DNA of 64,000 bases, from the NCBI GenBank assembly GCA_963732385.1, contig CAVSZB010000008.1:1-64000 (forward strand), written 5' to 3'. Below the pieces are notes generated by a model that was not told the DNA's origin, did not search any database, and saw only the letters and a list, made by a program, of their open reading frames with translations. The DNA is from an uncultured bacterium (lineage in GTDB: Bacteria; Krumholzibacteriota; Krumholzibacteriia; LZORAL124-64-63). Positions 1 to 64,000 of the stretch are shown piece after piece (the first letter of the stretch is position 1; each line of letters starts with the position of its first letter). Position numbers and translations under genes: made by a program.

Positions 1-287
1 GGCGGGGAGTTCGCCGGCAGGACGGAGTGAGTTCCTTGCTATCTCCTGACGCAGGAGTGTCCAGTGGCAGTATGATAACAGCCGGTTTCGGTGATTGTTT
101 GACCGCAGGAGTCGCACAGCACCCGGTCCTTGTCCGTTGGCTATGGCGAGTTAGTCACGGGAAGTGTCGAAGGGCGGGGGCAGATCACACCGGCGATGAC
201 TTTCTACCCTTCAGCAGATCATCGTCCCGGATTCAGTGGTGCACCGCCAGACCCGGAAATGGACATGTCCAGGAAGGAAGGGAATTG

Positions 288-1253
288 TTGGACAGCTTCT
301 CGTCGATCCAGAGACGGGACGGCCCCGCGGATCTCTCGGTGGTCGTAGTCATCCCAGCCAAGAACGAGGCGGCCAACATTCGGACCTGTCTGGAGGCCAT
401 CGCGGCCCAGGACTATCCGCCCGAACTGGTCCGGGTAGTGGTTGTCGACAACGGCTCCACCGACGATACTCAAGAGTTGGCCGCCGGGGCCGGCGTCACC
501 GTCCTGCTGGACCCCGAGTCGACTATCGCCGGCCTGCGCAATCGGGGCGCGGCCGCCTACGAAAGCGACGTCCTGGCTTTCCTCGATGCGGACATGATCC
601 CCTCCCCCGGTTGGCTGTGGGAGGCTATTTCCGTCCTGAAAGAAAATGGCGTGGGCGCCGTCGGAGGGATGCTGGACATCCCGGACGACGCACCCTGGGT
701 CGAGCGCGCCTGGTGCCTGAACCGTCGCACGAAGCCGCAGAAGGCGGAATTCCCCTGGCTGCCATCCGGGAACCTGCTGATCGAACGTGCGGCGTTCCGG
801 CAGGTCGGGGGCTTCGACGCGAACCTCACGACCTGCGAGGACGTGGACATCAGCGCCCGGCTGCGGCGGGCTGGCTACCGGCTGATGTTCGTTCGGAGCG
901 CCACGGTGGTTCACACCGGCGAGTCGAAGTCCATCGTCGCTATGTTCCGGAAGGAATTGTGGCGCGGCAAGAACAGCATCGGCCGGATCGGTGGCCTGCG
1001 CGAGAACCCGCGGGAGGCCGCCAGCATCCTGATCCCGGTTGTCCAACTCGTCCTGCTGTTGCTGCCGCCGGTCCTCCTCCTGGCGGGCCGGCCGCTGGCG
1101 GCGGCCGTCAGCCTGGCCCTGCCCTTGGGGCTGCCGGCCCTGCGGGCGGCGCTGATCAGCGTCAAGCTGAGCACGATCCGGCACTACTTGCCCCTGGTCG
1201 GGGTCTGGTACATTTACTACCTGGCCAGAGCCATCGCCGTGGTCTATCGGTGA
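288..1253 (+). CDS. Glycosyltransferase family 2 with C-terminal membrane segments
   Basis: Motifs VVIPAKNE, VVVDNGSTD, AFLDAD and EDVD; hydrophobic C-terminus. Start moved from ORF 27 to TTG at 285/288, which follows a purine-rich RBS-like run (GGAAGGAAGGGAA). Confidence 0.85.
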   Translation: MDSFSSIQRRDGPADLSVVVVIPAKNEAANIRTCLEAIAAQDYPPELVRVVVVDNGSTDDTQELAAGAGVTVLLDPESTIAGLRNRGAAAYESDVLAFLDADMIPSPGWLWEAISVLKENGVGAVGGMLDIPDDAPWVERAWCLNRRTKPQKAEFPWLPSGNLLIERAAFRQVGGFDANLTTCEDVDISARLRRAGYRLMFVRSATVVHTGESKSIVAMFRKELWRGKNSIGRIGGLRENPREAASILIPVVQLVLLLLPPVLLLAGRPLAAAVSLALPLGLPALRAALISVKLSTIRHYLPLVGVWYIYYLARAIAVVYR

Positions 1254-1281
1254 CTGTCCCCGCGCATCCCGAGGGAGTCCC

Positions 1282-2667
1282 ATGGTGAATTGGAAGGAAC
1301 GGCTTTACTACAACTCCCCGGGCTGGCTGCAGGACCTGGCGGTCTCGACCATGGGCCTGCAACTGCGGCGGCGGCGATACGGCCCCGCGGGACGGACCTT
1401 CTCGGAACTTCTGGACCGCACGCAGCGCCTGTCGGCAGCCGAGTTGGAGAATCTGCAGCGGGAGAGCTTCGCGGATCTCGTGAGGTTCGCCCTGGACCAG
1501 GTGCCCTTCTACCGGGATCTGGTGCGCCGGGATCCTTCGCTGGGGGACCGGCCGCCTTCCCTGGACGACATCGCACGCCTCCCTATCATCGACAAGGGCA
1601 TGCTCCGGGAGACGCCGGAGAGATTCCACGCCGAACGAGGCTCCTATCGGGGCCCCGTGTTCTCCCTGGGCACCAGCGGCACCAGCGGCACGCCGCTCAA
1701 GCTGCTCTGCGACAGCCCTGCCCGGCAGCGGCACTACGCCTTCTGGACGCGGTTGAGGCGGCAGAACGGGATTCCGGACGGTGCGCTGCGGGCCACCTTC
1801 TTCGGCCGCGTAATCCTTGCCCCCGACGCGGAGACGCCGCCCTTCTGGCGCCGCGACCGTGCCCAGAACATCCTGCTCTTCTCGTCCTACCACCTGGCCG
1901 AGCGGAACCTGCCCCATTACTACCGGAAGCTGTGCGAGGTCGCGCCCCGGGAGATCATTGGCTATCCCTCCAGTCTCTACCAGGTGGCCCGTTACATCGT
2001 GCGGGAAGGATTGCCCTTTCCCGCCCCCCGGGTCGTCTTTACGACCGCCGAGACGCTGCTCGCGCAGCAGCGCGCGACTATCGGGGAGGCCTTCGGCGCC
2101 CCGGTCATCGACCAGTATGGCTGCACCGAGATGGTGATCTTCGCGGCCCAATGCGTCCATGGCGGATACCATCTGCATCCGGAACATGGATACCTGGAGA
2201 TCTTGGACGACCGGGACCGGCCCGTGGGGCCGGGCGAGACGGGCTCCGCAGTCTGCACCGGTTTCCTGAACCGAGCCATGCCCCTGATCCGGTACCGCCT
2301 GGGGGACCGCCTGATGGCCGGCTCCGGGTCCTGCCCCTGCGGTTCAGCCTTTCCCCTGCTCGGCGGCATCGAGGGTCGCCTGGACGACGTCCTGCTGACG
2401 GTCGACGGCCGTCCCCTGACCCGGCTGGACCCGGTGTTCAAGACGCTGGGCGGCATCGCCGAGGCCCAGATCATCCAGCAGGAGAGAGACCTGCTGGTGG
2501 TCAGACTGGTGCCCGACGGCGTCTTCGACGAGGCCGGCGAACGCGCCCTCATCGGCGAGCTGCAGAAACGCGCGGGACGGGGCATGCGAATTCGGATCGA
2601 ACAAGTGGCCGAGATACCCAAGGACAGGAACGGGAAATTCCGGGCGGTCATCTCCCGGCTTTCCTGA
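1282..2667 (+). CDS. Phenylacetate-CoA ligase/CapK-like adenylate-forming (ANL) enzyme
   Basis: P-loop TSGTSGTP, YGCTE, PLIRYRLGD, GRLDD, terminal NGKFR; RBS GGGAG upstream. Confidence 0.85.
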   Translation: MVNWKERLYYNSPGWLQDLAVSTMGLQLRRRRYGPAGRTFSELLDRTQRLSAAELENLQRESFADLVRFALDQVPFYRDLVRRDPSLGDRPPSLDDIARLPIIDKGMLRETPERFHAERGSYRGPVFSLGTSGTSGTPLKLLCDSPARQRHYAFWTRLRRQNGIPDGALRATFFGRVILAPDAETPPFWRRDRAQNILLFSSYHLAERNLPHYYRKLCEVAPREIIGYPSSLYQVARYIVREGLPFPAPRVVFTTAETLLAQQRATIGEAFGAPVIDQYGCTEMVIFAAQCVHGGYHLHPEHGYLEILDDRDRPVGPGETGSAVCTGFLNRAMPLIRYRLGDRLMAGSGSCPCGSAFPLLGGIEGRLDDVLLTVDGRPLTRLDPVFKTLGGIAEAQIIQQERDLLVVRLVPDGVFDEAGERALIGELQKRAGRGMRIRIEQVAEIPKDRNGKFRAVISRLS

Positions 2668-2690
2668 GGCAGAGAACCGGAGAAAGCCGC

Positions 2691-3878
2691 TTGCGAAAAT
2701 CGTCCCCAGCGAATCCCGGACCGATACCCGTCCTGCACGTGGTGCACTGGCCCCGTAGCGGGATCACCTCGTTCCTGAAGAATCTGGTCCGGTTCGCGGA
2801 TCCGGATTCCTTCGCGCACAGCATCGCTTTCCTCCTGGCCGAGCAGGAGGAACTCGCCTGGTTCGCACGGCGCTGCCCCGCCGCGATGGACCTGGGGTTC
2901 GGCCGCGATCCGCTGCGAGCCCTACGGCGACTTGCGGCGCTGGTCAACCGGCCGGATGCCGCGTTGGTCCACACCCATTCCTTCCAGCCCGGCGTCTGGG
3001 CGCGGCTCTTCGGGAGCCGGGGCCGTGCGGCGGTCCTGTCGACGATCCACAGTCCCTATCCCTACTTTCTGGGGCGCACTCTCCCGGACCGGATCAAGGC
3101 GCAGATCGAGACCACCTCCATCAACCGCGCCGGACGCCCCGTGGTGGCTATCTCGGAGGCGGTTCAGAGGCATCTGTTGGCGAATACCGACATTGACCCC
3201 AGACTGATCCGGGTCGTCCGGAATGGACTCGATACCATGGCCCCCGAGGCGGAACCAGCGCCAGACCTGGCGCTGCCGGGGGCATCCGGCCGGGCGACCG
3301 ATGCCCGCACGGTGATCGCCGTTGCCAGGCTGAGCCGCGAGAAGGGGGTGGACATCCTCCTGCAGGCGTGGCCCGAAGTCGTCAGGGCTCACCCGCGGCT
3401 GCGGCTGGTGGTCGTCGGTGACGGCCCGGAGGCGGACGCCCTCCATGAACTGGTCCGCAGGACGGGCAGCGGGGAGTCGGTGACCTTCGCCGGCTACCGG
3501 CCGGAGGTGTCCTCCTGGCTGGCCGGCGCCGACGTGTTCGTCAATCCATCGCGTTTCGAAGGGCTGTCCATGAGCATCCTGGAGGCTCAGGTGGCCGGAG
3601 TGCCGGTCGTCGCCACCGCCGTGGGCGGGGTGCCAGAGATCATCCGGGACGGCGAGACCGGGACCCTGGTCGAGTCCGAGAATCCGGCCGCTCTGGCGGC
3701 GGCCATCGGAGCGGTCCTGGCCAGGCCGGAAGAGGCCCGGCGGATGGCCGAGGCGGGACGCCGCCGCGTCGCGGTCGAATTCGATATCCGTCGGACCGTC
3801 CGCAGCTACGAGGAAATCTACCGTGAGGTCCTGGCCGCGCCCGACGGCCGCTGCCCGAACGGAGGCGCCGGGACATGA
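2691..3878 (+). CDS. Glycosyltransferase family 4 (GT-B)
   Basis: VLHVV N-terminus, VARLSREKG, PSRFEGLSMSILEA (EX7E), PVVATAVGG. TTG start at 2691 after GGAG; upstream part of ORF 1290..3878 is a shadow of the preceding gene. Confidence 0.85.
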   Translation: MRKSSPANPGPIPVLHVVHWPRSGITSFLKNLVRFADPDSFAHSIAFLLAEQEELAWFARRCPAAMDLGFGRDPLRALRRLAALVNRPDAALVHTHSFQPGVWARLFGSRGRAAVLSTIHSPYPYFLGRTLPDRIKAQIETTSINRAGRPVVAISEAVQRHLLANTDIDPRLIRVVRNGLDTMAPEAEPAPDLALPGASGRATDARTVIAVARLSREKGVDILLQAWPEVVRAHPRLRLVVVGDGPEADALHELVRRTGSGESVTFAGYRPEVSSWLAGADVFVNPSRFEGLSMSILEAQVAGVPVVATAVGGVPEIIRDGETGTLVESENPAALAAAIGAVLARPEEARRMAEAGRRRVAVEFDIRRTVRSYEEIYREVLAAPDGRCPNGGAGT

Positions 3879-6124
3879 CCCAGGACCGGGACACGTGCCG
3901 GGACGACCACACCATCGAACTGATGGCCGTGGGCGACATGTGCTTTTCCGACCACCCGCTCTGCGCGGGTTTCGGCGTGGGCGCGCACATCGCCAGGAAG
4001 GGGTTCGACTTTCCGTTCGGGGGCGTGGCGGACGTGCTGGCGAGGGCCGACGTGGTCATCGGCAACCTGGAAACGAGCCTGGCGAAGGGGGGGGCGGGGC
4101 CGGCCGCCTTCCGCAGCGATCCCCGCGTGGCGGCGGCCCTGGCCCGGAACCACTTCGACCTGGTAACCGTGGCCAACAACCACTCCCTGCAGCAGGGCGA
4201 GGCTGCGTTCAGCGAGACGGTCAAGCACCTGCGGAACTCCGGCGTCGGGCCAGTGGGGCTGCACGCCCGGGGGGATTTCTCCTGTCGGCCGGAGTTCGTT
4301 GAGGCGCAGAGCCAGACCCTGGCCTTCCTGGGCTATTCGTTCACCGACGAAAATTTCCATCCCGCCGCCGAGGGCTACGCCCGCGGCGAGCCGGAACGAG
4401 TTTTCGCCGATGTGGCCCGGCTGGCGACTGAAGTGGACCACGTCGTGGTGGCCTGCCACTGGGGAGTGGAACTGGCTGAGGATCCGCCGCCGGGCGTCGT
4501 GGCCCTGGGCCGGGGCATCATCGACGCCGGGGCTCGGGTCGTGCTGGGCCACCATCCGCACGTCTGGCAGGGTGTCGAAGATTACCGCCACGGCGTGATC
4601 TTCTACAGCTTGGGGGATTTCATCTTCGACCTGGCCTGGTGCCGGAAGTGCCGGGAAACCGGGTTGGCCCGGATCCGGCTGGCCAGGGGGCGGCCGCCGA
4701 CCTGGGAGGTCGTGCCCGCAGTCATCGACCGTCAGCACCGGCCCGCGCCAGTGGTCGGACCGGCCGGGCAGCGGTGGCTGGCTCGGCTGCAGGAGCGCTC
4801 GGCCCGCGTCGCCGGGCTCGTCGCCGGGCTTCCCGGGGAACAGCCCTCGCCCGAGTTCCTGGCCCGCGTCCGGGCCAGGACAGTGGTCAATCAGCGCGCC
4901 AAGGTTCTCCACGTGCTGCGGAACTTCCATCGCCTGGGGCCCGGGCGCTTCTGGGGATTGGCCCGCGAGCAGGTGAGGGCCCGAATCGGCGCCTCGAGCT
5001 GCGATCCTGCGGTCGTGGCCATGGGGGACCGTGCGCCGCAAGCGGAGCCCATCAAAGTCCTCTACTGCATCGACGCGCTCGTGCGCGGCGGCACCGAACT
5101 GCAGCTCCTCGGGCTGATCAAACGTCTGGACCGCCGCCGGTTCAGTCCCTACCTCCTGACGATCCGGCCCTCCCCCGCTGAGCTGACGCCGGACGACTGT
5201 CCCCACCTGGCGTGGCAAGTGCCGCGGCTGCTCTCCCTGCGCGGGGTACGCGCAATGGCGCGGCTGGTCGGGATTCTGCGCCGGGAGGATTTCCGGGTCG
5301 TACAAACCTTCTTCCAGGATTCAACGATATTCGGCGGGACCGCGGCCCGTCTGGCCGGCGTGCCCGTACGGCTGGCCTGCTTCCGGGACCTGGGGTTCTG
5401 GCGCACGCGCGGTCAGACCCTGCTGCTGCGCCGGGTCTACCCCATGATGACCGGCTTTTTGTGCAACGCTGACGTGGTCAAGCGGCACGTCGTGGCGCAG
5501 CACGGGCTGCGGCCTGATCGCGTCGACGTGGTCTACAATGGGATCGACACCGCGGCGCTGCCTTGGGTGGACCATGCCGGGCCCACCCTGCACGTGGGCA
5601 TCGTGGGGAACCTGACTCGCCGGGTCAAGCGGACGGACCTGTTCATCCAGGCGGCCGCGGCGATCGCCCGCCGGCCGTCGGGCGAAAGCGTGACCTGGCA
5701 CGTCGTCGGGGACGGAGGACTGAGGGCCGAGTACGAGGCGCTGGCCCGCGCCGAGCGCATCGCCGACCGGGTGGTCTTCGCCGGTCGCATTGCCGATGTC
5801 GCCGCGTACCTGGAGCGACTCCAGGTCGGAGTGCTTTGCTCGGATTCGGAGGGATTCAGCAACGCGCTGCTCGAGTACATGCTCAAAGGGTGCGCCTGCG
5901 TGGCCACCGATGTCGGAGGCAACGCGGAGGCTGTTCGGCACGGTCGAACCGGACTGCTGGTGCCGCCGGGAAACGCCGCGGCCCTCGCCGAAGCCCTGGA
6001 GAAACTGATAGTGGACACGGCCCTGCGCCGGGAGCTGGCGCGGCAGGCCCGCGCCTTCGCCGAAGCGGGTTTCGACTGGGAGAAATGCGTGGCCGGACAC
6101 GAGGCGATCTACCTCGGCGAGTGA
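3875..6124 (+). CDS. Fusion of CapA/PGA_cap metallophosphoesterase-like domain (N-terminal) and GT4 glycosyltransferase (C-terminal)
   Basis: N-half: AVGD, GNLET, ANNH, HWG, GHHPH, YSLGDF. C-half from about 5021: KVLYCID..GGTE, SDSEGFSNALLE, ATDVGG. No stop codon between the halves; ATGA overlap with the upstream gene. Confidence 0.8.
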   Translation: MTQDRDTCRDDHTIELMAVGDMCFSDHPLCAGFGVGAHIARKGFDFPFGGVADVLARADVVIGNLETSLAKGGAGPAAFRSDPRVAAALARNHFDLVTVANNHSLQQGEAAFSETVKHLRNSGVGPVGLHARGDFSCRPEFVEAQSQTLAFLGYSFTDENFHPAAEGYARGEPERVFADVARLATEVDHVVVACHWGVELAEDPPPGVVALGRGIIDAGARVVLGHHPHVWQGVEDYRHGVIFYSLGDFIFDLAWCRKCRETGLARIRLARGRPPTWEVVPAVIDRQHRPAPVVGPAGQRWLARLQERSARVAGLVAGLPGEQPSPEFLARVRARTVVNQRAKVLHVLRNFHRLGPGRFWGLAREQVRARIGASSCDPAVVAMGDRAPQAEPIKVLYCIDALVRGGTELQLLGLIKRLDRRRFSPYLLTIRPSPAELTPDDCPHLAWQVPRLLSLRGVRAMARLVGILRREDFRVVQTFFQDSTIFGGTAARLAGVPVRLACFRDLGFWRTRGQTLLLRRVYPMMTGFLCNADVVKRHVVAQHGLRPDRVDVVYNGIDTAALPWVDHAGPTLHVGIVGNLTRRVKRTDLFIQAAAAIARRPSGESVTWHVVGDGGLRAEYEALARAERIADRVVFAGRIADVAAYLERLQVGVLCSDSEGFSNALLEYMLKGCACVATDVGGNAEAVRHGRTGLLVPPGNAAALAEALEKLIVDTALRRELARQARAFAEAGFDWEKCVAGHEAIYLGE

Positions 6125-6142
6125 CCCTGGGCAGGAGCGGAA

Positions 6143-7489
6143 ATGGCGCGATTCCCGAATTTCCTGGTGAGGAGTTTCTTCGAACCCCTGTGGGACGTGT
6201 ACGAAGGCAGTGTGCGCCTGAAGACCCTGCGCAGCCTGCGGCGGACGCAGTTCCACTCGCCAGAGCGGATCCGGGCGGAGCAGGACCGCATGCTCGCGCT
6301 CATCGTCGGCCACGCGGTCCGGACCAGCCCCTTCTACCGCCGCCGCTTCGCTGAGGCGGGGATAGACCCTGCGGCCGTCCATTCGATCGCGGACCTGGAC
6401 GGCCTGCCGCTCCTGACGAAATCCGACATTCGTGCCCACCTGGACGAGATCCTCTCTGGCGACTACGAGAAGGGCGTCCTGATCGGGGCCAAGACCGGCG
6501 GTTCCACGGGCGTGGCCTTGCAGATCTACTGCGATGTCCGGGGCGTGCAGGTGCGCAAGGCTGCGGCGTTGCGCTCGGACGAGTGGTCGGGCTGGCGGCT
6601 GGGCGAACCCCTGGCGGCGGTCTGGGGCAATCCGCCGGTACCGGTCACGTTCAAGAACCGACTGCGCGCCCTCTGTAAGGACCGCCTGATCTACCTGGAC
6701 ACCATGAGGATCGACGGTCCGGCAATCGATACCTTTGTCGCGCAGTGGCGCGTGCTGCGCCCGGGCTTGCTCTTCGGGCACGCGCACTCGCTATTCATCC
6801 TGGCGGAGAACCTGCTCGGGCGTGGCATCTCGATCCGCCCGCGGGGTATCGTGGCCACGAGCATGATGCTCATTCCCTCTGAGCGGCGGGTGATCGAGGA
6901 GGCCTTCGGTTCGAAGGTGACCAACCGTTACGGTTGCGAGGAGGTGAGCCTGATCGCCTGCGAGTGCGAGGAGCACCGCGGGCTGCACCTGAACGCCGAT
7001 CACAACATCGTGGAGTTCCTGCGCGACGACGGGACGCCCTGCCGGCCCGGGGAGGACGGCCGGCTGGTGATCACCGAGCTGGTCAACTTCGGCATGCCGA
7101 TGATCCGCTACGATGTCGGCGACCGCGGCGTGCCCGCCGATCGCCTCTGCCCCTGCGGACGCGGGCTGCCCCTGATGGAGTCGGTCACAGGCCGGACGGC
7201 CGATTTCCTGGTGGCCGAGCAGGGCTACCGGGTGGCAGGAATCTCGATCATCGAGAACTCCCTGACTCGGATCCCGGGTCTGCGCCAGATGCAGATTGTG
7301 CAGGACAGGGCCGACCACCTGCTGGTGAACCTCGTTGCCAGCGGGGATTACACCGCTGAGTCGGGGGGCGAACTCGTGGCCTCTCTCCGGAGAATACTGG
7401 GTGCGGGAATGCAGGTGGACTTGAACTTGGTAGAGGGCATTCCCCAAGAGAAGTCCGGGAAATATAGGTTCACAAAGTGTCTGATCTGA
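6143..7489 (+). CDS. Second phenylacetate-CoA ligase/CapK-like adenylate-forming enzyme
   Basis: KTGGSTG, RYGCEE, PMIRYDVGD, GRTAD, terminal SGKYR; RBS AGGAG. Confidence 0.85.
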   Translation: MARFPNFLVRSFFEPLWDVYEGSVRLKTLRSLRRTQFHSPERIRAEQDRMLALIVGHAVRTSPFYRRRFAEAGIDPAAVHSIADLDGLPLLTKSDIRAHLDEILSGDYEKGVLIGAKTGGSTGVALQIYCDVRGVQVRKAAALRSDEWSGWRLGEPLAAVWGNPPVPVTFKNRLRALCKDRLIYLDTMRIDGPAIDTFVAQWRVLRPGLLFGHAHSLFILAENLLGRGISIRPRGIVATSMMLIPSERRVIEEAFGSKVTNRYGCEEVSLIACECEEHRGLHLNADHNIVEFLRDDGTPCRPGEDGRLVITELVNFGMPMIRYDVGDRGVPADRLCPCGRGLPLMESVTGRTADFLVAEQGYRVAGISIIENSLTRIPGLRQMQIVQDRADHLLVNLVASGDYTAESGGELVASLRRILGAGMQVDLNLVEGIPQEKSGKYRFTKCLI

Positions 7490-7774
7490 CGACTGTCCGA
7501 GCAGGCAGGAGCCCGGAACGGCATCCCGCCGGTTTCTGCGAGTAAACCATCAAATCATCGAGCTGCCGGATCAAAATTCGCCCGAAGGACCGTAGCGGGC
7601 GCGGGTTCCGTCTCGTAAGCCGGGTTTCCGGACCATTTGCAACGGATCGATTATGATTGTAGCTAGTTGCCAATTGGCCAGAGGGCAGCGACATCGCAGA
7701 TCAACCCGCTACGCCAGCAGACGATAATCAGAAGACCAGGTAATTCTTGTTCGATCGGATCGGGCACCGGGGGA

Positions 7775-10700
7775 GTGGTTCCGATAGATACTCTTGCGAA
7801 GATCGAATCCGCGCTGCGTGGCCGGCCCGGGGTGGGTGCGGTCGCGGCGTCGTTGACCTCCGGCCGTGTGGCGGTGTTCGTCACCTCCGCGGCGGGGAGC
7901 GCCAGGCCGGACGCGGTCGCCCTGCGGGATTTCCTGGCCGGCGAGTTTCCCAACCGGGAATTCGCGACCGATGCGATCTTTATCGACACCCTTCCATTGA
8001 CTTCCATCCAGCGGGGCATGGTCCTGCAGTCGGTGGCCACTCCGGGCACGGGCGTGGCCGTCGGCCAGCTGGTCGGGGACATTGCGGGCGACCTCGACTC
8101 CGAGACCCTGGCCGCCGCCTGGCTGGATCTCGTGCGCCGGGAACCGGTCCTGCGTACCCGGTTCGTCCTGGCCGACGAGGACGACTTCCGGCAGGAGTTC
8201 GTAGCCGGCCCGGTGCCGCAGCCGGTCGCCGAGGACTGGACGCGGCAGCCGGCCGTCGAGCAGGAGGAGCGGTTTGCCGCCCTGCTGGAGGCCGAACGGC
8301 GGCAGGGGTTCGCTTCGGACTCGCCGACGATGATTCGCCTCCGGATCCTGCGCTTGGCCAGGGCCCGCTTTCGGCTCCTGTGGACCTTCCACAACGCGGT
8401 GCTGGACGAATGCTCGCTGGGGCTGCTGCTGGAGCGACTGGGCGAGCTGTACGAGACGAGTCGGGCCGGCGCCGGCGCGCCCGCCGGCGAAGAGGTGAAT
8501 GCCTTCGCCCGCTTCATCTGTCGGCGGATCGCCGCCGACCCCGCGCCCGCTCGCGGTTTCTGGCAGAAGGCCATGGCCGGGATCGGTGCGCAGGCCGAGC
8601 TCCTGTACGAGCAGCACATATCCCGTGACGGCGTCATGGCGGCGCCAGGGAGGCTGGAGACGGCCCTGACGAAGAAGTCCACGGCGGCGCTGCGGAAATT
8701 CGCCGCCGAACGGGACATGGGTCCGCGGACCTTGGCGTTGGCGGCCTGGTCGTTGGTCCTGCACCAGCATTCCGACACGGCGGACATCCTCTTCGGGAGC
8801 GCCAGGGCCTGCCGCGGAGCGAACGAGGGCGATGCCCGGATGATCGGCATGGCGGTCAACACCGTCCCCTTCCCGGTGAGGATTGATCCGCAGGAGACCG
8901 TCGGGGATTTCCTGACCCGCGTCCGGGGCCTCGACCGCAGCGTCGCGGCCCACGAGGAACTCCCCTTGGACGAGATCCACCGCGCGAGCGAGGTCCGCAG
9001 CGGCGAGAGGCTGTTTGAGACGCTGCTGGCGCACCACGCGGCCGAGCTCGGGGCCGGTCTGGGTCCGGACCATCCCCTGCGCGGCGAGTACCGCTACCTG
9101 GGCCAGACCACGCTGCCCCTGCTGGTTGCGGTCTACGAGGGTCCGCGGACGCGTCTCTGCCTGGACTACGCCCCTGACCGCCTCGCCGAGCAAGTGGCTC
9201 GGTCACTGCTGGACCGTTTCGAACGACTGCTTGGCTCGCTGCCCCGTCTGGCGGGCGTCCGTGTGGGCGAGGTTCCCGCGGTCTCCGCCGCCGAGGCCGC
9301 CCAGCTAGACGAATGGAACGCCACGGAGAGGGACTACCCGCTGGGGGGCGAGGTGCTGCACGCCCTCTTCGAACGCTCGGTCGATGCCCATCCTGACCGG
9401 GTAGCGGTCAGCGCCGGCGCTCGGCAGCTGACCTTCCGCGAGCTGGACGAGAGGGCCAACCGGCTGGCCCACTATCTGCGGTCCCGCGGGGTCGGGCCCG
9501 ACGTGCCGGTCGGCCTGGTCCTCGAGCGGTCCCTGGAGATGATGGTGGCCGTCTTCGGTGTGCTGAAGGCAGGTGGCCTGTTCATGCCCCTGGACGCGGA
9601 CCACCCGCAGGAACGCATCAAACGCATTCTGGAGGAATCCGGGACTCGCCTGGTGCTGACCCAGGAGTCGCTGCGCGAGAAGGCCGGGGATGCGATCGGG
9701 AGCCTCTGCCTGGACAGCGAGTGGGACGCCGTGGCGACGTTCCCCGCCGACCGACCGGTCTGCATGGTCCGGCCGCAGGACGGGGCGTATGTGCTGTACA
9801 CGTCCGGCTCGACGGGGAATCCGAAGGGCGTCATCATCGAACACCGCGCCATCGTCAACCACAGCATGTGGATGGCGGAGAACTACGCCCTGACCGGGCA
9901 GGACGCGGTGCTGCAGAAGACGCCCTATACGTTCGACGTGGTGATGTGGGAATTCTTCGTCCCCCTGGAAGCCGGCGCCAGGCTGGTCATGGCCGAGCCG
10001 GGCGGACACAAGTCGACGACGTACCTGGTGGACACGATCAACGAGCACGGGATCACCCTGATCCATTTCGTCCCTTCGATGCTCCACCTGTTCCTGGCCG
10101 ATCCCCGGGTTCGCACCTGCACATCGCTGAAGACGGTGCTCTGCAGCGGCGAGGCCCTGTCCAAGGAGTTGGAGGCCCGGTTCTTCGAGACCCTGCCCGG
10201 CGTCGGGCTGCACAACCTCTATGGGCCGACCGAGGCCGCGGTCAACGTCACCGTCTGGGAGTGCCGGCCGGACGATGCTCTGGCGGCCGTTCCCATCGGC
10301 AAGCCGGTTCCTAACACCCGGCTCCACATCCTCGATGGGCGCATGCGCCCACGTCCGATCGGAGTGGCCGGCGAACTGTTCATCGGTGGCGTCCAGGTGG
10401 CTCGGGGCTATCTGAACCGCGCCGACCTGACCGCCGAGCGCTTCCTGCCCGACCCGTTCGGAAAGCCGGGGGACCGGCTGTACCGGACCGGCGACCTGGC
10501 GCGCTTCCGGTCCGATGGGAACGTCGACTTCCTGGGCCGGAACGATTTCCAGGTCAAGGTAAGGGGGCTGCGCATCGAGCTGGGCGAGATTGAGACCGTT
10601 CTGCTGGCCCATCAGGACATCCTGCATTGCGTGGTCGTGGTCGTCTGCCCGACGGCCGACGATCAGCGGATCGTCGCCTATGTGGTCCTCCGGCAGGGGG

Positions 10701-13700
10701 CCGCCACGGACGCGGCGGAGTTACGTGCCCACGCACGCTTGCGCCTGCCGGAGTACATGGTGCCCCAGCACATCGCAGTCCTGGAAACGATGCCCATGAC
10801 CTCCAGCGGCAAGGTGGACCGCAAGGCTCTGCCGGCGTTGGAACTGAAGCGCTCCGGGCTGGGCGGGTCGGTCGAGACCGCGGAGTCGGAGCTGGAGAAC
10901 TTCCTGGTCGATCGCTGGCGCCACCTGCTGGGCGTGGACCAGGTCGGCGTCCGCGACCGGTTCTTCGAATTGGGGGGCACCTCGCTGAAGGCCCTCCAGT
11001 TCATCGCCTGGCTGGGCGGGGAACTGGGCGAGCCGGTCCCCGTCGCCAGCTTCTTCTCCGCGCCCACGATCGAGGGGATCGTCGGGGCCCTGGAGGCCGA
11101 TCACGCCGACGCCCTGCGGCGGCGATTCCCCGGCCACCGGTTCGGGGCCGCAGCTGAAGGGAAGCCGGTTGGGACAGGGAGCGACGGGGACGGCATCTTT
11201 GTGGCCGGCGACATCGCGGTCATCGGGATGGCCGGCCGCTTCCCCGGCGCCGCGGACGTGGACGCCTACTGGGAGCTCCTGCGGGACGGAGTCGAGGCCC
11301 TGCGCCGGGCGACCGACGAGGAACTGCTCTGGGAGGGCGTGCCCGAGGAGGAGTTCACCGACGAGGACTACGTACGGAGCTACTTCAGCGCCGACGACCT
11401 GGACGCCTTCGACGGGGAGTTCTTCGGTTACCAGCCCCGGGAACTCCAAAGGATGGATCCTCAGCACCGCCTGTTCCTGGAACTGGCCTGGGCCGCGCTG
11501 GACAACGCCGGCTACGCCCGCGCCCTGGACAGCGGCGAGAACCGGATCGGCGTCTTCGGCGGCATCGCCCGGGACGCTTACGTCCAGCACTACGTGACCC
11601 GGCACCCGGACACGGCCGGGGCGCTGGGCGACTTCCAGACGAACATCGGGAACGACAAGAACTTCCCGGCCACGCGCGTCGCCTATCGGTTCAACCTCAA
11701 GGGCCCGGCGGTGAACGTGCAGACGGCTTGCTCCACCTCCGGGACCGCTCTGCACCTCGCCTGCCAGAACCTCCGGCTGGGCGAGTGCGACCTCGCGGTG
11801 GTCGGCGGTTGTCGGGTGTTGGTGCCCACGAAGTACGGTTACCGCTACGTCGAGGGCAGCGCACTCTCGTCCAGCGGGCGACTTTACGCCTTCGACAGCC
11901 GGGCGACGGGCATGGTGCGCGGCAGTGGCGGTGCCTTCCTGGTCGTCAAACGGATGGCCGACGCCCTGCGCGACGGGGACTGCGTGCGCGGAGTCATCAG
12001 GAGCACTGCCGTCAACAACGACGGTGGCGACAAGGCGGGCTTCACCGCCCCGAGCGTGACGGGGCAGGCCCAGGTGATCGACCTGGCGCTGCGGCGCGCT
12101 CAGGTGGATCCCGATTCGATCGGCTATGTCGAGGCCCACGGCACGGCGACATCCCTGGGCGACCCGATCGAGGTCCTGGCCCTCACGAAGGCTTTCCGCC
12201 GGCACACATCGCGCACCGGCTTCTGCCGGCTGGGCACGGTGAAACCGAACATAGGGCACCTGGACGCTGGCGCCGCGGTGGCGGGGATCATCAAGACCCT
12301 GCTGGCCATGGAGCGCGGCCTGATCCCGGCCTCGCTGAACTACGAGAGCCCGAACCCGGGCATCGATTTCGCCAAGAGCCCCTTCCTGGTGGCGGACCGG
12401 GCTGTTCCCTGGGACCCGCCGGCTGGCCATCCCCGGCGGGCCGGCGTGAGTTCCTTCGGCCTGGGGGGCACCAACTTCCATGCGATCCTCGAGGAGGCGC
12501 CCACGACGACCTCTTGCGCCGGGTCTGACGGGCGGGATGGTCCGTTGCTGGTGCTGCTCTCGGCTGCCTCGGAGACCTCGCTCAACGCCAATCTCTTCGG
12601 CCTGGCGGAATACCTGGCTCGGCACGAGGACCTCGAACTGGCCGACGTGGCCTACAGCCTGGCCACATGTCGTCCGGCCCTGGCCCACCGCGCTTTCGCC
12701 GTGAGCGAGGGAGGCGCCTTCGGTGAAAGGGAACTGGGCGAGGTCTGCCGCGTCGGGCCCGATCACCGGGCCGGGTTGTTGGCTTTCCACCTGCCGGCCT
12801 CGGTGCCGGGGGCGCCGGCCCTGCTGGAATCCTTTCTGGCGGGGTTCGACGGAATGGCCGGTCCGCTCGAGGAGGCCTGGCGGGCCCTGTGGCCGCGGCG
12901 CCCTTGGCCCGGGCCGGCGCAGCTCGCCGCTTCGGTGGCCGGACTGCCGGAGGGTCCAGAAGCGTCGTTCCTGTTGCAGTATGTCCTGGGGCGCTACTGG
13001 CTCGCCCTGGGGGTACGGCCCGCGTCGGTTTCCGGATCCGGAGCCGGGGCCGTGGCTGCTTCCTGTCTGGCCGGCGAACTGCCGCTCGGCGAGGCGGTCG
13101 GGCGGTTGTTCCCCCCTGCGGGGGATCTCCGCGGCGGAACGTTCGCTGCCGCCGCCTCGCGCGTGGCGGAAGACGCCGTGGATCGGTTCGTGCTCACCCT
13201 GGGAACCGTCGCCGAAGACGGGGGGATCGTGGCGCTCCCGCCCGCGGCCGGGGTGGAGGCCGTGCAGCGCGCGGTCGCCCTCGCGACCGGCCACCTGTGG
13301 GTCCACGGGGCGGATATCGACTGGAACGCCTACCACGCGGGCAGGCCGGTCCGTCGGGTGCCGCTGCCCCCGTTCCGCTTCCACCGCCGTCGGCACTGGC
13401 TGGACCTGCCCGGCGTGGGCCCCAGGCTGGTGACCCTGGCCGCGACCGACAAGGAGACCCTGACGGACACCGCCGGACGGTTGTCCGCCTACCTGAAGAA
13501 GCGGCCGCAGACCGACCTGGGTGATCTGTGCAGCCGCGGTGACGCGGCCGGCGATGCCTGCCGGATCGCTTTCGTCTCCCTCGGCAGCCACGAGACCGCC
13601 CGGATCTTGGACGATCCCGCTTCGCATCCGACCTGCCTGGCGTACACCGCCGGGCCGCCCGCACCGGTCGCCTTTCTGCTCCCTGGCGGGGGGGCGCAGT

Positions 13701-16700
13701 ACCTGCAGATGGCGCGGGGCCTGTACGACCGCTTCGGCGAGTTCCGCGCGGAGATCGACACGGGCCTGGCCCTGTTCGCCTCCCGGACTGGCCACGACCT
13801 GAAGCGGGACTGGTTCGCCGCGGACCATGAGCGGGAGTGGGCCTCCGGGCAGATGCAGCGGCCCTCGGTCCAGTTGCCGGCCATCTTCATCCTGGAGATC
13901 GCCCTGGCCCGGCTTTGGCAGTCTTGGGGACTACGACCGGCGGCGCTGCTCGGACACAGCCTGGGCGAGAACACGGCCGCCTGCCTGTCCGGCGTGATCG
14001 GCTACAACGACGCTTTAGGCCTGGTCACGCTGCGGGGGCGCCTGTTCGAGAAGACGGAGCCCGGCAGCATGCTGAGCGTGCCCCTCTCGCCCGCGGAGGT
14101 AGCCCCCTATCTAGGAGACCGGCTGGACCTGGCAACGATCAACGCGCCGCAGATGTGCACGATTTCGGGGCGGACGGCGGACATCGAGGCCCTCCTGGAC
14201 CAGTTCGCCGCCTCGGACATCGACGCCCAGCGCATCCCGATCACGACGGCGCCGCATTCCCGCCTCCTGGACCCGGTGCTGCAGGAGTTCGGGGATTATC
14301 TGCGGAGCATCGAACTGAAGAAGCCGGCGATCCCCTTCCTGTCCAACGTCACCGGCGACTGGATCACAGACGAACAGGCCACCGACCCCGAGTACTGGGT
14401 CCGGCACCTGCGCAGCCCGGTCCGCTTCGCCGACTGCGTGAACCGACTGGCGGAACGGAATTGTTTCGTGGTCATCGAAACAGGTCCGGGCAAGACCCTC
14501 GGCTCGTTGCTGCGGGCCCAGAACGAGGCACTCGGCGCTCGCTCCGTGCCCACCCTGCGGAACGCTCGGGAGGAGGCGGAGGACCGCACCTTCCTGCTGC
14601 GCGGGATTGGGCGCCTGTTGTCCCTCGGGGCGCCCCTCGATCCGAGCGTTTTAGGGCGCGACCTGCCGGGCGCCCTGCTGACGATCACGCAGGCGTCCCT
14701 GGACGCCGCGGGCGTTCCCGCGTCCGAGCGCGCCGGGACCGCGGCGTCGTCCCTTTTCCCCATGCCGACTTTTTCGGCAGCGGCTCCGGCGCCGTTGCCG
14801 GTGATAGGTCTTACCAGTGGGAGTGCAAGCCCCATGACGAGAGCGGATCTGGTGACCAGGAAGCTGCGGACTATTCTCGGCGAAATGTCCGGCCTGGAGG
14901 GAGCCGACCTGCAGAACGACGTGCCTTTCCTCAGCATGGGCTTCGACTCGCTGTTCCTTACCCAGGCGAACCTGAAGTTCAAGAAAACCTTCAGCGTGAA
15001 GATCACGCTGAAGCAACTGCTGCGGGAAAGCCCGACCATCGACGCGTTGACGGCGTTCATCGAGTCGAAGCTGCCCGAGGGTGCATTCGCGGAAGAACTG
15101 CAGGCCGCGCCCGCGGCGGTCGCACCGTCGGGTGCCTCGGCGGCCGCGCCGTTGGCCGGGATGCCGGCGGCGTTCCCCGCCGCGTTCGTGCCCGACGCCT
15201 CGCTCGGCAGCCTGGCGCAGGCCATCGCGATGCAGATCCAGGCTTCCAACGTTCTGCTCCAGCACCTGGTGGGCGGTGCTCCCGCCGTCGCTCCTGCCCC
15301 TGCGGCGGTCTCCGCCCCTGCGGCCGCGGAGGACGTCGCGGAGGCCGTTCCGGCCGGGGGCGGCGCGCACGGCCCGTTCGCGCCCCTGCAGAAGTCCGTC
15401 AGCTCGGGCCTGAGCGACGCGCAGCGGGAGTACCTCGACGGGTTCATCCGGGACTACTGCGCACGGACCCGCAAGTCGAAGGAACTGGCGGCGTCGCATC
15501 GCTTCCGCTACGCCGATCCGCGCACGGTGATGGGCTTCAAGACCATCCTGAAGGAACTGACATATACGTTGGTCGGGCAGCGCTCCAAGGGCAGCCACGT
15601 GTGGGACGTCGATGGCAACGAGTACGTGGACTGCCAGGGCGGCTTCGGAGCGATTCTCTTCGGCCACGCTCCGGACTTCGTGCTGGACGCCGTGCGTCGG
15701 CAACTGGACCAGTCGATCGACTACGGTCCGCAGTCGCCGGCCGCCGGCCGCATCGCCGAGATGTTCTGCGAGATGACCGGCATGGACCGCGTCTCCTTCT
15801 GCAACACCGGGTCGGAGGCCTCCTTGGCGGCGATCCGCATCGCCCGCACGGTGACCGGCAACGACCTGATCGTGATGTTCCAGGGCTCGTACCACGGCAT
15901 CTTCGACGAGGTTCTGGTCCGGGGTCAGGACGTACGTGGCAAGCGCCGCAACGTTCCGGTCGCACCAGGCATCCCGGCTGCCGCCAGCGGCAATATCCTG
16001 ATCCTGGACTATGACGATCCGAAGTCACTGGACGTGATCCGCGAGCGGGCCGACGAGATCGCCGGCGTCATCGTCGAGCCGATCCAGAGCCGCCACTGCG
16101 AGATTCAGCCGCGCGCTTTCCTGCACGAACTGCGCAAGGTGACCCGCGAGGCCGACATCCCCCTGATCTTCGACGAGATCATCACTGGGTTCCGCCTGCA
16201 CCCGAAGGGCGCCCAGGGCTGGTTCGACGTGGAGGCCGACCTGGCCTGCTATGGCAAGGTGGTCGGCGGCGGCTTCCCGGTCGGCGTGATCGCCGGGAAG
16301 AGACGGTACATGGACGCCCTCGACGGCGGTGCCTGGCGGTTCGGCGACGACTCCTTCCCCGAGGTAGGGGTGACCTACTTCGCCGGCACCTTCGTCCGCC
16401 ACCCGGTGGCCCTGGCCGCGATGGAGGCGGTCCTGCTGAAGCTCAGGGAGGAAGGGCCCGAACTGCAGCAGCGTCTGAACAAGAAGACCGCGATGTTTGC
16501 CGAGCGCGTCAACCGCTGCTACCGGCGGCTGGGCGTGCCGATCGAGATCGTCTACTTCGGCTCGGCGTTCTTTATCCGTTACAGGGGGAATCCCGACTTC
16601 GAGTTCCTGTTCTACCACCACCTGCGCTACTTCGGCGCCCACCACATCTGGGGCAACCGGCCGGGCTTCCTGACCGACGCGCACACGTCGCAGGACCTGG

Positions 16701-19700
16701 ACCTTCTGGTCGATTGCTTCGAGAAGGCCGCCAGGGCCCTCCAGGAGAGTGGCTTCCTGCCCTCGCTGGAGCAGGCCGAGCCGGAGCGGCAGCCGTTCAC
16801 CGACGTGCAGAGCGAACTGTGGCTGGCCGTCGCGATGGGCGATGCCTCGGCAGCGGCCTACAACGAGCAGGTGATGTTCGAGATCGACCACGAGATCGAT
16901 CCTGAGGTCCTGGAACTGGTGATGGATAAGGTGACCAACCGCCATCCGGGCCTGCGCGCACTGCCGGCTGCGGACGGCTCCGGATTCGTTGTCCGGAACT
17001 ACATGCCCCCCAGTTTCGCTTGGCGTGACCTGCGTTCGCTGCCGGAAGGGGAGCGGGCCAGCGAGGTCCGGCGCTTGGCGCAGGCCAACATCGACGACGG
17101 GTTCGACTTCGAGAAGGGGCCCCTGCTGCGCGCGCTCCTGTTGAAGACGGGTGAGCAGAAGAACGTGCTGTGCGTGGCGGTCAACCACCTGGTTTGCGAT
17201 GGCTGGTCGCTGGAGATCCTCATGGAGGACATCGGAGCGTACTACACCGGGATCACCCAGTCGCGCTTCGTCAAGCGGCGTAGCGTGCCGGCCCTGGCCG
17301 ATATCTTCGCAGCCGAGCGAGCGCGCCACGAGTCGGGCGACGTCAAGGACGCCCGCGATTACTGGCTGAAGGTGTTCAGGGATCCGCTGCCGCCGGATCT
17401 GAACCTGCCCCTGGATCATACGCGGCCGCCGGTCCGGTCCTTCCGGGGCGAAAGGCACGCGTGCTACCTGGACCCGGCCTTGGCCGAGCCGATCCGCCGG
17501 ATGGCGGGCGCCGAGGGCTGTACCACGTTCGTCTTTCTGCTGGCCGTCTACCTGGTCATGCTGCGGCGGCTCAGCGGGCAGGACGACATCGTGGTGGGCA
17601 TCCCGGCGGCGGGCCAGCCGAACATGGGGATGAACGACGCCGTCACGCACGCGGTTTCGCTGCTGCCGCTGCGCGCGCGGATCGACGACGCGAGCGATTT
17701 CCGCCGGTTCTTGGCCGGCGTGCGCGACATCTTCACCGACGCCATGGACAACCAGGCCTTCGCCTACGGGGAACTGCTGAAGGAGCTGAAGATCCCGCGG
17801 GATCCCAGCCGCCAGCCCCTGATGGGCGCCAGCTTCAACGTGGATATGGCCTTCAACCCCGTCCGTTTCGACGGGGTCCTGGCCCGCTTCGTGCCCGCGC
17901 CGCGCGGCCGGTCCAAGGTGGACCTGCTGTTCACCCTGACCGACGAGGGAGAACGGTTCCTGCTGGAGGTCGACCGCAACGCAGACGTCATCGACGCCGC
18001 GACGGTGGAGCGCTGGGTCGGCCACTACGAGAGCCTCCTGCGCGGGATCCTGGACGATCCGGGCCGGCCCATCGGTCGCCTCGGCGTGCTGTCGAAGGAG
18101 GAGGAGCGCCTCCTGTTCTCCGAATGGAACCGACCCGGCGAGGACGGTCGGCGCGAGTCCGGGATCCTGGACCTGTTCGCGCAACAAGCAGCCGCGCGTG
18201 CCGACCGCGTGGCCGTCCGGGCCGGCGACGTCAGCCTGACCTACGGCGAACTGGAGAAGGCCGCCAACCGCTTCGCGAACTACTTGGCCCGCAAAGGCGT
18301 CGAGCCCGATAGCCTGGTCGGGGTGGCTCTGGGGCGGTCGATCCGGCTACCGGTGGCCATGCTGGGCATCCTCAAGGCGGGCGCAGCGTACCTGCCCCTG
18401 GACCCGGAGTACCCGCGCGAACGGCTTTCCTACATGTTGTCCGATTCGGGCGCCACGCACCTGGTGGTCGAGCGGGCTCACGCCGCCGCTTTCGCCGATC
18501 AGGACGTCACTGCGGTGGTGATGGACGAGGAAGCTGACGCTATCGCCGCCTGCGGAGTCGAAGCGCCCGCGCACCGTCCGGCCCCCGGCGACCTGGCCTA
18601 TGTGATCTACACATCGGGCTCGACGGGCAGACCGAAGGGCGTTGGCATCGAGCACGGGAGCTTAGGCAACCTGCTGGTCTCGCTGCGGGAACGGCCGGGG
18701 ATGTCGGCCGACGACATGGTGCTGGCGATCACCTCGATTTCCTTCGACCCATCGGTGATCGAGCTTTTCCTGCCCCTGTCCTGCGGGGCGTCGGTCGTCG
18801 TGGCCGATGCGGCCGAGGCGGTGGATGGCTCGCGGCTGGCCGAATTGCTGGAGCGCCACGCGATCACCTTCCTGAACGCGACAGCCACGGTCTGGAACCT
18901 GATCCTGGATGCGGGCTGGCAGCCCCCGGCCGGGTTCAAGGCGTACTGCGGGGGCGAATCCCTGCCGCCCGAACTGGCCGTCCGCTTGGCCGGCCACCGC
19001 GTCGAACTATGGAACATGTACGGCCCTACCGAGGCCACGGTGGCGGTCTCGGGCTACCGGATCCCGTCCACGGGCACTCCCATCTTCATCGGCAGGCCGC
19101 TGGCCGACGCGCGGCTGTTCGTGCTGGACGGGTCCGGTCAGCCGGTGCCACCGGGTGTCATCGGCGAGTTGTACATCGGGGGCCCGGGCCTGGCCCGGGG
19201 TTACCTGGGACGGGACGATCTGACGGCGGAGCGGTTCGTGCAGGCGGCGTGTGAACCGATCGTCGGACAGCGCCTGTACCGCACCGGCGACTTGGTTCGC
19301 TACCACTCCGACGGCAACCTGGAATTCATTGGCCGCAACGACCACCAGGTCAAGATCAGCGGCCTGCGCATCGAGCCGGGGGAGATCGAGACGGTGCTGG
19401 GGAACCATCCGGCCGTAGGCCGCTGCGTGGTCTCGCCCCGCCGGGGAGCGGTGGGGGACCAACGCCTGGTGGCCTTTTACACGATGAAGGATGCCGCGGC
19501 GGTCGATGACGCGGCCCTGCGCGAATATGCCCTGGCCTCGCTGCCGCGCTACATGGTGCCCCAGCATTTCGTCCGGCTGGAAGCCCTACCCCTGTCGGCC
19601 AACGGCAAGGTCGACCGCCTCGCCCTGGCGCAGACGCCCTTCGGAGAGGCGCCGGCGGGCGAACGGACCCTCGAAGATCCGGCCGACGAGACCGAGCGTC

Positions 19701-22700
19701 TCATCCTCGATGTCTGGAAGGCGATCTTGGGCCTTGAGAGGATCGGCGTCACCGAGGACTTCTTCGCTCTGGGGGGACATTCCCTGCTGGGCATCCAGAT
19801 GTTGGCCAGGTTGAAGGGCGTGCTGGGCGCGGACATCGGGCTGAAGGCCCTATTCCAAGCTCCTACGATCCGCAGGCTGGCGGCCCTGGCCCCGGCCGCG
19901 GACCGCAAGGCGATGGTGGGCTCGCCGCGGCCGACCATCCCGCGCCGCCTGGGGGTCGCGCCGATTCCCGCCTCATCCCAGCAGACCCGCCTCTGGTACC
20001 TGGGCCTGATCGACCCCTCTTCCCTGGCCGGCCACAACGTGGCCACGGCCCTGCGGCTGGAGGGGAAGTTGGACGTGGCAGCCTTGCAGCGCGCGTGTGA
20101 CGAGATCCTGGCGCGGCACGAGGCCCTGCGCACGAACTTCACGATGGTCGACGGCGAGCTGATCCAGGTGGTCCAGCCCGAGGTCCGCTTCGATCTGACT
20201 GCGGTGGCGATGGCCGAGCTCGGCGTCGACACGGTCGCCGAACTGGTCGAGCGGATCAAGCGCGACGCTGAGATCCTGCCCGACCTGGCGCAGGGGCGCT
20301 TGTTCACAATCCGCCTGATCCGCATTGCCAAGAACGACCACGCGCTGGTGTTCAACATTCACCACATGGTCTTCGACGGCTGGTCCTACGACGTGCTCTT
20401 CGAGGAACTCTGCGCGCTCTACAACACCTACGCCGCCGGTAACGACTCCGCGCTGCCCCCGCTGCCGGTACAATACGGCGACTTTGCCGCTTGGCAGAAG
20501 TCTTGGCTGGAGTCGGACGTCGTCAGCGATCAGGTGACCCACTGGACCAAGGTCCTCGGCGGCGACCGGGCGGTGCTCGAGCTGCCGCTGGACCGACCCC
20601 GTCCCGCCGCACAGCCGCACAGGGCGGACGAACTGCGGTTCTCCTTCGACGGCACTCAGGTGGCGGCGCTCGAGGCCGCGGCCAAGAGCCGCGGCTGCAC
20701 GCTGTTCATGATGATGGCGGCCCTCTACGCCCTGACTCTGTACCGCTTCAGCGGCCAGCGCGATGTCATCCTGGGTTCGCCGATCTCCGGCCGCAATGCC
20801 GACGAACTGGGCGGACTGATGGGCTTCTTTGTCAACACGCTGGTGTTCCGCTTCCGGGTGGATCCCGACCTGACCTTCGGCCGGTGGCTGGAGGAGGTCC
20901 GGGAGGTCTGCCTCGACGCCTATGGCAACCAGGATGCTCCGTTCGAGCTGATCGTGCAGGAGCTGAACCCGCGGCGGGATCCGTCACGGTCGCCTATCTT
21001 CCAGACCCTGTTCATGTACCAAGATGTCCGTAACCGCCACCAGAGCCTGCACGGTCTGCGCCTGTCGAACTTCAACATGAAGCGGACGGGCGTGCAGACC
21101 GACCTGGACATCTGGCTCAAGCGGGAGCAGGACAAGCTGTGGGGTGGCCTGATCTACGCCACGGACATGTTCTGTGCCGGATCGGCCGAGCGTATCGTCG
21201 CATCTATCACCGGGCTGGCCGACGCGGTCCTTGCCGCTCCGGACCGCCCGCTGGGGGATCTGGCCGCGGCGATTCCAGCCGAGCTGGAGATCCTTGAAGC
21301 GTCCAACGGCCCGGATCTGCCGCTGCCGAACCGCACGCTGGTCGATGTGCTCGGCGAGCGGGCCGCTGGGCGTTTCGATTCCCCGGCGATCGTCTGCGAC
21401 GGATCGACCGTCAGCTACGGCGAACTGGAGGAGCGCTCCAACCGCCTGGCCCGCCGCCTGGCCGCTGAAGGCGTGGCGCGGGGCTCGCTGGTGGGACTTT
21501 GCCTGGACCGCCGGGCGGAGCTCCTCGTCGGCGTGCTGGCTATCTGGAAGGCCGGCGCGTCGTACGTCCCGCTGGACCCGGACTACCCGGCGTCCCGGCT
21601 GGAATACATGCTGGAGACGGCTGGCATCGGGCTGGTCCTGACCGAGAGCAGGCTGGCCGGACGAGTTGGCGGCGGCGCCCGGCTGATCGACATCGACGCC
21701 GCGGAAAAGGAAGGCGCCCGGGAGCCTGCCGGACCTGTTGCCTCCGTCGCGGGCCCCGCGGACCCCGCCTATGTGATCTTCACCTCCGGCTCCACCGGTA
21801 AGCCCAAGGGCGTGGTGGTTCACCACCGGGCGGTCCTGAACTTCCTGGAGTCGATGGCCCGCGAGCCCGGTCTGGCTACGGGGGACCGCCTGCTGGCGGT
21901 CACCACCCTGTCCTTCGACATCCATGTGCTCGAACTCTACCTGCCCCTGCTGACGGGGGCGACCGTGGTCCTGGCTGGGCGGGCCGACCTGCGGGACGCT
22001 GGGCGTCTGATCCGGCTGCTGGACGAACAGGAGATCACGCTGATGCAGGCCACCCCCGCCACCTGGCGGCTGCTTGTGGATGCGGGCTGGCAGGGACGTC
22101 CCTCCCTGCGGATCCTCTGCGGCGGCGAGGCCTTTCCCCCGGACCTCGTCGCGGGACTTTGCCGCAGGGCCGCCGAGGTCTGGAACATGTACGGGCCGAC
22201 CGAGACCACTGTCTGGTCCACCTGTCACCGGATCCGGCCCGAGGATCCGGCTGTCCTGATCGGGCGGCCGATCTCCAACACGCAGATCCGCCTGCTGGAC
22301 GAGGCCATGCGGCCGGTCCCGCCGGGAGTGCCCGCGGAACTGTACATCGGCGGCGAGGGCGTGGCGCAGGGCTATATCGGGCGCCCGGATCTGACCGAGC
22401 GGCAGTTCGTGGCCGATCCCTTCCTGCCCGGTCAGCGGCTGTACCGGACCGGCGATTTGGCCCGCTGGCACGGCGAAGGGCTGCTGGAATGCCTCGGCCG
22501 GCTGGATAGCCAAGTGAAGGTCCGCGGCTTCCGGATCGAGCCTGGCGAGATCGAGGCTGTCCTGAGCCAGCATCCGGCGATTGCCCACTCGGTGGTCGTC
22601 CCCGTGGAACTGCAGCCGGGGGACAAGCGCCTGGTCGCCTACTGTGTCCCGGTCGCGCGAGGGAAGATCGACACCGGCGAGCTGCGGGCCCATCTGCGGG

Positions 22701-23128
22701 GCCAGGTGCCCGACTACATGATCCCCCAGCACTTCGTGGAGCTGGTCGGGCTGCCGCTGACGCCGGGCGGCAAGGTGGACCGCAGGTCCCTGTCCGCTTC
22801 CTTTGCCGTGCGGGCCGGGGAGGCCGTCGCGTGTACCGCACCCAGGACATCGACGGAACAGGAGTTGTGCACGATCTGGCAACAGTGCCTCGGGCTCGAT
22901 CGCGTGGGCATCGACCAGAACTTCTTCGACTTGGGCGGGCATTCCCTGCTGGCGGTGAAGGTCTTCGCACGGATCCAGGCGCGGTTCGGCGTCGAACTGC
23001 CCCTGGCCACGCTGTTCGAAACTCCCATGATCGCCCACCTGGCCGATCTGATCGACGGAGAACTCTACTTCGCCGACGGCCAGCCGAATGATACAATGGG
23101 CCCGGAACGTGAGGAATACCGCTTTTGA
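7775..23128 (+). CDS. Hybrid NRPS-type I PKS megasynthase with embedded class III aminotransferase: [A-sub relic]-C*-A-T-KS-AT0-AT-ACP-AMT-C-A-T-C-A-T
   Basis: Three A domains (YTSGSTG or FTSGSTG, YGPTE, YRTGD, GKVDR). Carrier Ser motifs GGTS (10973), GFDS (14939), GGHS (19772, 22934). KS TACS (Cys at 11729), EAHGT, NIGH. AT GHSLG (13952). AMT FDEIITGFR and YGK (Lys at 16256). C motifs HNAVLDE (8390), NHLVCDG (17183), HHMVFDG (20360). Start uncertain (ORF opens at 7667; GTG at 7775). Confidence 0.95.
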   Translation: MVPIDTLAKIESALRGRPGVGAVAASLTSGRVAVFVTSAAGSARPDAVALRDFLAGEFPNREFATDAIFIDTLPLTSIQRGMVLQSVATPGTGVAVGQLVGDIAGDLDSETLAAAWLDLVRREPVLRTRFVLADEDDFRQEFVAGPVPQPVAEDWTRQPAVEQEERFAALLEAERRQGFASDSPTMIRLRILRLARARFRLLWTFHNAVLDECSLGLLLERLGELYETSRAGAGAPAGEEVNAFARFICRRIAADPAPARGFWQKAMAGIGAQAELLYEQHISRDGVMAAPGRLETALTKKSTAALRKFAAERDMGPRTLALAAWSLVLHQHSDTADILFGSARACRGANEGDARMIGMAVNTVPFPVRIDPQETVGDFLTRVRGLDRSVAAHEELPLDEIHRASEVRSGERLFETLLAHHAAELGAGLGPDHPLRGEYRYLGQTTLPLLVAVYEGPRTRLCLDYAPDRLAEQVARSLLDRFERLLGSLPRLAGVRVGEVPAVSAAEAAQLDEWNATERDYPLGGEVLHALFERSVDAHPDRVAVSAGARQLTFRELDERANRLAHYLRSRGVGPDVPVGLVLERSLEMMVAVFGVLKAGGLFMPLDADHPQERIKRILEESGTRLVLTQESLREKAGDAIGSLCLDSEWDAVATFPADRPVCMVRPQDGAYVLYTSGSTGNPKGVIIEHRAIVNHSMWMAENYALTGQDAVLQKTPYTFDVVMWEFFVPLEAGARLVMAEPGGHKSTTYLVDTINEHGITLIHFVPSMLHLFLADPRVRTCTSLKTVLCSGEALSKELEARFFETLPGVGLHNLYGPTEAAVNVTVWECRPDDALAAVPIGKPVPNTRLHILDGRMRPRPIGVAGELFIGGVQVARGYLNRADLTAERFLPDPFGKPGDRLYRTGDLARFRSDGNVDFLGRNDFQVKVRGLRIELGEIETVLLAHQDILHCVVVVVCPTADDQRIVAYVVLRQGAATDAAELRAHARLRLPEYMVPQHIAVLETMPMTSSGKVDRKALPALELKRSGLGGSVETAESELENFLVDRWRHLLGVDQVGVRDRFFELGGTSLKALQFIAWLGGELGEPVPVASFFSAPTIEGIVGALEADHADALRRRFPGHRFGAAAEGKPVGTGSDGDGIFVAGDIAVIGMAGRFPGAADVDAYWELLRDGVEALRRATDEELLWEGVPEEEFTDEDYVRSYFSADDLDAFDGEFFGYQPRELQRMDPQHRLFLELAWAALDNAGYARALDSGENRIGVFGGIARDAYVQHYVTRHPDTAGALGDFQTNIGNDKNFPATRVAYRFNLKGPAVNVQTACSTSGTALHLACQNLRLGECDLAVVGGCRVLVPTKYGYRYVEGSALSSSGRLYAFDSRATGMVRGSGGAFLVVKRMADALRDGDCVRGVIRSTAVNNDGGDKAGFTAPSVTGQAQVIDLALRRAQVDPDSIGYVEAHGTATSLGDPIEVLALTKAFRRHTSRTGFCRLGTVKPNIGHLDAGAAVAGIIKTLLAMERGLIPASLNYESPNPGIDFAKSPFLVADRAVPWDPPAGHPRRAGVSSFGLGGTNFHAILEEAPTTTSCAGSDGRDGPLLVLLSAASETSLNANLFGLAEYLARHEDLELADVAYSLATCRPALAHRAFAVSEGGAFGERELGEVCRVGPDHRAGLLAFHLPASVPGAPALLESFLAGFDGMAGPLEEAWRALWPRRPWPGPAQLAASVAGLPEGPEASFLLQYVLGRYWLALGVRPASVSGSGAGAVAASCLAGELPLGEAVGRLFPPAGDLRGGTFAAAASRVAEDAVDRFVLTLGTVAEDGGIVALPPAAGVEAVQRAVALATGHLWVHGADIDWNAYHAGRPVRRVPLPPFRFHRRRHWLDLPGVGPRLVTLAATDKETLTDTAGRLSAYLKKRPQTDLGDLCSRGDAAGDACRIAFVSLGSHETARILDDPASHPTCLAYTAGPPAPVAFLLPGGGAQYLQMARGLYDRFGEFRAEIDTGLALFASRTGHDLKRDWFAADHEREWASGQMQRPSVQLPAIFILEIALARLWQSWGLRPAALLGHSLGENTAACLSGVIGYNDALGLVTLRGRLFEKTEPGSMLSVPLSPAEVAPYLGDRLDLATINAPQMCTISGRTADIEALLDQFAASDIDAQRIPITTAPHSRLLDPVLQEFGDYLRSIELKKPAIPFLSNVTGDWITDEQATDPEYWVRHLRSPVRFADCVNRLAERNCFVVIETGPGKTLGSLLRAQNEALGARSVPTLRNAREEAEDRTFLLRGIGRLLSLGAPLDPSVLGRDLPGALLTITQASLDAAGVPASERAGTAASSLFPMPTFSAAAPAPLPVIGLTSGSASPMTRADLVTRKLRTILGEMSGLEGADLQNDVPFLSMGFDSLFLTQANLKFKKTFSVKITLKQLLRESPTIDALTAFIESKLPEGAFAEELQAAPAAVAPSGASAAAPLAGMPAAFPAAFVPDASLGSLAQAIAMQIQASNVLLQHLVGGAPAVAPAPAAVSAPAAAEDVAEAVPAGGGAHGPFAPLQKSVSSGLSDAQREYLDGFIRDYCARTRKSKELAASHRFRYADPRTVMGFKTILKELTYTLVGQRSKGSHVWDVDGNEYVDCQGGFGAILFGHAPDFVLDAVRRQLDQSIDYGPQSPAAGRIAEMFCEMTGMDRVSFCNTGSEASLAAIRIARTVTGNDLIVMFQGSYHGIFDEVLVRGQDVRGKRRNVPVAPGIPAAASGNILILDYDDPKSLDVIRERADEIAGVIVEPIQSRHCEIQPRAFLHELRKVTREADIPLIFDEIITGFRLHPKGAQGWFDVEADLACYGKVVGGGFPVGVIAGKRRYMDALDGGAWRFGDDSFPEVGVTYFAGTFVRHPVALAAMEAVLLKLREEGPELQQRLNKKTAMFAERVNRCYRRLGVPIEIVYFGSAFFIRYRGNPDFEFLFYHHLRYFGAHHIWGNRPGFLTDAHTSQDLDLLVDCFEKAARALQESGFLPSLEQAEPERQPFTDVQSELWLAVAMGDASAAAYNEQVMFEIDHEIDPEVLELVMDKVTNRHPGLRALPAADGSGFVVRNYMPPSFAWRDLRSLPEGERASEVRRLAQANIDDGFDFEKGPLLRALLLKTGEQKNVLCVAVNHLVCDGWSLEILMEDIGAYYTGITQSRFVKRRSVPALADIFAAERARHESGDVKDARDYWLKVFRDPLPPDLNLPLDHTRPPVRSFRGERHACYLDPALAEPIRRMAGAEGCTTFVFLLAVYLVMLRRLSGQDDIVVGIPAAGQPNMGMNDAVTHAVSLLPLRARIDDASDFRRFLAGVRDIFTDAMDNQAFAYGELLKELKIPRDPSRQPLMGASFNVDMAFNPVRFDGVLARFVPAPRGRSKVDLLFTLTDEGERFLLEVDRNADVIDAATVERWVGHYESLLRGILDDPGRPIGRLGVLSKEEERLLFSEWNRPGEDGRRESGILDLFAQQAAARADRVAVRAGDVSLTYGELEKAANRFANYLARKGVEPDSLVGVALGRSIRLPVAMLGILKAGAAYLPLDPEYPRERLSYMLSDSGATHLVVERAHAAAFADQDVTAVVMDEEADAIAACGVEAPAHRPAPGDLAYVIYTSGSTGRPKGVGIEHGSLGNLLVSLRERPGMSADDMVLAITSISFDPSVIELFLPLSCGASVVVADAAEAVDGSRLAELLERHAITFLNATATVWNLILDAGWQPPAGFKAYCGGESLPPELAVRLAGHRVELWNMYGPTEATVAVSGYRIPSTGTPIFIGRPLADARLFVLDGSGQPVPPGVIGELYIGGPGLARGYLGRDDLTAERFVQAACEPIVGQRLYRTGDLVRYHSDGNLEFIGRNDHQVKISGLRIEPGEIETVLGNHPAVGRCVVSPRRGAVGDQRLVAFYTMKDAAAVDDAALREYALASLPRYMVPQHFVRLEALPLSANGKVDRLALAQTPFGEAPAGERTLEDPADETERLILDVWKAILGLERIGVTEDFFALGGHSLLGIQMLARLKGVLGADIGLKALFQAPTIRRLAALAPAADRKAMVGSPRPTIPRRLGVAPIPASSQQTRLWYLGLIDPSSLAGHNVATALRLEGKLDVAALQRACDEILARHEALRTNFTMVDGELIQVVQPEVRFDLTAVAMAELGVDTVAELVERIKRDAEILPDLAQGRLFTIRLIRIAKNDHALVFNIHHMVFDGWSYDVLFEELCALYNTYAAGNDSALPPLPVQYGDFAAWQKSWLESDVVSDQVTHWTKVLGGDRAVLELPLDRPRPAAQPHRADELRFSFDGTQVAALEAAAKSRGCTLFMMMAALYALTLYRFSGQRDVILGSPISGRNADELGGLMGFFVNTLVFRFRVDPDLTFGRWLEEVREVCLDAYGNQDAPFELIVQELNPRRDPSRSPIFQTLFMYQDVRNRHQSLHGLRLSNFNMKRTGVQTDLDIWLKREQDKLWGGLIYATDMFCAGSAERIVASITGLADAVLAAPDRPLGDLAAAIPAELEILEASNGPDLPLPNRTLVDVLGERAAGRFDSPAIVCDGSTVSYGELEERSNRLARRLAAEGVARGSLVGLCLDRRAELLVGVLAIWKAGASYVPLDPDYPASRLEYMLETAGIGLVLTESRLAGRVGGGARLIDIDAAEKEGAREPAGPVASVAGPADPAYVIFTSGSTGKPKGVVVHHRAVLNFLESMAREPGLATGDRLLAVTTLSFDIHVLELYLPLLTGATVVLAGRADLRDAGRLIRLLDEQEITLMQATPATWRLLVDAGWQGRPSLRILCGGEAFPPDLVAGLCRRAAEVWNMYGPTETTVWSTCHRIRPEDPAVLIGRPISNTQIRLLDEAMRPVPPGVPAELYIGGEGVAQGYIGRPDLTERQFVADPFLPGQRLYRTGDLARWHGEGLLECLGRLDSQVKVRGFRIEPGEIEAVLSQHPAIAHSVVVPVELQPGDKRLVAYCVPVARGKIDTGELRAHLRGQVPDYMIPQHFVELVGLPLTPGGKVDRRSLSASFAVRAGEAVACTAPRTSTEQELCTIWQQCLGLDRVGIDQNFFDLGGHSLLAVKVFARIQARFGVELPLATLFETPMIAHLADLIDGELYFADGQPNDTMGPEREEYRF

Positions 23129-24111
23129 AGATCGCCGATGTCCTGAAGGATCTGCGCAGGCGGGGCATCGAGTTGCGGGTCGATGGCTGCGATACCTTGG
23201 TCTGCAACGCAACCAAGGGAGCCATGACCCCGGAGATAGGGGAGATGATCAGGAGCCGCAAGGCCGAGATCGTCGCCTTCCTCGGGCAGGCCCGACGCGA
23301 CAAGTGGTCCACCTTGGTGCCGATGCAGCCCAAGGGATCGGCCGCACCGTTCTTCTGCTTCCACGGGGTGGGCGGCAACGTCCTGAACTACTCGATCCTC
23401 GGGCAGTACCTCGGCGACGATCAGCCGCTGTACGGACTGCAGTCGGTGGGCTTGGACGGGACCACGCCGCCGCTGTTGGCCATTCCCGACATGGTGGAGG
23501 TCTACCTGCGGGAGATACGGGCGATCCAGCCAGCTGGTCCCTACCACCTGGGCGGTGGCTCGATGGGCGGACTGGTCGCCTACGAGATGGCTCGGCGGCT
23601 GCGCAGGGAGGGCCAGCCGGTCGGTCTCCTCGTGCTTTTCGACACGATCGGGCCGTACGGCCCGGCGGGTCCGGGGGCAAGCCAGCCCGGCCTGAAGGGC
23701 TTGGCGCGGAAGATGTCCGACCTGGACGCCCGCGCCAAGGTTACCTTCCTCGCCTCCAAATTCAGGGGCAAGGCCGAATTCCGCCGCAAGATGAAGCTCT
23801 GCCGCAGCCACTTCGTCCGGGGATTGCCGATCCCCTTGGAACACCGTTTCTGGTTCATCGAGCAGATGAACTTCCAGGCGATCCGCGACCACGTGATCGA
23901 ACCGTACGAGGGAGCGATCGATCTAATCCGCGGCGACCTGGTCGACGACGGCAGTGTGCTCGCGGACCCGCTGCGGGGCTGGACGGGCATGGCGCCGGAG
24001 ATCCGGGTCCACGCGATCGGCGGTCGGCATCACGACCTCGTGGAGCAGCCCGAGCTCGGCCGAATCCTGGCGCGGTGCCTGAGGGAGGCTCAGGCCCTCT
24101 CGTCGGAATAA
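23125..24111 (+). CDS. Stand-alone thioesterase (alpha/beta hydrolase) with N-terminal TubC-type docking domain
   Basis: N-terminal ~55 aa (VLKDLRRRGIELRVDG..L...A.KGAMTPEI...IRSRKAEIVAFL) match the TubC_N pattern; FHGVGG, GGSMGG nucleophile elbow, LFDT, GRHH. TTG start overlaps the NRPS TGA stop. Confidence 0.85.
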   Translation: MKIADVLKDLRRRGIELRVDGCDTLVCNATKGAMTPEIGEMIRSRKAEIVAFLGQARRDKWSTLVPMQPKGSAAPFFCFHGVGGNVLNYSILGQYLGDDQPLYGLQSVGLDGTTPPLLAIPDMVEVYLREIRAIQPAGPYHLGGGSMGGLVAYEMARRLRREGQPVGLLVLFDTIGPYGPAGPGASQPGLKGLARKMSDLDARAKVTFLASKFRGKAEFRRKMKLCRSHFVRGLPIPLEHRFWFIEQMNFQAIRDHVIEPYEGAIDLIRGDLVDDGSVLADPLRGWTGMAPEIRVHAIGGRHHDLVEQPELGRILARCLREAQALSSE

Positions 24112-24872
24112 TACATCCCGTGGTAGACGGCGCCGTCGTGGTCCTCATGGAACGGGATGCGGCAGTTCTTGTCCGGCGAGTTCTGCCAGATATCCCGCAG
24201 GCAGTACCCGTTCCTCCCCATCCGGTCCAGGAAGGTCTGCTTGTGGAAAACCTTGTAGGTGCAGAAGGCCGTCGTCATGTTGTTGATGGTCACGAATTCG
24301 TACTTCTCGTGCAGGGGAAAGCCGTTGATCAGGATGTGCCGGGGACGCAGCCCGAGCCGCTGCAGGGTGTCTGTGAGGGGCTCCTCGAAATACTGCAGGG
24401 AGCCGGAGGCGAAAAAGATGTCCGCCGCCGCGGCCTGGCCCACCTCGTCGGTGAATTCCAGGCCGGAGATGCCGTGCTCCAGGGCCACCTGCCGACCCTG
24501 CCGCGTGACAGCGGGCACGTCCCAAACCGTCCACGTGAAGCCGGGCGGAAGCTGCAGGTAGGGGGAGTAGGCGTAGAACCTCAGGCCGATGTGGCCCCCG
24601 TAGTCGAACAGACGGCGGCCGCCTCCGTCGATCAGCCTGCCCAGCCAAAAGATCACGGGGTAGTCGACGAGCCGGATCTTCTGCGCGGGGCCGCCGTACA
24701 TCGTGGCCGCGGGCTCGTGGTCGTAGCCGGCCGGCTTGGTGTCGGGGATGTGGCGACGTGCCTCGTCAAAGGTGGCGTACACGCCGCTGAACAGGTTGGC
24801 GGTCGTATTGTGGGCGAAGATCCGTCGGTAGCGGAGCCGGTCCAGTTGGCGCAGGCCCGGCAGGGCCCGCAT
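24090..24872 (-). CDS. Putative SAM-dependent methyltransferase (LIC12133/TIGR04325-like)
   Basis: LFDYGGHIG (motif I variant), WTVWDVP, SGSLQY. A possible alternative CTG start at 24902 has a better RBS. Confidence 0.65.
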   Translation of the reverse strand: MRALPGLRQLDRLRYRRIFAHNTTANLFSGVYATFDEARRHIPDTKPAGYDHEPAATMYGGPAQKIRLVDYPVIFWLGRLIDGGGRRLFDYGGHIGLRFYAYSPYLQLPPGFTWTVWDVPAVTRQGRQVALEHGISGLEFTDEVGQAAAADIFFASGSLQYFEEPLTDTLQRLGLRPRHILINGFPLHEKYEFVTINNMTTAFCTYKVFHKQTFLDRMGRNGYCLRDIWQNSPDKNCRIPFHEDHDGAVYHGMYYSDERA

Positions 24873-25078
24873 GCGGCGAACGGTTTTTTCGATTCGGTCC
24901 AGGTCGTTTCTCCCCTGTCGTGGATCTCCCTCCCGGCTTCCCGTGCCGCGGGGGCAGTCGCCTATTTTAGGGCAATTTCCCGGCCGCGCCCCGGAAAAAC
25001 TGCAGGACGCCGGAGGAATTCCACGGCCATCCGCGTCCCGGGCGGGCCCGAGGCAGATCGGAGAAAGGGGATGATCCG

Positions 25079-26614
25079 ATGCTGACCGGAGCGACCGCCA
25101 AGAGGATCCTGCCCTGGGCCTGCCTCGCGTTATGGCTGACCGTCCAGGCTCTCTGGTCCCTGCCCGTACAGATCGCCGAGGACTGGATGGCCTGGCGGCA
25201 GGCCGACACCCAGTCTATCGCCGAGAACTTCGTCCTGCACGGGGACGGAATCTTGCACCCCCGCGTCAGGTGGGGGGGGGACGGTCCCGGCTTCGCGGAG
25301 ACCGAGTTCCAGCTCTACGCCTACGCCGCTTCCCTGGCGATGCGGCTGACGGGGATCGGTCCGCGGCCCGCGCAATGGATCTCGCTGCTGAGCATGGCCG
25401 CGGCGGCGGCAGCGGTGTACCTCGGCCTGAAGCGGCGCGGGGGATACTTGCCGGGCATCCTGGGGATGGGGACGGTTCTGGCTTCGCGGGCAGTGGTTTT
25501 CACCTCCTCCTCGGTCCAGCCGGACGCATTGGGCTTCCTGTTCTACGTCCTGGGTTTCTGGGCCTTCTTGGACTATTTGGAGGCGGGGGCACGCGGCCGG
25601 CTGATCCTGGCGGCCGGATTCACGGCCCTGGCGGCCCTGATCAAGCCGACCGCTCTGAGCTTGGGGATCTTCCAGTTTCTGGCGGTCGTGCGGCTGCGCC
25701 GGGACCTGCTGCGCCGGCCGGGGGTCTGGGTCGCCTGGGGCGTGGTGCTGCTCGCGGTGGGCTTGCTCTTCCTGAATGGCCAGGCGATCCGCCGGGAGTA
25801 CGGCAACACGTTCGGCATCGGGTTTTCCGGCGACAGCAAGTTCCCCACCCTCCGGGTACTCGCATCGCCGGCCGCCTGGGTCGCTTTGGCCCGGGTCTCC
25901 TTGGCCTGGGGGTTCGGTCTGCCCGGCGCGCTGGCGGCCGCGTATCTGCTGCTGGCCAGGCGGCTCGACGCTATGGCGGTCTCCCTGGGGCTGGCCAACC
26001 TGGCCCTGCTGCTTGTGGCTTTCCGGTACACGAGCAACGAGTGGTACGGTCCGCACTACCATGTAGTGACAGCCCTGCTGGCGGCGTGGCTCGTGGCCGC
26101 CGCCGTCGGTGACCTGACCCGACGCGTCCGGCGGGGCGCTGCGCGGTGGGCGTTGGTCGCCGCGGTGGCGCTGCTCCTGGTCTCCTGGGGACAGCAGCTG
26201 GTCCTGCGCCGCGACGGAGCCCTGATCATGCCCGAGCAGCGGAACTCCGTCGCGGCCGGCCGCGCGCTCGTGGCGCTCGCTGAGCCGGAGGACTTGGTGA
26301 TCGTCCGCAGCAGCGCCCAGGCCAGGTCCGAGTTGTACGACACGGTCAACAACTACGAGGATCCGATCGTTTTCTATGTGGGCCGAGTGCGGGGCTGGGT
26401 CGTTCCAGCGGACGAGGCGCGGGTGCTCGAGCTGCAGGACGCGGTGCGGGCTAGGGCACGCTTCTATGTCGATCCCTTCGGGCGGCTGCGGACCCCCGAA
26501 CTGGACGCCTGGCTGGCCGGAAACACCGAGTTCGTCGCGAAGGTGGGCGAATCGGGGGGGATCTACCGGATCGTTCCGGATCCGGGTCCGCCGGCTGCGG
26601 CGGCCGGGTCGTAG
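25079..26614 (+). CDS. ArnT/PMT-like (GT-C fold) polytopic membrane glycosyltransferase
   Basis: WRQADTQSIAENF loop after TM1, ETEFQLY, QPD, many hydrophobic helices, soluble C-terminal domain. Confidence 0.7.
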   Translation: MLTGATAKRILPWACLALWLTVQALWSLPVQIAEDWMAWRQADTQSIAENFVLHGDGILHPRVRWGGDGPGFAETEFQLYAYAASLAMRLTGIGPRPAQWISLLSMAAAAAAVYLGLKRRGGYLPGILGMGTVLASRAVVFTSSSVQPDALGFLFYVLGFWAFLDYLEAGARGRLILAAGFTALAALIKPTALSLGIFQFLAVVRLRRDLLRRPGVWVAWGVVLLAVGLLFLNGQAIRREYGNTFGIGFSGDSKFPTLRVLASPAAWVALARVSLAWGFGLPGALAAAYLLLARRLDAMAVSLGLANLALLLVAFRYTSNEWYGPHYHVVTALLAAWLVAAAVGDLTRRVRRGAARWALVAAVALLLVSWGQQLVLRRDGALIMPEQRNSVAAGRALVALAEPEDLVIVRSSAQARSELYDTVNNYEDPIVFYVGRVRGWVVPADEARVLELQDAVRARARFYVDPFGRLRTPELDAWLAGNTEFVAKVGESGGIYRIVPDPGPPAAAAGS

Positions 26615-27462
26615 CTTCCGAACTCCGTCGCGCCGCCCTTTCTGTCCGGGTCGGTAGCGAACACGAAGCGCCAGGGCAGGTCCAGGTCCGCGTCGCAGGC
26701 GGCCAGGCGCAACAGGTGACAGTCGAAAGCGACCGGAGCGGGAGTGAGTACCGCCACGGCCATTTGGTGGGAGGGCAGCGGCCGGTAGCTGAGGAAGCGC
26801 CAAGGTCCGGGTTCGGGTCCGGGTTCGGGACGGGCGACCTCGAGGGCCGGTCCGGGACCGCTGGGCGAGGCGTCGAAGCGGAACAGGAACGAGTCCAGGG
26901 GAATAGCCAGACCGCGGCCGTCGGCCTTCATGACCGCCTCCTTCAGAGTCCAGATCTCGTAGAAGCGATGTCGCTTGGCGATGCCCCCCAAGGCCCGGTA
27001 GCCGGCGACTTCGGCGGGGGCGAAGTGGCGCGCCGCGATCTCGTCCTTGTCCTCCCGGATAAGTTCCGCGTCGCAGCCCAGGGGACCGTGGAGGCTGATT
27101 GCCCAAGCGATCAGCCCGGCGGTGTCGGAGGTGCTCAGGTGGAATGGGGCCGGACCGTCCGGCGACACGGCGTGGGGCTTGCCGTTTCCGTCGGGCTCAA
27201 TCATCCAGGGCCCGGACGACGCCAGCCCGAGCCGGTCCAGGATCACCGTGAGCAGGATGCGGGACAGGACCAGGTCGTTGCGGCGGTGTTGCACCGCATA
27301 GCGGTCGAACCGCTCCAACTCGCGGGTCATGAGCACGCGCGCGGCGCGTTCGGCCCGCATCGGCAGGGCGCCGAAGCCCTCGGGCACGGCTAAGCAGAAG
27401 ACCTGCACGGTCCCCTCCGCCAGACCCTGATTGCCGCGGGTAGGCGGCCCTTGAGTCATCAT
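26563..27462 (-). CDS. Sfp-type 4'-phosphopantetheinyl transferase
   Basis: GNGKP, LSTS, LGCDAE, FYEIWTLKEAVMKADGRGL; ATG at 27462 after GAGG. Confidence 0.9.
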   Translation of the reverse strand: MMTQGPPTRGNQGLAEGTVQVFCLAVPEGFGALPMRAERAARVLMTRELERFDRYAVQHRRNDLVLSRILLTVILDRLGLASSGPWMIEPDGNGKPHAVSPDGPAPFHLSTSDTAGLIAWAISLHGPLGCDAELIREDKDEIAARHFAPAEVAGYRALGGIAKRHRFYEIWTLKEAVMKADGRGLAIPLDSFLFRFDASPSGPGPALEVARPEPGPEPGPWRFLSYRPLPSHQMAVAVLTPAPVAFDCHLLRLAACDADLDLPWRFVFATDPDRKGGATEFGSYDPAAAAGGPGSGTIR

Positions 27463-27600
27463 TCCGGTGCCTCGGTCAATGGGTTCACGGGGGCGGATGT
27501 CCACCGCCCATGGTTGGCACAATACCAGGGTGGTTTCAATTACAACTCTGGGTGGCTGAATGCCTGGCTGGAACGAGGGGCTCCCGCCGCGGTCCGATCG

Positions 27601-27720
27601 ACGCTGGGATCGTGCCGCAACATCTCACTGGAAGTGACCCCGGGCGTGGCCGCCGACGAGGCAGGTAGGGAGGGCGTGCCGACTCTGGGCGACCGCGTCT
27701 ATATCGTGCCTTGGGCCAAG
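27601..27720 (+). pseudogene. Fragment of a serine O-acetyltransferase-like (CysE/WcaB hexapeptide-repeat) gene
   Basis: Translation TLGSCRNISLEVTPGVAADEAGREGVPTLGDRVYIVPWAK follows the pattern IGxNCNISQGVTIG...GVPxIGDxVYIGPGAK; no credible start, and similarity ends just before the stop of the convergent GT2. Confidence 0.6.
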
Positions 27721-27733
27721 GATGGCGATCGAC

Positions 27734-28612
27734 TCAGCGTCGGAGGATCAGATTGACGATGCTGACCCCGAGCCGCCGGTCGAAGGGCTTAAGGGCGAAG
27801 GATCGCCGGAAGTCGCGGATTGCCTCGCCACGGCGGCCGCTGCGCTTGTGCCAGTTTCCCCGGGTGACGTAGACGTGTGCCCAAGCCAGGTCGGCCTCCC
27901 GCCGGGAGATCGCTCCCGGATGCGCGGCCAGGAACCGCTCGAGGAGCCGGAAGTAGTTGTCCAGCCGCTCCCCCTCCTTCTTCGACATCTGCCCGGCCCA
28001 GATCCGGTAGTTGGCCAGCTTCTCGTCGACGAAGGCGAATTCGTACTTCAGCGAGATCCGCAGCCACAGGTCGTAGTCGATGGACATGGTCAGGTTCTCG
28101 TCGAACCCATTCATCTCCTTGAGCACCTCGGCCCGCACCACGGTCGTCGGGAAATGGACGAAGTTGTCGATCAGCAGGGGTCCGGTGATGTGGCCCCCGA
28201 CCTTCGGCATGGTCTTGTAGCCCAGGTCCCTTCCCTGGCCGTCAATGCAGGTGATGTCGCTGAAGACTACGGCGACCTTCGGATCGGCGAAGCGGGGGAT
28301 CTGGCGGGATAGCTTCCGGGGCTGCCATGTGTCGTCGGCGTCGCAGAAGGCCACGAACTCGCCGCGGGCTTCGGCGATCCCGCGGTTCTTGGCGACGGTC
28401 TGGCCGGCGTTCCGCTGGTGCACGACGCGCACGCGGGGATCGGACGCGTAGCGGGCCAGGATCTCGGCGGTGTTGTCGGTGGAGCCGTCGTCGATGACGA
28501 TAGACTCGATGTGGGGGTAGTCCTGGGCCAGGATGGAATCGAGGGTTTCGGCGATGTAGTTCTCCATGTTGTAGGTCGCCGTGACCACGGAAACCAAGCC
28601 CTGCTGTCTCAT
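27734..28612 (-). CDS. Glycosyltransferase family 2
   Basis: LVSVVTATYN, IDDGSTD, KNRG, AFCDADD, IDYDLWLR; ATG at 28612 after GGGGGA. Confidence 0.9.
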   Translation of the reverse strand: MRQQGLVSVVTATYNMENYIAETLDSILAQDYPHIESIVIDDGSTDNTAEILARYASDPRVRVVHQRNAGQTVAKNRGIAEARGEFVAFCDADDTWQPRKLSRQIPRFADPKVAVVFSDITCIDGQGRDLGYKTMPKVGGHITGPLLIDNFVHFPTTVVRAEVLKEMNGFDENLTMSIDYDLWLRISLKYEFAFVDEKLANYRIWAGQMSKKEGERLDNYFRLLERFLAAHPGAISRREADLAWAHVYVTRGNWHKRSGRRGEAIRDFRRSFALKPFDRRLGVSIVNLILRR

Positions 28613-28706
28613 GCGAATCAATCCCCCGGAATGGACGAGTGGCGTATCCACGCTGCCGCCAGGAAGGCTGCCCCCTCGCGGGATCCGCCCTGAGAGAGCA
28701 CCGCGC

Positions 28707-29786
28707 CTACGGGGCCCGGACCGGCTGGCTCGGCTGGCCCGGAGCCTCGACCGTCATGCCCTGGCCCGTCGTGACCTGGAAGCCGGGCGAGGCCGAACCA
28801 TTGGCGTCGACCACGTACAGCCAAGCCTGGACGCCGGTCGCGAACAGACCCTGCTTCACCGTGAAGCTGATCGAGGACGTGGTCCAATCTGTCGGCAGCT
28901 GGGGCTCGAAGAACGTGCAGGTCGCGTAGCTCGAGCTGTTGCCCAGGACCACGCGCGACCTCGTGTCGTCCATGTAGATGTCGTCGATCCAAGTCTCGAT
29001 GGCAGAGGTGTTGTTTGCGATCATTGGGCTGATCCAGGTATCGATCTGGGCCTTGCAGCCGGAAATGGTGGACCACGCGCTGCTGAGCGTCATGATGTTG
29101 CGGTCGCTGTTGTGGATGATCCTCCCGTCGAACCAGACTTGGTACGACCCGTTCGCGACCCCGGCATCGCTGAGGGAATAGTAGACCTCGATGAAGTGCC
29201 ACGTACTTGCGGTTTGCTGGTCGGTCTCCCATCCCAGGTTGAGAAACTCCGAGCAGTTGTTCACGTAGGCATAGTCGCCCCAGCCCGAGTTCGGCGCCGA
29301 ATCGTACGGCGGATTGTTCCATGATCCGCTCGTCGTGCGGTCCATCTTCCACACGCCGGAGCCGCCGGCCCACCTGAACCAGTACGAAAGGTACCGCTCC
29401 TTGGACGCAAGCCCCTGGCAAGAGATGACTTGGTCATGCGCACTGTCAGAATTGTCGTACTGGTAGGCGGAAAACGCACCGGTGCGTCGCTGAGCATTAT
29501 CGTACTTGCAGCTGGGCACGTCGCCGAACATCTGGAGCCATTCGATGTTCCCGACCGGCGTATGGCGGCCGACGATGTCGGCGCCGTCCGAGGCCCCGGA
29601 TTCGAAATCGTCGAACAGCCACGGCGCCGCGTGCGATTTGGTGCCGAAGCCGGTTCCGGAAATAGTCACCGCATTGCCGTTGGCAATGGTGCCATTGACG
29701 CCGGTGATCAGCTGTCCGTACGTCGCGGTCGCCGATCCGCAAACCAGCAGACAACCGAAAAACAAGGCTGAGGCCTTCACTTCCAT
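28707..29786 (-). CDS. Secreted beta-rich protein, possibly polysaccharide-lyase/concanavalin-like with Ig/TIG-like ends
   Basis: AAGGAG RBS, signal-peptide-like N-terminus (MEVKASALFFGCLLVCGSATA), DDFESG, WHFIEVY..NGSYQVWFDG, WIDDIYMD, Pro-rich tail. Confidence 0.6.
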   Translation of the reverse strand: MEVKASALFFGCLLVCGSATATYGQLITGVNGTIANGNAVTISGTGFGTKSHAAPWLFDDFESGASDGADIVGRHTPVGNIEWLQMFGDVPSCKYDNAQRRTGAFSAYQYDNSDSAHDQVISCQGLASKERYLSYWFRWAGGSGVWKMDRTTSGSWNNPPYDSAPNSGWGDYAYVNNCSEFLNLGWETDQQTASTWHFIEVYYSLSDAGVANGSYQVWFDGRIIHNSDRNIMTLSSAWSTISGCKAQIDTWISPMIANNTSAIETWIDDIYMDDTRSRVVLGNSSSYATCTFFEPQLPTDWTTSSISFTVKQGLFATGVQAWLYVVDANGSASPGFQVTTGQGMTVEAPGQPSQPVRAP

Positions 29787-29926
29787 GCTCCTTGCCGGGC
29801 CTCCGGGGTACCGGGAACCCGTTCCAAGATCAGAACCCCCCGTGTAATCGGGCCGAATGAAGAGATCGGCCTTTGAAGTACGGAGCTTTGCAATATTCGC
29901 GCCACGGTAAACGCAAAGAATATTAT

Positions 29927-29955
29927 AGAATAGTAAAATACCTCGCCGTTGTCTA
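29927..29955 (-). promoter_or_regulatory. Sigma70-like promoter for the 29786/28612 genes
   Basis: Minus strand TAGACA-17 nt-TATTCT, with an adjacent TATAAT, in an AT-rich patch of a divergent intergenic region. Confidence 0.5.
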
Positions 29956-30208
29956 CATTCGGCAAGTCCCGGCCGGCGACCGGGCGGGGGGCCGTTAAGT
30001 CGTTGCTTCAAGAGTCGCGGGGGCATAGAGTTGGCCAAAGCCTCCGATTCGGTTATCGTGATTCCTCTTCAACGATCCTGCGCTGGGATTCCGCTCCGGC
30101 GCCGGCCGCGCGGGGGCAGGGTCGCCGAGCGAGGAGGTTCCGCCGCGGCCGAAGTTAAGGCGGTTCGTCGCTGATCGCCAATTCCTAGCTGGGAACAGGG
30201 TCGACTCA

Positions 30209-31669
30209 ATGGCAGAAAACCGACTGGGAGCCCCGTCGGTCGCGTGTTGGGGCGATGTCCCCGGACCGCGCCGCGCGCCCGCATATCCCAAACCCAACCT
30301 CATCTTCCTGCTAACCTTCATCGCCTTCGTCGTGGCGCGCTACATCAGCGTGAACGAACGGATGGATCTGCTGCGCACCGTGCGGTTCGAGTTCGTGCTG
30401 GGAATGATGGCCTCTGCTTTCGCGACGGCGAGGATCCTCTCGCAGCCGCCGCGGATCGGGAAATCCGGGCCGGTCATCCTGTGGATCATCGCCCTGTTCG
30501 CCGTGATCGCAGTCCAGGTGCCCTTCGCGGCGGATCAGTTCTACGCCCCGCTGGTCTTCACCAACCGCGTCTTCAAGTTCGCGGTCTTGGCCTTCCTCAT
30601 CGCGGCCATGGTCGAATCGCCGATGGTCATGAAGGTGTTTCTGGGCTCCTTCCTGTTCTCGATCTTCTACGTTACCCTCGAGGCGACCGAGGGGCTGATC
30701 AGCGGGGGGCTCTACTGGGAAAACCAAGGGATCATGAGGCTGCATGGCGCGGTTTCCCAATATGGCCACCCCAACAGCCTGGGTGGGGTCGCGCTCGGCA
30801 GCCTGCCTTTCATCATCTTCCTGTTCCCGCACATCAGGAACTGGGTTCTCCGGCTGGGCCTGTTGGCGACTGCGACGACCTCGCTGATCTGCGTCATCTA
30901 CTCTGGCTCGCGGACTTCCTATATCGGCCTGCTGTCCCTCGTTCCCTGGTACTGGTTCCACCGGCGGCGGAAGCTGCGCTCGGGGCTGATTCTCCTCGGC
31001 CTGGGACTGGTCGTCGTGCCGCTTATCCCGAACCAGTACATCGGGCGCTTCGAGAGCATCGGCGGCACGGAGGCGGAGGGCGGCTCCAAGGCCGCCCGGA
31101 TTCAGATCATGGAAGATGCCTGGGTGATCCTAAAGGAGCACCCCATGGGCGTCGGCGTGTCGTCCTTCCCGGCGGTGCGCAACGCGCGCTTCGGACGATC
31201 CCAGGATACCCACAATCTCTACCTTGAGGTCGCGACCAACCTGGGGCTGCAGGGATTCGCCGTCTTTGTCGGCTTCGTGACCTCGATGATGTTGACCTTC
31301 CGGCGGTCAGCGATAGACCTGCTGGCCCAGGCGGCGGCCCTGCGCCGGGCGACGAAGGGCGCGGGGCTGGCGCGCGATCTGGGGCGCCAGGTCGCGAAGC
31401 AGGTCGCGGATCTCGACTTCCTGGTCGATGTCGCGAGGGCCGGGGCGGGATTCATATTCATCCGCCTGGTCCTGGGCGCCTTCGGCATGGACCTGTACGA
31501 GATCTACTGGTGGTTCGGGGCGGGGATGGCCATCTCGCTGTCCGGCATGGTCGTGGTCACGCGCCGCAGAACCGATGCTCTTCTGGGAAGGATCGATTCG
31601 CGGCCGCAGTCCGAGATCTTCGCGCGGGAGCCCGGCCAGCGGCCCGCGCGGATCGGGGGATCGGCATGA
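30209..31669 (+). CDS. O-antigen ligase/Wzy polymerase-like membrane protein (Wzy_C)
   Basis: Multiple TM helices, GHPNSL, SGSRTS, R...MEDAW..LKEHPMGVG, DTHNLYLEV. Confidence 0.8.
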   Translation: MAENRLGAPSVACWGDVPGPRRAPAYPKPNLIFLLTFIAFVVARYISVNERMDLLRTVRFEFVLGMMASAFATARILSQPPRIGKSGPVILWIIALFAVIAVQVPFAADQFYAPLVFTNRVFKFAVLAFLIAAMVESPMVMKVFLGSFLFSIFYVTLEATEGLISGGLYWENQGIMRLHGAVSQYGHPNSLGGVALGSLPFIIFLFPHIRNWVLRLGLLATATTSLICVIYSGSRTSYIGLLSLVPWYWFHRRRKLRSGLILLGLGLVVVPLIPNQYIGRFESIGGTEAEGGSKAARIQIMEDAWVILKEHPMGVGVSSFPAVRNARFGRSQDTHNLYLEVATNLGLQGFAVFVGFVTSMMLTFRRSAIDLLAQAAALRRATKGAGLARDLGRQVAKQVADLDFLVDVARAGAGFIFIRLVLGAFGMDLYEIYWWFGAGMAISLSGMVVVTRRRTDALLGRIDSRPQSEIFAREPGQRPARIGGSA

Positions 31670-32604
31670 AGCCTGAAATCAGCATCGTCGTGCCTCTGTA
31701 CAACGAGGAACTCGTGATCGGGGAGATGGCCCGCCGGTTGACCATGGTCATGGATGCGACGGGCCTGGAATACGAGATCGTGATGGTCAATGACGGCAGC
31801 CGGGACCGGACCGCGGAACTGGCGCGGGCGATCTGCGCGGGCGATCTGCGCTACAAACTGCTCGGTTTCTCGCGCAACTTCGGGCACCAGTTCGCCATCA
31901 CCGCTGGCATGGACCGCAGCCGTGGGCAGGCGGTCGTCGTCATCGACGCCGACCTGCAGGATCCTCCCGAGATCATCCCGGAGATGATCGCCAAGTGGCG
32001 CGACGGCTACCAGGTCGTCTATGGCCTGCGGGAGAAGCGCGAGGGCGAAAGCTGGTTCAAGCTGCTGACGGCCAGGATGTTCTACAGGATCCTCAGGCGG
32101 TTGACCGCCGTGGAGATCCCCGTCGACACCGGAGATTTCCGGCTGGTGGACCGACGTGTCCTGGACGAGCTCAAAACCATGCGCGAGCGGTCGCGCTTCG
32201 TGCGCGGCATGGTCAGTTGGGTTGGCTTCCGACAGGGCGCGGTGTCGTACGTCCGACACGAGCGGCACGCTGGCGAGACGAAATACCCCTTCTCCAAGAT
32301 GCTGAAGTTCGCCATCGACGGGTTGCTGGCCTTCTCGCAGGTTCCCCTGCGGCTCGCCTCGGGACTGGGCCTCGCGGCATCGCTGGTGAGCTTCATCTTC
32401 ATGATCTACGGGGTCGTGGTCAAGTACGTCGCCCCGGCGACGGTCATTCCCGGTTGGAGCTCCATTTTCTCGGCGATCCTGTTCCTCGGCGGGGTTCAGC
32501 TCATCTGTCTCGGGGTGCTCGGCGAGTACATCGGCCGCATCTACGAAGAGATCAAGAACCGGCCGCTTTATATCGTGGACGAGGAAATGAATTTCAAAGA
32601 ATGA
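31666..32604 (+). CDS. GtrB/ArnC-like polyprenyl-phosphate glycosyltransferase (GT2)
   Basis: ISIVVPLYNEE, NDGSRD, SRNFGHQ, IDADLQDPP, TGDFRLVDR, GEYIGRIYEE; two C-terminal TMs; ATGA overlap with the upstream gene. Confidence 0.9.
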   Translation: MKPEISIVVPLYNEELVIGEMARRLTMVMDATGLEYEIVMVNDGSRDRTAELARAICAGDLRYKLLGFSRNFGHQFAITAGMDRSRGQAVVVIDADLQDPPEIIPEMIAKWRDGYQVVYGLREKREGESWFKLLTARMFYRILRRLTAVEIPVDTGDFRLVDRRVLDELKTMRERSRFVRGMVSWVGFRQGAVSYVRHERHAGETKYPFSKMLKFAIDGLLAFSQVPLRLASGLGLAASLVSFIFMIYGVVVKYVAPATVIPGWSSIFSAILFLGGVQLICLGVLGEYIGRIYEEIKNRPLYIVDEEMNFKE

Positions 32605-33026
32605 GTACCGGCCGACAGTTCGTGAAGTTCGGCGTGGTGGGAGTACTGAACACTGCTGTCCAGTACGTCGTCTTCATTGTCCTTTTCCGGTCATTCGGAG
32701 TGCCGATGATGTTGGCGTCCGGAACCGGCTATCTGGCGGGAATCGTGAACAGCTATTTCATTAACCGCGCTTGGACCTTCCGAATGGACCGGTCCCGGAG
32801 CGCCGGCGAGTTCGCTAGGTTCGTAATCGTCAACGTCCTGGCCATGGGGATGAACCTGCTGGCGTTGAAGCTGCTGGTCTCACGCTCCGGGATGCTGCCG
32901 GAGGCGGCCCAGATGTGCGCCATCGGTGCCTCCCTCCTCGTAAACTTCGCGGGCAACAAGCTATGGACCTTCCGCGGGCCCGGTGGCCCGGCCGCGTTGG
33001 GCGGGAATGGAGCTGGAATTGACTAG
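32601..33026 (+). CDS. GtrA-family lipid-linked sugar flippase
   Basis: QFVKFGVVGVLNTAV, NRAWTF, NKLWTF; four TMs; ATGA overlap with the gtrB-like gene. Confidence 0.85.
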   Translation: MSTGRQFVKFGVVGVLNTAVQYVVFIVLFRSFGVPMMLASGTGYLAGIVNSYFINRAWTFRMDRSRSAGEFARFVIVNVLAMGMNLLALKLLVSRSGMLPEAAQMCAIGASLLVNFAGNKLWTFRGPGGPAALGGNGAGID

Positions 33027-34671
33027 GGACATGTCCTGGCGCCTGTCATGGTTCGTTCTGGCAGCGGCCCTCGTCCTGTCGCTGGTCCTGAAGGTTCCGC
33101 ACCTGGGCCTGGGGGCGCCCCATGTGACGATCGACGACGGCACGGCCTACAGCGGGGGTTTCTTGGTCTGGTTTGGCAACGCCCCGCCGCAGCGGATGTA
33201 CCTGGAGAGCTGGGTGAACGGCGTGTCCTCCCTGGCCGTCTACGTGGGCCGGAAGGCGGCGGTGGGAGATTTCCGGGGGCTGGGGCTGAACCTCGTGGCC
33301 GATGCCTACCGCGATTTCTACAACCATCCTGAGACCTACGTGAAGGTCTACCGCGGGCTCATGCTGGCCGTGGACCTGGCGACCGCCGCTCTCCTGCTCG
33401 CTCTGAGCCGGGCGCTCCTGCCCGGGAGGCGATTGCGCTGGGTGCCTGCCGTGGCGACCGCCATGTACCTGCTGTCCTACAACACGATCTGGTGCGACAT
33501 CGTCGCGCGCCCCGATACGTTGACGGCCTTCTTCGGCACCCTGGGACTGCTGGGCTACTACCGTTCGGATTTCGGCCGGCGGCGGCCGCCCTTCTATCTG
33601 GCGGCCGTCGCGTTCGGCCTGTGCGCGGGCATGAAGTTACACGGGGCTTTCTTCGTCGTCTTCATCCTGCTGGACATGGTCCGCGAGCACGGGTTGCGCA
33701 GGGGCTTGGCCACCGCTGCCCCGTTCGTGCTCGTCGCCGTATCCGTCTTCGCCGTGGCGGCAGGGACGCCTCTTTTCGATCCCCTGAAGTACGTCAAACT
33801 GCGGATGCTCAACGTGGCCGACGACAAGTCGCCGTGGATCCAATGGGGGGACCAGGTGGTGACAGCGTTGCGGGGTGCCGGCTGGCTGGTCCTGCCTCTG
33901 GTCGTATGGTCGGCGGTGGTGGCTTGGCGCGAACGAGCGGAGGCCGAGCAGAACCGGCTGCGCAGCCTGGCCCTGCTGGCCTCCTGTTGGCTGCTGCTCT
34001 TCCTGAGCCTCCGCCAGCTGCGCGCGTATTGGATGCTGCCTGCCCTGCCGCTGTTCTACCTGGCGGCCCTGGCATCGCTGGCGCGCCTGCGACGGGGGCG
34101 CCTGGTCGCCGTCGTGGTCGCGGCGCTGCTGCTGGCTCTGGGTTGGCAGAGCGTGGAGCAGGCCCGGAAGCTGCGCCGGGTGGGCTACGGGGAGCTGCGC
34201 GAGTGGGTGCGGGCGAACGTGCGCGCGGAAGAGCCTTTCTTCATCTTTGGTTACAGTGCCCTGGACCTCCCGAAGAATACGCAATGCATGTCGAAGACCC
34301 GGCAGGGCCTGGAGCGGGGCTTGGTCGCCGACCTGGCCGCCGGCGTTCCCTACGTCGAGCGCCACCTGAAGAACTGGGAGGAGCAGTCCGCGCTCGCGCT
34401 GATGGACCTGCTCGGATTCCGCAACGAGCCGGGGTGGGAGTTCTACAGCTACTACGCCACGCCCCTGGACCGCTTCCGAGGCATCGTCGACATCGATGAC
34501 ATGCGGTATCTCGTCGTCCAGGAGGGTTTCAATAGCCCTCCCGATTTCCCGCTCGGGGATTATCTGGCGGAGCATTTCGACCTCGCGGCCGCGGACGTCA
34601 CCGGCAACGGGGGAGGCGGCTTCGGCCTAGCCTACCAAATCTACAGGCGCAGGGGCGGGGATGCGAACTGA
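33007..34671 (+). CDS. GtrC/ArnT-like GT-C membrane glycosyltransferase
   Basis: Acidic DD pair after TM1 (TIDD), RPD and K motifs, about 10 TMs, soluble C-terminal domain; directly follows the gtrB/gtrA-like genes. Start 33007 or 33031. Confidence 0.65.
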   Translation: MELELTRDMSWRLSWFVLAAALVLSLVLKVPHLGLGAPHVTIDDGTAYSGGFLVWFGNAPPQRMYLESWVNGVSSLAVYVGRKAAVGDFRGLGLNLVADAYRDFYNHPETYVKVYRGLMLAVDLATAALLLALSRALLPGRRLRWVPAVATAMYLLSYNTIWCDIVARPDTLTAFFGTLGLLGYYRSDFGRRRPPFYLAAVAFGLCAGMKLHGAFFVVFILLDMVREHGLRRGLATAAPFVLVAVSVFAVAAGTPLFDPLKYVKLRMLNVADDKSPWIQWGDQVVTALRGAGWLVLPLVVWSAVVAWRERAEAEQNRLRSLALLASCWLLLFLSLRQLRAYWMLPALPLFYLAALASLARLRRGRLVAVVVAALLLALGWQSVEQARKLRRVGYGELREWVRANVRAEEPFFIFGYSALDLPKNTQCMSKTRQGLERGLVADLAAGVPYVERHLKNWEEQSALALMDLLGFRNEPGWEFYSYYATPLDRFRGIVDIDDMRYLVVQEGFNSPPDFPLGDYLAEHFDLAAADVTGNGGGGFGLAYQIYRRRGGDAN

Positions 34672-35833
34672 TCCCCTGCGCATCCTTCATTTCATCGACA
34701 GCGGCGGTCTCTACGGCGCCGAGAAGGTCATTCTGAACCTCTCGCGGCGGATGCTGGCCTCGCCGGACTACCGGCCCCTGGTCGGCTGCATCGTCTCGCG
34801 TCCGGACGAGCCCTGCGAGCTTTACGACGAGGCGAGGCGGCAGGGCATCGAGGCTCTGCGCCTGGTCATTCGCAATGGCCGCTTGGCCGAGGACCTGCCG
34901 CGCGTGGGCCGCAGGCTGCGGCGGGAGGGCGTCGGTCTGGTTCATTCCCACGGCTACAAAGCGTCGGTGTTCGGCTTCCTGTGCCGGCCCTGGTCGGGGG
35001 CGCCGGTCACCGCGACCTGCCACCTGTGGTTCAAGGGCGAGGGGCAGCCCCTGAAGATGAAGGCCATGCTGGTCGCCGAGAAACTGGTTTACCGCCGTTA
35101 CCGGGACATCGTCGGCGTTTCGCGACCGATCCGCGACATTCTGGTGGCGTCCGGCGTGCCCGCCGATAGGATCCACATCATCGAAAACGGGGTGGAGGTT
35201 GGCGAACGGTCCTCCCTCGACCCGGGCGCGGCGGCCGGGCTGAGGCGTAGCCTTGACCTGCCCGAAGAAGCGTTCCTCGTCTTTCACGCTGCGCGGTTGA
35301 ACCGACAGAAGGGGCAGGCGGACATCGTCAGGGCGGCCGCGCGCCTGCGGGCGGAGGGCGAGGACGTCCGCTTCCTGATCGTCGGTGACGGCCCGCTTGA
35401 GGGGGAACTGAAGGCGTTGGCGCAGGCGGAGGGGGTCGCGGACGTCGTGGTCTTCGGCGGCTTCCGCAAGGACATCGACGATCTGCTGCAGCTGGCCGAC
35501 GTGTTCGTGCTGCCCTCGCTGGACGAGGGAATGCCCATGAGCCTGCTCGAAGCGGTGTCGCGCCGCGTGCCGGTGGTTGCCACCGCGGTCGGTGACATTC
35601 CCCTCGTGATCGAACACGAGCGCTCGGGATTGATCGTGCCGCGCGGGGACGCTGCGGAGTTGGCGGCAGCCATCCGGAGGATCCTGCTGGACCCGCCGCA
35701 TGCGGCGATGATGGCCGAGAAGGCCCTGGAAGCGGTGCGGCGCGGCTATTCGAGCGAGGCGATGTTCGCGAAGTATGCCCAGATCTATTCCCGTTATGCC
35801 GGGCCCGAGGCTGCCGACGGAGGCGCAACTTGA
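34661..35833 (+). CDS. Glycosyltransferase family 4
   Basis: LRILHFIDSGGLYGAE, RLNRQKG, PSLDEGMPMSLLEA, PVVATAVG. Confidence 0.9.
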   Translation: MRTDPLRILHFIDSGGLYGAEKVILNLSRRMLASPDYRPLVGCIVSRPDEPCELYDEARRQGIEALRLVIRNGRLAEDLPRVGRRLRREGVGLVHSHGYKASVFGFLCRPWSGAPVTATCHLWFKGEGQPLKMKAMLVAEKLVYRRYRDIVGVSRPIRDILVASGVPADRIHIIENGVEVGERSSLDPGAAAGLRRSLDLPEEAFLVFHAARLNRQKGQADIVRAAARLRAEGEDVRFLIVGDGPLEGELKALAQAEGVADVVVFGGFRKDIDDLLQLADVFVLPSLDEGMPMSLLEAVSRRVPVVATAVGDIPLVIEHERSGLIVPRGDAAELAAAIRRILLDPPHAAMMAEKALEAVRRGYSSEAMFAKYAQIYSRYAGPEAADGGAT

Positions 35834-37407
35834 GCGAGACCAGAGGCACGATGAAGCACGCGGCGGTGTACAGCGCGGCCGCGATGCTGGGCCGCATGGC
35901 GGGCTTCCTGATGCTGCCCTTCTACGCACACATGCTGCAGGCCAACGGGTATGGGATCATCAGCCTGCTGGACGTGGGCCTGACCTTTCTGGCGACCATG
36001 GGTGGTACCAGCTCGTACCTGGCGATTATGCGCAACTACCACGACGAGACCGATCCCGCCGAGAAGATGAAGGTGATCAGTACCGGCTTCTACCTTGTGA
36101 CCTTCGGCTCCGTCGTCCTGACCCTGCCCTTCATCATCTTTGCCAAGCCGCTAGCAGCGTCTTTTCTGGATGGCCCGGAACAGGGACGCCTGATCATCCT
36201 GTCCATGCTCACCTTCATCGCCAACATGAGCGGCCAGGCGGCGACCACCTGGCTGGTGATCCGACAGCGTTCGATGTTGTACGGCGCCATCAACCTCGTT
36301 CGGCTGTTCGTGAGCCTGTCGCTGAACATCTGGCTTATCGTCGTTCGGGAAATGGGGCTGGACGGGTATTTCCTCAGCGGGCTGATTTCGGCGGCGCTTT
36401 TCTCGATCGTGTACATTTGGATTATCTTCCATGACTGCGGCAGGGCCTACAGCAAAGACATCGCCCGGCGCATCCGCGATTTCCTTTTCCCCCTGGTTCC
36501 GGGCAACCTGGTCCGCTTCGTCTCGCGGCAGTTCGAGAAAGTATTCGTCCGCTTCCGGATCGACATGAACTCGGTGGGCATTCTCGAGATGGCCTATCGC
36601 TTCCCCATCCTGATCTCGATGCTGATCGTGAACCCGTTCATGTCGGCCTGGGACACGAAGCGCTTCGAGATCGCCGACCAGCCCGGCGCGCCCGTGGTCA
36701 TCGGCAGAATGTATACCTGGTTCTTGTTCCTCATGACGTTCGGCGGTCTCATCCTGGCGGTCAACATAGATCTCATCCTGCAGGTCCTGACGCCGCCCGA
36801 GTTCCACCTGGCCCACAGGATCGCGCGCATTGAGATCGTCACGCTCATCCTCCAGGGATCCACGGCACACATGGTCTTCGGACTGCTCTATGCCAAGCAA
36901 ACCGGGCTCATCTCGAAGATCAACGCGGTGGTCGCGGTGGGCAAGGTCGGCCTGGCTTGGTTCCTGATCTCGCACTTCGGCATCTACGGGGCCGCCTTCT
37001 CGGCCGCGGTCGCGGAGATGGCCAACCTGCTGGTCTCATTCTTCCTGGCCCGGCGCCGGTACCGCATGGTGCTGGAATGGCCGAAGATATGGGTCATGGC
37101 GGGGCTGTCCGTCGGCATCTTTGTCGCGCTCGTCCGCTGGGACGTGTCGGGTTTTCCGCTGTTTGTCTACGTGAGGGACGACCTGTTGGTGCGCATCCAC
37201 GACGTGGCGTCGGGCACGTTCCTGGCCAAATGGAAGGGGGGCAAGCTGCCCGCCATGCTGCTGGCGGAGGCCGGGCCGGTTGCCGAGCTGATGCTCAAGA
37301 TCCCGCTCTCGGCGTCCTTCGGCCTCCTGTTGCCGTTCATCCACCGCGAATCGCGGTTGAAGATGGCGGCCACCCTGCGGTCCGGAATGGCGAGGTTCAG
37401 CCGCTGA
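35830..37407 (+). CDS. Wzx-type polysaccharide flippase (MOP superfamily)
   Basis: About 12-14 TMs, LPFYAHML..GYG, GIYGAA; TTG start with GGAGG RBS overlapping the upstream stop (alternative ATG at 35851). Confidence 0.8.
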   Translation: MSETRGTMKHAAVYSAAAMLGRMAGFLMLPFYAHMLQANGYGIISLLDVGLTFLATMGGTSSYLAIMRNYHDETDPAEKMKVISTGFYLVTFGSVVLTLPFIIFAKPLAASFLDGPEQGRLIILSMLTFIANMSGQAATTWLVIRQRSMLYGAINLVRLFVSLSLNIWLIVVREMGLDGYFLSGLISAALFSIVYIWIIFHDCGRAYSKDIARRIRDFLFPLVPGNLVRFVSRQFEKVFVRFRIDMNSVGILEMAYRFPILISMLIVNPFMSAWDTKRFEIADQPGAPVVIGRMYTWFLFLMTFGGLILAVNIDLILQVLTPPEFHLAHRIARIEIVTLILQGSTAHMVFGLLYAKQTGLISKINAVVAVGKVGLAWFLISHFGIYGAAFSAAVAEMANLLVSFFLARRRYRMVLEWPKIWVMAGLSVGIFVALVRWDVSGFPLFVYVRDDLLVRIHDVASGTFLAKWKGGKLPAMLLAEAGPVAELMLKIPLSASFGLLLPFIHRESRLKMAATLRSGMARFSR

Positions 37408-37608
37408 AATGGGACGTGGGTTCCCGGCAGGCGCTCTGATTTGGCCCAAGGGTTTGGGTTGAGGACAGATTTTTGCGCCGAGCCGGAGCAGAATCGGCGC
37501 AGGAATCGTCAGGTCGCTTCGCGTCAGTAGCGAAGGTGAAGACCGGGGAGTGCAATTCCAGCTGTGCAAGCGGCCATGGCGCAGGTTCTCCAATAAGGAG
37601 GGGCCCCG

Positions 37609-37887
37609 ATGGCGAAGAAACATCCGGACCAGACCGACAAGCGCGTCGACGAGTGGGCGAAGTACGCAATGGCCTAGCCAGCAAGCTGATTATGGGTGGT
37701 GATGGCGAGACGGAGATCGCTGTCCCGCGCGATCGCAACAGGGACTTCGAGCCGCAGTTGGTGCGCAAGCGACAGGCTCGTCTCCCGGGCTTTGACGAGA
37801 AGGTGCCTTCGCTGTGAGTGCGCGGCTTGACCACGCGGGAGCTGCAGGACCACCTGCGCGAGATCTGTCGTCCCGCCAGGGAGTGAC
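37609..37887 (+). mobile_element. Degenerate IS256-family transposase remnant
   Basis: AAGGAGG then ATG MAKKHPDQTDKRVDE, and in another frame RNG..K....GETEIAVPRDRNRDFEPQLVRKRQARLPGFDEKVPSL*VRGLTTRELQDHLREI; internal deletion/frameshift, in-frame TGA at 37815-37817, truncated before the DDE domain. Confidence 0.8.
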
Positions 37888-39033
37888 GTGAGCATTGCAC
37901 GCGGGATTCTTGCGGTCTGCCTCGCCATGCTGGCGTATGTCTACGCAGGCTATCCAATGCTGATCCGCCTCCTGGCGGGAGGGTTGCGTCGGCGCGTGGC
38001 TTCCGCGCCATGCGTCCCGTCGGTCACCGTGCTGATCGCCGCCCACAACGAAGCGAAACACGTCGTGGAGACGGTGCGGAACAAGCTCGCGCAGGACTAT
38101 CCGGTGGACCAGCTTGAAGTGATAGTGGTCTCCGATGGTTCGACCGATGGCACCGATGAGCTCGTGCGCGACATCGCCGACTCGCGCGTGCAATTGGTGC
38201 GGCAGGAGCCGCGGGCTGGCAAGACCGCTGGACTCAATCTTGTCGTGCCGCGCGCTCGCGGCGAGATTCTCGCCTTTGCCGACGCCAACTCCCTCTGGGC
38301 GCCCGATGCGCTGGCGCGTCTCGTCGAGTCGTTCGCTGACGCCACTGTCGGTTATGTGACCGGACGCATGGCCTACCGTGCGCCCGACGGCTCGCTCACT
38401 GGCGAGGGGTGCTCCACGTATATGCGCTACGAAAATGCCCTCCGCACGTGGGAGACCGCCTGTGGCTCGATAGTAGGCGTTGATGGTGGTATCGACGCTG
38501 TCCGGCGCGAACTCTACGTCCCGATGCGGGCGGACCAGCTGCCTGACTTTGTCCTGCCATTGCAGGTGCGCGGGCACGGCTTCCGGGTTGTTTACGAGCC
38601 GCGGGCCTTGCTCTACGAGGACGCACTCGCCGCGGCCGGCGATGAATTCCGGATGCGGGTGCGCGTCAGCCTGCGCGCGTTGCACGCGCTGCGCGACATG
38701 CGAGCGTTGTCCAATCCGCTGCGTTTCGGCCTGTTCGCTTGGCAACTCTGGTCGCACAAGTGGCTGCGCTACCTTGCGCCGTTGTTTCAGGCCGGCGCGT
38801 TTGTTGCCAACGTCGCGTTGGCCTGGGGGCCGGGGGCGATCGGGAAGGGGCTACTCGCCGCGCAGCTTCTGTTTTACGCCCTGGCCTGGATCGGCCACCG
38901 GAATCGCGCCGGCGACAGCCCGCGCCTGATTACTTTGGCGTATTACCTCTGTCTGGTGAACGCTGCTGCCGGCGTGGCGCTATGGCGCTTCTTGCGCGGC
39001 CAGCGGCAGGTCATCTGGCAGCCGCGAACCTGA
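37888..39033 (+). CDS. Membrane GT2 glycosyltransferase (CesA/IcaA-like)
   Basis: N-terminal TM, VTVLIAAHNE, SDGSTD, FADAN, YMRYE, C-terminal TMs; GTG start after GGGAG. Confidence 0.85.
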   Translation: MSIARGILAVCLAMLAYVYAGYPMLIRLLAGGLRRRVASAPCVPSVTVLIAAHNEAKHVVETVRNKLAQDYPVDQLEVIVVSDGSTDGTDELVRDIADSRVQLVRQEPRAGKTAGLNLVVPRARGEILAFADANSLWAPDALARLVESFADATVGYVTGRMAYRAPDGSLTGEGCSTYMRYENALRTWETACGSIVGVDGGIDAVRRELYVPMRADQLPDFVLPLQVRGHGFRVVYEPRALLYEDALAAAGDEFRMRVRVSLRALHALRDMRALSNPLRFGLFAWQLWSHKWLRYLAPLFQAGAFVANVALAWGPGAIGKGLLAAQLLFYALAWIGHRNRAGDSPRLITLAYYLCLVNAAAGVALWRFLRGQRQVIWQPRT

Positions 39034-39047
39034 GAGGGAACATTTCG

Positions 39048-40022
39048 TTGCGATTCCCTGAGCGTTTTCGCGGGCGAACGACAAAGTCAGCCTTCGTGTG
39101 CGCCCTGCATGGCTGGCTGCCGCCTCCGGGTCTGCGGCTGCGCGCCGGGGCCCTGCTGCTGCTGGTCCTGATCCTGTTCTTCGTGCCGCTGCCGGAAGAT
39201 TTCAAACGCTATCGCTGGCTCTCCATTCCCAGCGACCTGGTGCACGTGCCGCTGCTCGGCCTGCTCACCTGGGCGTTGCAGGCGCGCGGTCCGCTGCGCG
39301 GTCGGCCGGTGGCCGCGGCGGCGGCGACCGTTCTGGTGGGGCTGGCGATCGAGCTGGTGCAGTCGGTGACCGGTCGCGAGATGAGCCTGATCGACCTGGC
39401 GCTCGACGCTGCGGGGGCTGGGCTGGCGGTGTGCTGGGCGCGTCGGCGCGCCTGGCCGGCCACGGCGCTCGCCGCGGTGTTGGCGCTCTGTCTCGCCGTT
39501 CCTCTCTGGCATCTCTGGCCGGAGTGGAACCTCATCGCCGCCGAGCGTCTGGCGACGCGGCGCTTTCCTCTGCTGGCCGACTTCGAGTCGCCCGTAGAGC
39601 TGGGGAACTGGCGCCCCAACCACCACGGCTGGCTGCGGCGCGTGCCGCGCGCGGAGGGGGGGCATGCGCTCGCCATCACCGGCGCGCCGCCGGAGAGCTA
39701 CCCCGGCGCCAACCTGAACGGCTTCCCTCGCGACTGGACCGGCCACCGCCGGCTCGAGTGGGACGCCCGGGTCACGACCGCCGACTCGGTCCGCTTCATC
39801 GTTCGCCTCGATGATTTCGCCGCCCGTCGCGACGGCGCCTGGCTGGCCGCCCGCTTCACCGCAGGTCGTGCGTGGCGTCACTTCGTTTGGGAGCCGACCG
39901 ACGCTTTTGGCCGCAAACCGTCGCGCTCCCAGCAGCGCAACGATATGGACGGCGTCACGATCTACATCGCCCGGCCGGCCGTCCCGGTCACCCTGGAGAT
40001 CGATAATCTGCGGCTGCAATAG
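39048..40022 (+). CDS. VanZ-like membrane domain fused to a C-terminal carbohydrate-binding-like beta-sandwich
   Basis: DLVH, GLAIELVQSVTGREMSLIDLALD (VanZ pattern); LLADFES, DWTGHRRL, LEIDNLRL (CBM-like). Start uncertain. Confidence 0.6.
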   Translation: MRFPERFRGRTTKSAFVCALHGWLPPPGLRLRAGALLLLVLILFFVPLPEDFKRYRWLSIPSDLVHVPLLGLLTWALQARGPLRGRPVAAAAATVLVGLAIELVQSVTGREMSLIDLALDAAGAGLAVCWARRRAWPATALAAVLALCLAVPLWHLWPEWNLIAAERLATRRFPLLADFESPVELGNWRPNHHGWLRRVPRAEGGHALAITGAPPESYPGANLNGFPRDWTGHRRLEWDARVTTADSVRFIVRLDDFAARRDGAWLAARFTAGRAWRHFVWEPTDAFGRKPSRSQQRNDMDGVTIYIARPAVPVTLEIDNLRLQ

Positions 40023-40128
40023 GCCGGGGCGCGATGGTTCGCCGCCGGCGTCCCTCAACCACGCTTGCCAGCGCCCCGGTCGCGGGGTATAGATTCCCCG
40101 CATCCGGGGAGTTACAGGAGGTCCGGGC

Positions 40129-40614
40129 GTGTTGCGCATCGGCGTCGGATGGGACCGGCACCGGCTCGTGCCGGGGCGGGCGTGTGTGCTGGGCGGCGTG
40201 CGGTTTCCCGACTGTCCGCTGGGGCCACTGGGGCACTCAGACGGCGACGTCGTGGCGCACGCCATCATCGACGCGCTACTGGGCGCGGCGGCGCTGGGCG
40301 ACATCGGGCGCCATTTTCCCGACACCGATCCCGCCTGGGCCGGCGCCGACAGCCTCGATCTGCTGCGCCGCGCCGTGGCGCTGGTGGCGGAGGCGGGGTG
40401 GCGGGTGGTCAATGTCGATGCGACAGTTATCACTGAACTGCCGGCCATCGCCCCGCGCGCCGACGATATGGCGGTCGCGCTGGCCGGGCCGCTCGGTGTG
40501 GCGCCGGACGCGGTCTCCGTCAAGGGGACCCGCGGCGAGGGGCTCGGCCCGGAGGGCCAGGGCGAGTGTGTCACCGCGCAGGCAGTGGCCCTGCTGATCA
40601 CCGCCGACGCGTGA
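40129..40614 (+). CDS. ispF: 2-C-methyl-D-erythritol 2,4-cyclodiphosphate synthase
   Basis: RIGVGWDRH, GHSDGDV..HAIIDALLGA..LGDIG.HFPD, SVKGT. Confidence 0.95.
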   Translation: MLRIGVGWDRHRLVPGRACVLGGVRFPDCPLGPLGHSDGDVVAHAIIDALLGAAALGDIGRHFPDTDPAWAGADSLDLLRRAVALVAEAGWRVVNVDATVITELPAIAPRADDMAVALAGPLGVAPDAVSVKGTRGEGLGPEGQGECVTAQAVALLITADA

Positions 40615-40657
40615 GCGGCGGCGGGCGCGCGACCGGCGCGCAGGGAGGACACCAGGC

Positions 40658-41721
<1,064 letters not shown>

Positions 41722-41722
<1 letters not shown>

Positions 41723-43170
41723 TGGCGCTGCACGTCTGGGACCACATCGCGCGGGCGAAGCGGAAGTTCGAGCCGATCCGGCCGGGCCAGGTCGGCATGT
41801 ACGTCTGCGGCATGACCGTGCAGGACAAGCCGCACGTCGGCCACATGTTCGCTTTCGTGGCCTGCGACATGGTGCGCCGCTACCTTGAGTTCCTCGGGTA
41901 CCAGGTGACGCACGTCCAGAACTTCACCGACATCGACGACAAGATCATCGTCAAGGCGCAGGCCGAGGGGGTCGACTACCGCGTCGTGGCCGATCGCAAC
42001 ATCGCTGCCTTCCACGATGCCGCGGCGAAGCTCCGTCTTCAGCCGGCCCACCACTACCCGCTCGCCACCGACCACATCGACGGCATCATCGCCTTCACGC
42101 AGCGCCTGATCGATGCCGGCAACGCCTACGCCGTCGACGGCGACGTCTACTTCGACGTCCGCTCGTTCCCCGACTACGGCCGCCTCTCCGGCCGCCACGT
42201 CGACGACATGCGCTCGGGCATCCGCATCGAGGTGGGCGAGAAGAAACGCGACCCCCTCGATTTCGCCCTCTGGAAAGCCGCCAAACCGGGCGAACCGGCC
42301 TGGGACTCCCCCTGGGGCGCCGGCCGCCCCGGCTGGCACATCGAGTGTTCAGTCATGTCGATCGGCCTGCTCGGCGAACACTTCGACTTCCACGGCGGCG
42401 GCCAGGACCTGCTGTTCCCCCACCATGAAAACGAGCGCGCCCAGTCGTGCGCCTGCACCGGCCACGCCTTCGTCAATTTCTGGCTCCACAACGGCCTGCT
42501 GTATCTCGGCGACAAGAAGATGTCCAAGTCCGACGGCAACTTCTTCGCCATGGCGGACGTGCTCGCCAAGATCCGGCCCGAAGTCCTGCGGTTCTTCCTG
42601 CTCAACGCGCACTTTCGCAGCCAGATCGACTACAGCGAGGAGCGCCTGCAGGAGGCGGCCGCGGCCCTGGAACGGCTGACCCGCGGCACCGCCCGCCTCG
42701 TTGCCGCCCTCGCCTCCGACGTCGCCCCCGTTCCCGAAGGCCTGATCTCGGCCCCCGGCGAGACGCTCGCCAAGTCGGTCCGCGACGCCCGTCGCCGCTT
42801 CTTCGCCGCCATGGACGACGACTTCAACTCCGGCGGCGCCATCGGCGTCCTCTTCGGCCTCGTGCGCGACCTGAACCAGTACTTCGCCACTGCCGGCGAG
42901 AAGGTGCTCGACCGCGGCGTGCTGGAAGAGGCGAAGCAGCTGCTGACGGAGGCCGACGCGATCCTGGCGCTGCTGCCCGACGGAGTGGAGGGGTGCGCCG
43001 CGGCGACCGACGATGTCCCCGCTGACGTCCGCGCTCTCGTCGCCGAGCGGGAGGCGGCGCGCAAGTCGCGCGATTGGGCCCGTGCCGACGCGCTGCGCAC
43101 CGGGCTGCTGGCCAGGGGGTGGCTGGTGGAGGACGGCGCGGGGGGTTCGGCGGTGCGGCGGAGCGGGTGA
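41722..43170 (+). CDS. cysS: Cysteine--tRNA ligase
   Basis: YVCGMTV, HVGH, GRPGWHIECS, FPHHENE, KMSKS, MDDDFN; ATG overlaps the ddl TGA. Confidence 0.97.
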
Positions 43171-43200
43171 GGGGCGCCTCCGGCGCGCCGGCGCTGGCGG

Positions 43201-43434
43201 GTCGGTCTGCGGTTCGAGCACCTCAGGGTGATCGACGGATCGGACTTCTGGAGCGCCGGATTCGGCGACGCCACGCCCGATCATCCGGTTCCCTGGCGGA
43301 TCGAAACCTCAGCAGGATGCGGTCCGAAGTGGGACCCTGGCCTGCTCGTCGACTTCGTCGTGTCGGTCCGCTGCGGTGACGGCGCGGCGCAGTTCGTGCG
43401 GACGCGGGACGTCCTGATCGGAAGGACCGATTGA
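43201..43434 (+). pseudogene. Possible 5'-truncated gene fragment (protein-like C-terminal piece)
   Basis: Open frame VIDGSDFWS..GPKWDPGLLVDFVVSV..DVLIGRTD* with protein-like composition; no convincing RBS/start. Confidence 0.3.
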
Positions 43435-43660
43435 GCGCCCGCCCGTGGCGCCGGTGACGGCCCGCACGATCGCGTCCCCTCCCGGCGCGCCTATTTCGTC
43501 TCCCCCCTGCATCCTTCCAACCCTTTCCTCCGTACAACCGTCCACAAAGCGCCGGGCTCGCCCCCGAGAGACCTGCCGGCCGAGGTTCCTTCGCGCTCGG
43601 ATCTCTCGCCCCGAGCGGGACGTCACGCGGTGTCGTGACCAGCCTGCAAGGAGTTCGGAC

Positions 43661-45988
43661 ATGAAAGCATCGACAGTTGCCGGAAGCGCGCTGGCGCGCG
43701 TCGGACTGATCGCCCTGCTGCTGGTCGTGGCCGGCGGGGCGTTCGCGTTTCAGCCTGTCTACCGGCCGCGCCTGGAGACGGCGCGGGCGGCGGGGGCGAT
43801 CCGCATCGACGGGGTCCTGGGGGACCCGGGATGGCAGTCGGCGGGGAAGGCCGACAACTTCAGCGAGCGGCTGCCGGGGGACAACGTCGAGCCGCCGGTG
43901 AAAACCGAGGCGTTCATCACCTATGACGACGACTACCTGTACGCGGCGTTCGTCTGCCAGGACGATCCGCAGGCGCTGCGGGCCACGATGTGCCAGCGCG
44001 ACATGTACGACGGCGACGACATGGTGGGGCTGCTGCTCGACACCTACGGCGAGGGAACCTGGGCCTACGAGTTCTTCGTCAACCCGTACGGCATCCAGCG
44101 CGACCTGATGTGGACCAACATCCAGGGCGAGGACGCCGGGTTCGACATGGTGTGGGAGTCGGCCGCCCGCGTCACCGCGACCGGGTACACGGTCGAGATG
44201 GCGATCCCGCTGGCCGGCATGCGCTTCCCCGATCGCCTGGCGCAGAGCTGGCGGGTCGAGTTCTGGCGCAACCATCCGCGGGAGAGCCTCCGCCAGTACT
44301 CGTGGGGCGCCAACGACCGCAACGAGCAGTGCTTCCCGTGCAAGTGGGGGACGGTCACCGGCATCGAGGGGGTCAGTCCCGGCAAGGGGCTCGAACTGCT
44401 GTCGTCGATGATCGCCTTCCAGTCGGGCCGCATCGCCGACCCGCTGGCGGCCGACTCCGGCCTGCAGACGAAGGACGTCCAGGGCGAGCCGTCGCTGGGG
44501 GCCAAGTACTCTCCCTCCTCCGGCATCACCCTCGAGGGGACCTTCAACCCCGACTTCAGCCAGATCGAGGCCGACGCCGACCAGATCGACGTCAACACCA
44601 CGATCGTGCAGCGCTATGCCGAGCTGCGGCCGTTCTTCCAGGAGGGGAACGACCTTTTCCGGACCATGTTCAACTCCTTCTACACCCGCATGGTGAACGA
44701 TCCGGAGCTCGCCTCGAAGGGGACCGCGCGCTGGGACAAGACCAGCGTGGCCTACATGGCGGCCCGCGACGAGCACTCGCCGTACATCATCCCGACCGCC
44801 GAGCGCAGCTACTCGGCGCCGATGGGACGCTCGACCGTCAACGTGCTGCGCGGCCTGCACAGCCTCGGCAACAATTCGCAGGTCGGTTTCATGGCGACCG
44901 ACCGCCGCTATGACGGCGGCGGCTCCGGCACCATCCTGTCGGCCGACGCGAACATCCGGCTGGCCAGGACCTACAGCTGGGCCACCCAGTACGTCTGGAG
45001 CCGCAGCGCCGAGCCGCGGGGCTTCGCGATCGATCCGGAAGTGACCTTCGACGGCGGCCGCCACACGGTCGACCTCGACGGGGAGACCTACTCCGGCGGC
45101 GCCCTCGTCACCGAACTGCGGCGGCGGTCGCGCGCCTGGAATTTCACCTTCGATTTCAACCAGGTCGCCCCGTCGTACCGGACCCAGACCGGCTACGATC
45201 CGTGGAACGACCAGCGCAACGGATTCATCTGGACCAACTACAACTTCTACCCGGGCAGCGGCCTGGTGGAGAGGATCACCCCCTTCCTCTGGGTGGACGG
45301 CCGCTGGGACTACGACGGCCACCGGAAGTGGGCCCACGGGCAGGCGCAGCTCGACTGCCGCTTCCGCCGGGCGCAGACCAACCTGGGGTTGAACTACAGC
45401 TACGGCGAGGAGACCTGGAGCGGCGTGCAGTTCCCCGACCTGTGGTCGGCCACCGTGAACCTGAATACCCGACCCCACGACAAGCTGGCCCTCTCCGCCT
45501 CGGCCACGATCGCCACCGATCCGGCGCTGTTCACCCTGGAGAAGGGCGATCTGACCCGCTACGAGCTGGCCCTCGAGCTGAAGCCGATCGACCGCCTGAT
45601 CCTCGAGCCGACGCTCAGCTACATCCGGAGCGACAAGTCCGGCGTCGGGGAGCTGCTGTTCCGGCAGACGATCGCCCGGATGCGGATGCGCCTGCAGGTG
45701 AATCCGCAGCTCTCCCTCCGGCTGGTGGCGCAGCACAACAGTTCCCGGCAGCCGGTCTACCAGGCCCTGGCCCTGGAGGGCTCCTTCCCCACCTACCACA
45801 TGGCCTTCGGCTCCAAGTGGGAGGTCGATCCGCTGCTCACCTATCGACTCAACTCGTTCTCTGTCTTCTATTTGGGGGCGACACACGACTTCCGGGACTT
45901 CAACGCCGCCCAGATAGATGCGTCGTCCGACTACGAAATGACCGGGCGTCAGTATTTCATGAAGCTGCAGTACCTGTGGCAGATCTGA
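43661..45988 (+). CDS. Secreted CBM9-like + DUF5916 (probable outer-membrane beta-barrel) protein
   Basis: AAGGAG RBS, signal peptide, IRIDG.L.D..W, F.VNPYG.Q.D, EMAIP, NPDFSQIEAD, ELRPFF.EG, terminal FMKLQYLW beta-signal-like motif. Confidence 0.8.
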   Translation: MKASTVAGSALARVGLIALLLVVAGGAFAFQPVYRPRLETARAAGAIRIDGVLGDPGWQSAGKADNFSERLPGDNVEPPVKTEAFITYDDDYLYAAFVCQDDPQALRATMCQRDMYDGDDMVGLLLDTYGEGTWAYEFFVNPYGIQRDLMWTNIQGEDAGFDMVWESAARVTATGYTVEMAIPLAGMRFPDRLAQSWRVEFWRNHPRESLRQYSWGANDRNEQCFPCKWGTVTGIEGVSPGKGLELLSSMIAFQSGRIADPLAADSGLQTKDVQGEPSLGAKYSPSSGITLEGTFNPDFSQIEADADQIDVNTTIVQRYAELRPFFQEGNDLFRTMFNSFYTRMVNDPELASKGTARWDKTSVAYMAARDEHSPYIIPTAERSYSAPMGRSTVNVLRGLHSLGNNSQVGFMATDRRYDGGGSGTILSADANIRLARTYSWATQYVWSRSAEPRGFAIDPEVTFDGGRHTVDLDGETYSGGALVTELRRRSRAWNFTFDFNQVAPSYRTQTGYDPWNDQRNGFIWTNYNFYPGSGLVERITPFLWVDGRWDYDGHRKWAHGQAQLDCRFRRAQTNLGLNYSYGEETWSGVQFPDLWSATVNLNTRPHDKLALSASATIATDPALFTLEKGDLTRYELALELKPIDRLILEPTLSYIRSDKSGVGELLFRQTIARMRMRLQVNPQLSLRLVAQHNSSRQPVYQALALEGSFPTYHMAFGSKWEVDPLLTYRLNSFSVFYLGATHDFRDFNAAQIDASSDYEMTGRQYFMKLQYLWQI

Positions 45989-46019
45989 GACCGTCACGGC
46001 CCGGGGGCCTTTTGCCGGC

Positions 46020-46049
46020 TTGACACGGCGCGGCCTCCGGGCTTATATT
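46020..46049 (+). promoter_or_regulatory. Sigma70 promoter of the tRNA-tuf operon
   Basis: TTGACA-18 nt-TATATT followed by a GC-rich discriminator (GCGCGG). Confidence 0.65.
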
Positions 46050-46178
46050 GCGCGGTCTATTTGCTTTTGGTGGAAAACCAGCGAGAGTGTGGGGGCGGGA
46101 AGCCGGCCCCCGGGCGGGCCGAAATGGCCGTCGCAGGGGGCGAGGAGCGTCGCGTCCTCTTGGTACGTTTGGTATCAC

Positions 46179-46254
46179 GCTGGCGTAGCTCAACTGGTAG
46201 AGCTCCTCACTTGTAATGAGGGGGTTGGGGGTTCAAGTCCCTTCGCCAGCTCCA
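46179..46254 (+). tRNA. tRNA-Thr(TGT)
   Basis: Cloverleaf; anticodon arm CCTCA-CTTGTAA-TGAGG; GTTCAA T-loop; encoded CCA. Confidence 0.97.
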
Positions 46255-46328
46255 AATTTTGATGGGAGTGCCGGCCGGCGGCCGAGGTGGAAGGGCGCGA
46301 GTCAACAGGAACACAGTCTACATTTCGT

Positions 46329-46414
46329 GGGGGGGTTCCCGAGTGGTCAAAGGGACCAGACTGTAAATCTGTCGGCGGACGCCTTCGGAGGTTCGAATCC
46401 TCCCCCCCCCACCA
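46329..46414 (+). tRNA. tRNA-Tyr(GTA)
   Basis: G7/C7 acceptor stem, CAGA-CTGTAAA-TCTG, long variable arm, GTTCGAAT, CCA. Confidence 0.97.
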
Positions 46415-46450
46415 GACGAATATCATCGGTGCCAGGAGGCGCCGGGAGGA

Positions 46451-46527
46451 GCGGGAATAGCTCAGTTGGCTAGAGCATCAGCCTTCCAAGCTGAGGGTCG
46501 CGGGTTCGAATCCCGTTTCCCGCTCCA
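46451..46527 (+). tRNA. tRNA-Gly(TCC)
   Basis: TCAGC-CTTCCAA-GCTGA, GTTCGAAT, TCCA end. Confidence 0.97.
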
Positions 46528-46580
46528 GCCTCGCCCGACCTCGAACGCAGCGTAGGGACACGCGGGAAAGGTTCGCCGGG

Positions 46581-46656
46581 GCCCACGTAGCTCAGTCGGT
46601 AGAGCACTTGCATGGTAAGCAAGCGGTCAGCAGTTCGATTCTGCTCGTGGGCTCCA
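46581..46656 (+). tRNA. tRNA-Thr(GGT)
   Basis: CTTGC-ATGGTAA-GCAAG, GTTCGATT, TCCA end; completes the canonical thr-tyr-gly-thr-tuf order. Confidence 0.96.
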
Positions 46657-46757
46657 ACAACATCACCGATCTGACCCGGCGATGGCGAATCAGATGTGGC
46701 GGAGCCGGTCGCGACCGGCGTCCAGGGCCGAACCACCTTCCTCGGGAGGATGCCGCG

Positions 46758-47951
<1,194 letters not shown>

Positions 47952-48000
47952 CGCACGGGCGGCCGCCGGCAGACGCGGTCGCTGACAAGGAGTGGCAACC

Positions 48001-48153
48001 ATGCCCAGGGACCTGATCATCCTCGCCTGCAGCGACTGCAAGATGAGGAATTATACGGGGAAGAAGAACAAGCGGCTCCACCCGGACCGGGTGCAGTACA
48101 AGAAGTTCTGTCCCCGTTGCAACAAGCATACACCGCACAAGGAGACCCGATAG
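48001..48153 (+). CDS. rpmG: 50S ribosomal protein L33 (Zn-ribbon type); not in the ORF track
   Basis: [59 protein letters not shown]; position between tuf and tRNA-Trp. Confidence 0.96.
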
Positions 48154-48174
48154 GCAGGCGGATTCCTGGACGGC

Positions 48175-48250
48175 AGGGGTGTAGCTCAGTTGGTAGAGCA
48201 TCGGTCTCCAAAACCGAGGGTCGCGGGTTCGAGCCCTGCCACCCCTGCCA
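48175..48250 (+). tRNA. tRNA-Trp(CCA)
   Basis: TCGGT-CTCCAAA-ACCGA, GTTCGAG, GCCA end. Confidence 0.97.
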
Positions 48251-48291
48251 GACCGGCCCCGGGCCGGTATTGAGAAGGGCGGAGCGCGCTG

Positions 48292-48486
48292 ATGCTGACG
48301 AAACTGCGAGCGTATGTGCTGGACACGACCGCGGAGATGAAACGGGTTTCGTGGCCGACGTTTGCCGAGTTGAAGGAGTCGACGTGGGTGGTCATCGTCA
48401 CGGTGGCCTTCATCACGCTCTTCATCTTCCTCGTCGACAAGACATTGAATTTGACGATCAAGAATCTCATCAACATCCTCAGCTGA
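48292..48486 (+). CDS. secE: Preprotein translocase subunit SecE
   Basis: EMKRVSWPT motif plus a single TM; synteny. Confidence 0.95.
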   Translation: MLTKLRAYVLDTTAEMKRVSWPTFAELKESTWVVIVTVAFITLFIFLVDKTLNLTIKNLINILS

Positions 48487-48665
48487 GCCGGAGGTCCGGC
48501 CGGCGCGGGGAGTGGAGCGGCCTCGCCCCGTACCGGGGGGCCGCGAGCGCGCCAGCGAAAGCTGCCGGAATCGGGCAGGGCGCGCGTCGAGACCGTCGCG
48601 ACGGGGCCGTGGCCCGGTCGCCCGGTCGTGTCCGCGCGACCGCAGCGCACAGGGAGTGATTCGCC

Positions 48666-49406
48666 GTGGACGAGAGCAAGGAGAGGCTGGAAACCGACGG
48701 CGGTTCTCCCGCCGCGGACGACGCCCCCCTCTTCCAGGATTTCCCGGAGGAGGCGCCTGTCGCCGCGACCGCACCGGCGCCCGTCCTGCCGCCGGCGCCC
48801 GCTCCGGCACAGGCTGTCGCCGACGAGGAACATCCCGGCGACGACGCGGCCGCTGCGAAGGCGCGGCGGGCGCGCATGCGCTGGTTCGTTCTTCATGCGA
48901 ATACCGGCCACGAGAACAAGGTGAAGCGCAACATCGAGATGGCCGTCAAATCGGACCACATGGAGCAGTACTTCGGCGAGATCCTGGTGGCCACGCAGGA
49001 AGTCACCGAGATGAAAAACGGGAAGCGCGCGACCGTTAAGCGCAAGTTCTTCCCGAGCTACATTCTGATCGAAATGGAAATGACGAAGGATACCTTCCAC
49101 TTCATCAGCTCCATTCCGGGCGTGACCCGGTTCATCGGTGGCACTGAATTGCGCCCCGAGCCGATCGGGCAGGACGAAGTCGATCGGATCCTCGGCCGCA
49201 TGTCGAAGGTCCCGGAGGCGAAAACCGTCCTGGAGATCCCGTACGAGGTGGGCGACAGCGTGCAGGTGGTCGACGGGCCGTTCACCGACTGGATTGGCGT
49301 CATCAACGAGATCAATCACGACAAGGGCAAGCTGAAGGTGATGATCTCCATTTTCGGTTCGGAGACTCCGGTCGAGCTCGATTTCCTTCAGTTGAAGGCG
49401 GTCTAG
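48666..49406 (+). CDS. nusG: Transcription termination/antitermination factor NusG with N-terminal low-complexity extension
   Basis: RWFVLH..GHENKVK, FFPSYILIEM, GDSVQVVDGPF (KOW), FGSETPVELDF; GTG start after GGGAG. Confidence 0.95.
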   Translation: MDESKERLETDGGSPAADDAPLFQDFPEEAPVAATAPAPVLPPAPAPAQAVADEEHPGDDAAAAKARRARMRWFVLHANTGHENKVKRNIEMAVKSDHMEQYFGEILVATQEVTEMKNGKRATVKRKFFPSYILIEMEMTKDTFHFISSIPGVTRFIGGTELRPEPIGQDEVDRILGRMSKVPEAKTVLEIPYEVGDSVQVVDGPFTDWIGVINEINHDKGKLKVMISIFGSETPVELDFLQLKAV

Positions 49407-49604
49407 CCGGCCGATCTCTTCCGTGTCTGCGCCGGGAGTCTGGCCCGGAGGCGCGGGGCCGCAGGGACGGACTTCTCCCCGTCCGGCGGGATATATGAGG
49501 CGGCGTCGCCGCGGACGGTGGGCCGGGCGCCGGTGGACGGCGCGCGGACCTGACAAAGGTCCGGTGGAGGGGCTGTTTCCCACACTGGTCAGGAGTTGTG
49601 GCTC

Positions 49605-50027
49605 ATGGCGAAGAAAGTACTCACCAGCGTCAAGCTGCAGATTACGGCCGGCAAGGCGAACCCCGCCCCGCCGGTTGGTCCAGCGCTTGGGCAGCATGGC
49701 GTGAACATCATGGAATTCTGCAGCGCCTTCAACGAGCGCACGAAGGACCGTCTGGGCTTTGTGATCCCCGTGGTGATCACGGTCTACGGCGACCGGAGCT
49801 TTTCGTTCATCACGAAAACGCCGCCGGCCGCGGTCCTGGTCATGAAGGCCGCCGGTCTCGAAAAGGGGAGCACCGAGCCCTCCAAGAAGACGGCCGGACG
49901 GATCACCCGGCAGCAGCTGCGCGAGATCGCGGAGACCAAGATGCCCGATCTCAATGCCGGATCGATCGAAGCGGCGATGCGGATCATCGCCGGCACTGCG
50001 CGCAGCATGGGCGTCGAGGTCATCTGA
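49605..50027 (+). CDS. rplK: 50S ribosomal protein L11
   Basis: [22 protein letters not shown]. Confidence 0.98.
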
Positions 50028-50136
50028 CCCCGGCCCCGGACGGGAAGCACGGCGTGCGATTCCCTGCGGGGAGGCGGCACACCGGAGAAGGGTCGCGAGC
50101 CCTTCGCAACTCTCGATCGAATTTGGAGACAAGACG

Positions 50137-50823
50137 ATGAAACACGGCAAGATTTTCCGCAATGCTCAGGCGGGAGTCGACCGGGACCAGGCTCGGGCTC
50201 TTCCCGAGGCCCTGCAGATCCTCGAGGCCTTTCCCAAGGCGAAGTTCGACGAATCGGTGGACGTGGCCATCAGGCTGAACGTCAATCCGAAGTATGCGGA
50301 CCAGATGGTCCGTGGCAGCGTCGTCCTGCCGGCGGGAACGGGCAAGACGGTCCGCGTCCTGGTGATCACCCGCGGCCCGAAAGAAAAAGAGGCGCTCGAC
50401 GCCGGGGCCGATATGGTCGGCGCGGACGAGTACCTCCCCAAGATCAAAGAAGGCTGGACCGACGTGGATGTCATTATCGCCACGCCGGACATGATGGGTG
50501 AGCTCGGCAAACTCGGGCGCATCCTCGGCCCGCGCGGGCTGATGCCCAACCCCAAGGTGGGCACGGTCACGATGGATATCGCCAAGGCGGTCCGGGAGGC
50601 CAAGGCCGGCCGCATCGAGTATCGCGTCGACAAGGCCGGCATCGTGCACGCGCCCGTGGGCAAGCGGTCTTTCAGCGCCGAGCAGCTCACGGAGAACGTC
50701 CACTCGCTCATGTCCGAATTGACGCGCGTGCGGCCCTCGTCCGTGAAGGGGGTCTACGTCAAGTCGGTTTTCATCTCGGGCACGATGACTCCGTCCATCA
50801 GACTGGACCACGCCGCGCTCTGA
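50137..50823 (+). CDS. rplA: 50S ribosomal protein L1
   Basis: KFDESVD, LGPRGLMPNPK, EYRVDK. Confidence 0.98.
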   Translation: MKHGKIFRNAQAGVDRDQARALPEALQILEAFPKAKFDESVDVAIRLNVNPKYADQMVRGSVVLPAGTGKTVRVLVITRGPKEKEALDAGADMVGADEYLPKIKEGWTDVDVIIATPDMMGELGKLGRILGPRGLMPNPKVGTVTMDIAKAVREAKAGRIEYRVDKAGIVHAPVGKRSFSAEQLTENVHSLMSELTRVRPSSVKGVYVKSVFISGTMTPSIRLDHAAL

Positions 50824-50865
50824 GTGCGGTGTGGCGCCGTTGTTCATGTTTAAGGAGGGTGCCTC

Positions 50866-51384
50866 ATGGCACGTCCGGAAAAGGTGGCCGCGGTCGAGGC
50901 CCTCGCCGGGAAGCTCAAGTCGGCCCAGAGCCTGGTGCTCGCCGACTACACGGGGCTGACCGTCGAGCGGATGACGGCCTTTCGCGTGCTCTGCCGCGCG
51001 AAGGGGGTCGACTGCCAGGTAGTCAAGAACCGCCTGGCCGGCATCGCCGCCGATCAGGCCGAACTGACGATCCTCAAGGATCATCTGAAAGGTCCGACCG
51101 CGCTGATCATGGGTCCGTCCAGCCAGATCGACCCGGCCAAGATCACGGTCGAGTTCGCGAAGGGGAACGCCAAACTGCGGATCAAGGGCGGGCTGCTCGA
51201 CGGCCGGTTCCTTGATTCGTCGGCGGTCGAGGCCCTCTCGAGGATCCCCGATCGCGAGGTCCTGCTGGCGCAGATCATGAGCGGTATGAACGGGCCGGCC
51301 CGTTCGCTGACGATCATTGTCAACGGTGTTGCCGCGGCGTTGACGCGGGCCGTCGACCAGGTGGCGAAGCAGAAGGCGGCCTGA
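50866..51384 (+). CDS. rplJ: 50S ribosomal protein L10
   Basis: DYTGLTV, VVKNRL, GPTA, IKGG; synteny. Confidence 0.96.
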   Translation: MARPEKVAAVEALAGKLKSAQSLVLADYTGLTVERMTAFRVLCRAKGVDCQVVKNRLAGIAADQAELTILKDHLKGPTALIMGPSSQIDPAKITVEFAKGNAKLRIKGGLLDGRFLDSSAVEALSRIPDREVLLAQIMSGMNGPARSLTIIVNGVAAALTRAVDQVAKQKAA

Positions 51385-51480
51385 GGGCCGAAAGGTAACC
51401 GGGACTCGAACGGGTCTTCCGCGGCCAGACCGAACGCGCGCGGATCGGCCCGATGCCAGAACGAAGAAGGAGAAGACGAC

Positions 51481-51867
51481 ATGTCCGACGCGATCAAGCT
51501 GAGCGACAGCGCCCAGAAGGTGCTCGATCTGATCGAGAAGATGACCCTCCTCGAGGCCGCCGACCTGGTGAAGGCCATGGAGGAGAAGTTCGGCGTGAGC
51601 GCCGCGGCCCCGATGGCCGTGGCCGCCGCCGTGGCGGCTCCCGTCGCTGAGGTGAAGGACGAGTTCGCAGTGGTCCTCACCGCCACCGGCGACAAGAAGA
51701 TCCAGGTGATCAAGGAGGTCCGCGCGATCACCGGTCTGGGCCTGAAGGAGGCCAAGGACCTGGTCGAGAGCGCCCCCACTACCGTCAAGGACGGCTTGAA
51801 CAAGGCCCAGGCCGACCAGATCAAGGCCAAGCTCGAAGAGGCCGGCGCGATCGTCGACCTGAAGTAG
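51481..51867 (+). CDS. rplL: 50S ribosomal protein L7/L12
   Basis: [30 protein letters not shown]. Confidence 0.98.
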
Positions 51868-51877
51868 CTCCTGCGCG

Positions 51878-51911
51878 GGCCCCCCGCACGGCCACGGCCG
51901 GGCGGGGGGCC
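51878..51911 (+). other. GC-rich stem-loop between rplL and rpoB (possible pause/attenuator)
   Basis: Perfect 10-bp inverted repeat GGCCCCCCGC/GCGGGGGGCC; no U-tract. Confidence 0.4.
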
Positions 51912-51976
51912 GTCGCGTCCCCACCGGTCGCCGGCGGGGCCGTCCTGGCACACCCAACGCGCAAGGAAGTGGTCTC

Positions 51977-55804
<3,828 letters not shown>

Positions 55805-55859
55805 AATCCGTCCCACGGCCCGGACCCGCGTTGCGCGGGGCCGGGGGGAGGTTGACCCG

Positions 55860-60041
<4,182 letters not shown>

Positions 60042-60058
60042 GCAGTCCGGAACGGCGC

Positions 60059-60087
60059 TTGACAAGGGGGGCCTCTGGACTTACTCT
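60059..60087 (+). promoter_or_regulatory. Sigma70 promoter of the str operon
   Basis: TTGACA-17 nt-TACTCT upstream of rpsL. Confidence 0.6.
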
Positions 60088-60181
60088 TAGCGGTCTGCCT
60101 GCGGGTTTTCAGCCCCGCGCGGGCCACAACGTTCAAGCTGGACCAGCGGCTTCGCCGGTCCGACACTCAGGAGATCAAGAT

Positions 60182-60556
60182 TTGCCGACTCTGAGCCAGT
60201 TGGTGCGTCATGGCCGCAAGGTGGCCACGCGCAAGAGCAAGTCCCCGGCGTTGATGAACTGTCCTCAGCGCAAGGGAGTCTGCACGCGCGTCTATACCCA
60301 GACCCCGAAGAAGCCCAATTCGGCGCTGCGCAAGATCGCTCGCGTGCGCCTGACGAACGGCATCGAGATCACCGCCTACATCCCTGGCGAGGGTCACAAC
60401 CTGCAGGAGCACAGCATCGTGCTCGTCCGGGGCGGTCGCGTGAAGGATCTGCCCGGCGTTCGCTACCACATTATTCGCGGCACGCAGGACGCATCGGGCG
60501 TTGAATCCCGTCGTCGCGGTCGCTCGAAGTACGGCGCGAAGCGCCCCAAGGAGTAG
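60182..60556 (+). CDS. rpsL: 30S ribosomal protein S12 (TTG start)
   Basis: [38 protein letters not shown]. Confidence 0.98.
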
Positions 60557-60559
60557 GTC

Positions 60560-61030
60560 ATGCCGAGGCGCAGACGAGCCGAGAAACGTCACGTTTTGCC
60601 GGACGCCCGTCACGGGGACCAGTCCGTCACCAAGTTCATCAGCTATGTCATGGTCGGGGGCAAGCGTACGCTGGCCGAAGGCATGGTGTATCAGGCGTTT
60701 GACACGATCAAGGAAAAGACCGGTCAGGAGGGCGTGGACGTCTTTCGGGCCGCTTTGAATAACGTCAAGCCGAGCCTCGAAGTTAAGTCGCGACGCATCG
60801 GTGGCGCCACCTACCAGGTGCCGGTCGAGGTCCGCCCGGAGCGGCGGGTCATGCTGGCCATGCGGTGGCTCATCAACTTTTCGCGCACGCGCGCGGAACG
60901 CACCTTTGCCGAGCGGCTTGCTGCCGAGTTGATCCTGGCGAGCAAGAACGAAGGACCGTCTATCAAGAAGCGCGAGGACACCCACAAGATGGCAGATGCG
61001 AACAAGGCGTTCGCCCACTGCCGGTGGTAA
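60560..61030 (+). CDS. rpsG: 30S ribosomal protein S7
   Basis: [31 protein letters not shown]. Confidence 0.98.
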
Positions 61031-61210
61031 TGGTCCCTCTCGTTTTCGCCAGGGCGCAGCGCTAGGGATGCGGCTTCACACAACTCGATAGCCCCGACCG
61101 TTCCTCCCCCGGAGGGAATGGCGGGCAGAGACGTCGGACAGGCCGCACGCGGCTACTGTGCGCGTCGTGGAGTAACGGCGTTTGAGGTGATTCGGGGTCC
61201 GGGGGCAGGC

Positions 61211-63292
61211 ATGTCGCGGCAGGTCAGACTCGGGTCAGTGCGCGATATCGGGATTATGGCGCATATCGACGCCGGGAAGACTACCACGACCGAGCGCATC
61301 CTGTACTACACCGGACGTGTGCACAGGCCGGGCGAGGTCGACGACGGCGCGACCCAGATGGATTGGATGGAGCAGGAACGGGAGCGCGGGATCACGATCA
61401 CGGCCGCGGCCACGACCTGCATCTGGCGGGACCACTGGGTGAACATCATCGATACCCCGGGTCATGTGGATTTCACGGTAGAGGTGGAGCGGAGTCTGCG
61501 GGTGCTCGATGGGGCGGTGGCGGTTTTCTGCGGGGTGGGCGGCGTGGAGCCGCAGTCGGAGACGGTCTGGCGGCAGGCGGACAAGTACGGAGTGCCGAGG
61601 ATCGCCTTCGTCAACAAGATGGATCGTTCCGGCGCCGATTTCCGGCGCGCGGTGAAGATGATCCGGGAGCGGTTGGGCGCCAATCCGGTGCCGGTCCAGC
61701 TCCCGATGGGTTCCGGAGAAGGGTTCACGGGCGTGATTGACCTGCTCGGCATGCAGGCGCGGACTTACGACCAGGCCACCCTGGGCGCGAGTTTCGTCAA
61801 CGCCCCTATTCCGGACGAGTACGCGGCCGAGGCTGCGACGGCGCGTCGGCAGTTGATCGAGTCGCTGGCCGATGTGGACGAGGGGATCATGGAGTCGTAC
61901 GTGGCGGAACGTACGCCGACCGTGGAGGAGCTGCAGGCCGCGCTGCGCCGGGTCACCCTGGCGGCGGCGGGCGTGCCGGTTCTCTGTGGCGCCGCTGTTC
62001 GCAACAGCGGGATCCAGCCGCTGCTCGATGCCGTGGTCGACTACCTGCCCAGCCCGCTCGACAAACCGGTGGTGACCGGCTGGCGCCCGCACGACATGGC
62101 CGTGGTGACGCGCGGCACTGGCGACGACGAGCCGCTGGCCGCCCTTGCGTTCAAGATCCAGACCGATCGCCACGCCGGACGCCTGGCCTACGTGCGCGTC
62201 TACAGCGGCACGCTGACCGCCGGCAAGGTCGTGCTCAATGCGAATACCGGCAAGCGCGAGCGGATTACGAAGATCCTGCGCATGCACGCCAACAAGCGCG
62301 AGGAGCTCAGCGAAGCCCGCAGCGGCGACATCGTGGCCGTCGTCGGCTTCAAACAGCTCCGCACGGGTGACACCCTCTGCGCGCTCGATGCGCCGATCAC
62401 GCTCGAAGAGATGACTTTCCCGGAGCCGGTGGTCTTCGTGGCGATCGAGCCGCGGACCAAGGCGGACCAGGACAAGCTGGCCGAGGCTCTCGCCGCGTTG
62501 TCGGATGAGGACCCCACGTTCCACGTCCGCAAGGACGGGGACACCGGTCAGACGATAATCTCGGGTATGGGGGAGCTCCATCTCGAGATCCTGTGCGATC
62601 GGATGAAGCGCGAGTTCGGGGTCGGGTGCAACGTCGGCCGTCCGCAGGTGGCCTACCGCGAAACGATTGGGCGGGAAACGCGCCAGGAGTTCGTGTTCGA
62701 GCGCACCGCCGGCGGCAAAGCGCAGTTTGCCCGCGTCGTGCTGGACCTGGCGCCGCTGCCGATCGGCTCCGGCCTGCGTTTCGCGAGCGTCATCGCCCGC
62801 GATGCCCTGCCGGCCGGCTGGCTGGCGCACGTGGAAACCGGCGTGCGGCAGGCTTGCGACACCGGCGTGCTGGCCGGTTACGCGTTGACTGATCTCGCCG
62901 TGACGCTGGCCGAGGTGACCTTCCGGGAAGTGGATTCCACGGAGGCCGCTTTCCACGGCGCCGCCGTGCAGGCGATGTGGGACGGCGCCAAGTCCGCCGA
63001 GCCGGCTCTGCTCGAGCCGATCATGGCGGTCGAGGTTTCGGCGCCGGCCGAGTATCTCGGCGGCGTGATTTCGCAGTTGAACGCCAAGCGCGGCCGCATC
63101 CATGGCACCGAGCCCAGGGGCGAGGCACAGGTGGTCCGGGCGGAAGTCCCGCTGGTGGAAATGTTCGGCTATGCCTCGGACCTGCGCTCCGCGACGCAGG
63201 GCCGCGGCGGTTATACGATGCAGTTTGCCCGCTACGAGCGGGTCCCGGAGAGGATCGCGACGGAGATCATGCGTCGGTTCGTGGGCGCCTGA
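61211..63292 (+). CDS. fusA: Elongation factor G, divergent in domain IV (EF-G2/spdEFG2-like)
   Basis: [45 protein letters not shown]; str-operon position. Confidence 0.93.
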
Positions 63293-63326
63293 GTCGCCCA
63301 GGACAATTGAAGGAGGTCGACCGCTG

Positions 63327-64000
<674 letters not shown>

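Follow-up and report, generated by a model that had tools for sequence, protein, structure and literature searches.

Comparison of gene content and sequence across related genomes indicates that the NRPS-PKS genes in the window (the whole stretch of 64,000 nucleotides that we analyzed) form a horizontally moving cassette, which is separable from the family-wide host glycan locus in which it lies. The predicted product of the cassette is a small cationic peptide-polyketide, and a membrane transferase encoded within the cassette, GT-C1, would likely attach this product to the cell envelope. The cassette is ~20 kb in size (7.7-27.5 kb) and comprises an NRPS-PKS gene, a docked TE, a TIGR04325 methyltransferase, GT-C1 and a PPTase, with glycan genes on both sides; ORFs and domain matches agree on this arrangement, which an earlier note on this DNA had described. 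The GT-C subfamily is a new element of the layout.

The megasynthase ORF (7667..23128, + strand; true start uncertain, about 7775-7868) is uninterrupted over 5,153 codons, a frame of ~15 kb, and has the domain order C-A-T-KS-AT-ACP-AMT-C-A-T-C-A-T, all on the + strand. A degenerate A-subdomain remnant (~7799-8005) with no T domain lies ahead of C0 (7985-9037), where the catalytic His is replaced by Asn (HNAVLDE). The front end of the megasynthase is remodelled and does not amount to a complete module; C0 is probably vestigial. A1 (9368-10813) has a Ser-like code, DVWHLSLVNK, and is followed by T1 (10901-11092), KS (11210-12703; Cys/His/His present), AT (13673-14518; GHSxG present), ACP (~14834-15046), AMT (15569-16519; catalytic-motif Lys present) and C1 (16784-18106). 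The line continues with A2 (18170-19609), which has an unusual code and is followed by T2, and with C2 (19964-21271), A3 (21356-22786; Gly-type code) and T3 (22859-23053). All three A10 Lys and all four carrier Ser motifs are intact, and a domain search found no FAAL fatty-acyl loading. The assembly line had been called complete, which holds for the open frame and the elongation motifs, but not for the front end; the amine-rich, Gly-containing product that had been predicted fits the A-domain codes.

The stand-alone TE (23125..24111, + strand) has a TubC_N docking domain and a GxSxG motif of the ordinary Ser-type hydrolase kind, and is 50-52% identical to its copies in two cassette-bearing relatives, G003 and G114; for the 4'-phosphopantetheinyl transferase (PPTase; 26563..27408, - strand) the corresponding identity is 54-57%. 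Between them lies a protein of the class I SAM-methyltransferase fold (24090..24872, - strand), which scores above the curated cut-off of TIGR04325. No partner of the synthase is more constant across its family than TIGR04325; an AMT-C match lies at most 20 kb away in 19 of the 22 plasmid records that have a TIGR04325 match, and a fold search returned generic class I methyltransferases only (TM<=0.52).

GT-C1 (25079..26614, + strand), a PMT_2 membrane transferase, is confidently predicted to have a GT-C fold (model pLDDT 92.9). The best Foldseek matches of the model are the ArnT structures 5EZM/5F15 (E about 1e-9, TM 0.56), followed by other lipid-donor transferases. Identity to ArnT is 13-14%, and a profile of 51 GT-C1 sequences gave no PDB match at E<=10 that would indicate a sequence relationship; an ESM Atlas search retrieved PMT_2 clusters only. 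Of 46 informative GT-C1 loci, defined as those with at least 3 kb of upstream sequence, 25 have NRPS/PKS domains no more than 4 kb away, as against 0/14 loci of distant GT-C relatives. These NRPS-adjacent loci are labelled Myxococcota, Ignavibacteria, Acidobacteriota and Gammaproteobacteria, among others, and the GT-C1 tree has NRPS-adjacent copies at its base. In the other 21 informative loci the 4-kb neighbourhood lacks an NRPS, and an AMT-C match is absent altogether from 17 of 27 further GT-C1 genomes.

The host locus begins, on the + strand, with a GT2 (288..1253), within which the identity to the related genome G002 switches near position 960, PaaK/CapK-like ligase 1 (CapK1; 1282..2667), a GT4 (2739..3878), a fusion of PGA_cap (CapA-like) and GT4 (3875..6124), present as two separate genes in G003, and PaaK/CapK-like ligase 2 (CapK2; 6143..7489). 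It resumes beyond the cassette, on the - strand, with a GT2 (27734..28612), which adjoins CapK2 in G003 and G114 with no cassette between, and with a probably secreted protein (28707..29786), whose start resembles a signal peptide by eye, which has no Pfam match, and whose gene recurs in glycan loci of the family. On the + strand follow a PF04932 Wzy/O-ligase-like protein (30209..31669; best NCBIfam match TIGR03097, below cut-off), GtrB (31666-32604), GtrA (32601-33026) and a putative second transferase, GT-C2 (33007-34671), labelled from hydropathy and position and with no Pfam or NCBIfam match. A GT4, Wzx (35851-37407), a GT2 and a VanZ-like gene (together 34661..40022, + strand) form the end of the locus, after which come ispF-ddl-cysS. 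The window thus has both Wzx and a PF04932 protein, as in a Wzx/Wzy locus, but a PF04932 match does not tell whether a protein is a Wzy polymerase or an O-ligase. Matches to Wza/Wzc-like proteins and a priming transferase in the window's genome (G000) are confined to contig C7, outside the glycan locus. KS/AT matches on the same contig were considered as a second PKS and rejected, as by context they are fatty-acid synthesis genes.

The synthase is present in 3 of 90 family relatives and 4 of 208 phylum genomes. A CapK2 orthologue occurs in 51 of the 90 family genomes, 48 of them without the synthase, CapK1 homologues occur without it in G017, G021 and G024, and GT-C2, which has no detectable similarity to GT-C1, is found in six of the 90 relatives, of which four are synthase-free. 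Since host locus and synthase are separable across relatives, we assign the CapK ligases and GtrB/GtrA/GT-C2 to the host; the latter three were rejected as cassette parts because of the four synthase-free genomes and the dissimilarity of the two GT-Cs, and the ligases were rejected as the coupling step because their distribution is independent of the synthase. G003 is the only other relative with the glycan type of the window (~70% identity) and also owns a similar cassette, but its host-type locus, which shares 13 genes or gene halves (32-87% identity), is without it. The cassettes of G003 and G114 sit outside their glycan loci at different insertion sites, that of G114 next to an ABC transporter and between 283-bp repeats. 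Two observations that the earlier note had named as unfavorable to its proposal are therefore encountered in part: glycan loci without the cassette in relatives, and megasynthases outside glycan loci, the latter in the two nearest cassette-bearing relatives. G002 shares with the window a tract of 99.5-99.9% identity over four glycan genes and the synthase, dipping to 96-99% at 10-14 kb, with flanks of about 91-93%; near-identity throughout this tract against diverged flanks indicates that glycan genes and synthase moved together. The G002 synthase copy has 1-2-nt indels at 10.6-13.5 kb (error or decay).

The left cassette junction is also present in G002, an independent assembly. No promoter or terminator consensus was found at 7400-7900, and no insertion scars were found at the cassette ends among the best 20 of 45 direct and best 25 of 46 inverted repeat families in the window, which mostly reflect the paralogous A domains or are short matches expected by chance. 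Codon usage in the cassette region is like that of the host (GC3 0.85-0.90), and a search of G000 with an MbtH motif gave 0 matches, a weak test. As had been noted, the window holds no exporter, but its start is the end of contig C8, and G002 shows a continuation into the start of contig C5, where an ABC transporter (Walker A and signature motifs) lies ~2.3 kb away; the absence is thus partly an edge effect. ABC-type genes, as judged by size, position and N-terminus, apparently also flank the locus in cassette-free relatives.

A search that scored 7,996 proteins placed related synthase segments in 4,574 of them at E<=1e-100, lipopeptide-type proteins included. In 7 of 12 annotated plasmid homologue records examined, the synthase lies inside a Wzx/Wza/Wzc locus, and 11 of the 20 metagenome homologues that have at least 6 kb of flank have glycan markers nearby (0/17 aminotransferase-only control loci); the marker set was drawn in part from loci of this family, and the loci lack phylogenetic independence. 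The tie between NRPS-PKS and glycan that had been proposed has support at the level of the family, but not locally. EPS-embedded copies occur in Rhizobium, Rhodobacter, Loktanella, Jannaschia and Variovorax, with priming transferase, flippase and Wza/Wzc present and, in some, a DegT aminotransferase; the homologues in EPS loci of Roseobacter-group plasmids (Loktanella, Jannaschia, Aliiroseovarius) are of AMT type. A Spirosoma copy has no glycan genes around it, and the flanks of myxobacterial-type cassettes are mostly non-glycan; a WzxC-like flippase adjoins the synthase in 6 of 11 upstream-extended cassettes of this type (three scanned by NCBIfam). In a search for the synthase, 76 genomes belonging to the same family as a Gemmatimonadaceae-labelled record yielded a single match (38%).

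The window matches the core of the EPS-associated AMT family (A-T, KS-AT-ACP-AMT, C-A(Gly)-T), with a last module of Gly type, and has both of its partners, TIGR04325 and the PPTase. The family starter code (DAFW/DALW..GGTFK), which we take to be Val-type, is replaced by a Ser-like code in the window, and the nearest AMT relatives of the window (P0113-P0127) mostly have a Ser module after AMT. A cupin, a hydrolase 1/2 pair and a dedicated WzxC-like flippase vary across the family, and tblastn with queries from the family gave no match to any of them in G000. The synthase, TIGR04325, the PPTase and GT-C1 co-occur across phyla. In the literature searched (mostly non-subscription journals, main texts), we found no product or function for the glycan-associated synthase family.

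We tentatively favor, at somewhat less than even confidence, a route in which a serine-derived diamino-acyl-X-Gly chain is loaded on a lipid-linked sugar, flipped, and moved to the envelope by GT-C1. The PPTase would prime the carriers and A1 would load Ser as the starter, with C0 idle; KS-AT-ACP would add one C2 unit, and AMT would aminate the beta-keto group to give a 3,4-diamino-5-hydroxypentanoyl unit, to be extended by A2 (small residue) and A3 (Gly). The TIGR04325 methyltransferase may tailor the chain, which the docked TE would pass to an undecaprenyl-linked sugar and not to water. Outward flipping could fall to the host Wzx or GtrA here; many of the myxobacterial copies have a dedicated WzxC-like gene that could do it. 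In the last step, GT-C1 would transfer the peptidyl-sugar much as ArnT transfers its amino sugar, the acceptor being lipid A, a glycan or a protein of the envelope, and the CapK ligases and GtrB/GtrA/GT-C2 would serve the host glycan and not the coupling. In favor of this route are the ArnT-like model of GT-C1, its proximity to NRPS/PKS domains, the WzxC-like flippases beside myxobacterial-type synthases, the glycan setting of the synthase family, its pairing with TIGR04325, the joint movement of glycan genes and synthase in the G002 tract, and the similar cassette of G003. Against it, the window cassette contains no polyprenyl-phosphate-loading enzyme, flippase or amino-sugar genes, the TE is by its motif an ordinary Ser-type hydrolase, many GT-C1 loci and genomes are without an NRPS or AMT-C match, no GT-C39/PMT gene is annotated with the EPS-embedded plasmid copies, the G114 and Spirosoma copies lie apart from glycan genes, the nearest AMT relatives mostly have a Ser module after AMT, the front end is remodelled, and the G002 copy has indels. 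With more reserve, we suggest that across phyla an NRPS-PKS-made cationic diamino-acyl-glycyl unit might pass via a polyprenyl-phosphate carrier, a flippase and a dedicated ArnT-like GT-C to the surface, and, with the same reserve, that such a system might do with an assembly line what Arn/Dlt do in remodelling the envelope, and be pluggable into unrelated glycan loci. If true, this would be an extra route to positive charge on bacterial surfaces, with relevance to biofilms, adhesion and defence against phage and peptides, and an envelope-bound product would explain why mining of culture extracts misses the glycan-associated branch. The GT-C subfamily offers a concrete handle on the pathway, and since Rhizobium, Variovorax, Rhodobacter and Loktanella, which are cultured non-pathogens, carry the synthase family, the glycan question is testable now.

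Alternatively, though we think it unlikely, a free peptide could be released and exported, and GT-C1 could glycosylate it outside the membrane from a polyprenyl-phosphate sugar, giving a diffusible or loosely cell-bound glycopeptide; PMT-like mannosyltransferases in the ramoplanin, teicoplanin and mannopeptimycin clusters glycosylate peptides comparably. The TE is canonical, sugars are what GT-C enzymes transfer, GtrB/GtrA offer a source of polyprenyl-P-sugar in the locus, and an ABC transporter lies just past the contig end; in addition, a related cassette in G240 is flanked by UbiA-HAD, FAD-oxidase and SDR genes, presumably a gene set for polyprenyl-P-arabinose. Carenaemin, according to the available portion of its description, is a diffusible PKS-NRPS product that requires a Wzy-type sugar locus (PMC8313283). 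However, the cassette travels without an exporter or resistance gene, whereas ABC or MFS genes are present in the metabolite-type AMT clusters examined, which come from Ralstonia, Planktothrix and Nostoc, and lipid-linked intermediates account better for the dedicated flippases and for the location in Wza/Wzc operons. It is improbable that the TE acylates the host repeat unit in the cytoplasm, leaving export and polymerization or ligation to the host Wzx and PF04932 protein and an accessory role to GT-C1. Exchange of glycan genes and synthase as a single block between G000 and G002 would suit such a scheme, as would the EPS-embedded plasmid copies, whose annotations include no GT-C39/PMT gene yet do include a priming transferase, flippase and Wza/Wzc; it fits poorly with host loci that have no cassette in G003 and other relatives, and leaves unexplained why GT-C1 stays by the synthase far from glycan genes.

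Glycan loci are common landing sites, and the cassette might be a passenger in a recombination hot spot, unrelated to the host glycan and maybe decaying, which we regard as quite improbable. The rarity of the synthase in the phylum, the differing G003 and G114 insertion sites with direct repeats, the vestigial front end and the indels in the G002 copy point that way, but the 15-kb frame is open with every elongation motif kept, codon usage is host-like, and the family is enriched beside glycan genes. We regard as very unlikely a route through a CapK-like ligase, in which the enzyme would activate the carboxyl group of a uronate in the host glycan and link it by an amide bond to the amine-rich peptide after its release. 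Attachment via these ligases, as the earlier note had it, is contradicted by their not travelling with the cassette, as seen from the synthase-free genomes with CapK2 or CapK1 listed above, and the annotations of the seven EPS-embedded plasmid regions include no CapK; an NRPS is not known to be needed for glycine addition by the vps cluster. In its favor, both CapKs lie within the G000/G002 tract that moved with the synthase, the GT-C1 homologue of G238 adjoins a CapK (one case), and in Vibrio polysaccharide L-GulNAcA receives its glycine through VpsH, a phenylacetate-CoA-ligase-like protein (PMC13463779). By analogy, VpsH, a PaaK-like ligase of a Wzx/Wzy locus that amidates a uronate with a single glycine (same portion of PMC13463779), is likely a model for the two CapK-like genes in the window, and would explain host genes, not the cassette.

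Compared with known systems, the proposed lipid-linked route resembles Arn in the predicted fold of GT-C1 and in the order of lipid-linked cationic unit, flip and transfer; unlike Arn, the cassette contains no arnBCAD-type genes, and the donor would be NRPS-PKS-derived. DltABCD and AlmEFG decorate envelopes through a carrier protein, with one A domain, a carrier and an acyltransferase, whereas the window has a multimodular NRPS-PKS with a GT-C. The likeness to these systems, and to Mycobacterium marinum LOS-IV, which in the accessible text has a pyrrolidone-substituted dideoxygalactose and is completed outside the cell (PMC12507525), is that glycolipids or polymers of the surface bear units of amino-acid or cyclic N-acyl type. 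The earlier statement that no described pathway has this layout had overlooked an orphan Roseobacter NRPS/PKS/glycosyltransferase/PPTase cluster (Martens et al. 2007), whose product is likewise undescribed, at least in the accessible parts of reports from 2015-2016 (PMC4337385, PMC5014874). As far as those parts go, both have a hybrid NRPS-PKS together with a PPTase; the Roseobacter four-gene unit has a glycosyltransferase, whereas the window cassette's own is a membrane GT-C and the soluble GTs belong to the host locus, and further differences on the side of the window are its docked TE, its TIGR04325 protein, a Ser-like starter and the presence of three A modules. The carenaemin loci of Collimonas arenae Cal35 are also PKS-NRPS, with a Ser A-domain code (DVWHFSLVDK) close to that of A1, but carenaemin is a diffusible antifungal made by a KR-type PKS from two separate loci with an MFS transporter in the region, and the available portion of the text makes no mention of an AMT or GT-C (PMC8313283). 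AMT lipopeptide lines, namely bacillomycin BamA, which is among the matches of the synthase search, and flavipulchrin, share the KS-AT-ACP-AMT-C core and the C-3 amine; they start from a fatty acid and make a long peptide, as the accessible part of the flavipulchrin report describes (PMC12819058), whereas the window line is a short one of three A modules with an amino-acid starter.

The NRPS-PKS cassette of the window (7.7–27.5 kb) is real, essentially intact and mobile, and belongs to a widespread orphan, glycan-associated NRPS-PKS family. The synthase open reading frame (7667–23128; 5,153 open codons) has the Pfam domain order C-A-T-KS-AT-ACP-AMT-C-A-T-C-A-T. The KS motifs are intact (TACS, EAHGT and GHL), the AT contains GHSLG together with an atypical specificity motif, APHS, and the AMT lysine is found along with the A10 lysines (three) and the carrier serines (four). 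The condensation motifs are NHLVCDG in C1 and HHMVFDG in C2; in C0 the motif is HNAVLDE and the catalytic His is missing. At its start (~7799–8005) the synthase carries the degenerate small subdomain of an A domain (16 bits; the best of 500 shuffles reached 2.8), which is fused directly to C0 at a common PLT motif with no T domain between, and the join looks like a deletion scar. Because C0 lacks the catalytic His and the preceding A remnant lacks a T domain, A1 is probably the start of the assembly line. Downstream of the synthase, profile matches identify a TE with a TubC_N docking domain, the PMT_2 membrane protein GT-C1 (25079–26614) and a PPTase; a TIGR04325 protein, with a class I methyltransferase fold, scores above cut-off. 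The left cassette junction is seen again in the related genome G002, whose contig stops before the right junction.

The A3 code, DILQLGMVWK, which we take to be a Gly code, predominates in the synthase family, and the starter code of most other family copies is presumably Val-type. The A2 code, DPINYGMVAK, is unusual. The A1 code, DVWHLSLVNK, is identical at 8/10 positions to a Ser-assigned code in the accessible part of PMC8313283, and the AMT domain of flavipulchrin aminates C-3, according to the available text of PMC12819058. We infer a product of the form 3,4-diamino-5-hydroxypentanoyl-X-Gly. No product or function of the synthase family was found in the mainly open-access article texts covered. 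The accessible portions of PMC4337385 and PMC5014874 describe a four-gene Roseobacter NRPS/PKS/glycosyltransferase/PPTase cluster, product unknown, in 28/57 genomes, and that of PMC12507525 names the LOS-IV substituent, with nothing further. PMC4062626, PMC3910554 and PMC3102044 yielded nothing more on the subject.

The AMT-C segment of the synthase was found in 4/208 phylum genomes: the window's own (G000) and the related G002, G003 and G114. Any GT-C1 match occurs in 6/208, and a full-length one only in G000, G003 and G114. A second putative GT-C, GT-C2 (33007–34671), was found in four genomes without the synthase. Because host locus and cassette occur separately among relatives, we assign the two CapK-like ligases and the GtrB/GtrA/GT-C2 set to the host. 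The earlier note had listed these ligases among the possible ways of attaching the product; on distribution they are not partners of the cassette, with a CapK2 orthologue in 51/90 family genomes versus the synthase in the four phylum genomes. Vibrio VpsH, a phenylacetate-CoA-ligase-like protein, puts glycine on a uronate (PMC13463779, in the part available), and by analogy such a reaction would be a sufficient model for the window CapKs.

Annotation covered eleven stretches in ten relatives; where a stretch reaches the flanks, its glycan genes are bordered by hem genes on one side and ispF-ddl-cysS on the other. The earlier note had also raised a chance insertion, recognizable by the same glycan locus without the cassette; the relatives' stretches agree with this (cassette in 0/10 glycan stretches), whereas two observations do not. 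G000 and G002 share a tract from ~960 to at least 16,600, mostly at 99.5–99.9% identity versus about 91–93% for the rest of the genomes, which spans four glycan genes and the synthase, a serotype-switch-like exchange between two species. Apart from this pair, no relative but G003 has CapK1 above 70%, and G003 too has a similar cassette; this is a single case, in a genus where 2/8 genomes have the cassette anyway. The cassette's place in the window glycan locus is partly incidental. The G002 synthase copy has 1–2-nt indels clustered at 10.6–13.5 kb.

The G003 locus on contig C104 and the window have 13 genes or gene halves in common (32–87% identity), and in the former CapK2 immediately adjoins the GT2 that lies right of the cassette in the window (27734–28612). 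In G003 and G114 an ABC transporter borders the cassette, which is ordered PPTase-TE-cupin-PKS-NRPS-GT-C1-TIGR04325 and comes with a free-standing A-T gene. The G114 cassette lies on a different contig from the G114 glycan locus, between 283-bp direct repeats (G114:C9:147320–167081, loci L032–L033; 96%) in which the 5' part of an ABC ATPase gene is duplicated. Transposase-like ORFs, presumably IS91-like, recur in the vicinity of the G114 cassette, and one likewise lies beside the G003 copy. In an AMT tree of 91 sequences the window groups with its nearest relatives P0113–P0127 at 0.99, apart from G003/G114, with weak deep nodes; the window cassette is therefore a mosaic.

The absence of an exporter from the window, pointed out previously, is partly an edge effect, since the window is the opening 64 kb of contig C8 of G000, and C8 runs on into C5 with an ABC transporter ~2.3 kb from the window start. 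Genes resembling this region appear in relatives without the cassette. The adjoining G000:C5:1–5904 holds UDP-GlcNAc 2-epimerase, ABC transporter, NTP_transf_5 and PqqD genes, and a similar block appears to border the host glycan locus in several relatives. The flanking glycan genes listed earlier stand, except that no family match was found for GT-C2 and that the PF04932 match does not distinguish polymerase from ligase. At 3875–6124 a PGA_cap (CapA-like) domain and a GT4 form a single fusion, whose two parts correspond to distinct G003 genes, and there is a weak match to the model of the lasso-peptide epimerase MslH. Housekeeping genes, with names mostly read from sequence, occupy 40129–64000 (ispF, ddl, cysS, a DUF5916/CBM9 protein, five tRNAs, tuf, rpl genes, rpoB/C and fusA).

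The link to glycan genes holds for the synthase family at large. A match to the AMT-C segment occurs in 142 plasmid records, of which twelve were opened, and 7/12 copies lie amid flippase, glycosyltransferase and Wza- or Wzc-type genes (two in Rhizobium, and one each in Rhodobacter, Aliiroseovarius, Loktanella, Variovorax and Jannaschia). Cultured non-pathogens with the family include Rhizobium sp. CCGE531 and SL42, Variovorax paradoxus and Rhodobacter sp. CZR27. No such setting was seen in the other 5/12 (Burkholderia, Ralstonia, Spirosoma, Planktothrix and Nostoc), of which three have ABC or MFS genes; the Spirosoma copy looks like a family-type counter-example. Among the matches listed, at least 19/22 TIGR04325-matching plasmid records, many from related rhizobia, have an AMT-C match within 20 kb. 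Eighty metagenome loci were compared, one duplicate being dropped: with at least 6 kb of flank, glycan markers flank 11/20 family loci versus 0/17 aminotransferase-only and 0/2 outgroup NRPS loci, and with at least 3 kb the counts are 11/30, 1/26 and 0/5. The Fisher p of 2e-4 overstates the association, because family loci themselves supplied some of the markers (self-hits removed) and independence among the loci does not hold. Near the NRPS-EPS locus of Rhizobium sp. CCGE531 (L130 1–2845) are curli assembly genes csgG/F/H, with IS elements between.

The new element is an ArnT-like GT-C coupled to an NRPS-PKS cassette across phyla; sequence and word look-ups returned nothing relevant on this form. 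We found 111 GT-C1 homologues, among them P0060 of the cultured Ignavibacterium album, and fetched 74 loci, with 59 strong matches, 46 having at least 3 kb upstream. NRPS/PKS domains lie within 4 kb of GT-C1 in 25/46 loci versus 0/14 distant relatives, one short locus being excluded, and the linked copies are labelled Myxococcota, Ignavibacteria, Acidobacteriota and Gammaproteobacteria. In the GT-C1 tree linked copies occupy basal branches and unlinked copies form a derived group with weak support. A further 27 GT-C1 genomes have the AMT segment elsewhere (8), a C domain only (2) or nothing (17). The closest structural match of the GT-C1 model (pLDDT 92.9) is ArnT, followed by ALG12, OST and PglB; the GT-C1 sequence profile gave no match against the PDB. 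The myxobacterial-type unit reads hydrolase 1 / hydrolase 2-synthase-GT-C1-TIGR04325-cupin, sometimes accompanied by a polysaccharide deacetylase, and a WzxC-like flippase is present in 6/11 copies extended upstream. Farther out, the flanks of these copies hold mostly unrelated genes. Retention of flippase and GT-C without soluble glycosyltransferases suggests a lipid-linked route of the cassette's own.

In the reading we tentatively prefer, at somewhat under even chances, a lipid-linked sugar would receive the chain from the TE and be moved by a flippase, and GT-C1 would transfer the unit to an envelope acceptor; beyond gene content, distribution and fold, we infer this mechanism as a whole. 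GT-C1 might instead glycosylate a free peptide, an account we consider doubtful. Acylation of the host glycan's repeat unit by the TE is unlikely. A passenger or decaying cassette, for which the scar at the synthase start speaks and against which the intact motifs do, is slightly less probable still. A CapK route, for all the VpsH analogy, is very improbable on the distribution of CapK2.

Several GT-C1 loci have features of their own. One titled Klebsiella pneumoniae (L073/G228) comes from a 2.6-Mb bin, with 42% GC in the fetched stretches, and the label is probably wrong. Further genes accompany the Ignavibacteria variant (L110, L111, L115 and L118 upstream, L037 and L055 downstream): PPTase, acetyltransferase, small carrier-like protein, AsnB-like (these last two labels read from N-termini), NAD-synthase-like, acyl-ligase, ATP-grasp, HAD and GT2. 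In L227 (G240:C70) UbiA-HAD, FAD oxidoreductase and SDR genes, which we take to be a polyprenyl-P-arabinose-like set, adjoin a related cassette, with similar-looking genes in G239:C16. A second uncharacterised membrane protein of 573 aa precedes GT-C1 at L039:8200–9921.
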